This document shows, piece after piece, positions 1-64,000 of a stretch of DNA of 64,000 nt (position 1 is its first letter; each line of letters opens with the position of its first letter). The stretch covers positions 95,542,001-95,606,000 of the forward strand of contig JAGIQG010000009.1 of the NCBI GenBank assembly GCA_024679065.1. Reading direction: 5' to 3'. Below the pieces are notes generated by a model. That model searched no databases. It saw only the letters and a list, made by a program, of their open reading frames with translations, and was not told the origin of the DNA. The position numbers were made by a program, and so were the translations under genes. The DNA is from Sphyrna mokarran (Eukaryota).

Positions 1-59
1 TACATTCTTACATTGGGGAAGTTGGAGGAGGGGGCATTTCAATCCTCCAGCACATGCTT

Positions 60-1065
60 TAGGGTATTGAAAGAATATGACCCTCCTGCAAATGAAGGTT
101 CTGGGCCACCCTGTTCCTCAATGACAGGGTGAGTATAGTACATCTGCACAAAGAATACGAATGAGAAATTTGTATCCATCTTGACCCAGATTTGCTTCAT
201 AGACAATTCATCTCGACTTCAACGAGGAAACATCAGCATTACACATGTGAGTCTTTGGCCAATTCAATTCACAGAAATAATGTCAGTGAAAATGCTGAAA
301 GTATTAGATAGAACAAAGCCTTTGTGCCCTGATACATCCCAGCAGTATAATGAAGGCTGCTTCTCCAGAACTAATCACTTGCCCAGCTAACTTGCTCCAA
401 TGCAATTAGTATATTGAGAAATAGCAGGTTTGATGGGAAATTGACTAGATATCTTCTGTCCATGGAAAGCAGTACAGGTTGAATCTGATGAACTCCTTTT
501 CATGTTCTGTATCATCAGAAATGTAATAGAAGGTGTTTTATATGGTTCTATCAAGCAGCATTTACCGATGAATAACCTGCTCAATGATGCTCAGTTGCCA
601 GGACCATTCAGATTCTGACCTCATTGCAGACCTCATGAAAATAGGGACAGGATTCACATTAATTGGTGAGGTGAGAATGACTTTCTTTGATGTTAAGGCA
701 GCATTAGACTAAGTGATACATCAATGAGCCCTAGCAGAACTGGAATAATTGGAATCAGAGGGAAAGCTATCTGCTGGTTGGAGTCAGACATGACACAATT
801 GGAGATGGTTGTGGTCCTTAGAGACCAATCATCTCAGACCCACAACACCGCTCCTGGTGTTCATCGGAACAGTGTCCAAGGCTCAACCATCTCAAGCTGA
901 TTTGCAAAAGAATATTCAGTGCCATTTGGAAAACTTCAGGAAATGTACTTGTCCGCGTCCATCTACATCAAAACATGGGCAATATACAGCATTAAGCTGA
1001 TAAGTAGCAAGTAATATTCTTACTACATAAGGGCCAAGCAGTGGCCATCTCCAACAAGAGAAAAC
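60..1065 (+). mobile_element. Old fragment of the same LINE family
   Basis: SLWPIQFT..LKVLDRTKPLCPD and similarity to 35600-36430. Confidence 0.6.
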
Positions 1066-2987
1066 CTTTTTACTGAATCTGTGGTTCCAAAGCTTGCATT
1101 CATCCTGTTACACCCTGAGTAAAAAGGGTCAAGCTCCAGAGGTTCCACTCCAAGATCATTCAGAATTCTGAACACAGGTTCTCCATGGGCATTTCTCAGG
1201 TGGATTGAATTTCAGTGGTGAGTTTCCTTCCTTCCTTGGATCCCAAGAGAGAGTCTCCAACTTTCAGTTAGATTTGGTGATTTAAGCAGGTTCCAGCTTA
1301 CTTTCCTGGACAGTTAGTAAGGACGTGTTAGGCAGCAAAACCTCCCTATATCTTTCTAGACCAATGTCGTATGACATGTCCTGAATAACTGTCAACGGGC
1401 CTTGAGGAGTTATATAACCTTTCAGAACAGAGGGGTAGCAGAAACTGTAGAAAGTGTGTCAGCTTTTCAATGAGTGACACCAAAGGAGGTTAATAGTTTG
1501 TGATCAGTAATCCTCATTAGCTAAGTTGCACGATGAAGCCATCTATGGGACTGATATCAAGCATCTGCCAGTACAAACAATCTAAATTCATCCAAACTGA
1601 AAATACTAATGAGCTTTTATACACATTATTGATTAGTACATTGGCCATATGTTACATAAGTTATTTATTATCATTCATTCAAGGGATATGGGCGTCGATG
1701 GCTGGGCAAGAATTTACTGACAATCACTAATTACTGTGTGCATTTCTAAGGGCTTTTAAAAGTCAAACACATTTCTGTGGATCTGAGGATATATGTAGTC
1801 CGCATTAGGTACGGATGGTAGATGCTTCTTCCGAAATGTGACTTTGTTCCAAAATTTACCTGGACAAATGCTGCTGTTCATTTCTTCTGGGATCTTGCAA
1901 TGCCAAACTTCACAGAAATGCTAGCAGAGTGGAGTAGAGTTGGAGAAAGACTGGAGACATGCACTTTTTATAGCACTAGCAGCTATATGGTGAGTTTAAA
2001 TATCCTGTCTTATTACTGGGGCGAATAGACGAGTAAATGGGTGAGTGAGTGGACGAATGAGTATGGAGTGAATGAGTGAGGGACTGGATGGATAGGTGGG
2101 TCAGGCCAATTGGCTGGCAGACTCTTCATATTTTCATTTTATTTCTGAAAATATATGTTTTCTTATTAAAACAGTCAGACTGTGTCCATCACCGATACAA
2201 ACACTTCTCCCTTAGTAGGCTAAGAAGACACGATGACATTAACATCTCTGAATTAAATGGGTAATTGGGTAGCTATGTAGTGGAGGTAAAGTGAGTAAGT
2301 GGGCCATTGGTTAGGTGAGTTTGCGTTAGTAGTTTGTGTACGTGCTCGGGTTTGTGAGTAGGATAGCTGGATAGGTTGGATAGATGAGTAGTTGGTTAGG
2401 TTGGTTCGGGGCTATGTTGCTACTTTGGCGAGGTAGTCTTGTAGGTGTGTGAGCAGGTAGTCGCGTTGAGGGTTAGTTGGGCTGAGGAATGTAGCTAGTC
2501 GGGTGCTGAAGTGGGCAGTCAGGCTGGAAAGGAAATGAATTACCCATCAGAAGTTTGAAATTCCAGCAAGTCCTGTGTAGGCTCACACATCAGACAGAGT
2601 CTCAGAGTATATCTTCCATCAAACACTTGTGTCCGACTAAAGTATTTGGCCTCTTATCATCTTATGGTATGCTTCATCCAAACAAAATCAACTTTAATCT
2701 GACTGGAAGGAATACCAGTGCAGTCTATAACTATAGAGTGAGATCTGGGGAAGGATATAATGGTGTGGGAATTAGAACACCACTGTTAGGTGAATAGTGC
2801 TTCCAATTTTCATTTGGTTAATTAGTGTGACCAAAATTGATTACTCTTTAGAGTTTTCCAGTGTACTCTCAATTTTAAGCGTAACAGTGAGTGAACTCAG
2901 CTGTCGCAATCTGCTGGTCTGTTTTTTTTTAAGAAACTACATTGAAAGGTGTTGTAACTTCAATGCCCCCATGGGGATCTGACAGTG

Positions 2988-2994
2988 TATAAAA
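2988..2994 (+). promoter_or_regulatory. TATA box of the GPR139-like gene
   Basis: TATAAAA about 85 nt upstream of the exon 1 ATG. Confidence 0.5.
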
Positions 2995-3076
2995 AAACAG
3001 CTAATATATCACCCAAGTGTTTAACACAGAGAGATTGTCTGCACCACTAAGGACAGATCACACCGTATCGAAAAAT

Positions 3077-6000
3077 ATGGAACTATTTCACAGGATTCTA
3101 AAAATATACTACACAATTCTTGCTGTTATAGGTGTTTCGGGTAAGTGCCCATGAATACTGAAGTTGTGTAAATCTGTGTGAATTTGTTTCTCGTTTTATC
3201 CTATGATTGAAAATGTTACACACTATCTACTGGTGAATGTTATCGGCACCGAATCCGTGGGATCATTACATTAAGGGTATAGCTGATTCAGAAATCAGTA
3301 CAGATAACTCTCAAAGGTGAGATATTCCTGGTTGTCTATGTTACAGTTATATTACATGTGGGTCATCACCTTGAACAAATTGGTTATATTTTTATGCACA
3401 GGTTTGAATCCCTCCTTCTGTTGTTCTAAATAGTTTCATTGGAGATGCCGGGGTTGGACTAGGGTAAATACAATAAGATGTCTCACACCAGGTTAAAGAC
3501 CAACAGGTTTATTTGGTAGTCGCTACCAAATAAACCTATTGAACTTTAACCTAATGTTGTGAGACTTCTTACTTCGTTCTAAATATTACCAGTTACCCAG
3601 CAGATATTTATTGTTAGCTGAAGATATTTGTGAATAACTGTACGCAATAAAATGTATTGATACTGTTCTGTCTCCATTGGAACTGCTCCAAAATAAAAAA
3701 AAAATGCTAACTATTTGTAATAGTTAAATATCAGGTAAATATCAGGACTACACAGTTACTGCACTCAAACCGTGTGGACAACAGCTTACTCTCACATTCA
3801 GAATAGTTACTGTAAACACTTCATTTTTTTAGTGCTGATTAATGTTCCCTAAAGACAGTCTTGAGAATCTGTGTGTCGTGGATGTTTTTTTTAATGATTG
3901 TCATTCACAGGGGGTGAATTTTGAACTAGGGTCAATCAATTTCCCATTTGTTTAATATTTAGCGGACCAGTAATTATCCAGCTTACAAGTCACTATGTGC
4001 ATAATTTACACCAATCTCTGCTTTTAGCTCAGTGAGTTGTCTCCCCTCGAGAAAGGACAGTTATGACTGAAGAACATTGATGCTTGTTTTTGTCATGCAG
4101 AAATCAGTTTGGAGTCAGTAAATAGGAACATTATTAAATTGCTAATAATTAAATAAATAGTGCACACCTCAATTGCTAAGAACTACTAATTGTGATTAAT
4201 TCATTCATTAAGATGGCCACATCGAATATGCAGCTCAGGGATAAATCATTTGGCCTTTGATGTACTGCACAGAAACCTTCTCCCATTGTTTCCCATATAA
4301 CCTGGTCGTCCTATTCTGTACCACCTATCATTGGTTTCTGAATTTCCCCTTAAATTAATCCATGTTATTCCCATTAACGGCTCCAAGTTGTTGTGAATTG
4401 CACATTTCGACCATTCTGTGAGTAGGCATGTTCTCCCAGAATACACTTTTGGATTTATTAATGACTATACTGTTTTAATGATATATATTCTCATACCACC
4501 CCCATCAATTGTACCTTTTTGATGGCTGCTTTATCAAACACATTCATCATTTTCCAGCACTTGTTGCTCTGCAGTCCGCATTAACTTTTCTAAAGAAAGA
4601 CCTCAACCTGATATTTCTTTCTGGGTTGTTAAAATCTCTCAGTTCTGATATTATTCATCTCAAAGATTTTGTACATTCTGTGTAGTCAGATCCTTATTGT
4701 ACTCTGGCAACCAGATTGCACACAATGAGTTCAAGAACCAACCATCTATGTACGTTTACCATGAGCTCTTTTCAATTCTTTTCCACTCAAAATAAAACTT
4801 GTTGATTTGTTTGACTTTCTTTTAATGCATGCACTAATTTAAATAATTCGTGAATCTGGAGCTCCTTATTACTTTGGTTACATCACTCATTGTCTTTCTG
4901 TTTATAATTATAATTTCCCAAAGTTGACGATTATTTTCCATTCACTATTTGCCAGTTTGATTCTGCCCGTTACAAATTACCCTATTTTTCTCTTTCTCTC
5001 TCTCTCTCTCTGTGCAATGATTTATTTTTACTTTTAGAGTATTTGAGTGTGGGAGTAAATCTCTCTTTCCACACTTGGATAGAGCATTGCTTGTACTGAA
5101 CCTGGATCATTTTGTGCAGTTTCGCTCCCTTTGTTGAAGAACCGGTACATTCACGATTGAAAGAGTTTGTTTTTTCACTCGTCCTTGGGCTATAGTTGTC
5201 TTTGCTTGGGCCAGCACTTATTGCCCATCCCAAATTGTCATTACACAGCATGCTATTCCAGAGGGCAGATAAGAATCAGGATTCAACTGTGGCGCTGGAG
5301 TCTACTTGCAGCTTCCATTCCGTAGAGGGTATGAGTGAATCTGTGGCATTGTGGCTCAATCCACAGCACGTGGACTGCAACATTTCAAGAAATAGGCTCA
5401 CCATTTTTCAAAGCAAACCAGGGACAGGCACTAAATGTTATCCCACAAATCTATATAAAAACAGAACCAGATCGGGTTTCATGGGTTCAACAAGCTTTCA
5501 TGAATGCCAGGAATGGAATCTTACTGCCTGTCTGCCATGGGAGTCGGAGCTGGGCGTGAGGATGGTAGAAACGTCTGCTGCCCTTAGACAGGATTTTATA
5601 GTTTTGGGACAAGTGAGGCCATAAAATCCCACCCCAGATATTTGTTAATACATGGGATGTCTGAAATTCTACTCTTTGTTCTCTCTTACAGTTAATTTAG
5701 CTGCGATATTAATCCTGTCCCGAGGCAAGTGTGGCCTCTCCGCCTGCACTTCTCGTTACCTGGTGGCCATGGCGACGGCGGATTTGCTGTTCATTATCAG
5801 CTCCGTGCTACTCTATCGAATAGGCCCTTATTATTTCCCTGTATCTTTCCTGGAAATCACTCCTGTATGCTGTATTACCTTTGTACTGCTGTATGCAACC
5901 TCAGAATGTTCTGTCTGGTTCACCGTCACTTTCTCCTTTGATCGATTTGTGGCCATTTGTTGCCACAAGTTCAAAACAAAATATTGCACCGAGAGAATTG

Positions 6001-6602
6001 CTACTATGGTTCTAGCAGCAACCGGAATTCTGCTCTGTTTAAAGAATATTCCCTTCTACTTTAGATTTGAACCTGGAGAGATCATCGATGATGTTGCCTG
6101 GTTTTGCAAAGAAAAGCCAAGCTATTATACTGATCCTGCATGGGTAGCATTTGACTGGTTTGATAAGGTTTTAAATCCATTTCTCCCATATATTTCAATT
6201 CTGTTGCTCAACGCTCTAACTGTCAGGTACATTGTAGTGACCAGTCGTGTCCGTGAGGGACTTAAGGGTCACAGTAAAGGAGATAATCACAGCGACCCAG
6301 AGATGGAAAGCAGAAGGAAGTCTGTGATTTTACTCTTCACCATATCCGGCAGCTTCATACTTCTGTGGCTTTTATATGTTACAAATTTTTTGTATTATAT
6401 AATTACCGGAATGAACTCTGAATCTTACAATGATTCATTATATACCTTGGCAGAAGTTTCAGTAATGCTGGTGAATTTAAGTTGCTGTACAAACACATTT
6501 ATTTATGCAGTGACTCAGTCCAAATTCAGAGAACAGTTAAAATATGCAGTGGAATATCCGATTGTTTCACTTATTCAATTAATTAATAAAGAAAATAACT
6601 GA
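3077..6602 (+). CDS. GPR139-like: GPR139-like class A GPCR, 2 coding exons (3077-3140, 5692-6602), 324 aa, intact
   Basis: Exon 1 ATG 3077 reads MELFHRILKIYYTILAVIGVS+G then GTAAGT at 3141. Acceptor ctcttacAG at 5690-5691 joins in phase 1 to VNLAAILILSRGKCGLS... 7TM motifs: YLVAMATADL (TM2), FSFDRF (TM3), FILLW (TM6), NTFIY (TM7). A phase-1 intron in TM1 matches the GPR139/GPR142 family. The ORF-track start at 5652 is intronic. Confidence 0.9.
3440..3575. mobile_element. Penelope terminus, inverted pair (others at ~11570, 31277-31545, 50505-50680, 55675-55790)
   Basis: AAATAAACCTGTTGGACTTTAACCTGGTGTTGTGAGACTTCTTACT-like terminus and its reverse complement. Confidence 0.7.
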
Positions 6603-9489
6603 GAGCAACCCAGAGGAGGGCTAACATCTGTATTCCATGAGTATAATATCGATCCCCAAACTTCCATCAACAGAAATTTCCAAGATTCTAAAAATACCTC
6701 AGTAGCAATAGACATGAGGGGAAGCGTGGAGGGGAAAGAGTAGAGTCAGAGTTCATCAAAGTTATCAAGGACAGGAGAGGGAATGGTAGCAACCTTCAAT
6801 CTTCCAACTCATCTCCTCACATCAGGTCGGAAAACAGAATGCATCTTCGGAAAAGACAAATCCACCAAATGCTCACATTTTCTACGTCAGTAAACTATCG
6901 GCCAAAATCTTACCTCAGTACCATCTGGTGACATTTTCCATCCCACCAGGGACAATAGTCATGTGTGCATCTCGCAACAATTTCGGGCTCCATCCCAATG
7001 CATGATGGGACACTAAAAATCCACCCTCAGACAAATAGGGAGATTTAGGCAGGGAATTTCAAGTACTGGGACCACAAGGCTAAACCTACCAATTATCAGA
7101 GGGGATTAAATAAAATTGCTTTTTACTTGCAGAGCCTTTCAAAATTTCAGACCATCTTAAATTGGTTTATGTTGGAACTGACGGCACAGAAATGGACCAT
7201 TCAACTCGACACATCTCTGAAGGGGGTGATGTTGCAGATGTTCTCCCCCCCCCCTTCATCTCAGCATATCTGTCAGCATATCTTCTTACTGCTTTCTGCC
7301 TCATCAATTTATCCAACTTTCCCTTAAATGGAGATGAGGTTTTGGAATCCAGCTCCCTTCCCAGTAGAAAGTTGCATATTTTCATGCACCCATGAAGTTC
7401 CCTAAAAATAACATAGGGATAATGATTAGATCAGCTGAAAGCTTGTTTGAGGTGATATTAATTGAGGTGAGTTACCGGCTGAAACACGAGGAAGAAATTC
7501 CCTCTGCTTCGCTCCCAATCACATTCTCGTCCTTATATTCCCCTGCCAAGTTCTCCCTTCCACCTGCTCATAACTCTCCATATCTTCCTTTCTCGCTCTC
7601 GTTCTCTCTCTCTTTGTCTCCATCCTTCTTGTGGAAGCTGTTGGAACTTTCACATCCATTTCAGAGAACAGGCAAGATCAAATCCAATGTCTGGTCCTGA
7701 ACATTTTCCCAAGTTTAGCTGTCAACAACAAGCAGAAGGTGCTGTAACGTACCTGAATAATTATTGAACATATTTCAACACCAAATCAGGAAATAAGATA
7801 TTAGTGCAGTGACGGTGATCAAATGCTTACTCAAAGTGGTTGGTTAGGAATAATATCCCGAAATGGGGAAGAGACGTGGCGGGGTATAATATGAAAATTG
7901 GTAACATGACAGCTGAGGCAACTAAAGATATGGGTGCCACTGGTGGAGGGGTTAAAAATGGGATGAGCAAAAAAAATCACAACTGGTGAAACACTGCGGT
8001 CAGGAGAAGCGCTTAGGCTGAAGGAAGTTACGGAGATAGGGAGGAATGCATCTGGAGGAGGTACACAGATGGAAAGGGACTGGAGGAGTTTACAGAAATA
8101 GATTTTTAAGAGATGGTGCAGCTGCACAGAAGATTGCTGTGACATTGCCAATTATTTTCCCGGTGATCCGGAGTATTAATAAATAATTATCTACTAGACT
8201 CAGCCCTGGACACTGTGAATGTACTTACATCGTAGAGTCACAGTGTCTACAGCATAGTAGGAGGTCCATCACCCCATCATGCCTGTGCTGTCCATCAAAC
8301 AGCCATCCAATTTCCCAGCACATGATCCGTGGACATGTGTGCTGTGGGTTTTGAAGTACTCATCTCAATGCTTTTTGTGAAGGTTCTGTCCTCTGCCACA
8401 CTGTGGCTTGCAATTTCCCGCCAGCATCAAAGTTAAAAAAAAAGTCTACAAATCCCCTCCAAATCTCCCGTCCCTCACCTTATAGTTCTGCCTCCTCATT
8501 ATTGACCCCTCTACAAAGGGAAACGCACCGCATGGGGTGCAATAGTTCACGAACACAGCACACCACTACCTTCTCAAGGGCAATTAGTGGTGGGCAATAT
8601 ATGATGGCCTAGCCAGCAATGCCCACATTCCTTAAGCATACCTTAAAATTAGTTTGACTGCTTTATATGGATCACTGAACCGAGTTCAGAGCATCTTATA
8701 TTGTACAGGGAGTTCATATTAACACGTAACTCCCTACTTGAAAGGTTCGAGTGTCAGCTTGCTTGCCTGACCATTTCTTCTTGTTGTTTGGGAAGCTTTA
8801 TGGCATTGCTGAGGGGCAATGCAGGCAATTGTGAGCTGCTCCTTCAATCTAGATTAAAATTCTACAATGCAATATTTGTCCTAAAGTTCTAAATACTTTG
8901 AAGCGATTCACAACAGTTCTCGCCTTATGTGCATTGACGAGTAAAAAAGGACTTAAACCCCCAAGTGTAGATGCATCCCAAGTGACAAACAAATTAAATC
9001 ATGGTGGCACATCAATATTTCCACTAGAGTCAATCCCAGCCTTTTGTTTTGTTTCTAGCTGTCTAAGTTGATGATCACTTGTCGCTTTGCTTAAATTGTT
9101 GAATTCCTAGCGTGATCCATATGAAGCACTCAAACTAATTTTAAAATATATTCATGGAGTAGAGGCATTGTTGGCTAGGCTGCCATATATTGTCCATCTC
9201 TCGTTGCCCTTGAGAAGGTAGTGCCCTCACAGGTTACATTCCAGTCTTTGATAGCTGAGTGGAGTTTGCAAATTCCCCCATGACTGCTTGGGTTTCCTCA
9301 GGGTGTTCCTGTTTCCTCCCACATTCCAAAAATGTGCAGATTTTGTGGATTAGCCTTGGGAAATTCATAGGTTTGAGGATATGGGGAGAGTGGGCAGTGA
9401 TGATGCGCTTTCAGAGAATTGGTGCGGAGCAATGGGCTAATTAGTCTCCTTCTACATTGAGGGATTCTCTAGTCCTGTCTTGACACTTT

Positions 9490-9720
9490 GCTCTAGTTAT
9501 GGTTTTACCAGCCTAGTGATATTCTTCCAGTGCTCCATGAGCATGTGGGTGATATACTGAGGGTTTCACCTGCTTTATACCCAAACTGGTAACTCCCTGA
9601 AAAATGTCAGATATGAAGCTGGAACATTGAACTGACTGGACATTAATGGATAATACAAACCGAGTGAAGAATTGGATCAACTTCCGCCAAAAAGTCTCAG
9701 TATCTGTATCCAATAATTTA
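9490..9720 (-). mobile_element. Ty3/Gypsy integrase remnant
   Basis: FFTRF..VQSVQCSSFIS..LGIKQVKPSVYHPHAHGALE = decayed integrase core. Confidence 0.7.
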
Positions 9721-9964
9721 ACTTATTTTGCTCTACCCTCTCAAGTTTGATATAAGCCCTGCCTGGACAATTTGCGGAAATTGCAAATTAACAGTGGTTA
9801 GCACAAATAGTCTTTTTTACTATCACACAATTCAGAAAACAAGACATAAATAAAGATCTGCCATCTATCTGTTTTGGATAAGTAAAGTCCAGTTTGCTTT
9901 CTATCAGCCTTCCTGCTAATACCCAGCTTTCCAAAAGAAACTAGGGAGAGTTTACATCAATGTA

Positions 9965-10298
9965 GGGTGGCATGGTGGTCAAGTGGTCAGCATTGCTACC
10001 TCACAGCTCCAGCGATCTGGGCTCAGTTCCTTGCTTGGCTCACTGTCTATGTACAGTTTGCACATTCTCCCCATCTCCACATGGGTTTCCTCTGGATGCT
10101 CTGGCTTCATTCCACAGTCCAAAGATGTGTGGGTTATGTGCATTGACCATTCTAAGTTGCCCCTTTGCATCACAGGATGCATAGGTTAGAGGGATTAATG
10201 AGGTAAATAAGTGTTGTTACGGGAATTTGGTGTAGGTGGGACTGTTGTCAGTGTTGAATGGCTTCATTCTGTACTATAGGGATTCTATGATTCTATGT
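9965..10298 (+). mobile_element. V-SINE (other copies ~12570-12870 +, 20515-20850 -, 24690-24905 -, 42705-42980 +, 46480-46780 +, 48960-49262 -, 49705-50015 -)
   Basis: Same head, core and tail as 26287. Confidence 0.8.
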
Positions 10299-10666
10299 AA
10301 CAGTTCCCCACTTATTCCTGGGTTAAAATTAGGACTTTCCCCATCAATATTTCCACTAGAGTCAATGCCAGCCTTTTGTTTTGCTTCTAGCTGTCTAAGT
10401 TAATGGTCACTTATCGCTTTGTTTAAATTGCTGAATTCCTAACATGATGAAAATAACAGAAGATTTCGCCATTTATGTTCAACCAACTCTCCCACATGGA
10501 TGTGATGGGCTTTGAAGTGGGTGAAAGTGTGATGGACACCATCAATATTGAGGAGGACTGCAACAACTCAAAGATTTAAATTGGAAGTTGAAATTTGACA
10601 CCAATAAATGTGCAGTAGAATATTTGAAAGCACGAGCTTTCGGAGTGTTACTCCTTCATCACTCAC

Positions 10667-10699
10667 CTGATGAAGGAGGAGTGCTCTGAAAGCTCGTGA
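10667..10699 (+). ncRNA. Minimal hammerhead ribozyme motif in a Penelope terminus
   Basis: tcac-CTGATGA-a-ggag..ctct-GAAA-GCTC-gtga; 4-bp stem I; inverted partner at 10631-10662. Confidence 0.6.
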
Positions 10700-11754
10700 T
10701 TCCAAATAAACTGATGGCCTTGAAACAGGTATTGTGAGACTTCTTACTGTGACCACCTCATTCCAACGCCGATATCTTCACATCGTAGAATATTTTGACA
10801 GGAAGAATAGGAGCATATTTATTACTTGGATGTTGCAAGTTTCAATAGTTCCGATACACAAATGAATCTCAGAGAACAATGCATCAATCACTAAAAGTTG
10901 CAGCATCATTTAACGAGGCCATAAAACAAGCAAAGCAAGCACGGGACTTTGTTTGTTGAGGGAGAGAACTGAAATGTTATTCTCAGCTCGTATCAAAGCT
11001 TGTTTAGACCACATTTAAAGTCTTCAGAACAGTGAGTACAAACTGACTACTGGTGTAACTCTTGTTTCATGTTATAAAGAGCATGTCTTGGAGTGGGTGC
11101 AGAGCAAATTTCCAGAGATTATCGCTGTGGATATCAGGAAAATATTTGATAAATAGGGCCTTGTTTTTCTTGACAAAAGGCTGAATGATAACCTGGCAGA
11201 AGTATTTAAAATAGCAAAATGTTCAAAGGTTCTGTTTCCTGTCCCCAAATGTAATACTTAGCCCAAGATTTCTCATCAACAATATTTAATCAGGATTGAC
11301 TGGGGTTCTGAAAATATTCATTGTGGTATTGCAATGTTCAAGGGTGGATTCAAATCACCCCCTATTAGGACAATAGACAAACAGTGACCAGAGTCTCGCT
11401 TCCATGATCACTGGTTTGATTCTCAACTCAGAGAGACAAACACGAGTTGGTAAAATTAATCATAAATTTCAAATTTTTGCAAATCTTTATTTCCGTGATT
11501 TGATTTTTTTTTGTTGGATACATTTTATTGAGTCTTATATTCCCCACTTGTTGGTCATTGCTCTCTCCCTCTCCCTCGCCTGATGAAAGGACAGTGCTCT
11601 GAAAGTCACGCTACCAACTAAACCCTATTGGGCTTTAACCTTGTGAGATTTCTTATGCTGGCATCTTCACTATGTCGACACTTTTTGGTTATAAAAGCTC
11701 ACCAAACACTTCTACTTTCTCAGAAGCCTAAGGAAATTTAGCACGACAGCTACA

Positions 11755-12263
11755 ATTGTCATCAATTTTTACACATGCACATAAAAACATTTTTTTTTCA
11801 GTTGTATCACAGCTTTGTATGACTCCTGCTCTGACCAAGTCCACAAGAAACTACAAAGGTCATAAACATAGCCCAATCCATCATGCAAATCCATCAGCCT
11901 CCCATCTACTGACCCTGTCTACGTTTCCCATTGCCACGGCAAAAGAGCTAACATAATTAAGGACCCCATGCATCTCAGACAATCTCTCTTCCACCTTCTT
12001 CCATCGGGAAAAAGATGCAAAATCCTGAGGTCACACACGAATTGATTCAAGTTCAACTCCTGCCCTGCTGCTGTCAGACTTTTGAATGGACCTACCTCAC
12101 ATTAAGTTGACTTTTCTCTCGACCCTGGCTATGACTGTAACACTAGATTCTGCATTCTCGTTTCCTTCTCTATGACTGGTCTGCTTTGTTTAACGTGCAA
12201 GAAACAGTACTTTTAACTGTATACTAATATATGTGACAATAATAAATCAAATCAAATCAAATC
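11755..12263 (+). mobile_element. Rex1/Babar-like LINE 3' end
   Basis: Ends in AATAAA + (ATCAA)n; homologous to 22240-22770. Confidence 0.7.
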
Positions 12264-13831
12264 ACCATTAATGGAGAGTTTTTTTTTTGTCTGGGCATAT
12301 CCAGCCTATGTTGTGTTGAGTGCTTGGGGTCTAGGAGGAAGGATCAGAACTGGGACAGAACTGCATAGCCCACCCTCATACATGGCTGGCTGTTCAGGGC
12401 CCATTCCCTGCTTGGCTTTCCATGGTAGTTGATATTGTTAACTGTTGTCTCTCTTAAGGTTCCCTCCCTCATTCTGCACGTCCACTCTATCTATCCCCCT
12501 TATCTATCCCATCTTATAAGCCTCTATTTCAGTCTTGTCCTCGGAGAGAAGACTGAAAGATTTGATTAAACGACACAGTGATTAGCACTGCTGCCTCACA
12601 GTGCCAGGGAGTGTCTTCAATTCCAGCCTCGGATTACTATCTGGGTGGAGTTTGCACATTTTCACTGTGTCTGAGTGGGTTTCCTCTGGATGTTCTAGTT
12701 TCCTCTTACAGTCTAAAGAAATGGAGGTTAGAAGGATTAGCCATGATAAATTGACCTTAGTATCAGGGAATCAGCAGGATAAATATCTGGGGCTATGGGA
12801 ATAGAGTAAGATTGTGGTCAGTGCAGATTCAATGGGCTGAATAACTATCTTCTGCAGTGTAGAAATCATGAAGGCAACTGGTTTGAGTAAATAGGGAGAA
12901 AATTTTCCTGCTCATTAAAAGGTTCAAGAATGAGAGCATACAGATTTAAAATGATTTGCAAAATAAACTAATATGATGTTGGAGAAAATATTGATACAAC
13001 AAGTGGTCATAGTTTGAAATGCATTGCCTGGGCATGTAGTTAGGGCGGGTTGAATCGAGGCATTCAGAAAGGTGTTAGATGATTGTTTAAGTAGAAACAG
13101 GGATATCCGGTAAAGGCAGGGGAATGGCACTCAGTTAAGATGGTCACTTGGAGAGCAGACACAATGGGCTGAATGGTCTCTTTCTGTCCCATGACAATTC
13201 TGTGATTCAGTGTGTGTGGAGTCACATGCAGTCCAAACCACGTAAGGATGGCAGATTTCCATCCCTAGGTGGGCATTATTGAACGAGACGGATTTCTATA
13301 GCAATCAATGATAATTCTGAGATCATTATTGCTGAGTTTAGCTTTCAATTCCAGCAGCAGCCAGAGTGGGATCTGAACACAGGGCGTGAGCCTGGATCTC
13401 TAGATTACTGGTGTGGAAACATAAGCACTGCTCCATCATCTCTCTCATTAAAACTTTATTTCTGATTACTCCTCTGTGAGGTTTTTGTACATTACTAGTG
13501 ATAATTAACTAGTGTGTTGTTTCACATCATATTGTATAACAAGCACATTTCTATTAATCCACTCATTCAATCAGCTAAACATATTGAAACAATGAACTGG
13601 CTTGATATTGGAATAGATACAATAATATTTCACAAACACCCTTTGTGTATTACAGACATTGCAAATTCAATGCATATAATGAAGCTATCCTTCCAATGTA
13701 ACATGTTATTTTTTGTCTACTTAATCCATAATCCAACACAGTGGACATATTAACTATATATAGTTTGGAAGTAAAATATGAAAGTCGCCCTTGTGAATAT
13801 CTGGAATGCTTATATGAGGTTGCAGGTGTGA

Positions 13832-15247
13832 CTATCTCATTGCACCAATATTCTTGTATTGAAACAGGAGGAGTTGCTTGAAGGTTTTCTTGAAGGTAGG
13901 ATTACACAGTGCATAGCAGGCTGGGTTCACGGTGCTGTTGAAATAAAAGATCCAATATCCAATAATCCAGATTGTGTTGGGGACACAGGTTGCACAGAAG
14001 GTGTCAATGAGAACCATGACATTGTATGGGGCCCAGGTGATGAAACAAGCCAGGAGAATAGCCAGGACGGTCTTAGTCACCTTCTTCTCTCGGGATACAG
14101 CTTCCTTCTTCGTAGCAGAGATATTGGCCATTGTAATGATCACATTGTCTTGTCTGGTCTCTCTATCATGCCCTCTCTTACTATTGATACATGGCACCGT
14201 TCTTACTGTGGTACCACAGTGGTCATTGTTATGAGGTTCGTTAACTATCCTAAGGCAGGAGAGTTTGGTGTTGTCCATCCGGAAAAAGCTTTGTGCAGTC
14301 GAGGTACTTGTGCTCTTTTGTATTGCCTCTTCCTGCTTCTGGTTTGCTGATACCACGTTGAGGGAAGTTATCTCATTGTGAGGCTCCTTTTCTTGGCCAC
14401 ATATCGCAGTTCTTATTTTTCCAGTTATTTTGGCACCTTGCATTTTGGCTTGTGGCAAACCACCAGGAGCATTTGATGTGCTGCTGCTATTCAATTCCGT
14501 TATCTTTCTTTTCTCTAGGCTGTGGGAAACGGCTCCCTTGCTCGATTCAGACATCTTTTTATCTTCCATTATTCGACTCTTGCTGGCTCGAGATATTTGC
14601 ACGTATAAAATCATCATGATGAGCACAGGGAGGTAGAAGGCAGCTATCGCAGTGCCAAAAGTGACAGCTGGATTTGAAAAAAATTGCACATAACACTCAC
14701 CTTCACTAACTGTCCGCTCCCCTACAATGAACTGCCAGAAGAGAATGAGAGGCGCCCATAGAATAAAGGACACCACCCAAACAGCTCCGATCATCATCCC
14801 TGCCACCTTTGTTGTCCTCCACACGGGGTAGCTGAGGGGCTTTGTCACGCAGAAGTAGCGGTCAAAGCTGATAACCAGGAGGCTCATGGACGAGGTATTA
14901 CAGACAACATAATCTAGAGCCAGCCACAAGTCACATATCACTGGACCAAACGGCCAGTAGCCAATTAGGACGTAAATGTTGTAGAGATTCATAGAGAACA
15001 CACCAATAACCAAATCAGCACAGGCCAAGCTGAAAAGAAAGTAATTGTTAATAGTTTGTAAATGTCTGTTTAGTTTGATAGACATGATGACCAAAATGTT
15101 TCCAATAATTGTCACCAAGCTCAAAGCAGCTGTCACAGTCACCATGAGGACCACTTCAAATGTTTTGTAAGGACTCCCTCTTTCGCTGAGTAACAAGTCT
15201 GCTGGGTTGTAGAGAGATTCATCTGTCTGTGTAGAGCTTGCCATCAT
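13832..15247 (-). CDS. CHRM2-like: Muscarinic acetylcholine receptor M2-like GPCR, single coding exon, 471 aa, intact; divergent paralogue
   Basis: [73 protein letters not shown] and [15 protein letters not shown] all match M2. Splice acceptor (cttcAG, 15272-15271) lies just upstream of ATGATG at 15247, so the ORF-track start at 15310 is intronic. Confidence 0.92.
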
Positions 15248-17607
15248 TTCCCTCTGATGTGTAGTTAGCCCTGAAGAAGCATAAGTGTAGAAACTAAAAG
15301 AGGAAATCATTAGGAAATAGATTTCGGATATTTTGAAATTAAAAAAAAAAATTCATTGAATTTCTAGCAGCAAGATAAAAACAATTTTTGTTCTTAGAAA
15401 CCAGTATCTTTGGGGGGAAGGGTTCTGTTTTAATGAGGAATACTTCACCAGTCATTTACTTAACTATGAAAGAATAGTGAATTACTTGTTCCAAATTGAG
15501 TGAAGATGTTGATGAGCCTCATTGCAAACCTTGGGCTTTAGATTCATTGATCCAACATGTCTGGGTGAATCTTTTTTGCACTCTGCAAATATTCACCTGA
15601 AAACTTTCATCCCCTATGTTCATGTATCGAGATCACAACCTCATTTAAACCTAAAATGCCCAGATCTACTCTGAAGTAATGTAAGAAGGCAAATATTTAA
15701 TGTTGCATACCACATGATCTCTCACTTTTTACTACCATTCTTCAATATTTCCACGCTAGGCTGTTTTTCTTTGCAGCCCCAAGCACCACTGACTTAACTG
15801 GATGCTGATTAAAATTTCATCTCTTCCAACCTAGAGATGTTGCTACCAGATCTTTCCCAGACACCATCTAGGAGATCCTAGTTAGCCACTCCCCAACATA
15901 GTGCTCAACATCTCTCCTTAAGTATTGTCTTCCCCCCATTAAATCCATGTTCTGCAGGCCCTCTTTGAATCATATATTTTCAGAATATAAAATCTTACAT
16001 GTTTTCTCTACTGCCCCATTTGCAGGTCAAATAAAATATAATAATATTACTTTGTTTGATTATGAAATCTTTGCAAGCTGTAAGCATCTTTTCTCCTTCC
16101 TTTTGAATATTACATCTAAAAGTTCAAACCCCTGTTTATCTCCAAATGCAAATTTCTACCCATGGCTTATTTACTTGTCAGAAAATTAACTTGTCATGTT
16201 TACTTAATATGCATTGCACAGATATCTCAAACTTTATTCATCATGGGTACCCAGCATAACTAAATTATGTCCACACATTTATACGCAAGTCTGTTTCTCA
16301 AAGTAACACAATAAACCCCAAAATTATTAAATGCAATACCATCTCTCATTACACTTCCAAAGTGGCATGATCAATTGGTTTGCAGTAATAAACTCAATGT
16401 TTAACTCAAGGAAGCCTGGTTAAACTGGCTCTTTTAAAACATAAATATATTTGGTATGGGAAAAGGAGTCCAGATTGGAAGGGAATCATTTTGAAAAAAT
16501 GTTGTTGAGACTAACCAAGGGTTGAATAAAAGGAACCAGTTCATCCTTCTTCGCCAGGAGAATTTTATTGATGCCATCTCTAGAATTATGGCTCATGCCA
16601 AGCTAGTTCTCACAGACAGAGTGCGCTAAACTTGGGAATATCACCCTGGAATATGTCATTACATAGGACATCCCAGCATAAAAATTCCATTCAAGTCTCC
16701 TCTCATATTTCGCCATCTTATTTTTCAATCAATTCACTTCATGTCTTGTCCAGTTTCCAATCTAAATGATTTTTTTTTAATTATTCCCGGTAATAGCGAG
16801 TCCCACATTCTCACCCCTCTTTGGGTAAAGAAGTATTTTCTGAATACTCCATCGACTTTCTTGGTGTCTATCTTATTTTTTTGAGCAGCTGCATCTGATC
16901 CTTCTCACAAAAAAATCTACAATATGAAAACATGTCAGAATTTTAAATATGTCTATTATGTCTAGTGGACTTCAGCCTCAGTTTTTAAGAAAATAGACCA
17001 AGCTCATCAATTCTTTTCTGCTATGTATTACAAAAAATTTTGTAGTCTCATTTTTGCAAATCTTCCCTACACCCACTCCACGGCCGCTAGCTTATTGTTC
17101 TATATCTTCAACATATCTTATATGCAGCATTCTATGTATTCTTGCGTACTTACAAGTTAGCATGCACTCCTTACATTTCAAGTCTACTCTCCTGGAATAC
17201 TAATGCTTGGTTTGCTTTCTCCCCCTTCAATGCAACTATGCAATGCAACTTTCAGCAACTGATGCATTTGTTATTCTTTGTTCCTCTACCCCACTGAGAC
17301 TTGCAACTTGAAGTAATAAGTACACTCCTTCTTCTCTCTACCAGATATGAACTTGCTGTCATTTCTACTGTTGCGCTTCAGTTGCCAATTATTTTCCCAT
17401 TCTGCAAGTTTATTTCTTTTTTCCCACACTTTGTCACACCCTAAATATTGATCTTTTCTGGCCTTCAATGTGGTGTTCTGCAGGGGAGCTAGGATGAGAT
17501 GGTGGTGCTGTTGGTGTTAGGGACCAGGGACGTGAGTGGTGGAAGAGTTTGTTGAACATAAGATGAGTTGGAATTCAGTTTAGATCATGTAAATTCATTT
17601 GTTCTTC

Positions 17608-20600
17608 TCAACACTTAATGGATTTAATCATTTGAGTAAATGAATATTTGACCATGTTCGTCAGTTGCTCTCGGAAATTCATCTGAGTCATGGCAGAAAC
17701 ACAAATGTTTGTGCTGCAACTCAGGAGCTGCAGCGTAAAACCTACTTCCCACATAATATCAAACATCAGTGCAGGTTCATGCTCTGGAAATCACATTCCT
17801 GCCCGTGTGGGATGCCCCACATATGTGGGCCATAACAGGATGAAAGTCCCAGGGATAATAAATAGGAGCATGACAAATTTCCTTTCACTCTTCATCTCGA
17901 AAGCTTTGGGAGTCTCCCCATGGTAGGAAACCTGGAGTATCTTGCAAGTTTGACTGGTCAACAAAATATGTCCAACAGTGAAAGCGTTGAACAGCAGATT
18001 CAGAATAAATGGGTGAGAATGCAATTCAAGAGCATAATTGTGAACCAGACTGGTGATTCCAGAGCAAGGCAAGTTCCACAGCTGATGCTTATCCATTAGC
18101 ATAAAATACCACATAGTATCTTTTAAACAGCTCAGCACAGTCACTGTTCCCAGAGTGGTAGCCGCAGTTTTCACAGTACAATATTTAAATTTCAGTCTCT
18201 GGGAATAGATGACCACAAATCTATCAAGAGTGAAAGTGCTGGTGAAGTGGACAGAACAGTCTGTGGCTGCATAAAGCAGAACATTACGGAGGTTACACAT
18301 GGGGATGGAGTACACTGTTTCCTATAAACAATTGGAATGTGCCTCGGCATCAGGTTGATAATAACAAGCAGCAGACCTGCCATTGCCATAGTCAACAAGA
18401 AGCTTGTAACACATCTATAGAGACTGCACTTTCCCTGAGAAAGCATCACAATTGTCACTACATTAACTGTGAGGGAGAGATATCAACAGGGAAAATATAT
18501 ATCAGACTGGGAGCAGAATTACCAGTTTCAATAATTACTTGTTGCCACGTCCAGTGGTCTTATGATTTATTTTATTCTTTCAGTGGATATGGGTGACACT
18601 AGCTTAGCCAGCATTTGTTGCCAAATGTAATTTCCCCTGAACGGAATGGTTTGGTAGGTCATTGCACAGAGCTGTTAGGAGTCAATCACATTGTTGTGGG
18701 TCTGGAATGACACACAGGCCAGGCCCGGTGAGGATCATTGAATGACTACAGCACAGGAAGAGGTCATTTAGCCCTTCCTGTCTGCACAAACTTTCCAAAG
18801 GAACCAAAAGGGGATAGCAGATTCAATTACCTAAAGAACATAAAAGAAACAGATGTCTTTTTTTTTGCAATCAGTGACAGTTATCATGCTCACCATTACT
18901 GACACTCATTTACATTAGATTTTTGAGTGGGCTTATCTTAAGTTGAGTTTTCCCTACACTCTGTAACACTATATTCCATGCCTTGTCCTTTCCTTTCCCT
19001 TTTTATACACTATGAATGGCATGCTTTGCCTGTATAGCACAATAAACAATATTTTTCACTGTATCATGATGAATCAAATACTGGAGATATTTGTTAACTG
19101 ATTTCAACTTTCATGAATTCTGACAGTGAAATTTGAATCTATTCCCTCAGGATATTAGCCTGGACTCTGTGCTTCCAGGCCAGTGACATTATCACTGCAC
19201 TACCATCACTGTAAGTGTTTTACTATTTGGTGTTTCTTTTCTTTCTAGCCCAAATGAACCATGCTTTCCCTGTGATATGGCATGAATGTACTCCACATGT
19301 GATCAGATGAGACATTCCTTGACATAAGACGAGTGAAAGCAACAAGTTTTAATCAGAGAACAACATCACGCTGATGCTGCTGCACAAGTTAACCAGGCAA
19401 AAGGCAACATGTAAATACCCATTAGTCATCTGCCCCACGCTTGTGTCATCATGATCTCGTTTACCTTTGGTTCCAATAAGACTATGTTTTAGTATAATTT
19501 TCATGTTTTGGATGCCATACACAACATCATCATTTATTGCCCAATAATAATTATCATTAGGGTGTTGTGATCAAGGCCTTGTGCATCTCATGTTCCTCAA
19601 ACTCAACAACACAATACTGGAAAAAGACAGCAAGCTTTGCTCTCTTTGCTGCCTGATGCCAAAGAACACATTCCTTGTTAAGGTGTTCAACACAGGTATT
19701 TATGAGGAACACGCACATTGTTTGACTATAAAAATAGACATGCAAAGACTACAAACTGACCCATTTATCCAAGATGGTCATTAACAAGGTTTAAATCTTG
19801 TCCTGAACACATCACTGCTTGCTATGAAGTCTGGGCATCTGCCAAGAACTCTCAATAACCTCCAACTTTAATGACTACATGATATTTTTGGCATTACATA
19901 GAAAGACAAAGTCATCTATCAGTCCTTTCTGGGAGCTCCAATCAAGTGGCAGAACATTCATTGGTTTGGCATGTGCATAGGAATGAAAATGGTTGTATCA
20001 CCAAGGATATGATGTACGATGAGGTATCTGTTGCCACAAGAAGAAAAATACAGTGGATGATCACATCTGTCCTGGTCAAAGATGAGGTTTCCACTCTCAT
20101 TATTACTGGCAGGTGGAAGGATGGGAGCATGAAGTCAATATTATGCTATATTTGTAGTCATCATATCTACTGGAGAGAGTAAGCACCAATTGATGGAAGC
20201 AATCATTACATAGAAATTAGTATTTGGTATGAAGCAAACGATGTCTAATCGCACTTTCTGAAAGAACACATAAAGGTTTGTGCAGACCTATTGTGTCACA
20301 GTGGAAAGAGCTGAGCGATGAAGCAAGAACAAAAGATAACAAGAATAATTCACAATGAAGGAGAGAGGAATGCGGTAGAAGGATACCTGTTGATGCTGGC
20401 TGAGAGATTCCCTCACCTGTTACAGGCAGCATAGAATCCAATGATTCAGGGCAGTAACAGGAAGAGGGTCCTTTGAAAATCGTTGGGACTTTTTGTTTTG
20501 GAAAGAAATTCACTGAGAATCATAGAATAACAGAATCCTTACAGTGCAGAATGAAACCATTTGGCCCATCATGTCTGCACTGACAACAATCCCACCCAGG

Positions 20601-21859
20601 CATTATTCCTGTAACCCCACATATTTACCCTGCTACCCCACTCCCCCTCCCCCCAAACACTAAAATCAATTTAGCAAGGCCAATCCACCTAACCTGCACA
20701 TCTTTGGACCTTGGGAGGAAAGCAGAACACCCAGGTGAAACCTACACAGGTATGAAGACACCATGCAAATTCCAACAGACAGAGGCCTGAGTTGAACCTG
20801 AGTCCTTGGCACTGTGAGGCAGCAGTGCTAATCATTGTGCCACCGTGCCATCAGATATTATTACTCTTGTAACAATATCAACACTTTGAGTAAAATGAAA
20901 CATTGCAGTCAGAGAAGGCAAACATTGAGCAGGGTGAATGGGTGCACATCCCCAGACATAAGAGAAAAAGTATTTCCAAATCCATCTGTGATCATTCTGT
21001 CTAGGCGGATGTCAAAAACTCAACGTTGATATGATTCCCCAACAGAATTGGATTTCTGATTTCCAATCTTGTTAGGAGATTCAATCAGTCCCTTCATTGC
21101 AAAAAGAAAACATCAGCTTAGATAAATGGTTGAAGTGAGGATGTGTCATTCCTCGAGCTCAGAATGAATGGACTACTGTGCAATAATTAAATCAAGTAAA
21201 ATTAAAACAACATTACACCCAGAAAGAAAGAAGTTCACTGAATAAATGCAATACTCGTTTCAAACAAGGGAAACATGCTTATAAAATAATAATAATAATA
21301 AAAGCAAACTATTGTGGATGCTGGAATCTGAAACCAAAAAAAAATGCTGGAAAAATCTCAATAAGTCTGGCAGCATCTGGAAGGAGAGAAAAGAGCTGAC
21401 ATTTTGAGCCCACATGAACCTTTGTCAAAGCTAAAAGGCAAAGAAAGTGGGAGATATTTATACTGCAGGGTGAGAATAAAAGATGAGTCATAGCTACAGA
21501 AATAAGGGGAAAGACTGCTAATGGCAGTTCATAGACAGAATAAAGGGTGTGAATAGCCAAACGGCATAGAAGCTAAAATCAGAGGGCAGATTGTGACAGA
21601 TGCAGATGTAGGGGGAGAGGGTGGAAATGGTGGGAGAGTGGGAACATTTAGAGACAAGGGAAGCAAAGGGGGAGAAAACATAAGGAAAGTGGGATAAAGT
21701 GGGAGGAAAGAGTGGAGGGGAGAAAAAAATTAAGAAAGACGGAGAAACATAATGAATGGCTGGATGTGAAGACTTACCAGGAACAGCAATAGCAGCAAGT
21801 AGAGGGTAGTAAATCTTTTCTAAGTCAATGATGAAACAATACACCATCCACTCGTCCAT
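17608..21859 (-). pseudogene. GPR139-like GPCR pseudogene (exon 1 21859-21778, exon 2 18466-17608)
   Basis: Exon 1 MDEWMVYCFIIDLEKIYYPLLAAIAVP+G|GTAAGT. Exon 2 VNVVTIVMLSQGKCSL.. has a frameshift near 18315, then LLYAATDCSV..FTLDRF..KYCT. Apparent deletion in ECL2/TM5, in-frame TGA at 17793-17791, then ..LQLLSCSTNICVSAMTQMNFREQL..KC* ending 17608. Confidence 0.88.
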
Positions 21860-22239
21860 TTCAGTGGAAACGCTGATCCCTGTTAGTGTCAGAGATAATG
21901 CTCTAGCTGACACTAAGAAATATAGCAAGTTGAGAGCAACGTTTTATTAACAGAAAAGACTGTGATGCAGTCAGTTCCACTGAGACTGCCATTAATTAGT
22001 ATGACTGAACAAACAAGTTTAGTTACCCAATTTCAATCTGAGACTTATTATCACAACAAATATTTTGTGAACGGTCCATGTGTACAACACTTTAAAATGT
22101 CCAGCACATTCTCAGGTTGAACACAAACCAGAACAATTTGCCATCTTTTTAGACAGTAACTACAAGGCAGTTTAGCTTTATGAGAGAAAGGTTTGCTCCT
22201 TTATGTTGAATTCTGTGCTGATCATTGCCTGATGTATTT

Positions 22240-22770
22240 GGTTTGATTTGATTTATTATTGTCACATGCATTAACACACAGCAAAATTATTGTCTCTTGC
22301 ATGCTATACAGACAAAGCATACCATTCGTACAGAAGGACACAAGAGAGTTGCAGAATATAGTGTTACAGTCAAATCTAGAGTGTAGAGAAAGATCAACTT
22401 AATGCAAAGTACATCCATTCAACAGTCTGACAGCAGCAGGGAAGAAGCGGTTCTTGAGTCAGTTGGAATGTGACCCCAAACTTTCATATCCTTTTCCCAA
22501 TGGAAGAAGGTGGAAGAGAGAATTCCGAGGTGCATGGTGTCCTTAATTATGCTGGCTGCTTTGCCGAGGTAGCGGGAACCATAGATAGAGTCAATGGATG
22601 AGAAGCTGGTTTGCGTGATGGGTTGGCTACATTCACAATTCTTTGTAGTTGCTTGTGGTCTTGGGCAGAGCAGGAGCCAAGCTGTGATACAACCAGAAAG
22701 CATGCTTTCTATCTGTAAAAGTTGGTGAGAGTTGTAGCTAACATGCCCAATTTCCTTAGTTTTTTGAGAG
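22240..22770 (-). mobile_element. Rex1/Babar-like LINE 3' end
   Basis: IESMLSGCITAW..GKAASIIKD; (ATCAA)n tail. Confidence 0.7.
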
Positions 22771-23284
22771 GGGATGGAAGGAAGGTTTAATGGGCCCAAT
22801 ACAGCATAGCAGTCTTTAGTTGTATTTGTTACAGGTGATCATGCAATACTCACTGAACTCTGCATTGATTGCGTCTTCTCATTGGCCAGATTAACTTTCT
22901 ACTTTGCTTGACCTCTTCCATTACCTTCCAGACAGATAGCCTTCAAAGGTCACTGCCATTGGTGATTATAGAACATAGAACATAGAACAATACAGCACAG
23001 AACAGGCCCTTCGGCCTTCGATGTTGTGCCGACCAAAATAAAAAGCAATGCCCCTCCAAACTAAACCATTCCCTTCTCTTCCATATACTTATCAATTAAC
23101 CTCTTAAACGCCACCAAACTTGGCGCATCTACAACAGATTGATTGATGCATTTGTTACTGTTGATATTTTGTTATTTTCTATATCTCACTTGCAAGTGTC
23201 CTGTGTTGTGGAGAACTGGAGACCAAGCACATCCCCTGGTTATCCAGACAGGAGATCTTTGTGTAACATGGTTATCCAATAAAT

Positions 23285-23520
23285 GTGCCCATAACAACAC
23301 ACGTCATTGATTTAGGGAACACTGATGGAATTTCCATGCTCAGGGACCTCGGAGTTGGCGACCTTGCCCTGCCAAGAGATGCTGAAGATATCTCTCAGAG
23401 AGTTACGGTCAAAATGATCCAGTATTTTTTCATGCTCAGCACATGTTATCCAAGCATCATCATTATATAGGAGGGCAGTGAAGACAAAGGGTTGGTAGAC
23501 TTGCAATTAGGTGTTCAGCA
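23285..23520 (-). mobile_element. RTE/BovB-like LINE fragment (another at ~19560-20140, +)
   Basis: LLYNDDAW..EKILDHFDRNSLRDIFSISWQGKVANSEV. Confidence 0.65.
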
Positions 23521-24199
23521 TGGAGGAATGATGATTCATCAGCTGGCAGGGGGTTGGAGGAGGCAGAGGGTATGTAATCACCTGGAGGTATCCTTGCTCA
23601 TGTTTTACCTGACACCTTGCGATTTCTTGGAGTCCAAGCTAACTCACTCCATCACTGCATACTCCTGTGCCACCACCTCTGTCATGTTGATGGGACAGGA
23701 CATACCCAGAGATGTGATGGTGTTGCCTAGAACACAATCGTTATCATATAATTCCCTGAATATGAATATGTCAAGCTGTTACCTACTACTGAGCCAATTT
23801 TCCCAATTTTGGAACTAGCCCCCTAGATGTTAATAAAGCTAACTTTATAGGGTCAATAGGTTTGTGTTTGACATCGTCATTTCCTTGGTTTCATTCCATT
23901 TCATTGACTTTAGCTTACCATTTCAGAGGGCATTGCTGTAGGTGTGGAGTTGTATATAGACCAAAGCAGGAAGTGATTGTAGATTTTCTTCCCTAAAAAA
24001 CATTAATGAACTAGTTTTTTTTTTACAATAATCAATTTATAGTCACCATTAGACTTTTTGATGAATATAAATTTCACCATCTGTCAAACTGTAATTAGAA
24101 TCTGGAACCTCAGAACATTATTTTGGGCCTCTGGTTTACTAATCCAGTGACAATACCACTATGTCTTCATCTTGCCTTGTGGAGCTTTGATATGTGAAG

Positions 24200-24680
24200 C
24201 TATCAACATCTTCCAGCTTCACATCGTTCCTGCAAATAGATAGTGATGCAGCTACAACCTGGACTGTGCAATTTGCTTTTGTGATGCCACTTAACATCTC
24301 CTCCAAAGCTGGGCCAAAATTTGCAGTGCTCTCCTAATGCTCTCAATCCAGCTATGAACCCAGAGATAGTCTCCACTGGCTCCTTCGCAGCAGAATGAAA
24401 ATTATGTTTCAAATCATGATGGAAGGTCAAGGGTTAAAGTTATCTTTGACCAATTCCACTCTCTGGTCGAAAGACTTTGTTGGAATTCTCTGACCTCACC
24501 CACAACTGGGATTCTATGGTCCCACTGCTGTGTGTCAAATTCTCCATTCACAGTGGCAGTGATGCATGAATGGCCAGGGAATTCTGTCTGTTGTGGAGCA
24601 TCAGGCAATGTCAGACTTCTCACTAGGCTGTAAGTTTGCCACGGAATGTGAGCAGCATCCCCTTCCATTTTCCTCTGCTG
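24200..24680 (-). mobile_element. Ty3/Gypsy gag remnant
   Basis: FHSAAKEPVETISGFIAGLRALGEHCKF resembles the Gypsy gag Q-x-x-x-E-S-V-x-x-F-x-x-x-L-R-x-L-A-x-x-C-x-F motif. Confidence 0.65.
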
Positions 24681-25049
24681 TAATCTCATTAGAATAGAAT
24701 TCGTACAGTGCAGAAGGAGGTCATTCAGCCCATTGAGCCTGCATGAACAACAATCCCACCAATGCCCTATCCCCACGCATTTATCCTGTTAGTCCCCCTA
24801 ACTCTAAACTGCAAGCTAGCATGGTCAATCCACCTAACCCACATGTCTGCAGTATGGGAGGAAACCAAAGCACTCAAAGAAAACCCATGCAGATATGGGG
24901 AGAACTCTTTTGGTCAGGATTGTGATTTTAATAATCTCCAGATCAACAGCTGAATATTCACATATAGAGGTCTGTCTTCTTTCCTTCTTCTCATCTGCTG
25001 GCATCTTCAGGGGTTCCCATCATGTATTCATTCTCGATTACACTGGCTC

Positions 25050-25800
25050 CCAGAACAATTTGTGTCACCATTGCTTTACAACAGACATTAAGGTATCCAA
25101 CAATTAGGCAACAGACAATTACAATTGAAATGAGTATGATCAGTCCATGCAATAAATAAAATCCCCACAATATCCTCCCAATAGCCATTCCAGCCACTTA
25201 GTTCCTCTATTAGGTCACTGTCTGAAGTTATCCAGTTGTTCTCTGATGTTATTAATGACTTGGGTAACGTTATAGGATTTGACTGTGACATGGGTTATGC
25301 ATTTGTTGCCTACAATTGAACATGCTCCCCCTTATTGTGTTAATTGGTAGCCCACAGCATGTTGTGTTTGCTGTGCATATAATCTTCATTCAGCCATCCC
25401 TTGGTTGACAGCCTTCAATGCTTTTGAAGTGCTGTTTCCCAGGACTGTTAATCCACAAACAATATGATTCCTATTCTTTGCACTAATCACTGTTGCTGCC
25501 CTCCCCCCCATAACCCCACATATAGGGCTCCAAGAACCCGTGTCCTAGCAATGATCCCATTGTGCCCAGGGCTTTCCAAAGAGTGCAGAATTCTTTGCTG
25601 ATAGTCTATTCTCCTTTGGATATCATCCTGATGAGGGGATGGACAGTGAGTGGTCCTATTATTCCAACTGCAAAATAGTTTGGGAGGTTTGGGAGGTTTG
25701 GTGTAAGTACTATTGAAGAGCAATACAAATCCCTTCTTAGCCCGGTAACACTTAGTGTCTTGATTATGAGTTTCTTCATATTGCCAATTGTTCAATTGAG
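25050..25800 (-). pseudogene. env: Retroviral env remnant (SU C-terminus + TM), frameshifted
   Basis: Manual translation: [68 protein letters not shown], then membrane anchor LLHGLIILISIVIVCCLIVG. Confidence 0.85.
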
Positions 25801-26286
25801 TTGGGTGCTTTGTTCCAAAGCATATCTCCTGATTTCATCTTTTAGTGGACCTACATTGGCTCCACTGTGAATATTTTGTGCTCCTGTGACAGTCCATTCA
25901 GAAATGTCGAGGGGCTTGCTACAATGGGTGCAACTTGGACATGAGTACGGTGTATCTATCGTGAGCCTATTGTTTCCATCAGCCTTGCTCACTGGCCATG
26001 CCGGGGAGTTAGTGGTGCTTGTGGTCTCTTTCAGAATCCTCTTTTCCACTAACCCTTTCACTGTCTCCACTACAGCTTTCTCTACCTCTGGTTGTATTGG
26101 CTATTGTCGGTGTAGCTTGTGCTCCAGTCCTGGTACCTTTATTGGGCCTGTTTTAGTTAAGCTGGTATCTAACTTTATTTTAGCCCATACGCCAGAGATG
26201 GAAGCACAGATGGCTCCGAACCCTCCTGTCTTGAATTCCCAATTTCTGATGATGGTTGCAGCCACCTTAATGGTTTCAAGATGACT

Positions 26287-26637
26287 TGGGCAGCACGGTG
26301 GCACAGTGGTTAGCACTGCTGCTTCACAGCTCCAGGGTCCTGAGTTCGATTTCCAGCTCGGGTCACTGTCTGTGTGGAGTTTGCACATTCTTCTCACGTC
26401 TGCGTGGGTTTCTTCAGGTGTATTGGTTTCCTTCCACAGTCCAAAGATATGTTGGTTAGGTTGATTGACCATGCTAAGAAATTGCTCCTTAATATCCAGG
26501 GATACACAGGTTTGAGGGATTCATGGATATAATAAGTGGAGGTATGGGAGTAGGGCCTGGGGTGGGATTATGGTTGGTGCAGAGTCGATGGGCTGAAGGG
26601 CCTCTTTCTGCACTGTAGGGTTCTATGATTCTATGAT
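26287..26637 (+). mobile_element. tRNA-derived V-SINE (HE1-like) inserted in the ERV pol
   Basis: GGGCAGCACGGTGGCACAGTGGTTAGCAC head, GTTCGAT B-box, V-domain, (TTCTATGA)n tail. Confidence 0.85.
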
Positions 26638-28889
26638 TTGTGAGTTTCCCTATTCTAGTTTTCCGACCGTCCTGTCTTGACAGATTAATTCTCCCATTCC
26701 ACAGTCTATTGTATCCTCATTATTTCTGGACACATAAAACCACACTGGTAGATATACATTATTTATCTCTACTAATAAGGCCTCGCTCAGGTAGGCCGAT
26801 GTTTTGTTCCCTCCTTCACTGGTTAGGTAAATCATTTTATTCGTACTGGGTAAGGGTAGGTCGGTGACAGATAGGGATGCTCCTGTATCCACCAGCATCT
26901 CACATTGCCTGCCCCCTACTAATTCAGACACATAAATCCTTCCTTCCTTCCTAGCCTTGTGAATGGAATCGATCTTGCTGACCCCAGAGGTTCTGTGGTT
27001 CCTCCAGTTCTGCTGTGGTCATGGATTGGGTTAGGGGTCTCCCATGTTTATCCCAACGCACTGCTTCTTTGTGTCCACACTTATTACAGTGCCTTCAATG
27101 TTTCCCTCTGCTCCCGAACCTGTTCGCTTTCCGTGGAGCCCCACAATCCTTCGCAAAATGCCCTTGCCACAGTTGTAGTAAGTCAGTTCCATTCCCGTTC
27201 TGCAGGATGCTACTCTTTCTAGCCTTGTTCTTGCCGGGGATTTCTCTTCTCATGGTACATTGTTAGTCCACTCTACCAACTTATCGTAAACTTGGGACAT
27301 AATCACTCCCATGTTTAGGATGACTTGGTGAGTGCTAGAGAGTCCATCTCCTCCACTTTGTCCTGAGCACTCTTGATATACCTGAAACAATTGTTCATCC
27401 ATATTCAGAAGCTCCTTCCTGATTCGTTCTGGTAATTCTGCTCCAGTTAATGGGAGCATTCCCTAACACTCTTTGAATCTCTGCTTTAAACTGGATGAAG
27501 GGTACCTGTTGGGCATCTATCTCCAATGTTAGGGGGACTACATCTGTTCACTGTCCCCTTGTATAATCCTGTGTTGGAGAAGCAGCAGATCCACCTGCCT
27601 CCACTTATCCGCTGAACCAGCTGCCCTGATCAGCTGGTGTATGTCTCTCGGGTATAATTGGTGTCCTACCTAGATTGTGTTTAATTCTTCCTAGAATTTA
27701 GTGTTTGCACTTGTAGGTTGTAATTTACCCAGGGAAGCCATTATCTGCTGCCTCTTACCTGAGGTGAATGTTTATAATTTGCCTTTCGTTGCACATCAGT
27801 TCCCCCTTGGGTTACTGAAGCTAAGTTGTGTTGTCTGGAGGAGTGGCTGGTCCCTGTTGTGTGGACTCATGAGGAGGTAGAAGAATTGTCTCCCCTCTCC
27901 ATTGCTTCTCTTGGTTTTGTTTCTCTAGTTCCCTCACTCAGGATTCTAATTCTGTAATCTTTTCTTTATCTTCACTCCACTTCTTAGTAGAAGAAGCTAG
28001 TTGCTCAACTAGTCCAGTTAACTGATGTATTAACATTACTCCTATCTTCCTTGTCTTGTTTCTCTTTTCTCCATCCATCCACTTTCTCTGATGCTCTAAG
28101 GTCTGAGAAGTATCCCGGGCCGTCCTTTTGCATTCTCTTTACTAACGCTCACCTGTCTGTCACGTACAGTTCAATAAGAGATCATGCAAATCCTCTCTTA
28201 ACTTCATTATCTGCCATTTCACAGACCTCATTATCCCCAGTCACTACTGCTACCTTGGCAATGTGTTTAGGCACTGTACGGCCACGATTGCTCTCCAGTA
28301 AAAGTGTGTTCTCTATTGTAAGACTTCACTACCACCAGCCACTATTACTAATCTACCACCGTGTTTCACTATCGTCTCAGGGTTTCAATTCATACTCACA
28401 GGTCCCATTATTGCCAACTCGGCAATGTGCTTCTCCACCAGAGTCCGGTTTAGGTCAGAGTTAATCAAGCTCCTTTTCTGCCTCGCTTTTACAACATTGA
28501 CAGTACAGTTCCTAACTTTACAAACTTCCATGCAATCAGATGGCAACTCTGTGGTTTGTTCGCCACCATAGAGTTTGATGTTAACCGACCTCTGCCACTT
28601 GTGCTTCACAATCCTAAGTGTCCTTGGTGCCTCTGTATCCATTTCAACTCCTGGTCATTGCATGGGAGATTTCCCCTCTTAACAATCTAAGGCTGGGTTG
28701 TTTGAGACAGGCACTACCTTGTCCTATTGTGGTCAGCACAAGTAACAGCTACTTATCACTATTAACAGTTAGTACTTATCACTATATCATACACAACAAT
28801 ACTCATTACTACAAATACCCAATCCGTTTAACTTCTTTCAAACTGTATTCTATTCCCCTGCTTTGCCACTACTTGATTCAGAGTATAGA

Positions 28890-29400
28890 AGATCAGGTCA
28901 GAACCAGTGTTCTAGTTCCTGGGGTTTGATTGAACGTATACAAAACCAGTTCAGACCAATATTCTTATTTCCCTCTTACACTGGATTCAGTTAAAGTATT
29001 CAAAATGATTTGAGACTAATAACCTTGTTTCCCCATTTTACTGGTGTTCCATTTAAAATATACAAGACCATTTCAGACCAGTATGCCTTTTTCTTCATTT
29101 ACAGGTGTCCCATTTAAAGTACACAAAGCCAGTTCAGACCAGTAATCTTGCTTCCCTGTTTTACTGGTATTCAAAGTATACAAGACTATCAGACCAGGAT
29201 TTCTATCGCCCCATTTTCCTGGGGCTCAATTTAGAGTATACAAGACCAGTTCAGACCAGTATTTTTACTTCCCATTTCACTCATATTCCATTTAAAATAT
29301 ACAAACCCAGCTCAGACCACTAATCTTGTTACCCCATTTTTTAATGGTGTTTAATTTAAAGTATACAAGACCAGTGCAGACCAGTATTTTTGTTTTCACA
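28890..29400. repeat. Degenerate ~60-bp tandem repeat, 8-9 units
   Basis: Recurring AAAGTATACAAGACCAGTTCAGACCAGTA..CCCCATTTTACTGG. Confidence 0.8.
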
Positions 29401-32400
29401 TTTCATTAATTCTTCCTCCTGGGTCAATGAAGAGCACTTTCAAGCTGATAGGAAAACATGTCAAGATGACTTTAAACAGAAGATTAAAGTAGGGATTGGA
29501 ACAGCAGTGTGAATGTGCAGAAGTGTAGAGACCTTGTGGTGCAACGGAGGAGGTGCAGGATGTGAGGCCACATCCTCTGATAAGGATCAGTATCATTCCT
29601 CCTTTTACAAAGACCTGTGAAGTTTCTTGGGTTGTTTTATTAAATGACAGGTGTTTAAATTGTTCTTTCACCAAATGAAGTTACAAACTAAATATCAGCA
29701 TAGGAGGGAAACCAAGGGACAAATAAGAATGGGGAAATTTACATGGTTAGTATTGGCAGAGAAAACATGGTGAATTAACTAATTTACAGAGTATGGACAT
29801 TGGGAGATGGGGAGTATTTGGAAGGTGCTGCTTAAGGAACCTGGGTGAGTTTCTGCAGTGTATCTTGGGGGTTAGATGTACACACGGCTGCCACTGTTCA
29901 TTGATGGAAAGAAACTGAAGGCTTGTATCAGGAATGTCAATCAAGCAGACTGCTTTGTCCTTTTTATTACCTGACAGGTGTTTAAGTTGTTATTTTCAGC
30001 AATGAAGATGCAAATAAACATCATGAATGTAAAAAACTAAGGGGCAAATAAGAATGAGGAAATTAACATAATTAATATTGGCAGGGAAAAATGTACTCAA
30101 GAAACTTCCAGGATTTAAATCCAACAAATCCCCAGGAAGTGATGGATTCCATCCCATGGTTTGAAAGGAGGTTGCTGCAGTGATAAACTTTTTGAAATTA
30201 CTTTACAGGACACGGGTAGCGGCGATCTGGGACGTGGTACCTGAGGAACCTGGGTGAGTTTCTACAATGCATTTGTCAAGTATTAAACACTCGCTGAAGG
30301 AGGTCCCCGCTATTCATCGGAACTGAATGTTTGTGGAAAGGATGTCAGTTAGATAGACTGCATTGTCCTGGAGCTTCTTGAGCGTTGTTGGAGCTGCACT
30401 CATTCAGGCAACTGAAGAGTATTTAAAAACATTTCTCATTTATTCCTTAGATAGTGCACAAGCTTTCAAGAATCAGGAGGTTGAGTTGTTCACTTCTGAT
30501 CTGATCTGGTAGTGAGAGTATTTATATATGTCGTCCAGTTTTGTTTCTGATCAATGGTAAACCCCAGGATGTTGAGTAAATTATTTGTTTTAGCCTCCTC
30601 CAGAAACCCCAGCATCAGAGATACATGTCTTCAACCAATTCGGGGCATTCAGCGATGATAACGCAATTGAAGTTAAATGGAGATGGTTACAGCCTCTTTG
30701 CTGGAAATGGTAATTGCCTGGCACTTGTGTGGTGCCAATGTTAATTGCCACTTGTCAGCCCAAGCCAGGATATTGTCCAAGTCTTGCTACATTAGATCAT
30801 TAGTAAACATCTCCACTTCTGATTTTAGGATGGAAGAGAGATCATTAATGAAACAGCTGACGATGGCTGGCCCTAGGACACTATTCTGAGGAACTGGTAT
30901 CCGAGAGCTGAAATGATCAACACGCGACCATCACAACAATTTCTCTTTGTGCTAGGTATGACTCCAACCGACAGAAGGTTTCCCCCCAATTTCCATTTAC
31001 TCCAGTTTTGCTAAGGCTCCTTGATGTCACACTCTGTCAACCGCTGCCTTGATGTCAATGGCATTCTTACCTCTCCCCTGGAGTTTAGTCCTTTTGTCCT
31101 TGCTAAGTGCCGCATGATAGCACCATTAACATCTTAACCGTGTGATTATTATTAAACTTAAATACAATCGTGATTGCCATTCGACAGTAACAAGTATTGC
31201 AATTAAACTTTAACCGTGTGATTATCATGAAATATTACGTAATTGTGATTAAAGCTTAACCCGTGATTGTCATTTGATGTGGAGGTGCCAGTGTTGAACT
31301 GGGGTAAGCACAGTTAGAAGTCTCACAACACCAGGTTAAAGTCCAACAAGTTTATTTGGTAGCACAAACCACTAGCTTTCAGAATGCTGCCACTTCATCA
31401 GGTGATGGGATTTCAGTTCACAAACAGGGCATATAAATACACAAACTCAATTTACAAAATAATACTTTGAACGCGAGTCTTTACAGGTAATAAAATCTTA
31501 AAGGCACAGACAATGAGAGTGCAGAGAGGGTTAAGCACAGGTAGGTCCGCCATCAGTCACTGGCTGTCAGCTCGAGAAAGTTAAAGCTTCAATGATTGTC
31601 TCATCCTCCCACTGATCTCTCTGGAGGTCTTGATAAATAATAAAGAGAAAAAAATCCATTGTTACAAAAAGAGGAAAACACAGCAGACACAGAATATCCC
31701 CAACAAAACCCATCAAACCCTGTAGAGCCCTGACACCTAAAACTGCAGAAAGCTGGAGAAGTTCAGAAAGCGTAGGGGTGAAATTAGAAGAAAAATTGGG
31801 AAAACAAAGAGAGTGCTTGGAAAAAATACTTTTAATTAAAATTGAGGAATATCCAAAAATTGAAAGTCACAAAGGAAAGAGTTGGGTCTATTGGAGACCA
31901 AAACACTAAACTGGATGAGGAAGCAGAGGATGTGGGAAGATTGTGGATGAATAATTCAGAAATCTGGGAACCAATGATAATACAATGATGTAGTTCAGGA
32001 AGAGGAGATTTAATGATAGCATAGGATAAACATTGCAAGACAGTAACTATTAATGGGTTTAACATTTTTGGAATGGACAAATCACCAGGCCGCTGAAAGA
32101 AGCAAGGGAGAACATTACAGAGGTTTGGGAATCAGAAACCTCTGTAACGTCATGTTATTAACCTGCCCTGACATCTTTCCCAATCAGTGGACATATCCCT
32201 CCTTTGCCCCTCTGTTCCTCCACGTTACTAATTATCCTCCTATTTTCTCCATAGTAACAGAAGCGGTGAAAGAGGATTGAAGGACTGAGTGACTATCCAC
32301 TAGTTAGCTTAATATTGGCAGTGGGAAAATGATTGGAATTGATTTTGAGGAACAGTGCAAAGCTTCATTTAGGAAGGCACAGATTAATCAAGGAAAGTTA

Positions 32401-33565
32401 GCATGGATTTGTTAAGGAAAGCTCAGTTCAGACAAACCTCATTTGTTTGTGGAGGGTTGCTGAGGACAGTGTGGTGAGTTCTGGGATCTATAGGGCCCAG
32501 AATTTTTTCCCTTATTTTCTATAATTTATACAAATTATTTAGCTTCTAATGGAGGGAAAATGATGAAGTTTACAGATGTATAAATATTGTCCGTGTGGGT
32601 GACAGTGAGGAGGAAAGCTTCAGACCACAGGAAGATAGGATGGTCTGGGCAGTTGGGAAGAACAGTGGAAAATGGAATTCACTCCGGAGCAGTGAGAGGT
32701 GATGGATTTTTGGAGGAATAACAAGGCAAAAGGGATCCCCCAAAAAAATGGGAGGATAATGAGTAATGTGGAGGAACAGACAGGCCAAGGACAGATATGT
32801 CCACCAATTGGGGAAGGAGTCAGACAGGTTAATAACATGATTAAGAAGGTATACAATAAGTTTTCTTTTGTTAGCCAAGGTGCAAAACTTGGTTCTACTA
32901 GAACTGCAAACAACACCAAATAGACTACAGCTGAAGCATTGCACACAGTCTGGTCAGCATATCACACAAAGATGTGATTGTACTGGAGAGAACGCAGAGG
33001 AAATTGTTTAATATGGAGAACTCTTCGTTATCAGGCAGGGATTCAATGGGCTGAATGGCCCACTCCGAAGCACAGATGTTTTAAGATTCAATGTTCCACC
33101 TATGAAACACCAGCTAAACCCATCAGATCCCCAAACACCAGCTAAACTCCTGAGTTCTACTCCACACCCCAAACATTCAGCAAATGATCAGAATCACAAA
33201 ACATGACTGATGTGAAATCCTGTGGGAATGATAGACCCCAGTAGCCAACATCAGGGAAAACTCTGGGAATTTTCACTTCCTTGATGAAATTGAGCAGCTT
33301 CGCGGACGCTGTCCAGGATGAGATGTTTCTGTCTCAACACCTCAATACCACAATCTCTCCACCCTCAGACTGTACAGGAGCAGCCGTCTCCAGAAGGCCA
33401 GTCTCAAAGCTCAGTGTTGGATTGGATGAACTGCTCTTTAGTGACTATACAGCGAGAGACAGACACTGAGCTCACATCCCACTCACCAGATTGTACAGTT
33501 AAATCCAGCTGGAATATCCCGGTTAGCAGGATTAACTCTCAATATTTATCAACACAGTTCGTACC

Positions 33566-36500
33566 TCAAAAACGCGATAAGGAGCTGGATGAGGCATCCC
33601 CTTCATCAGAAGCTGTTAAAGGAAAAGGAGGCATTAAAAACTGTTTATTATGAGAAACAGAGGCTGTGAATGTGATAAAGAGAGAATGAGAGAGACAGAG
33701 AGACACAAAGAAAGAGGTTCTAACACACATACTGACAGTGACACACAGAATTAAACTCTAACTCTCTCTCACACACACACAGTGTTTGATGATCAACTTA
33801 CTATTTGTAGGATCGTAGTCACTCTTCCCCCTCCCTGTAAAATAAGGAATGTTCAGGAAGTGATGAGACTGAGAGAAAATCAGAGACAGAGGCTGGAACT
33901 CTCACTCGTACTGAGCCCCTACAACAGAATTCTGAATCTTCACTCCCACCACGACCTGAGACCCTCACTCCCTCCCTGACTCTGGACCATTACCCTGACC
34001 TGAGGCTCTCACAGATACCCTGAGATCCATCCACAATCTAAGACCCTTCCAACAATTACAGACACTTCTTTTTTATCATGAGCCCCTTATCCTCTCTATC
34101 CCAACCCTGGGGCTCTTCCACCTACTCTGTGCCCCCCAACACTGACCTGAGACCCACATCCTGAGCCACCCCCACTCTGCAATACTCTCCCAGAATCCCT
34201 CTCCCCATGAGGAGCTGCTATTTTCCCTCCAATTCCTACCTTTCTTGTTGTTGATGACGACAGCCACAATGATGAGAGCGATCAGCACAAGGACCCCGAC
34301 CACAATCCCGACAGTAACAGCAACCTGGGAGCGAGACTTTGGTTCTGTTAGAGAGAGAGAGAGAATCAGAGAAACTGAGTGAATCAGAGAGAGGGAAAAG
34401 TGATCATCAGAGAGAGAGAGAATGAGAGAGAGAGCACTAGCATCTAAGAATGAGTGAGGAGGCGAGTAAAAGAAAAAGCTCAAAAAGAATGAGAGTGAAT
34501 CAGAGAGGAAGAAAGAGAAGCGAGAGAGTGAACAGAGAGTGAAAGAGAATCAGGAAACACAGGATATACGAGACATAAATTGGTTATTTGGCCCATCCAG
34601 TTGATACTTGTGTCTTACTTGAGCCTCCTTCCATCTTTTTTTCTCATCTAATTTGACCATTTTAACTCTATTCCCTTCTCCCTCATTTGCTTGTCTATCT
34701 TCCCCTTAAACTACACTGTTCAGTTCAGCCTCTCCCTGTGGCAGCGAGCTGCACACTCTCATCACTCTTTGGGTGAAGAAATTTCTCATGAATTCCCCGT
34801 TGGGTTTCTTGTACTGACGACCACTGAATATGCTCTTCCCACAGGAGGAACACTCTCAATGTGTCCACTCTATAAAAAGAACTTTCATAATTTTAAAGTC
34901 CTCAATTAGATCAACCCTCAGCCTTCTGTTTTCTCAAGACCTGAGATGAGCCGGTCAATCCTTTCCTGAAATGTCCACCCACTCATTTCTGGAATCACCT
35001 CTGTAAATCTTCTGTACACTCTCTCCCTGACTCTAATTCCTTTGTACGAAATGGTGACTGGAATGGCACATGGTTTTTAAATGTGGTTTAATCAAGGTTT
35101 GGCTATAACATCCGTGCTTTACAATTCTATTCCTCAAGAAGTAAAACCTGGTTTTCGATTGTATTTTGTTTATTGCCTAACCTGTAACTGTATGTTTACT
35201 GATTGGTGAATTTGAAATCAAGATCATTTGTTTCTCAACCCTCCCTATACATCGTTAACTGAAAAATACTTCACATTTATCTGCGCTGAACTTGATTCAC
35301 CAACTATTTGCTGAAATTTATTCATGTCCTATTATAGTACTCCAGTTCTCCTCAATATCAAATAATTCCCCCAATTTGATGTTATCTACAAACTAAGAAA
35401 TGGTGTTTTTCATTCCAATATCCAAGTTATGGAGTGTAAGTTGTGAATAACAGTGATCCCAACACTGATCCTTGTGGAATGATGGAGGAGCCCAGCACAT
35501 CATTGCAGAAGATAAAGTCGAAGTTTTCGCAGCAATCTTTAGCCTGAAATACCAAGTGGATGATCCATCTCAGCCTCTTCCAGTGCTTCCCAGCATCTCA
35601 GATACCAGTCTTCAGATAATTCGATTCACTTCACGTGATATCAAGATACAGATGGAGACACTGGATACTGCAAAGGTAATGGGCCCTGAAAACATTCCAC
35701 CAATAGTACTGAAGATTTGTGCTCCAGGACTTGCTGCTCCCCAAGCCAAGCTCTTCCAGGACAGTTACAACACTGGCATCTACCCAACAATGTGGAAAAT
35801 TGCCCAGGTATGGCCTGGACACAAAAAGCAGGATAAACCCAACCCAGCCAATTCCTGCCCAGTCTACTATCGATCACCGGTAAAGTGATGGAAGGGGTTA
35901 TTGACAGTGTTATCATGAAGCACCTGCTCAGCAATGCCCAGTTTGGGTTTCCCAGGGTCACTCAGCTCCTGACCTCATTACAGCCTCGGTTCAAATATGG
36001 ACAAAGGAGCTGAATTCCAGAAGTGAGGTGAGAGTGACAGCCCCTGAAATCAAGGCCACATTTGACCAAGCACGAATCAAGGAACCTTAGCAAAACTCAA
36101 ATCAATGGGTATCAGGGGGCAAACTCTCCACTGATTGGAGTCAGACCTGGTACATAGCAAGATGGTTGTGGTTGTGGAGGGTCAGTCACCTCAACTCCAT
36201 GACATCTCTGCAGGAGTCCCTCAGGATAGTGTCCGAGGCCCAACAATATTCAGCTGCTTCATCATAAAGTCGGAAGTCTTCACCGATGATCACGCAATGT
36301 TCAGCACCATTCGCGAATTCTCAGATACTGAAGCAGTCCATGTTCAAATGTAACAACATCTGGACAATAACCAGGCTTGGGCTGACAAGTGGCAAATTCG
36401 CGCCACACAAATGCTAAGCAATGACCATCACCAATAAGAGACAAACTAACCACTACCCCTTAACATTCAATGATGTTAACATCACTGAATGCCCCACTGT

Positions 36501-38504
36501 CAACATCCTTGAGGTTACCATTGACCAGAAACTCAGTTGGACTCACTACATGTGGCTGCAAGACAGGTCAGAGGTTAGGAAAACTCACCATCTGACTCCC
36601 CAGAGCCTACTCACTATCTACAAGACACAAGTCAGGAGTGTAATGGAATATTCCCCACTTTCCTGGATGGGTGCACCTCCAACAACACTCAAGAAGCTTG
36701 GCATCATCCATGATAAAGCAGCCTGCTTGATTGGCAACACATCTACAAATATTCAATCCATCTCCCACTGATGCTCAGCAGCAGCAGTGTGTACTATCTA
36801 CAAGATGCACTCCTGCAATTCACTGAAGATCCTTTGAAAGCATGTTAAAAATACATGATCATTTCCATCTAAAAGGACAAGGAGAGCAGACAAATGGAAA
36901 AACCACCACCTGCAAATTCCCCTCCAAGCCATTCACCTTGGGAATAATATGACTTGGAAAGATATCAACGTTCCTTTGAGGTCATTGGGTCAAAATCCTA
37001 GAATTCCCTCCCTAACAGCATTGTCACCATCACCTTCTCAAGGGCAACTAGGGATGGGCAATAAATGCTGGGCAGCCAGCGACACCTATATCCCATGAAT
37101 GAATAAAAAAGAACATTTTCCACTTTCTGTCACTCCGAATAACTCTCTTTACTCACACTTTCTGCTTTCATTCTCAAAGTCAGCGAGTGATCCATTTTGT
37201 CACTCATCCCCTAACTCCACTTGTCAATCAGTTCACCATGAACCCTCTTTTCGATTACATTTGAAAAATTTTATATCTATTACATTACCATTGTCTACTC
37301 TCTCTGTCACGTCCTCAAAAAATCTACCAAGTGAAGTTAAACAACATTTTCCATTTCAAAATCCATGCTGACTATTCATTGTCATAGTATTTGATTCTAG
37401 ATTTTCATGAATTGTCTCCAATAAAAGGAATTCCATTATTTTTCTGAATACTGATCTTAATCTGACTGAAATAAACTTCCAGGATGCACTGGGTCCTATC
37501 CTACTATAATATTTATTATTGTCACATGTACTGGTACACAGTGAAAAGTATTGTTGCTTGGATATACTGGGACCTCTAATATCCCAGGCACACAATGCCC
37601 AACTCCTATAACATCGCAGGATACACCAAGCCCTGTCTGCCCTCTAATATCCCAGATACATTGGGCCCTATCTCTTGTAATATGTCAGGTAAACCAGGCC
37701 CTGTCTATCCTCTAATATCGCAGGCACATTGAGCCCTACCTCCTGTAATATCCCAGGACACATCAGGCCCTCTCTAATCTCTAATATTCCAGGCACACTG
37801 GGCCCTACCTATTGAAATATCCCAGGGTACACCAGACCTTGTCTATCCTCTAATATACCAGACACATTAGGCCCTACCTCCTACAATATCCCATGATATC
37901 CTGGGTCATCACATACAGTAATATCCCAGGATACACCAGGCCCTTTCTACCTTTGAATATCCCAGGCACAGTGCCCTACCTCTTGTAATATTCCAGGATA
38001 CGCCAGATCCTGTAAGGCTGCAATATCTCGGAATACAGTGGGATTTGTTCTACTGTAATATCCCAGGATACACTGCATTCTCTTTATTACTGCAGTATCC
38101 CAGGATACATTAGGTCCTGTCAGGCTGCAATATCCCAGATATACTGGGCCCCACCATACTGTAATGTTCTAGAATACCCCAAATCCAGACTTACTCTAGT
38201 GTCCAGTGGTACACCAGGCTCTGTGCTATTGTAATACCCCATGAAACACAACATCATGTTGTACTGTAATATATCAGGATACACCAACACCAGTCATACT
38301 TTAATATCCCAGGATACACCAGGCCCTGTTATACTGTAATATGAAATGGAGATGCCAGCACTGGACTGGGGTAAACACAGTAAGAAGTCTCACAACACCA
38401 GGTTAAAGTCCAACAAGTTTATTTGATTGTAAACCCACTAGCTTTCAGGGTTTGCCCTTCCCGCGAGTGAGTGGAGAGTCAGGTCACAAACAGAGCATAT
38501 AATG

Positions 38505-38539
<35 letters not shown>

Positions 38540-41500
38540 ATAGAATACTGATTAGAATGCGAGTCTTTACAGCTAATCAAGTCTTAAAGGTTCAGACAAT
38601 GTGAGTGGAGATAGCAATAAGCACAGGTTAAAGAGATGTGTATTGTCTCCAGATAGGACAGTAAGTGAGATGTTGCAAGCCCAAGCACATCATGGGGGTT
38701 ACAGATAGTGTGACATAAACCCTAGATCCCGGTTGAGACCGTCCTTATGTGTGCAGAACTTGGCTATCAGTTTATGCTCAGTGACTCTGTGCTCTCGTAT
38801 GTCATGAACGCTGCCTTGGAGGATGTTTACCCAAAGATCAGAGGCTGAATGCCCGTGACCGCTGAAGTGTTTCCCAATAGGAAGGAAACAGTCTTGCCTG
38901 GTGTTCATTCATCCGTTGTCGTATCGTTTGCATGGTCTCCCCAATGTACCATGCTTCGGGACATCCTTTCCTTCAGCGTATCAGGTAGACAACATTGGCC
39001 GAGTTGCAAGAGTGTGTGCCGTCTACCTGGTGGATGATGCTCTCACATGAGATGACGGCATGCATGTCAATGATCTGGCATGTCTTGCAGAGGTTGCTGT
39101 GACAGGGTTGTGTGGTGTCAACAAGTGAATGAACACTGCTCTACGATCACCAGTAAGACAGTTCCCTTCTTGTTGCTGAGCACTTCAGTGGTCATGGGCA
39201 TTCGGTCTCTGACCTTCGAGTAAACACTCTCCAAGGCACCCTTGACAACTTACGACAGAGCAGAATCACTGGGCATAAACTGATAGCCAAGTTCCGCACA
39301 CGAGGATGGACTCAACCAGGATCTTGGGTTCATGTCACACTATCTGTAACATCCATGACTTGCCTGGGCTTGCAACATCTCACTAACTGTCCTGTCTGGA
39401 GATAATACACATCTCTTTAACGTTAATGCTATTCCACTCACATTGCCTGTATGTTTAAGAATTGATTAGCTGTAAAGACTCACATTCTAATCAGTATTCT
39501 GTGTACCTTTATATGTTCTGTCTGTGACCAGAACTCTCCACTCACCTGACGAAGGGGCAAACCCCGAAAGTGAGTTGGTTTACTGTCAAATAAACTTGTT
39601 GGACTTTAACCTGGTGTTGTGAGACTTCAATACTGCAATTTCCCAGGATGTACAAAGACAATTCATATTTTAATATCCCAGGATACACCAGACTCTGTTA
39701 TACTGTAATATCCCAGAATACAATAGGCATTGTTATACTATAACATAACATCCCAGAATACACAAACACCAATCATACTGTAATAGCTCAGAATACACAA
39801 ACACGAATCATACTTCAATATCCCAGGACTCTCTGGGCTCATCATACTGTAATCCCAGGATACACTGCGACCCGTTTCGCAATAATATCCCAAAATACAC
39901 TGAGTCTTTTCACACTCTAATATCCTGGGTAAACCAGGCCCTGTGTACAGTCAGATCCAAGGATACACTTGGTCTTGTCCCTGCTGTAATATCCCAGGAT
40001 ACACTGGACCCTGACCAACTAAAGGATCTCATGATACACAGAACCCTGTCTCACTGTAACGTCCAAGAATGCAATGGGTCCTCCATACCAGTTATTTCTC
40101 AGTATGCACCACGCCTTGTTTTTTTTTAAGAGCAACACAGCACGGGAAACAGGCCCTTCGGCCCAACGAGCCCGCGCCGCCACCATAACTATATAGTAGC
40201 AATTCCATTATCCTATTATAAATTTAGGTTATTCCTAATATGGAAGACTCTCACTATAGGGACAATTTGTTTCCCAATCAGCCTAAGAGCAAATTTTTGG
40301 GTTGTGGGAGGAAACTGGAGCGCCCGGAGAAAACCCACGCAACCACGGGGAGAACGCGCAAACTCCCGCAGACACCGGCCCAATTCCAAGTGTCTGCACA
40401 GCCACATCGATAGTCTCTGAGCTGAGCTGAGTTGTTGTGCTGTAATATTCCAAGGTACACCAGCCCGTATCCATGCTGTGATATCCACCAACACACGGGA
40501 TCCTGTTGCACTGGAATACAGAAGGATACAGTGGGGCATGTTTCATATCAAATCCACAGACGCACAATTATTTCCCTCTAATGGTGGTGCCATGATACAA
40601 TGAAGGTTAATATTTATTTCCCTCTCTCTATATCCCAGGCCTTGGGCTGTCCTGGGCTGACAGCTCAGCACTGACCCTCCCTCCTGTGATCCTGGTCTGA
40701 GGCTGGGTCCTCTCTAACAGTGAGAAACAGTCTTACCGTAAATCACCACCAGTGTCTCCTTCATCCCGCTGTGTTCCACCCGACAGGAATACTCGGCCTG
40801 GTCCTCTGGATCAAACTCGATCCATTTCCGGATCTGGTAGGTGCTGTCGTGATTGGGTAAGATCCCAGTGGACAGAGTCTCACCAATCACCACTCCATCT
40901 CTGCACAGATTCACCTCGATGGCTTGAGGGTAAAACCCGGTGACGGCACAGGACAGCCGGTTAGAATCACCCAAACGGGTAAAGGACACGACGGGGGGAA
41001 CTGAGAGAGAAAGAAAGAGGAGTCAGTACAGGAACCTCGAGATAGAGAGTCCCGGCATCACCCCCTTCACCGACTCTCACTCCCCCCCTCACTCACCGAC
41101 TCTCACTCACCCCCTCACTCACTGACTCTCACTCCCCCCCCTCATCATCGACTCTCACTCCCCCCTCGCTCACCGACTCTCGCTCCCCCTCACTCACCGA
41201 CTCTCACTCCCCCCCTCGCTCACCGACTCTCACTCCCCCCCTCACTCACCGACTCTCACTCCCCCCTCACTCACCGACTCTCACTCCCCCCCTCACTCAC
41301 CGACTCTCACTCCTCCCCTCACTCACCGACTCTCACTCCCCCCCTCACTCACCGACTCTCACTCCCCCCCTCACTCACCGACTCTCACTCCCCCCCTCAC
41401 TCACCGGCTCTCAATTCTCTCTGTCCATACTCCAAGTATTTTCTCAGCCACTCGATACACTCCACCTTCAGGTAATGTTTCCATCGCTGGTTGTTGTCAG

Positions 41501-42476
41501 TGTCCCAGTCCCAGCTGTTTTTGATGATCTCCCCCCAGGGCACTGGGGTCACCCACACCATGTGATTCTTGTCAAAGCTGATCAAATCACGACCGTCCCA
41601 CCCATATTGGCTAAATCCCTTCGTGGTTCCATCATCCCTCAGGTCACAGCCAGTCATCATCTGGAGGGCATGGATCCCTGTGGATCAGAAACACAAACAG
41701 CCAATCAGAGACAACCCCAATGCATGATCCCATCTGCACAGCCAATTAGAACCAGTCTCACTGGGTGATCACATCCAACCAGCCAATCAACATCAACTCT
41801 GCCTTCTCCCCCACCCCCGCCACTCACACAGCCAATCAGAACCAGCCTCAAGCCCTGCACACATTCACAGCCAATCACATTTCGTGTCACATCTCCAATC
41901 GCAGCCAATCAGCCTCTGGCTCCCGGTTCCTGATCCACTCTGGGTTTCTCCTCATTCCCGCCTGGATCCCCGGGTGCTGGGAGAGTGAGCGCTCACCTCC
42001 TGTCTGGTTGGTGCGCGACATGAGGAGCGGAATATCAATTTTAAAATATATCTCTTGGTCCCGTGCGAGGATCTTCTTCCTCTCCCAGGCTGCCGGACCC
42101 TCGCTCTCCACCATCCACTGCTCCCGGGGGATCAGCTCCCCCCGATCACTGTCGTACATAACAAACTGGACACCGTCCACATAACCGACACCCACAAACT
42201 CCGGGAGACCCGGGATCGGAGTCATTCCCGTGAGGAAATACCGGAGAGAGTGAGAGCCTGAAATAGAGAAAGAGAATTGAGGATATACATCCTAAAAACA
42301 CCAACACCCTCACACACACAGATCAGGGCATGAACCCCAAAACACTGATTTAAAACCGAGAGCAAAACCTCCACCCAGCCTGGCATTGCCCCTCTCAAAC
42401 CCCATCACTCACCTGCAGACACCTCTCCACACAGAAGGACCAGCACTATCAGTCCAATCACTGCTACTTCCCTCAT
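33566..42476 (-). CDS. MHC class I alpha chain, non-classical type, 7 coding exons, 348 aa
   Basis: Exons 42476-42413 (leader MREVAVIGLIVLVLLCGEVSA), 42257-41997 (a1), 41677-41405 (a2), 41000-40737 (a3), 34344-34240 (TM), 33834-33802 and 33612-33566 (cytoplasmic, stop TGA). All introns are GT-AG, phase 1; the joined 1047-nt frame is open. Confidence 0.9.
34240..34344 (-). CDS. MHC class I exon 5 (transmembrane)
   Basis: EPKSRSQVAVTVGIVVGVLVLIALIIVAVVINNKK, AG/GT flanked. Confidence 0.88.
35466..37110 (+). mobile_element. Decayed non-LTR (CR1/L2-clade-like) LINE in MHC intron 4
   Basis: AKVMGPENIP..LKICAPGLA..MWKIAQV; ISAGVPQDSV..P; YKTQVRSVMEYS; frameshifted. Confidence 0.85.
38345..39630. 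mobile_element. Penelope-like element with inverted partial copy
   Basis: GIY-YIG C-terminal ORF 38908-38699 (IGKHFSGHGH..LIAKFCTHKDGLNRD) and inverted arm ~39130-39630. Confidence 0.85.
39546..39569 (+). ncRNA. Hammerhead core in a Penelope terminus
   Basis: CTGACGA-A-GGGG-CAAA-CCCC-GAAA; stem III decayed. Confidence 0.5.
40120..40425 (-). mobile_element. Short 5'-truncated copy of the 43.5-kb CR1 3' end, in MHC intron 4
   Basis: Near-identical to 43490-43800. Confidence 0.85.
40737..41000 (-). CDS. MHC class I exon 4 (alpha3, Ig C1)
   Basis: LSCAVTGFYPQAIEV...LPNHDSTYQ...YSCRVEHSG. Confidence 0.95.
41066..41405. repeat. ~25-bp minisatellite, about 13 copies, filling MHC intron 3
   Basis: (CTCACTCACCGACTCTCACTCCCCC(C))n. 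Confidence 0.95.
41405..41677 (-). CDS. MHC class I exon 3 (alpha2)
   Basis: GIHALQMMTGCDL...QYGWDGRDLISFD...KHYLKVECIEWLRKYLEYG; both Cys present. Confidence 0.95.
41997..42257 (-). CDS. MHC class I exon 2 (alpha1)
   Basis: GSHSLRYFLTGMTPIPGLPEFVGVGYVDG...EGPAAWER...SRTNQTG; N86 glycosylation site kept; CpG-rich. Confidence 0.95.
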
Positions 42477-42590
42477 GTTCGGGAAACATTTGGAGGAAAC
42501 TGTTTTTCAAAGAAAGGGCATCTTCTCAATTCACTCCTGTCTTTTCCTATTTACACAGAGTCTCAGTCTGATTGACACAAAATAGGACTG

Positions 42591-42655
42591 AACCAATCAG
42601 AATAAAGAAATTCAGTGAGTCATCAGTCTCCGGCAGAATTGAAACAAACAGGTTG
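42591..42655 (-). promoter_or_regulatory. MHC S-X-Y promoter module
   Basis: Minus strand: CAACCT-16nt-CCGGAGACTGATGACTCA-15nt-CTGATTGGTT, about 115 nt upstream of the leader ATG. Confidence 0.8.
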
Positions 42656-43469
42656 AGAAACAGCGTCAATGTTGAGAATTGTCCAATCAGATAAATATAG
42701 TTGCTTTCTCACAGTGGTACAGTGGTTAGCACTTGCTGCCTCACTGTGCCACCGTCTTGGGTTCAATTCCAACCTCGGGTCACTGCCTGTGTGGAGGTTG
42801 CACATTCTCCATGCGGCTTTCTTTTGGGTGCCCCAGTTTCCTCCCACACTCCAAAATGGGTGGGTTCCTTAAATAAGTCATTACCAAATTGTTCTTTAGT
42901 GTCCCAAGATGCGTGCATCAGGGGATAAGCCATGTTAAATATGTCGGACTACAGTGGTAGGGCTACAGGGTGAAGGTGCTCTTCACCCTGTAGGCACGGG
43001 CTCGTTGGGCCGAAGGGCCTGTTTCCCGTGCTGTTTTGTTCTTTTTTCTTTATTGATTCTAACTTCATCACTGACCAGAGTGAATGACCTGAAATGAGTT
43101 TGATACAGGGACAGAGGGAAGGACATTTAAGCTAACCATTCAATTCGATCATCCCTGATCTGAACTCCAGTTTCTGACAATAACCCATATCCTTAGATAT
43201 CATTATCCAATAAAAATCTTACATTTTAAAGTTCCAATTGTTCGCAATTTTTGGTGGAGAGACTGGATGTGGATTCCAGAATACTGAATCATTTTAACAT
43301 TTTAAAAAGATCTCCCGTCCAAATTCTGAACTCTCTGGAATGAAAATCAAGTTGATACAACCCTTCAAACTTTATCCTTCAGATTAAAAACCCTAAACTC
43401 TAAAGTGCATCCTGAGAAAGAGATTCTTTATTGTCCATTGTCAGTGTTGTGGAGTTGGGGGTAATATTT

Positions 43470-45015
43470 TTTTTAAAGATTAAAGATTAAAGAGCAACAC
43501 AGCACGGGAAACAGGCCCTTCGGCCCAACGAGCCCGTGCCGCCGTCATAACTATATAGTAGCAAATCCATTATCCTATTATATTATTCCTATATAATAAT
43601 ATATATTATTCCTAATATGGAAAATTCTCACTATAGGGACAATTTGTTTCCCAATCAGCCTAAGAGCGAATTTTTGGGTTGTGGGAGGAAACCGGAGTGC
43701 CCGGAGAAAACCCACACAACCACGGGGAGAACGCGCAAACTCCCGCAGACACCGGCCCAATTCCAAGTGTCTGCACAGCCACATCGATAGTCTCTGAGCT
43801 GTCATGGTGCCCTTCAGATGGTCCACATAAAGCACTCATTTACGACATGAGGTACCAGGCAACCCATGAATCAACATCCAAGAGCTGTCCTCGCACCACC
43901 TGCCGAATGCATGCTCAAATTATGGACCGAATTACCTGTGGAAAAAAGCCGTAGTTAAACAGTCCTAATATATCCCTCTATCTGCATACCGCTCATGTGG
44001 CTGTCCAAGAGACCCTTAAACAGCCCCAGCGTGCCTGCTCCCACCACCTTACTCGGCAGTGCATTCCACACCCCCACTACCCTTTGTGTGAAAAACTGCC
44101 CTCTAATATTCGTCCTATACATAGCCCCCCTCACCCTATGGCCATGACCCCTCGTCCTATCCATTTCTAAAGGCGGAAAGAGTTTACCTCCATTTACTCT
44201 ATCTATACCCCTTATAATCTTATACACCTCTATGAGATCCCCTCTAAGCTGACGTCTTTCAAGGGAAAACTACCCCAGTCTATCTAATCGTTCCTCATAA
44301 GACAGTCCTTCCATACCAGGCAGCATCCTGGTAAACCTCCTCTGCACTCTCTCCAAGGACTCCACATCCTTCCGATAGTACGGCGACCAGAACTGGACGC
44401 AGTATTCCAAGTGAGGCCTAACCAAAGTTCTATACAACTGCAACATCAAACTCCTACTCTTGTATTCTATACCCTTTTCTATGAAAGCTAACATACTATA
44501 CGCCTTCTTTATCACCTTCTCCACCTGTGAGGACACCTTCAGAGACTTGTGAACCTGCACCCCCAAGTCTCTCTGCGTCTCTATGCTCCGTATAGTTTTA
44601 CCTTTTATCCTATAACTCTCTTCTACATTTTTCCGGCCAAAATGCATCACCTCGCATTTATCCGGATTAAATTCCATTTGCCATCTATCTGCCCAGTCTA
44701 CCAACCTGTCTATGTCCTGTTGTATTGCCTGACACTGCTCTTCTGTACCTGCCAATCCAAGCATCTTGGTGTCATCAGCAAATTTGCTGATCTCACCACC
44801 TACCCCTACTTCCAAGTCGTTTATGTAGACCACAAATAGAAGAGGACCTAGTACTGAGCCTTGTGGCACTCCACTAGTGACAGGCTTCCAGCCGGAAAAA
44901 GAGCCTTCCACTACTACCCTCTGTCTCCTCCTCCCGAGCCAGTTCTCGACCCATCTACATACCCGACCCTGTATCCCATGCGCCTTCACCTTCTCTATCA
45001 GTCTACCATGAGGAA
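43470..45015 (-). mobile_element. Young 5'-truncated CR1 LINE
   Basis: ORF2 RT with GVPQGSVLGP and KFADD (44989-44270), one in-frame stop, continues to 43955; 3' UTR and tail to ~43470; absent from the duplicated unit at ~47190. Confidence 0.92.
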
Positions 45016-46057
45016 TGTATGAATTTTGTATGAAGGTTTTGTATGAATAGAGGATTGGTTATTAAGAACATAAGAACAAGGAGTAGGAATAGCCATCTGG
45101 TCTCTCGAGCCTGCTCTGCCATTCAATAAGATCATGGCTGCCCTTTTTATGGACTCAGCTCCACTTACCCACCTGCTCACCACAACTCTTTCACAAAGGG
45201 TTTTGGCAAAGAGTCATCTGCACTCAAAAAATCAACTTTCTTTTCTCTTCTTACAGATGCTGACAGACCTACTGAGATCTCTTTTGGAACCATAGCTCTT
45301 AATTCCTTTACTGTTAAAAAACGCATCTATCCTTGCCTTAAAATCATTCAACAAAACAGCCTCAATTGCTTCACTGACAGGGAATTCCACAGATTCACAA
45401 CTACTTGGGTGAAGAAGCTCTTCCTCAACTCAGTCCTAAATCTGCTCCATTCTATTTTGAGACCATTCACTCCGACTCTTTGTTTTCTGTTAGTTAACAT
45501 ATTCTCTATCCATGCTAATAATTATCCATAACACAGTGCGCCATTATCTGATGCACAGTCTTTGGTGCAGCATGTTGTCAAATGCCTTCTGGAAATCAAG
45601 GTCCACCACATTCCACAGATTCCCCATTGTCCACTGTGCATGGAATGTTCTCAAAGAATTCCACCAAATTTGTTAAACATGAGCTGCCCTTCGTGAATTC
45701 ATGCTGCATCTCCCCAATGGGGCAATTTATATCCAGAAGTCAAATAGACAAGAAACATTGATTTGACATAAATGGGCCAGTTTCAAGTTGGCCGGCTCTG
45801 GTTAGTGAAGTGTCAATAGGATCAGTGCTCGGACAATCAGCCATTTACAATCTACATTCATGACTCAGGCCAAGAAGACGAGTGTAGTGTACCTAAACAT
45901 GCAGCAGCTACAAAGCTAGGTGGAAATGCGGAAGGATTAAATTGGTTAGGATTGTATTCATTGGGGTCTAGAAGAATGAGGAGGATCACACAGAAACTTT
46001 CAAAATTCAAAGAGGCCTCGACAAGGTAGTTCCAGGACACCCCAAAATCACCAACAC

Positions 46058-46088
<31 letters not shown>

Positions 46089-46179
46089 GATCAGGGCATG
46101 AACCCCAAAACACTGATTCCAAACGTGGGGAAAACTTACACCCAGCCTGGCATTGCCCCTCTCACAGCCCATCACTCAG

Positions 46180-46243
46180 CTGCAGACACCTCTCCACACA
46201 GAAGGACCAGCACTAACAGTCCAATCATTGATGCTTCCCTCAT
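46180..46243 (-). pseudogene. Orphan duplicated MHC class I leader exon with dead splice donor
   Basis: MREASMIGLLVLVLLCGEVSA+G followed by CTGAGT instead of GTGAGT (46179); no exon 2 of its own. Confidence 0.85.
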
Positions 46244-46361
46244 GTTGGGGAAACATTTGGAGAAACTCTTTTCCAAAAAAAAAGCCTTTTTCTCAACTCA
46301 CTCCTTCTGTCTTTCCCGGTTCACACTGAGCCTCAGTCTGATTGGACACAAAATAGGACTG

Positions 46362-46426
46362 AACCAATCAGAATAAAGAGATTCAGTGAGTCATCAGTCT
46401 CCGGCAGAATTGAAACAAACAGGTTG
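46362..46426 (-). promoter_or_regulatory. Duplicated S-X-Y module
   Basis: Nearly identical to 42591-42655; second CCAAT intact at 46341-46345. Confidence 0.75.
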
Positions 46427-49400
46427 AGAAACTGCTTCAATGTTGAGAATTGTCCAATCAGGTAAATATAGTTGCTTTCTCACAGTGGTACAGTGGTTCG
46501 CACTGCTGCCTCACTGTGCCACCGACTTGGGTTCAATTCCAACCTCGGGTCACTGCCTGTGTGGAGGTTGCACATTCTCCATGCGGTTTCTTTTGGGTGC
46601 CCCAGTTTCCTCCCACACTCCAACACGGGTGGGTTCCTTAAATAAGTCATTACCAAATTGCCCTTTAGTGTCCCAAGATGTGTGCATCAGGGGATTACCC
46701 ATGGTAAACACGTAGAGCTGCAGTGGTAGGACCAGGGTGAAGGTGCTCTGTCTGAGATTGGTGCTGAATGGGCTCTTTCCATGATTCCAACTTCATCACT
46801 GACCAGAGTGAATGAGCTGAAATGAGTTTGATACAGGGACATAAGGAAGGACATTTGAGCTAACTATTCAATTCGATCATCACTGATCTGAACCCCAGTT
46901 TGTGACAATAATTAGCCAATAAAAATCTATCACTCTTACTTTTTAAAGTTCCAATTGTTCACCATTTTTGGTAGAGAGACTGGATGTGGATTGCAGAATA
47001 CTGAATCATTTTAACATTATAAAAAGATCTCCCCTCCAAATTCTAAACTCTCTGGAATAAAAATCAAGTTGATAGAACCCTTCAAACTTTATCCTTCACG
47101 TTAAAAACCCTAAACTCTAAAGTGCGTCCTGAGAAAGAGACGCACTTTATTGTCCATTGTCAGTGTTGTAGAGTTAGGGGTAATATTTTTGTATGAATAG
47201 AGGATTGGTTCTTAAGAACATAAGAACAACGAGCAGGAATAGCCATCTGGTCTCTCGAGCCTGCTCTGCCATTCAATAAGATCATGGCTGCCCTTTTTAT
47301 GGACTCAGCTCCACTTACCCACCTGCTCACCACAACTCTTTGACAAAGGGCTTTGGCAAAGAGTCATCTGCACTCAAAACATCAATTTTCTTTTCTCTCC
47401 TTACTGATGCTGCCAGACCTACTGAGATCTCTTTTGGAACCATAGCTCTTAATTCCTTTACTGTTCAAGAACGCATCTATCCTTGCCTTAAAAACATTCA
47501 ATGAAACAGCCTTAATTGCTTCACTGGGCAGGGAATTCCACAGATTCACAACTACTTGGGTGAAGAAGCTCCTCTTCAACTCAGTCCTAAATCTGCTCCG
47601 TCCAATTTTGAGGTGATTCATCCCGACTCTTTGCTTTCTGTTAGTTAACCAATCCTCTATCCATGCTAATAATTATCCATAACACAGTGCGCCATTATCT
47701 GATGCACAGTCTTTGGTGCAGCATGTTGTCAAATGCCTTCTGGAAATCAAGATCCACCACATTCCACAGATTCCCCATTGTCCACTGTGCATGGAATGTT
47801 CTCAAAGAATTCCACCAAATTTGTTAAACATGAGCTGCCCTTCGTGAATTCATGCTGCATCTACCCAATGTGGCAATTTATATCCAGATGTCAAATAGAC
47901 AAGAAACATTGATTTGGCATAAATGGGCCATTTTCAAGTTGGCCGGCTCTGGTTAGTGAAGTGTCATTAGGATCAGTGGTCGAACAATCAGCCATTTACA
48001 ATCTATATTCATGACTCAGGCCAAGAAGACGGGTGTAGTGTATTTAAACTTGCAGTAGATACAAAGCTAGGTGGAAATGAGGAAGGATTAAATTGGTTAG
48101 GATTGTATTCATTGGGGTCTAGAAGAATAAAGAGGATCACAGAGAAACTTATAAAATTCAAAGAGGCCTCGACCAGACAGTTCCAGGAAGGATGTTCCCA
48201 ATAATGGGGGAGTCCTGAACCAGGGGTTGTTGTTTGAAGATACAAGGTAAACCATTGAGGATTGAGGTGAGCAGAAATTTCTTCATCCAGGGAGTGGTAA
48301 GCCTATGGAATTTACTATTGCAGACAGCAGTTGGGGGCAAAATATTGTATATTTTCAACAGGCAGTTAGATATAGAATTTGGGGAGAAGGGGATCAAAAG
48401 ATATGTGGAAAGGCTGGATTGAGTTGAAAAATCAGCCGTGATCATAATGAATGGCAGAGCAGGTTTGATGGGCTGAATGGCCTGTTCCTGTTCCTGTTTT
48501 CTCAGTTTCTATGAAATGCAAACCGTGTGGACGATTAGAGAGCTGCAAAAAAATTTGGTCTAGTTAAGTGAATGGACTGCAAGATGGCAGATGGAGTGTA
48601 AGGGGGGTCATTGTGGGGTTTCACTGTGTCTCCTGCCAGCACAATATGGCCTTCTGCAGATTCACACTGGCCCATACAGATTTCACTCTGAATAACCCAG
48701 CCTATAAGAAGGTCTTTAAATTGAAGCATGTCCATCCTTCAGTAACAGCATCCCACTTTGTTATAGTGTACAAGGGTGTAATAATGAGAGGGTGGAGTGA
48801 GAGACAGAGTCAGAGTAAGTTGTGGCAGTGAGGCACAGGTTTAAAATAAAGTTCCAGAAAACCTTACAAAGACTATTTTTCACTTAAAAATGTTCTATCG
48901 AAGAGGCAGAAGATGTAATCTGATCTCTTGATGATATTGGAGACAAGCACAGTATTAATCTAAAGTAAAGTTACAGTTTATTTATTGTCACAAGTATGCT
49001 TACATTCACACTGCAATGAAGTTACTATGAAAGATCCCTAGTTGCCACACTCTCGTGCCTGTTCGGGTACACTGAGAGAGAATTAGCATGACCAGTGCAC
49101 CTAACCAGCATGTCTTTTGGGCTCTAGGAGGAAACCAGAGCATCTGGAGGAATCCCACGCAGATATGAGGAGAACATGCAAACTCCACACAGACACACCC
49201 AAGTTGGGAATCAAACCCAGGTCCCTGGCACTGTGAGGCAGCAATGCTAACCACTGTGCCTCATTCTTCCCTAATTTCACACTCAGCCTCCCTGACCTAT
49301 TGTAATTTCTGCAGGTTTCAGACAGAAATGCTTTTTGAAATGAATGATTGTGTCTAAGGATATTTCTGAGAACAGGGCACATTTATTTACTTATTAATTC

Positions 49401-52102
49401 AGATGTAATGAAGTGAGACAGTTTTATCTGTGGGCCCAGTGAATGCACATTGCACAACACTTCTGTCTTTGAGCTGAAATATTGCTTCCTATTTCATATG
49501 GTTAGAAACCACTAGGATTATTCGTATGTGACAGAGAACAGAGTTGCTGGGAGGGGGATGGGGGGGTTGTGGATGGCAGGAAGAGGGTGCAGGGGGTGCA
49601 GGGGAGTAGTGCTATTCAATTTTGCTAGCACAGTTTGAAAAGTAGAACACTTTTTAAATTTAGATCCCTGTGTGTACTCCACAAGGAACACACAAATTCT
49701 TTCAGGTAGAATCATAGAATCTCTGCATTGCAGAAAGAGATCATTCAGCCCATCGATTCTCCAACAGAGCATCTTATCTAGTCTCTATACCGATAACCCC
49801 AATATTTACATGGCTAATTCTCCAAACTAATACATCTTGGGAGGGACATTAAGGGCCATTTAGCATGGCCAATCCTAACCTGTGGGAGGAAACTGGTTCA
49901 CCCAGCCAAAATCCACATGGACATGGGGAGAATTTTCAAAGTCCACAAGACACCCTTGGCTAGAGCTGAACCTTGTCTCTAGCACTGTGGGGGCAGCAAT
50001 GTTAACCACTGTGCCAAAGCACTCACCATTCAATATGCAATCAGAAAAGCTAATGATATCTTGATGTTGCAAAGGGATTGGAGAGCAGAATAAAGAATTC
50101 TTATCACAAATGTAAAGACCATTACTAACACCACACCTGCAATTCTGTGTAGATGTTTTCCAGGCAGATGCACAGAGGACATTTCCTTCTCTGAATCTCA
50201 GAAGGATCAGGACTTTTTTAATGAGGAAAAATTGAGCAGGTTGGGATTTATTTATTGGAGTTTAGACAACTGAGAGGTTATCTCGCAGAAACATTAGATT
50301 CTGATAGGGCTTGATAAGGTCGACACTGAAAGATTCTATCTGTTTGTGAGCAATAAAACATGGGAGCAAAGCCTCAGGGTAAGAGGTGAATCAGTTAACA
50401 TGAGGAGAAATTTCTTCACTGAAAGGATTGTGGATCTTTGCCATTCTCTGTCCCAGAGTATTGTCGATGCATTATTATTGAAGATATTGAAGATATGATG
50501 TTAAGATTCCAGTGTTGGACTGGGGTAAAACAGAAAGAAATCCCACAACACCAATTTAAAGTCCAAACAGGTTTATTTGTAGCAAAAGCCCCAAGTTTTC
50601 GGGACAGCCTGTCCCTTCGTCACGTGGCTGGGAGTTCGACAGAAACCTGTTTGGACTTTAAACTGGGATTTCTTTTTATATTGAAGATAGACTGATTTGT
50701 GATGTCTCAGTGAATGGAGGTTTACAGAGAGTAGGAGTGAAAATGAAGATGAGGTAGAAAATCAGCTATGAATGTATTGAATTGTATTGTATTGTATTGA
50801 ACAATCGTGGCTGTAAAAAGCAGCGATAATGCTCTGGCTCAATAAAGTTAAATAAATTCACCTTTCACTTTGCCGAGGCTCTTTGGCACTTTAACCACGG
50901 TTTCTTCTTGATGGCACCTTTGTACCTGGAGCCTCAGCATCCAATTCCAGAAACTATTTTAGTAACATTGCTTGGGCAATGTGAGGTGGGAAATTTAGCT
51001 CCAAGTCAGAATAACTGCAATATCCAAAATAGCAAGGTGGTAGGATTGAAAATTTAAACTGAGTTCAGATTAGGTTGCAGAAATCCAGGAAATATAAACA
51101 AACATGGATATTTTTAATTGGTCCATCCTTCTAAACATTTTATGTAACTAATTTAAATTAGAATCATACAGTGAAAACAATTATTACAGAAAATAATAAC
51201 AACTAAGTATTTGTATTAAAGAATAAAAATTGTTTTTTAGATGATAGTCATCAGCATCCAAAACATTGATCAAGGCTTATCAATAGCAGGTGGGTCTAAC
51301 TAGCTGGGTCAGCATTTGTTGCCTGTCCCTAATTCCTCTTGAACTGAGTGTCATTTATCAGTCAACCACATTGTTGTGCCTCTGGAGTCACATGTAGACC
51401 AGAGCAAATAACAACAGCAGGTTTCCTTCCCTAAAGGATATTTGTGAATCAGATGGGTTTTCAACAACAAACATTGTCATGGTCATAAAGCCTTTCATTC
51501 CAGATTTTTATGGAAATCAAATTTCATCATCTGCCACGATGGGATTTGACATTGTCAGAGATAGTCACTACAATAGCAGGGACCAGATGCCATGGCCACA
51601 ACAGGAAATGGCAGGCCATTGAAATCCATGAAGCTAAGGTGGTCAGGGCATGCTCAGGCAATGTCCACCAGGCAGTGCCAGGCTGGTAGTGCTCATCTGA
51701 CATGCTGGCACTGCCATCTTGCACCCTGGTGGTGCCTGGTTGGAAACTATATGTGTACCAGAGGTGAGGTCCAAGTGGAGGTAGGGTTATGATAGGGCAG
51801 TATGCATAATGATGGTAGGGCTTATTGGAGGGTAGTTCTATAAAAGAGGAGCTCTGCAAAGGGGTCATTGGACAGGAGTGGGACATAGAGGGGTTGGGGG
51901 AGTCATGACAGGATGAGGGTGGACATGAATGTCAGGTGCCTACCAGCGACTCATTGGGCAGGTCCTGTTGCCCTGATACTGGCAATCAATGTTGATATGG
52001 AGCTGACAATGTCAATGATGGTGGGATGTATCCAATCCAGGTGCGAGGTGAAATTGCTGAGCCTCTGACGCAAATCTTTGTCTCTTCCTTGGACACAGGT
52101 GA

Positions 52103-52380
52103 GGTAAGAACTCAGTAAGAATTTAGCAACACCAATTATTAATCCAACCGATTTATTTGATAGTAAATCCGCGAGCTTTCAACACTCTTGTGTCTTCCTC
52201 AGGCAAGTGCAGTGTTCTGCACTTGCCTGAGGAACACTGCACTTGCCTGAGGAAGACACAAGAGTGTTGAAAGCTCACGGATTTACTATCAAATAAATCG
52301 GTTGGATTAATAATTGGTGTTGCTAAATTCTTACTGAGTTCTTACCACCCCAATCCAACGCCGGCATCTTTACATCATGA
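52103..52380. mobile_element. Penelope-like element terminus as a near-perfect palindrome
   Basis: Inverted arms 52103-52217 and 52232-52346 (115 bp, 1 mismatch); target duplication ACAGGTGAGGT at 52095 and 52383. Confidence 0.85.
52247..52276 (+). ncRNA. Minimal hammerhead ribozyme motif (mirror copy on - strand at 52173-52202)
   Basis: CTGAGGA-A-GACAC-AAGA-GTGTT-GAAA-GCTC. Confidence 0.6.
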
Positions 52381-54290
52381 CTACAGGTGAGGTCCCAGAG
52401 GACTGGAGAATAGCTAATGTTGTACTGTTGTTTAAAAAGGGTAATAGGGATAACCCTGGAAATTATAGGCCAGTGAGTTTGACGTCAGTGGTAGGGAAGC
52501 TGTTGGAGGGGATTCTTAGAGATAGGATGTATAGGCACTTAGAGCATTGCAATCTGATTAGGGATACGCAGCATGGATTTGTTAAGGGGAGGTCGTGCCT
52601 TACAAATCTGGTAGAATTTTTTGAGGAGGTGACGAAAAAGGTGGACGAAGGGCGAGCCGTTGATGTTGTCTATATGGATTTTAGTAAGGCGTTTGACAAA
52701 GTCTCTCATGGGAGGTTAGTCGAGAAGGTCAAGGCAAATGGGATACAAGGACAGGTAGCTAGATGGATAAGTAACTGGCTTGGTAATAGGAGACAGAGAG
52801 TAATAGTGGAAGGGTGTTTTTCTAGCTGGAGGTCAGTCACTAGTGGTGTGGCACAGGGCTCGGTACTGGGACCTCTTCTATTTGTAATATATATAAATGA
52901 CTTGGAAGAGGGAGTAAGTGGAGTGATCAGCAAGTTTGCAGGTGATACAAAGATGGCTGGACTTGCGGATAGTGAGGAGCATTGTCAGGCAATACAGCAG
53001 GACATAGATAGGCTGGTAGCTTGGGCAGACAGATGGCAGATGGAATTCAATCCTGATAAATGTGAGGTGATGCATTTCGGCAGAAAGAATGTAGGGGGGA
53101 GGTATATGATAAAGGGTAGACCTATTAAGAGTATAGAAACGCAGAGGGACCTGGGGGTGCATGTGAACAAGTCTCTGAAGGTGGCAGAGCAAGTGGAGAA
53201 GGTTGTGAAGAAAGCATATAGTATGTTAGCCTTTATGGGAAGGGGTATAGAGTACAAGAGCTAGCCTTTAATGTTGCAGTTGTATAAAACGTTGGTTAGA
53301 CCTCATTTGGAATACTGCGTCCAGTTCTGGTCGTCTTACTACCGGAAGGACATGGAGACTCTGGAGAGAGTGCAGAGGAGGTTTACCAGGATGCTGCCTG
53401 GTATGGAAGGTCTGAGTTACGAGGAGAAGTTAGGCAAATTGGGACTGTTTTCCTTAGAAAGACGTAGACTTAGAGGAGATCTAATAGAGGTGTACAGGAT
53501 TATGAGGGGTATAGATAGAGTAAACAGGGTTAAGCTTTTTCCCAGGATGGACTCGAATAGCACGAGGGGTCACGGGCTTAGGGTGAGGGGGGTAAGGTAT
53601 AATTTGGATGCTAGAGGTAGTTTTTTCACACAGAGGGTGGTGGGGGTATGGAATGCGCTGCCAAGTAAAGTGGTGGAGGCAGGTACTCTGGAGTTATTTA
53701 AGAAATACTTAGATGGGCACATGAACAGAATGGGAATGGAGGGGTATAGAAAACTGATTTAAAATAGGGATCATGAGCCTTGGGTGTCCCTAGGAAGTGT
53801 GTAAATTGATGATATTGGTGTACTTGTTTTTATCCTACAGGTGCTTTGGTCCACCTTGTTGTCTAACGAGGAGCATACACACGATGGGTCACGAGAGGGC
53901 TGCTCTTGGATTTTTCTTTTCGAGAGTATCCTAGTGCTTCACGTCGTAAGTGTACGCTTGACCTGGACCATTTGATGGGCAACACGACAGCTCAGTGACT
54001 GTCACTGTGCTGTGCAGATACATGGATTTGGGCCTGTGTCTGTGGGAGTTTGCACATTCTCCCCGTGGTTGCGTGGGTTTTCTCTGGGTGCTCCGGTTTC
54101 CTCCCACATCCCAAAGATGTGCTGTTAGGCTAATTGGCAAAACAAATTCTCCCTAAATTGGCTCAAATTGGGTTTTCCATCCATAGATCTATAAACATGG
54201 ACAGGGATCGCAGGTAGAGGCGGGAACATCGGGGTGGCGGCGCGGGCTTGTTGGGCCGAAGGGCCTGTTTCCCGTGCTGTTTTGTTCTTT

Positions 54291-54450
54291 GTACTGATAC
54301 TGTCCCTCTCAGTGTGTGAGCTGTGTCCTGTACTGATACTGTCCCTCTCAATGTGTGAGCTGTGTCCTGTTCTGATACTCTCCGTCTCAGTGTGTGAACT
54401 GTGTCCTGTACTGATACTGTCTCTCCCAGTATATGAGCTCTGTCCTGTAC
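54291..54450. repeat. 39-bp tandem repeat, 4 copies
   Basis: GTACTGATACTGTCCCTCTCAGTGTGTGAGCTGTGTCCT. Confidence 0.9.
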
Positions 54451-54739
54451 TTGATTTGAAAAAGTGAATAGCTGATCTGTCAGAATTAAATTGAAAGGTA
54501 AAATGGTGCATAAAGAAACAGTATTTAGAGGTTGGATGCTTGGATGAGAGTAGGGAAATTGGAATGATTGGGAGAAAGTCGACAGGAAGAAACAAATAGT
54601 GAGAGATCATGGAGATGTGAGACAAAAATTATTGAATCAGGATGAAGAAATGGATCTCGCTGTTTTTCAGAAATGGGATGTTGATGTCTGGTTGGTGGAA
54701 TATCAGAAGCAGGTTCGAAAAAAGAAATGAAACGTCAGC

Positions 54740-54766
54740 CTGACGAAGACAGAATGTCGAAAGCTC
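54740..54766 (+). ncRNA. Minimal hammerhead ribozyme motif in a Penelope terminus
   Basis: CTGACGA-A-GACA-GAA-TGTC-GAAA-GCTC. Confidence 0.6.
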
Positions 54767-57569
54767 GCAAATTTACTATCAAATAAATCGGTTGGATTTA
54801 AAATTGGTGTTGCTACATTCTTACTGAGTTCTTGCTGCAAGAGAGTGTCAGAGGCTGGGAATTTGGTGGAGAGAAACTCAGCTCCTGGGCAAAAGTGCTA
54901 TTTCGGCAGTCGGTGCAGGCTCAAGGGGCCGAATGGCCTCCTTCCGCACTGCAAGGATTCGATGGTTGATCGATGATTCAGAAAACAATTGGAGAGAGGG
55001 AGAGGGGAGGGGAAGGTTGTTGATGTTCTGTGAATTCCGTGTTGAAGTTGGAAAATTCTGGGTGAACTGAGGCGGTTTGATGCTGTTGTCCGGATTGTAA
55101 CTGCGGGGAGACAGACCTGGGGCAATGCCATTGAGATGATGGAAAATGAGCTGCCGGATTGACTGTTGTCAGAAAGAGAGAAAGTTAAAATAAATTTCGA
55201 ATCGAAACCGGGATTGAAGCGGATCCTCGGCTTCCGGGCGAGAGAACATGATTAGGAAAATTGCAGTGAAATAGAAATTAGAGTGAGTGCAAGGAATTTC
55301 AGATTGTGTCCCCAGAACTGAGAAAATAAAACAAGTTTTACTTTTTAAGTTGAAGAAGTTTGTTGAAGTTTTGAAATTGAAACACACTCTGTTAGAAACT
55401 CCGGCCTCTGTTGTTTCAATGGAACAATCTTCAATGTTTCCTTTTCTGTTATTTGTGAAACGCGGTTTTCCCTTCATTTCAATAACAGACATTAGTGAAG
55501 AAAGAAAATGTGATGGAATTTATTTTATCCCCTTTTAAAAGGCACGTTTTTAATGTTGAAAAGATCCAGAGTGAAATTTGAAGTGATGTGAGAAAGAATT
55601 GTGTGTCCAGATGTGTGTGTGTGTAAATGTCCTGTTAGTGAATGAGGAAAGGCTGTGTGAATGCTCAGTAAGAGGTCTGACCTTGTAGCCGAAGCTACAA
55701 AGGCCGAAAGCTTGCAAGTTTACTATCAAATAAATCGGTTGGATTTAAAATTGTTGTTTACCCCAGCCCAACGTCGGCATCTCTACATCAGGTGTGAATG
55801 CTCTGCATTGCTGTTCCTTCAGACCGGCTCCAACTCTGATGTGTTTTCCTGAAAATGCTTCGGTCTAAAGGGGAGGAACAGTTTAAAAATTTTGAAACTG
55901 AAAACTTGTTACCACTATAATGAAATTCTATTGTAACTGGAGAAACGTGGATTTCTAGTGCAGATACAAATCCATATCTGCCAGAGTGGTGTTGTTTCTT
56001 AAATCTTGACGTATAATTTCAAATTCAGGAGATGAATTTAAAGTGATTGTTGGTGGATTATTCTTGCGTTTAAAATCTTCATAAAATTAACCCTGGGGAA
56101 CAACTGGGACTTTATCTTCTAATCCATTTTGCTCCAAGGTTTTTATTCGGAAATATCCAATTTGAATTGGTGAATCCACAAGACTTGAAGAAACATTTTT
56201 GTTCAGCTGAAACCATCATTACTCTGAGAACATTGCAACCCAGTTCTTTCCTGAAATCACAGAGACAGTGAATCCCTTCACCAAACATATTTTAATTTAG
56301 AAGTAACCTATTCAGCTCCGAGCAGAATGAACCATTTGCGTTGGTTTTGTGAAAACACATACCTGCACAGGTGACAATTGTGTCCAATACTGCAAAATGT
56401 AACAATATTTTCAACAACTATAAGTATTTGGAAACTTATCTGTGGATACCAATTTGACACAAATTTTGAAGATGTTTATTAATTTCCGAGAATGGATCCA
56501 TCACAGTTCGCCTCCTCTACCGTCACCTCCACGTCCACACCCTCCCCCTCCCCACCATCTAGAAATGATGTCAGGACACAAATGCAACTGTGATTCAATG
56601 TGTGTCATTCTGTTACATTTTAAAATGTTCCCCATCACAGTGGTGTTACCTGTGGCATTATTTTTGTACTCAAGAGTTTACAGAGGCAGGAAGCAAAAAA
56701 TAAACATTATTGTAGAAAGTAGACCAATGTCAAAAATTGCAGAAACAGATTGAAAAACACAAATCAAGCATTCTCACAAATATCAAAATATCTCTGAGAT
56801 GCAGAGTCCCCGACGCACAACCTGGGGTTCAAGACAACAGCTCTCCAATTTGCCCGCACCAGGGTAAACTCCAGGGATTGTCCCAGGGAGCGAATCCCCT
56901 CATTCCACAGCTCACCCACCTCATAGTGAAAGCAACGAGTGAATCGGCAGTGAGCGAATGGATTCCTGAACTCGACACAGGGTAAACAGGTCAGATCAGA
57001 AGAGATTAAAACTTCCAGCTGCAGATGGAGCAATCCCTGATAAAACATCCCAGTTTCATTTGCAGAGTTCCATACGTAAAGCTTGAATCCATCAGTTGCT
57101 GTCACCTCAATGAAATCACACCCTTCCCAATCCTCTCATCCACTCTGTCGCTGAGCTCGGGGACTGGTGTTCCTGGATTACAAACTGGACACAGGAGAAC
57201 ACAGGGGATGGGAAAGAAATACATCTTTAGAGAGTAAGGCAAACCGAGCAGAGCTGGAGCACCCCCAACAAAACCCATCAGATCCACCCAACTCCCACAT
57301 ATATACCTGTAGCAAAGGCTATACAATCCATAACAGCTCATATTGCAGAAACCTACATGGAGTGTGGGATGAAATTCAAAGGATCATTAGGTAAGTAAAG
57401 AGGGGACATAAAAATTGCTGCCGAGAAGAATCAAGGAACCTCCAAGGATGTTCCATTAGTAGACGAAGAGAAAAGGATCAGAAAAGAGCAGAGTTTTTTG
57501 GTTTGGTGAATCCCCCATAGGAAATGCATGGGATTATAGGGTAGGCAGCAGAGGGAGTTGTGGGATGGC

Positions 57570-57627
57570 TGGTGGGGGGGGGGGTGGGTGGGGGGTGGGG
57601 GGGGGGGGGGGGGGGGGGGGGGGAGGT
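57570..57627. repeat. Poly-G / G-rich run
   Basis: More than 50 nt almost entirely G. Confidence 0.9.
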
Positions 57628-58938
57628 GAGTGACAGTGGGCCAGGATAAGACACTCAGTCAGAGGTTCAGTGCAAACCTGATGGGCCGAAATGGACCATA
57701 GGGATTGCACTCCACTGCAGGGATTCAATGCTTCCAAGGAGATTTGATAAGAGCAGTGCAGGGGAAGTGGTAATCATGCAATTTAATAATGCTTTAGACA
57801 ACTTATAAGATAAGATCCCAAACAAAGGTTGGTCAAAAAAGTAAAATTTCCTTGGCAGCCAAGTGACATTGACAAATCAGATCCCAAATTAACTCAGTGG
57901 CAGGAAGCAAAGGGTTAAGCGGTTCATTGCGGCTAGAATCATGTTATCAGTGGGAGGGTCCATAGGGCCCAGAATTCATTCCCCCACTTTTTGTAGTTCA
58001 TGTGAATGATATGGATATAAATGTAGGGGGAATGATAAAGAAGTTAACAGATGTAGAAGTATTGTCCATGTGCGTAACAGTGAGGAAAAAAGCTTCAAAT
58101 GGTAGGAACTTAGAGACGGTCTGGGTAGTTGGGAAAAACAGTTGGAAAATGGAATTCAATCTGTAACATTGTGAGGTGATGGATTTCAGGAGGAACAACA
58201 AGGTAAAGGAAATGCTCAAATGGAAGGATAATGAATCAGGTGGAGAAACAGAGGATCTACAAGAAGCCAGAACAGATCACTAACATGTTTAGGAAGGTAT
58301 ATAACATGTTCTCCTTTATTAGTCAAGGCACAGAGCAAAGTGGTTTTGTTTGAACTGTAAACAACACTAGATAGACGACAGCTGAAGCATTGCACACAGT
58401 CTGGTCAGCACATTATGCAAAAGATGTGATTATATTGGAGAGAATGTAGAGGAGATTGTTTAATGTGGACAAGACTGGAGAATGTTCACTGTGAGGAAAG
58501 AGCAGATAGGCTGAAATAGGATTCTGTAGAATAGAGGAGGCTGAGGGGGGATTTAATCAGGGTGGATGTAATTATGAGGAGCCGTGGTAAACAGAGATGA
58601 CACACTTACCTTAGCAGAGGGTCAAAAACCAAGGCACAGATTTAAAGTGATTGGTTGAAAGATAATATCAGGGGGAGAAATGAAGGGTTTTTCACCCAGA
58701 GGGTGGTAGGGACTCGGGGCTCACTGTCTGAAAGGATGTGGGAGGCAGAAACTATCACCACACTGAATCAATTCTTGGGTGTTGTGTTGAAGAGCTGTGA
58801 TCTACAGAGCTATAGACCGACGTAGGAAGGTGAGATTAGGCTGGAGAGTTCTTTATTAACAAGAAGGGATATGCTAGACTGAATGGTCTTGCTCTCAATC
58901 ATAAATATTCTATCCTTCAACATTCCACCCACATAAAA

Positions 58939-59225
58939 CCAGCTCAACCCATCAGAGCCCCCAAACACCAGCTCAACCCATCAGAGCCCCCAAACACCAG
59001 CTCAACCCATCAGAGCCCCCAAACACCAGCTCAACCCATCAGAGCGCCCAAACACCAGCTCAACCCATCAGAGCGCCCAAACACCAGCTCAACCCATCAG
59101 AGCGCCCAAACACCAGCTCAACCCATCAGAGCGCCCAAACACCAGCTCAACCCATCAGAGCACCCAAACACCAGCTCAACCCATCAGAGCACCCAAACAC
59201 CAGCTCAACCCATCAGAGCCCCCAG
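58939..59225. repeat. 29-bp minisatellite, about 10 copies
   Basis: CCAGCTCAACCCATCAGAGC(C/G/A)CCCAAACA. Confidence 0.95.
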
Positions 59226-59643
59226 CTAAACTCCTGAATTCTACCCCATACCCCAAACATTCAGCAAATGATCAGACTCACCACAAAACAGAACTAATAT
59301 TAAATCCTGTTGGAGTGACAGACTCCAGTGGCCGACTTTAGGGAAAACACTGGGAATTCTGACCTCATTTCAGAGATTGAGCAGCTTTGTGAATGCGTCC
59401 AGGGTGAGATGGTGCAGGATGTCCCGACACCTCAACACCCACAATCTCTCCACCCTCAGACTGTACAGAAGCAGCTGTCTCCAGAAGGCCAGTGTCAAAG
59501 CTCAGGTGTTGGATTGGATGAGCTGCTCTTTAGTGATTATACAGTGAGGAACAGACACTGAGCTCACATCCCACCCACCAGATTGTACAGAAAATTCATG
59601 TTAGAAGGATTAACTCCCAATATTTATCAACACAGTTCATACC

Positions 59644-60405
59644 TCAAGAACGCATGGAGGAGCTGGATGAGGAATCTCCACCATCAGAAGCTGTTAAAGG
59701 AAAAAGTGACATTAAAAACTTTTCATTTTTGTAGAGACAGAGACTGTGGATGAGATAAAGAGAGAATGAGGGAGACAAAGACAGGCACAGAGAAAGAAAG
59801 GGGTTCTCACACACATACCGATGGTGACACACAGAAATATAATCTCACACAGTGTTTGATGGTGAACTTACTCTTTGCAGAATTGTAGTTGCTCTTCCCT
59901 CTCCCTGTAAAACAAGAAATGCTCAGTGAGTGACGAGATTGAGAGAAAATCAGAGACAGAGGCGGGAGCTCTTGCTTATACTGAGCCCCTGCATCAGAAT
60001 TCTGAACCTTCATGACCCGAGAACCTCACTCCCAGCTTCACTTTGGGACCATTACCCTGACTTGCGACCCTCACAGATACTCTGATCTCCATCCACAATC
60101 TGAGACACTTTCTATAAATCAGATACTCCCCCTTTATCGGGAGCCCCTTATCCTCCCTATCCAACCCTAGGGCTCTTCCACCCACTCTGTGCCCCCCCAC
60201 ACCAACCTGAGACCCACATCCTGAGCCACCCCCACTCTGGAATACTCTCCCAGGATCCCTCCCCCGAGTGAGGAGCTGCTATTTTCCCTCCAATTCCTAC
60301 CTTTCTTGTTGTAGATGACGACAGCCACAACGATGAGAGCGATGAGCACGAGGACCCCGACCACAATCCCGACTGTAACAGCAATGTGGGAGCGAGACTT
60401 TGGTT
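59644..60405 (-). CDS. Second MHC class I paralogue, 3' exons only (TM 60405-60301; cytoplasmic 59904-59872 and 59690-59644); 5' exons presumably beyond the window
   Basis: EPKSRSHIAVTVGIVVGVLVLIALIVVAVVIYNKK / GRGKSNYNSAK / TSDGGDSSSSSMRS*; same exon sizes and splice sites as the 33.5-34.3 kb copy. Confidence 0.85.
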
Positions 60406-60954
60406 CTGTTAGAGAGAGAATCAGAGAGATTGGGTGAATCAGGGAGAGAGAAAAGTGATCATTGGAGAGAGAGAGAATGTGAGAGAGTGGGAGAGAATGA
60501 GAGAGAGAGGGGGCTCGCATCTAAAAATGAACAAGGGAGTGAATGAAAGAAAGTACAGAGAGACAGAATGTGAGAGTAAGAATAAGAGAAGAAGAAAGCA
60601 AAATGTGAGAGTGAATCAGAGAGAGAGAGAGTCAGGAAATACAGGATATATGACATAGGAAATGGCCTTTCAGCCCAACCAGTTGATGCTGGTATTTATG
60701 TTCCACCTGAGGCTCCTCCCATCTTTCCTTGTCTAATTCAATGATTTTAACTCTATTCCCCTCTCACTCAGTTGCTTGTCTATCTTCCCCTTAAACTATA
60801 CTGTTCAGTTCAGTCACTCCCTGTGGCAGCGAGCTCCACATTCTCATCAAATAATTCCCCCAATGTGGTGTTATCCATAATTAAGAAATGGTGTTTTTGA
60901 TTCCAATATCAAGTTATGGAGTGTAAGTTGTGAATAACAGTGATCCAAACACTG

Positions 60955-62270
60955 ATCCTTGTGGAACGATGGAGGAGCCCAGCACATCAGCGCAGAAGAT
61001 AAAACCAAAGTATTCACAGCAATCTTCAGCCTGAAGTGCCAAGTGGATGATCCATCTCAGCCTCCTCCAGTGGTCCCCAACATCTCAGACATCAGTCTCC
61101 AGACAATTCAATTCACTTCTCGTGATATCAAGAAATGGTTGGAAACACTGGATACTGCAAAGGCAATGGGCCCTGATAACATTCCACCAATAGTACTGAA
61201 GATTTGTGCACCAGGACTTGCTGTTCCCCAATCCAAGCTCTTCCAGTACAGTTACAACACTGGCATCTACCCAACAATATGGAAAATTGCCCAGGTATGG
61301 CCTGGACACAAAAAGTAGGATAAACCCAACCCAGCCAATTCCCGCCCAATCAGTCTACTATCGATCACCAGTAAAGTGATGGAAGGGGTCATCGACAGTG
61401 TTATCATGCAGCACCTGCTCAGCAATGCCCAGTCTGGGTTTCGTCACAGTCATTCAGCTCCTGACCTCATTACAGCCTCGGTTCAAACATGAGCAAAAGA
61501 GCTGAATTCCAGAGGTGAGGTGGTGGTTCCAGCCCCTGAAATTGAGACCATATTTGACCGAGTGTGGATCAAGGAGCCTTAGCAAAACTGGAATCAATGA
61601 GTATCAGAGGGCAAACTCTCAGACCTGGTACATAGGAAGATGGTTGTGGTTGTGGAGGGTCAGTCACCTCAGCTCCACGACATCTCTGCATGAATTCCTC
61701 AGGATAGTGTCCGAGGCCCAACCATCTTCAGCTGCTTCATCATAAGAGCGGAAGTGGGCATGTTCATCAATAATCACTCAACATTCAGCACTATTTGCGA
61801 CTCCTCAGATACTGAAGCAGTCCATGTTCGAATGCAACAACATATGGGCAATATCCAGGCTTGGGCTGACAAGTGGCAGGTAACATTCGTGCCACACAAA
61901 TGCCAGGCAATGACCATCACCAATAAGAGACACTCTAACCATTGCCCCTTAACATTCAATGATGGAAACATCACTGAATTCCCCCCATCAACATCTTTGG
62001 GGTAACTATTGATCAGAAACCCAACTGGATTCATGATATGAACAAAGTTGTTGCCAGGTAGGTCAGAGGCTAGGAATACTGTGGCAATAACTCACCTCCT
62101 AATTCCTCAAAGGCTATTCACCACCTACAAGGCACAAGTCAGGAGTGTGATAGAATACTCCACACTTGCCTGGATGGGTGCACCTCCAATAACACTCAAG
62201 AAGCTTGACATCATCCAGGATAAAGCAGCCCACTTGATTGGCATCACATCTACAAGCATTTAATCTGTCC
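60955..62270 (+). mobile_element. Paralogous copy of the 35.5-kb LINE
   Basis: Same 5' junction (acactgatccttgtggaa) as at 35466. Confidence 0.85.
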
Positions 62271-62764
62271 ACCACATCATTGGAGAGAGAATGTGAGAGA
62301 GTGGGAGAGAATGAGAGAGAGAGGGGGCTCGCATCTAAAAATGAACAAGGGAGTGAATGAAAGAAAGTACAGAGGGACAGAATGTGAGAGTAAGAATAAG
62401 AGAAGAAGAAAGCAAAATGTGAGAGTGAATCAGAGAGAGAGAGAGTCAGGAAATACAGGATATATGACATAGGAAATGGCCTTTCAGCCCAACCAGTTGA
62501 TGCTGGTATTTATGTTCCACCTGAGGCTCCTCCCATCTTTCCTTGTCTAATTCAATGATTTTAACTCTATTCCCCTCTCACTCATTTGCTTGTCTATCTT
62601 CCCCTTAAACTATACTGTTCAGTTCAGTCACTCCCTCTGGCAGTGAGCTCCACATTCTCATCAAATAATTCCCCCAATGTGGCGTTATCCGTAATTAAGA
62701 AATGGTGTTTTTGATATCCAAGTTATGGAGTGTAAGTTGTGAATAACAGTGATCCCAACACTGA

Positions 62765-64000
62765 TCCTTGTGGAATGATGCAGGAGCCCAGCACATCAGC
62801 GCAGAAGATAAAACCAAAGTATTCACAGCAATCTTCAGCCTGAAGTGCCGAGTGGATGATCCATCTTAGCCTCCTCCAGTGGTCCCCAGCATCTCAGATA
62901 TCAGTCTCCAGATAATTCGATTCATTTCACGTGATATCAAGAAATGGTTGGAGATACTGGATACTGCAAAGGCAATGGGCCCTGATAACATTCCACCAAT
63001 AGTACTGAAGACTTGTGCTCCAGAACTTGCTGTTCCCCAAGCCAAGCTCTTCTGTACAGGTAAAACACTGGCATCTACCCAACAATGTGGAAAATTGCCC
63101 AGGTATGGCCTGGGCACAAAAAGTAGGATAAACGCAACCCCAGCCAATTCCCACCCAATCAATCTACTATCGATCACCAGTAAAGTGATGGAAGGGGTCA
63201 TCGACAGTGTTATCATGCAGCACCTGCTCAGCAATGCCCAGTTTCGGTGTCGTCACAGTCATTCAGCTCCTGACCTCATTACAGCCTCGGTTCAAACATG
63301 AGCAAAAGAGCTGAATTCCAGAGGTGAGGTGGTGGTTCCAGCCCCTGAAATCGAGATCATATTTGACCGAGTGTGGATCAAGGAGCCTTAGCAAAACTGG
63401 AATCAATGAGTATCAGAGGGCAAACTCTCAGACCTGGTACATAGGAAGATGGTTGTGGTCGTGGAGGGTCAGTCACCTCAGCTCCACGACATCTCTGCAG
63501 GAGTCCCTCAGGGTAGTGTCGGAGGCTTAACCATCTTCAGCTGCTTCATCATAAGGGCGGAAGTGGGTATGTTCATCAATAATCACTCAACATTCAGCAC
63601 TATTTGCGACTCCTCAGATACTGAAGCAGTCCATGTTCAAATGCAACAACATATGGGCAATATCCAGGCTTGGGCTGACAAGTGGCAGGTAACATTCGTG
63701 CCACACAAATGCCAGGCAATGACCATCACCAATAAGAGACACTCTAACCATTGCCCCTTAACATTCAATGATGGAAACATCACTGAACTCCCCCCATCTG
63801 AGGGGTAACTATTGATCAGAACCTGAACTGGACTCATGATATGAACAAAGTTGTTGCCAGGTAGGTCAGAGGCTAGGAATACTGTGGCAATAACTCACCT
63901 CCTAATTCCTCAAAGGCTATTCACCATCTACAAGGCGCAAGTCAGGAGTGTGATAGAATACTCCACACTTGCCTGGATGGGTGCAGCTCCAATAACACTC
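62765..64000 (+). mobile_element. Third copy of the same LINE within a tandem duplication
   Basis: Same 5' junction and sequence as 60955-62200. Confidence 0.85.

What the first reader, a model, noticed from the sequence alone, without database searches (positions are those of the whole stretch)
3077..60405. Divergent GPCR paralogues (GPR139-like x2, M2-like) clustered with multicopy non-classical MHC class I genes
Seen: within 60 kb there are an intact and a dead GPR139-like gene, a divergent M2-like receptor and two MHC class I copies, with birth-and-death signs (pseudogene, duplications). Established: GPR139 and CHRM2 are conserved single-copy genes in mammals. Mammalian MHC regions are flanked by olfactory receptor clusters, and mouse class Ib M10 proteins are co-expressed with V2Rs. 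Inference: these may belong to expanded elasmobranch amino-acid/amine-receptor-derived families repurposed as a chemosensory or immune-sensing repertoire linked to class Ib genes.
Basis: partly seen in the sequence, partly recalled or inferred. Interest (0 to 1): 0.7.

Follow-up and report, generated by a model that had tools for sequence, protein, structure and literature searches.

The report
Shark acetylcholine receptors behind borrowed promoters
In this shark's immune-gene region, a tandem set of altered copies of the M2 acetylcholine receptor each sits just behind the promoter and first exon of a very large orphan receptor family, so a nerve-signal receptor was likely recruited into what may be an overlooked chemical-sensing repertoire.

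Summary
All listed genes are real. The 'GPR139-like' genes are not GPR139: GPR139 and GPR142 are single-copy elsewhere. They belong to a separate orphan class A family with at least 531 and probably 800-3,000 loci on many chromosomes, two thirds intact where sampled. The scan found this family before in other shark genomes. The class I genes fit the known UBA class Ib cluster.

New here: 12 CHRM2-derived loci flank that cluster. They form a galeomorph-wide clade, keep D3.32 and change other pocket residues. All 9 intact copies lie 4.6-11.5 kb behind an intact promoter, first exon and donor of one family subgroup, whose own coding exon is dead or deleted in 5 of 9. Best reading: promoter capture, as for rodent vomeronasal FPRs.

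No RNA was available, so expression, ligand and splicing are untested. The tie to class Ib is positional only: 18 of 116 family hits lie on the MHC contig.

The parts
2967..2994 (+). Promoter of the intact orphan GPCR: O/E (EBF)-type palindrome at 2967-2976 and TATA at 2988-2994
   Evidence: Sequence. O/E-like sites with at most 1 mismatch in 20 of 38 family promoters vs 1 of 38 introns and 2.4 in shuffles. Consensus recalled; function untested.
3077..3140 (+). Exon 1 of the intact orphan GPCR (N-terminus, first half of TM1, phase 1)
5692..6602 (+). Exon 2 of the intact orphan GPCR (324 aa spliced); member of the expanded elasmobranch family that databases auto-name 'probable GPR139'
13832..15270 (-). 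CHRM2-derived coding exon: splice acceptor at 15270, ORF 15247-13832. Keeps D3.32, Y3.33, W6.48, Y6.51, N6.52, Y7.39, Y7.43; has S3.36C, V3.40S, C7.42F
   Evidence: One-to-one partner Mustelus P0167, same 20 pocket residues.
17593..18466 (-). Dead exon 2 of the cassette-specific family subgroup (three frameshifting deletions; acceptor still present)
21778..21859 (-). Intact exon 1 and GT donor of that subgroup; inferred leader exon of the M2-like gene (would splice in frame here, adding 35 residues)
   Evidence: 83/88 identical to the sister cassette vs 74-78% for the dead exon 2.
21860..22050 (-). Conserved promoter of the cassette (forkhead-like, homeodomain-like, palindrome and TATA-like blocks; motif names recalled)
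   Evidence: Alignment of 10 cassettes. The top 7 of 14 genome-wide DNA hits are all beside M2-like copies.
33566..42476 (-). Non-classical MHC class I gene 1 (UBA-type). Exons 42476-42413, 42257-41997, 41677-41405, 41000-40737, 34344-34240, 33834-33802, 33612-33566; 348 aa
46180..46243 (-). Duplicate class I leader exon without a GT donor
59644..60405 (-). TM and two cytoplasmic exons of class I gene 2; its alpha1-3 exons lie just beyond the window

Best explanation
A copy of the CHRM2 coding exon lies a few kilobases behind a gene of a very large orphan GPCR family inside the shark MHC class Ib region, the two-gene unit has been duplicated about a dozen times, and the M2-derived receptors are likely transcribed from that family's promoter and first exon, which would place them, with altered amine pockets, in a likely chemosensory repertoire. 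Shown: family size and spread; separate single-copy GPR139, GPR142 and CHRM1-5; the cassette layout; pocket changes; purifying selection; retention of promoter and donor where the partner's coding exon is dead. Inferred: splicing from the family exon 1 to the M2 acceptor, mostly as a 5' leader rather than a required fusion peptide; EBF-type control; expression in sensory cells; ligands that keep a cationic amine head (choline-like, trimethylamine-like or other amines) rather than acetylcholine for the N6.52F copies. The UBA class Ib genes are probably neighbours in a duplication-prone region, not partners.
For: Cassette: 9 of 9 intact M2-like ORFs have the same subgroup's promoter, exon-1 region and GT donor 4.6-11.5 kb upstream on the same strand. 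The partner exon 2 is open in 4 of 9, broken in 4 and deleted in 1. The 2 damaged same-strand copies lost the donor (1) or the whole leader (1) (Fisher p=0.018, copies not independent). Apart from repeats, shared sequence with canonical CHRM2 reaches only about 0.4-0.75 kb upstream of the ATG within the 30 kb fetched, and the subgroup promoter is absent there. No non-repeat block between exon 2 and the M2 exon is shared across deep cassette lineages (5 of 11 cassettes printed as queries). Window vs sister cassette: promoter+exon 1 231/269 vs dead exon 2 515/657, p=0.010. In the contigs of a relative (run X1), exon 1 differs at 4/121 and 5/95 vs 74/620 for the dead exon 2 (p=0.003 and 0.054; orthology of contigs not proven). 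M2-like core dN/dS 0.09-0.29 in 7 pairs. Nine one-to-one pairs with Mustelus, pocket identical at 20 sites in 7 of 9. Family: pocket entropy 1.99 bits vs 0.86 for inner TM (65 sequences) and dN/dS 0.20-0.50 by region in 12 of 17 sister pairs; O/E-like site in 20 of 38 and TATA in 33 of 38 promoters. Precedents: FPR capture of a vomeronasal promoter (PMC11526382, passage); aminergic receptors turned chemosensory (PMC8890504, abstract).
Against: No transcript was seen. The dead exon 2 keeps its acceptor in 4 of 4 broken-but-present cases, so it could compete for the leader. The in-frame fusion is open in only 4 of 9 cassettes, and none of 45 annotated elasmobranch M2/M2-like proteins starts with the leader peptide. 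Exon 1 also survives in about 4-5 of 11 dead non-cassette genes (read by eye), so retention alone is weak. In pairs with recently dead exon 2, promoter and exon 2 diverge alike. Homeodomain sites, the second half of the OR promoter signature, are not enriched (15 of 38 vs 15 and 21 of 38); promoters are related by descent; EBF also acts in B cells (recalled). No positive selection at pockets: dN/dS 0.32 in recent family duplicates; 10 of 17 M2 pocket sites vary vs 133 of 261 other core sites. Catshark olfactory neurons are microvillous and express V2Rs rather than class A ORs (PMC10116579, abstract and two sections).
Confidence: 0.5

Rival explanations
1. Hitch-hiking: the two genes were duplicated together by chance. 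The M2-like copies use their own, unrecognised promoters and act as extra cholinergic receptors in heart, gut or nerve; the leader exon persists because the pseudogenes are young.
For: No RNA; acceptor of the dead exon 2 kept; fusion frame not conserved; 3 of 10 copies, including the window's, keep N6.52 and W6.48; stingrays expanded M2 independently, and no muscarinic gene is listed on the sawfish MHC chromosome.
Against: Promoter and donor kept in 9 of 9 intact copies, including one whose exon 2 is gone entirely; leader better conserved than the dead exon; no other shared non-repeat upstream block seen.
Confidence: 0.22
2. Immune repertoire tied to class Ib: the family and the captured M2-like receptors are leukocyte or epithelial sensors under EBF control, co-regulated or co-expressed with UBA molecules.
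For: Family genes are interspersed through the class I region (C1548 85.2-96.2 Mb); 10 lie between class Ib sets in sawfish (PMC10751288 supplement); M2-like and class I proteins come from contigs of identical length in 7 shark species; 18 of 116 family hits fall on a contig that is 4% of the assembly.
Against: 98 of 116 family hits lie on contigs with no class I alpha2 hit; no receptor gene was found between the first and last of the 12 class I loci at 95.58-95.85 Mb.
Confidence: 0.13
3. Internal metabolite or peptide sensors: the family works like GPR139/GPR142 in brain, gut and endocrine cells (nutrients, osmolytes, peptides), and the captured M2-like copies follow that pattern.
For: Nearest named relatives are Trp/Phe and peptide sensors of brain, pancreas and gut (PMC7318219, passages); fold matches are peptide-type class A receptors; one or few conserved relatives exist in salamanders, coelacanth and a teleost.
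Against: Hundreds to thousands of tandem copies with hypervariable pockets and a third pseudogenes is the pattern of external-sensing repertoires (established knowledge).
Confidence: 0.15

Closest known systems
GPR139 / GPR142
   Same: Class A, two coding exons (GPR139: PMC7318219, passage), W6.48, best sequence match among solved structures.
   Different: About 25-33% identity to shark GPR139; true single-copy orthologues at C749:56.37 Mb and C783:12.53 Mb. Of four residues needed for Trp/Phe activation (PMC5430874, abstract), F109 aligns to Y, H187 to D, N271 to V, W241 is kept. Family is multi-copy on many chromosomes.
Unnamed vertebrate orphans annotated 'probable GPR139' (salamander P0399; coelacanth P0402 with shark orthologue C805:46.8 Mb)
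   Same: Closest relatives in the tree: salamander group sister to the family (SH-aLRT 93), all in one clade (99) apart from GPR139/142.
   Different: Few copies seen outside elasmobranchs; no function known.
CHRM2 (muscarinic M2)
   Same: Single coding exon, D3.32, Y3.33, Y6.51, Y7.43 in 10 of 10 copies; nested beside shark CHRM2 in the tree.
   Different: Tandem duplicates, against the published statement that no non-tetraploidisation duplicate is known in any vertebrate (PMC6298421, abstract passage). N6.52F in 7 of 10, W6.48L/F in 4, T5.39I in 4, C7.42 changed in 6, V3.40 in 10; placed behind a foreign promoter.
Rodent vomeronasal FPRs (promoter capture by exon shuffling, Dietschi et al. 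2017; known here only through a review passage, PMC11526382)
   Same: A receptor coding exon placed behind the promoter of an unrelated expanded receptor family.
   Different: Donor is a neurotransmitter receptor; host family is an orphan; transcription from the host promoter is not shown here.
Elasmobranch class Ib lineage UBA
   Same: Multicopy, close to classical class I, separate cluster near a C4-like gene; 71% and 66% alpha2 identity to O19480_HETFR and O19479_GINCI.
   Different: Nothing new; its receptor neighbours are not discussed in the main text of PMC10751288 (term search).
OR/TAAR/V1R/V2R chemosensory repertoires
   Same: Tandem clusters, birth and death, variable pockets, O/E-like promoter site.
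   Different: No sequence membership; size far above the 6-13 OR, 3-5 TAAR, 2-4 V1R and 8-43 V2R genes counted in 11 cartilaginous fish genomes (PMC10116579); no homeodomain-site enrichment; expression unknown.

Membership tests
GPR139 (orthologue) | Single-copy gene with high identity to vertebrate GPR139 | tested here: not met
   34 bits to human GPR139; the orthologue is at C749:56.37 Mb; AU rejects window gene + GPR139 as a pair, p=3e-6
GPR139 (orthologue) | F3x33, H5x43, W6x48, N7x38 for Trp/Phe activation | tested here: not met
   Y, D, W, V in the window gene (alignment; TM5 anchored by hand on P5.50 against L182; residues from PMC5430874 abstract)
GPR139/GPR142 subfamily in the wide sense | One clade with GPR139 and GPR142 | tested here: inconclusive
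   Free trees separate them; AU p=1e-4 for family+GPR139/142, p=0.056 with the salamander relative added (29 of 40 rows used)
Class A GPCR | Seven-helix fold, D2.50, DRx, W6.48, NxxxY | tested here: met
   P6.50 and W4.50 are absent in the window gene
Muscarinic receptors (M2 lineage) | Phylogenetic placement within CHRM2 | tested here: met
   35-row shark clade (SH-aLRT 97) sister to G000 canonical CHRM2 (96)
Muscarinic receptors (M2 lineage) | Invariant orthosteric pocket | tested here: not met
   All 10 copies differ from the pocket shared by 7 bony-vertebrate M2s and shark CHRM2/CHRM4; window copy at 3 of 20 sites (site list recalled)
Muscarinic receptors (M2 lineage) | Activation by acetylcholine, Gi/o coupling | not testable with these tools
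   Needs a cell assay
MHC class Ib (non-classical) | Loss of conserved peptide-anchoring residues | tested here: met
   Y59A, T143I, K146S against 6lup_A; Y7, R84, W147, Y159, Y171 kept (numbering and the label of 6lup as classical are recalled)
UBA lineage | Multicopy cluster apart from the main Ib cluster and the Ia region, near c4 | tested here: met
   12 loci at 95.58-95.85 Mb; other class I hits at 85.8-93.3 Mb; A2M_recep hit at 97.0 Mb; criterion from PMC10751288 (passage); rxrb not searched
UBA lineage | Tree placement with named UBA reference sequences | not tested
   Defining papers not held; that O19479/O19480 are UBA is recalled and matches earlier scan notes
Chemosensory receptor repertoire (works-like) | Large tandem family, pseudogenes, variable pocket | tested here: met
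Chemosensory receptor repertoire (works-like) | HD plus O/E promoter motifs | tested here: inconclusive
   O/E-like 20 of 38 vs 1 of 38; HD not enriched; criterion from PMC6744719 (passage)
Chemosensory receptor repertoire (works-like) | Sparse expression in sensory cells and response to external ligands | not testable with these tools
   No RNA holder listed
Promoter capture (FPR type) | Coding exon moved without its own promoter, host promoter and leader retained | tested here: met
   only 30 kb upstream of canonical CHRM2 and 14 kb upstream of each copy were compared
Promoter capture (FPR type) | Transcripts start at the host promoter | not testable with these tools
   No RNA

The most novel reading that the evidence does not exclude
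Sharks carry an unrecognised chemosensory repertoire of roughly a thousand orphan class A receptors, far larger than their known V2R set, and galeomorph sharks wired the M2 acetylcholine receptor into it by promoter capture, then diversified it into a panel of amine or choline-type odour sensors inside the MHC.
Probability: 0.3. Interest if true: 0.92.

Novelty: new variant of a known kind. Interest (0 to 1): 0.74.

Why it matters
Published work holds that cartilaginous fish are poor in GPCRs (PMC8455134, passage), have at most about 43 V2Rs and a dozen ORs (PMC10116579), and that muscarinic receptors have no duplicates beyond whole-genome events (PMC6298421). This genome has at least 531 loci of one undescribed receptor family and 12 tandem CHRM2 copies with rebuilt pockets. 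If the cassette works as inferred, it is a second natural case of a receptor acquiring a new expression programme by promoter capture, this time a neurotransmitter receptor. One RT-PCR across the predicted splice and one tissue survey would test it. The natural pocket variants also bear on muscarinic pharmacology.

Tried and rejected
Expression: no RNA holder listed. The one run offered (X1) covers introns and repeats at about 88% identity, so it behaves as DNA of a relative; it shows no informative joints. The catshark organ-expression supplement could not be read and may bear on tissue expression.

Fusion protein as the purpose of the cassette: rejected as a general rule (open in 4 of 9; stop just before the M2 start in 2; stop at codon 3 in 1; out of frame at the best acceptor in 2).

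Positive selection at pockets: not found. Homeodomain-site enrichment: not found.

Treating the 2,524 first-look candidates as a copy number: rejected, the first look is loose. Two-motif capture-recapture gave 1,800-2,950 but the motifs are subfamily-biased. About 13 of the first 100 motif hits are on small contigs that may be duplicates.

A family gene upstream of canonical CHRM2: none in 30 kb; more distant sequence was not examined. Exon 1 of the C335 subgroup was not found by my profile, so those promoters are not.

Literature: six searches found no description of the family or of shark M2 duplicates; the library lacks most subscription papers. Almeida 2020/2021 and Dietschi 2017 were not read. 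Binding between receptors and class I was not modelled, as nothing points to it.
Full report
What is in the window. It is G000:C1548:95,542,001-95,606,000 of a 2.77-Gb shark assembly; the nearest named M2-like protein is from Mustelus asterias at 87%. It holds an intact two-exon class A receptor (3077-6602, 324 aa), an M2-like exon (13832-15270), a receptor pseudogene with dead exon 2 (17593-18466) and intact exon 1 (21778-21859), one complete class I gene (348 aa) and the last three exons of a second.

The orphan receptor is not GPR139. It scores 34 bits against human GPR139. GPR139 and GPR142 are single genes on C749 and C783, and two further conserved singletons lie on C805 and C1104. In trees of 112 and 40 rows the expanded family is one group (SH-aLRT 92), sister to a salamander receptor (93), inside a clade with the coelacanth/teleost singleton (99) and apart from GPR139/142. 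An AU test rejects family + GPR139/142 (p=1e-4) but not that group plus the salamander receptor (p=0.056; 29 of 40 rows). Branches are long, so the deep placement is provisional.

Size and spread. All 130 scored hits of the first search are 58-100% identical to the window gene, 47 on C1548 and 83 elsewhere. Two exact motifs give 531 and 388 hits with 0 controls and overlap at only 18 of 166 loci in the range listed for both, giving a union near 800-850. Motif capture was 32 of 60 in contiguous stretches chosen for having hits, and 9 of 36 and 12 of 71 in motif-independent samples, implying about 1,000 to 3,100 loci. Forty of 60 loci in about 1.46 Mb of contiguous sequence have open exon 2 frames. 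Some hits on small contigs duplicate chromosomal loci. A protein search returns 2,178 clusters; 119 of the best 120 carry shark names and one is unnamed. Skates and a stingray also have members. Pocket-facing positions are far more variable than inner helix positions (1.99 vs 0.86 bits), while recent duplicates are under purifying selection everywhere (dN/dS 0.20-0.50, pocket 0.32). Promoters carry an O/E-like palindrome near -110 (20 of 38 vs 1 of 38 introns) and a TATA box (33 of 38), but no excess of homeodomain sites. Earlier scan notes described this family in other genomes and suggested the promoter test.

The M2-like array. CHRM1-5 are each present once elsewhere, by my reading of the sequences; canonical CHRM2 is on C1437. 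Twelve further loci lie at C1548:94.89-96.18 Mb on both sides of the class I cluster: 9 intact, 1 with a damaged start, 1 broken, 1 inverted fragment. With copies from carcharhiniform, lamniform and orectolobiform sharks they form one clade next to shark CHRM2 (SH-aLRT 97). Nine have one-to-one partners in Mustelus, 7 with identical residues at all 20 pocket sites. D3.32, Y3.33, Y6.51 and Y7.43 are invariant; N6.52 is F in 7 of 10, W6.48 is L/F in 4, C7.42 differs in 6. Seven bony-vertebrate M2s show none of these changes. Core dN/dS is 0.09-0.29. Pedersen et al. state that no such duplicate is known in any vertebrate and that the acetylcholine-binding residues were conserved in all sequences studied (PMC6298421, passages); the word 'cartilaginous' does not occur in that paper. 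Stingrays show a separate expansion with N6.52S.

The cassette. Each intact M2-like exon lies downstream, on the same strand, of one subgroup of the orphan family. The top 7 of 14 genome-wide hits of that subgroup's promoter and exon 1 are these cassettes. Promoter, exon-1 region and donor are kept in 9 of 9 cassettes with an intact M2-like ORF, though the subgroup's own exon 2 is open in only 4, broken in 4 and deleted in 1. The two damaged same-strand M2-like copies have lost the donor or the whole leader. The piece shared with canonical CHRM2 runs from about -0.4 (at most -0.75) kb to +1.7-1.9 kb, so it has an acceptor but no promoter within the 30 kb compared. Between the window cassette and its sister, both with independently broken exon 2, exon 1 is 94% and the promoter 82% identical, against 74-78% for exon 2 and 63-71% for flanks. 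The simplest reading is that the family promoter and exon 1 serve as the 5' end of the M2-like transcript. The reading frame is open through the join in only 4 of 9, so the exon is more likely a leader than a fusion domain. Against: no RNA, a surviving competing acceptor, exon 1 also surviving in about 4-5 of 11 other dead family genes (by eye), small and related samples.

Class I. Twelve alpha2-bearing loci span 95.58-95.85 Mb, about 8 with open alpha1-3 frames. The window gene lacks Y59, T143 and K146. Among the copies compared, alpha3 is nearly constant (pN 0.022) and alpha1/alpha2 vary (0.11, 0.15). Position, copy number and similarity fit UBA, a known lineage (PMC10751288, parts 1-2 of 7, passages and supplement rows; PMC12562908, passages).

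Linkage. All 37 class I alpha2 hits are on C1548. Family genes run through that region, and 10 sit between class Ib sets on the sawfish MHC chromosome. The MHC contig is enriched (18 of 116 hits on 4% of the assembly), but C446 and C994 hold more, and no receptor gene lies inside the class I array. This is old linkage without evidence of joint function.

Verdict. The class I part is known. The orphan family is large, real and not found in print in six searches of an incomplete library, though the scan has met it before. The CHRM2 array with rebuilt pockets behind a retained foreign promoter was not in the scan's notes as a working unit and is directly testable. My odds: promoter capture about 0.65; chemosensory role about 0.45; specific function with class Ib about 0.13. 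Papers seen: PMC11979771, PMC8455134, PMC6523485, PMC7318219, PMC6744719, PMC11526382, PMC12294341, PMC12562908, PMC6298421 as passages; PMC6368271, PMC5430874, PMC8890504 as abstracts; PMC10116579 abstract and sections 5 and 13. Generic pocket positions, motif consensuses and class I numbering are recalled.

Noticed in passing
window 25795-27018 (-): Degraded retrovirus-like protease and reverse-transcriptase fragments; weak match to Pr125Pol and protease/RT entries (E 0.03-0.08). Broken into several frames.
   Followed up: partly
P0186, P0188, P0192, P0262, P0196, P0252, P0261 (Hemitrygon, Hypanus): Independent M2 expansion in stingrays with N6.52S (6 of 7), N3.37Y/S and A5.43G: the same pocket position altered as in the shark array.
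   Followed up: partly
L194 (G000:C805:46.80 Mb) and L193 (G000:C1104:25.01 Mb): Two conserved singleton orphan receptors related to the family; L194 is 63% identical to a coelacanth protein mis-named GPR139 and groups with a teleost protein and one unnamed UniRef protein.
   Followed up: partly
window 46180-46243 and 42700-47800: Local duplication of the class I 5' region leaves a second leader exon without a donor.
   Followed up: partly
window 43958-45058 (-) and 52338-53759 (+): Two LINE-type reverse-transcriptase remnants in opposite orientation, 79% complementary over 1,044 nt.
   Followed up: no
window 52098-52351: Near-perfect inverted repeat, 120-nt arms, 98%, 14-nt spacer.
   Followed up: no
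window 37573-40062: 35/69-nt minisatellite blocks with nested inverted arms at 38384-39628 in the long alpha3-TM intron of class I gene 1.
   Followed up: no
G000:C1548:95679933-95683782: One divergent class I copy (52-58% in alpha1/alpha2, 93% in alpha3), suggesting alpha3 homogenisation across old grooves.
   Followed up: partly
G000:C1548:103.6-105.0 Mb; C335:78.19-78.59 Mb; C446:1.8-12.6 Mb; C994:3.4-12.0 Mb: Further dense arrays of the orphan family, some very recent (C335 copies about 15 kb apart, near-identical).
   Followed up: partly
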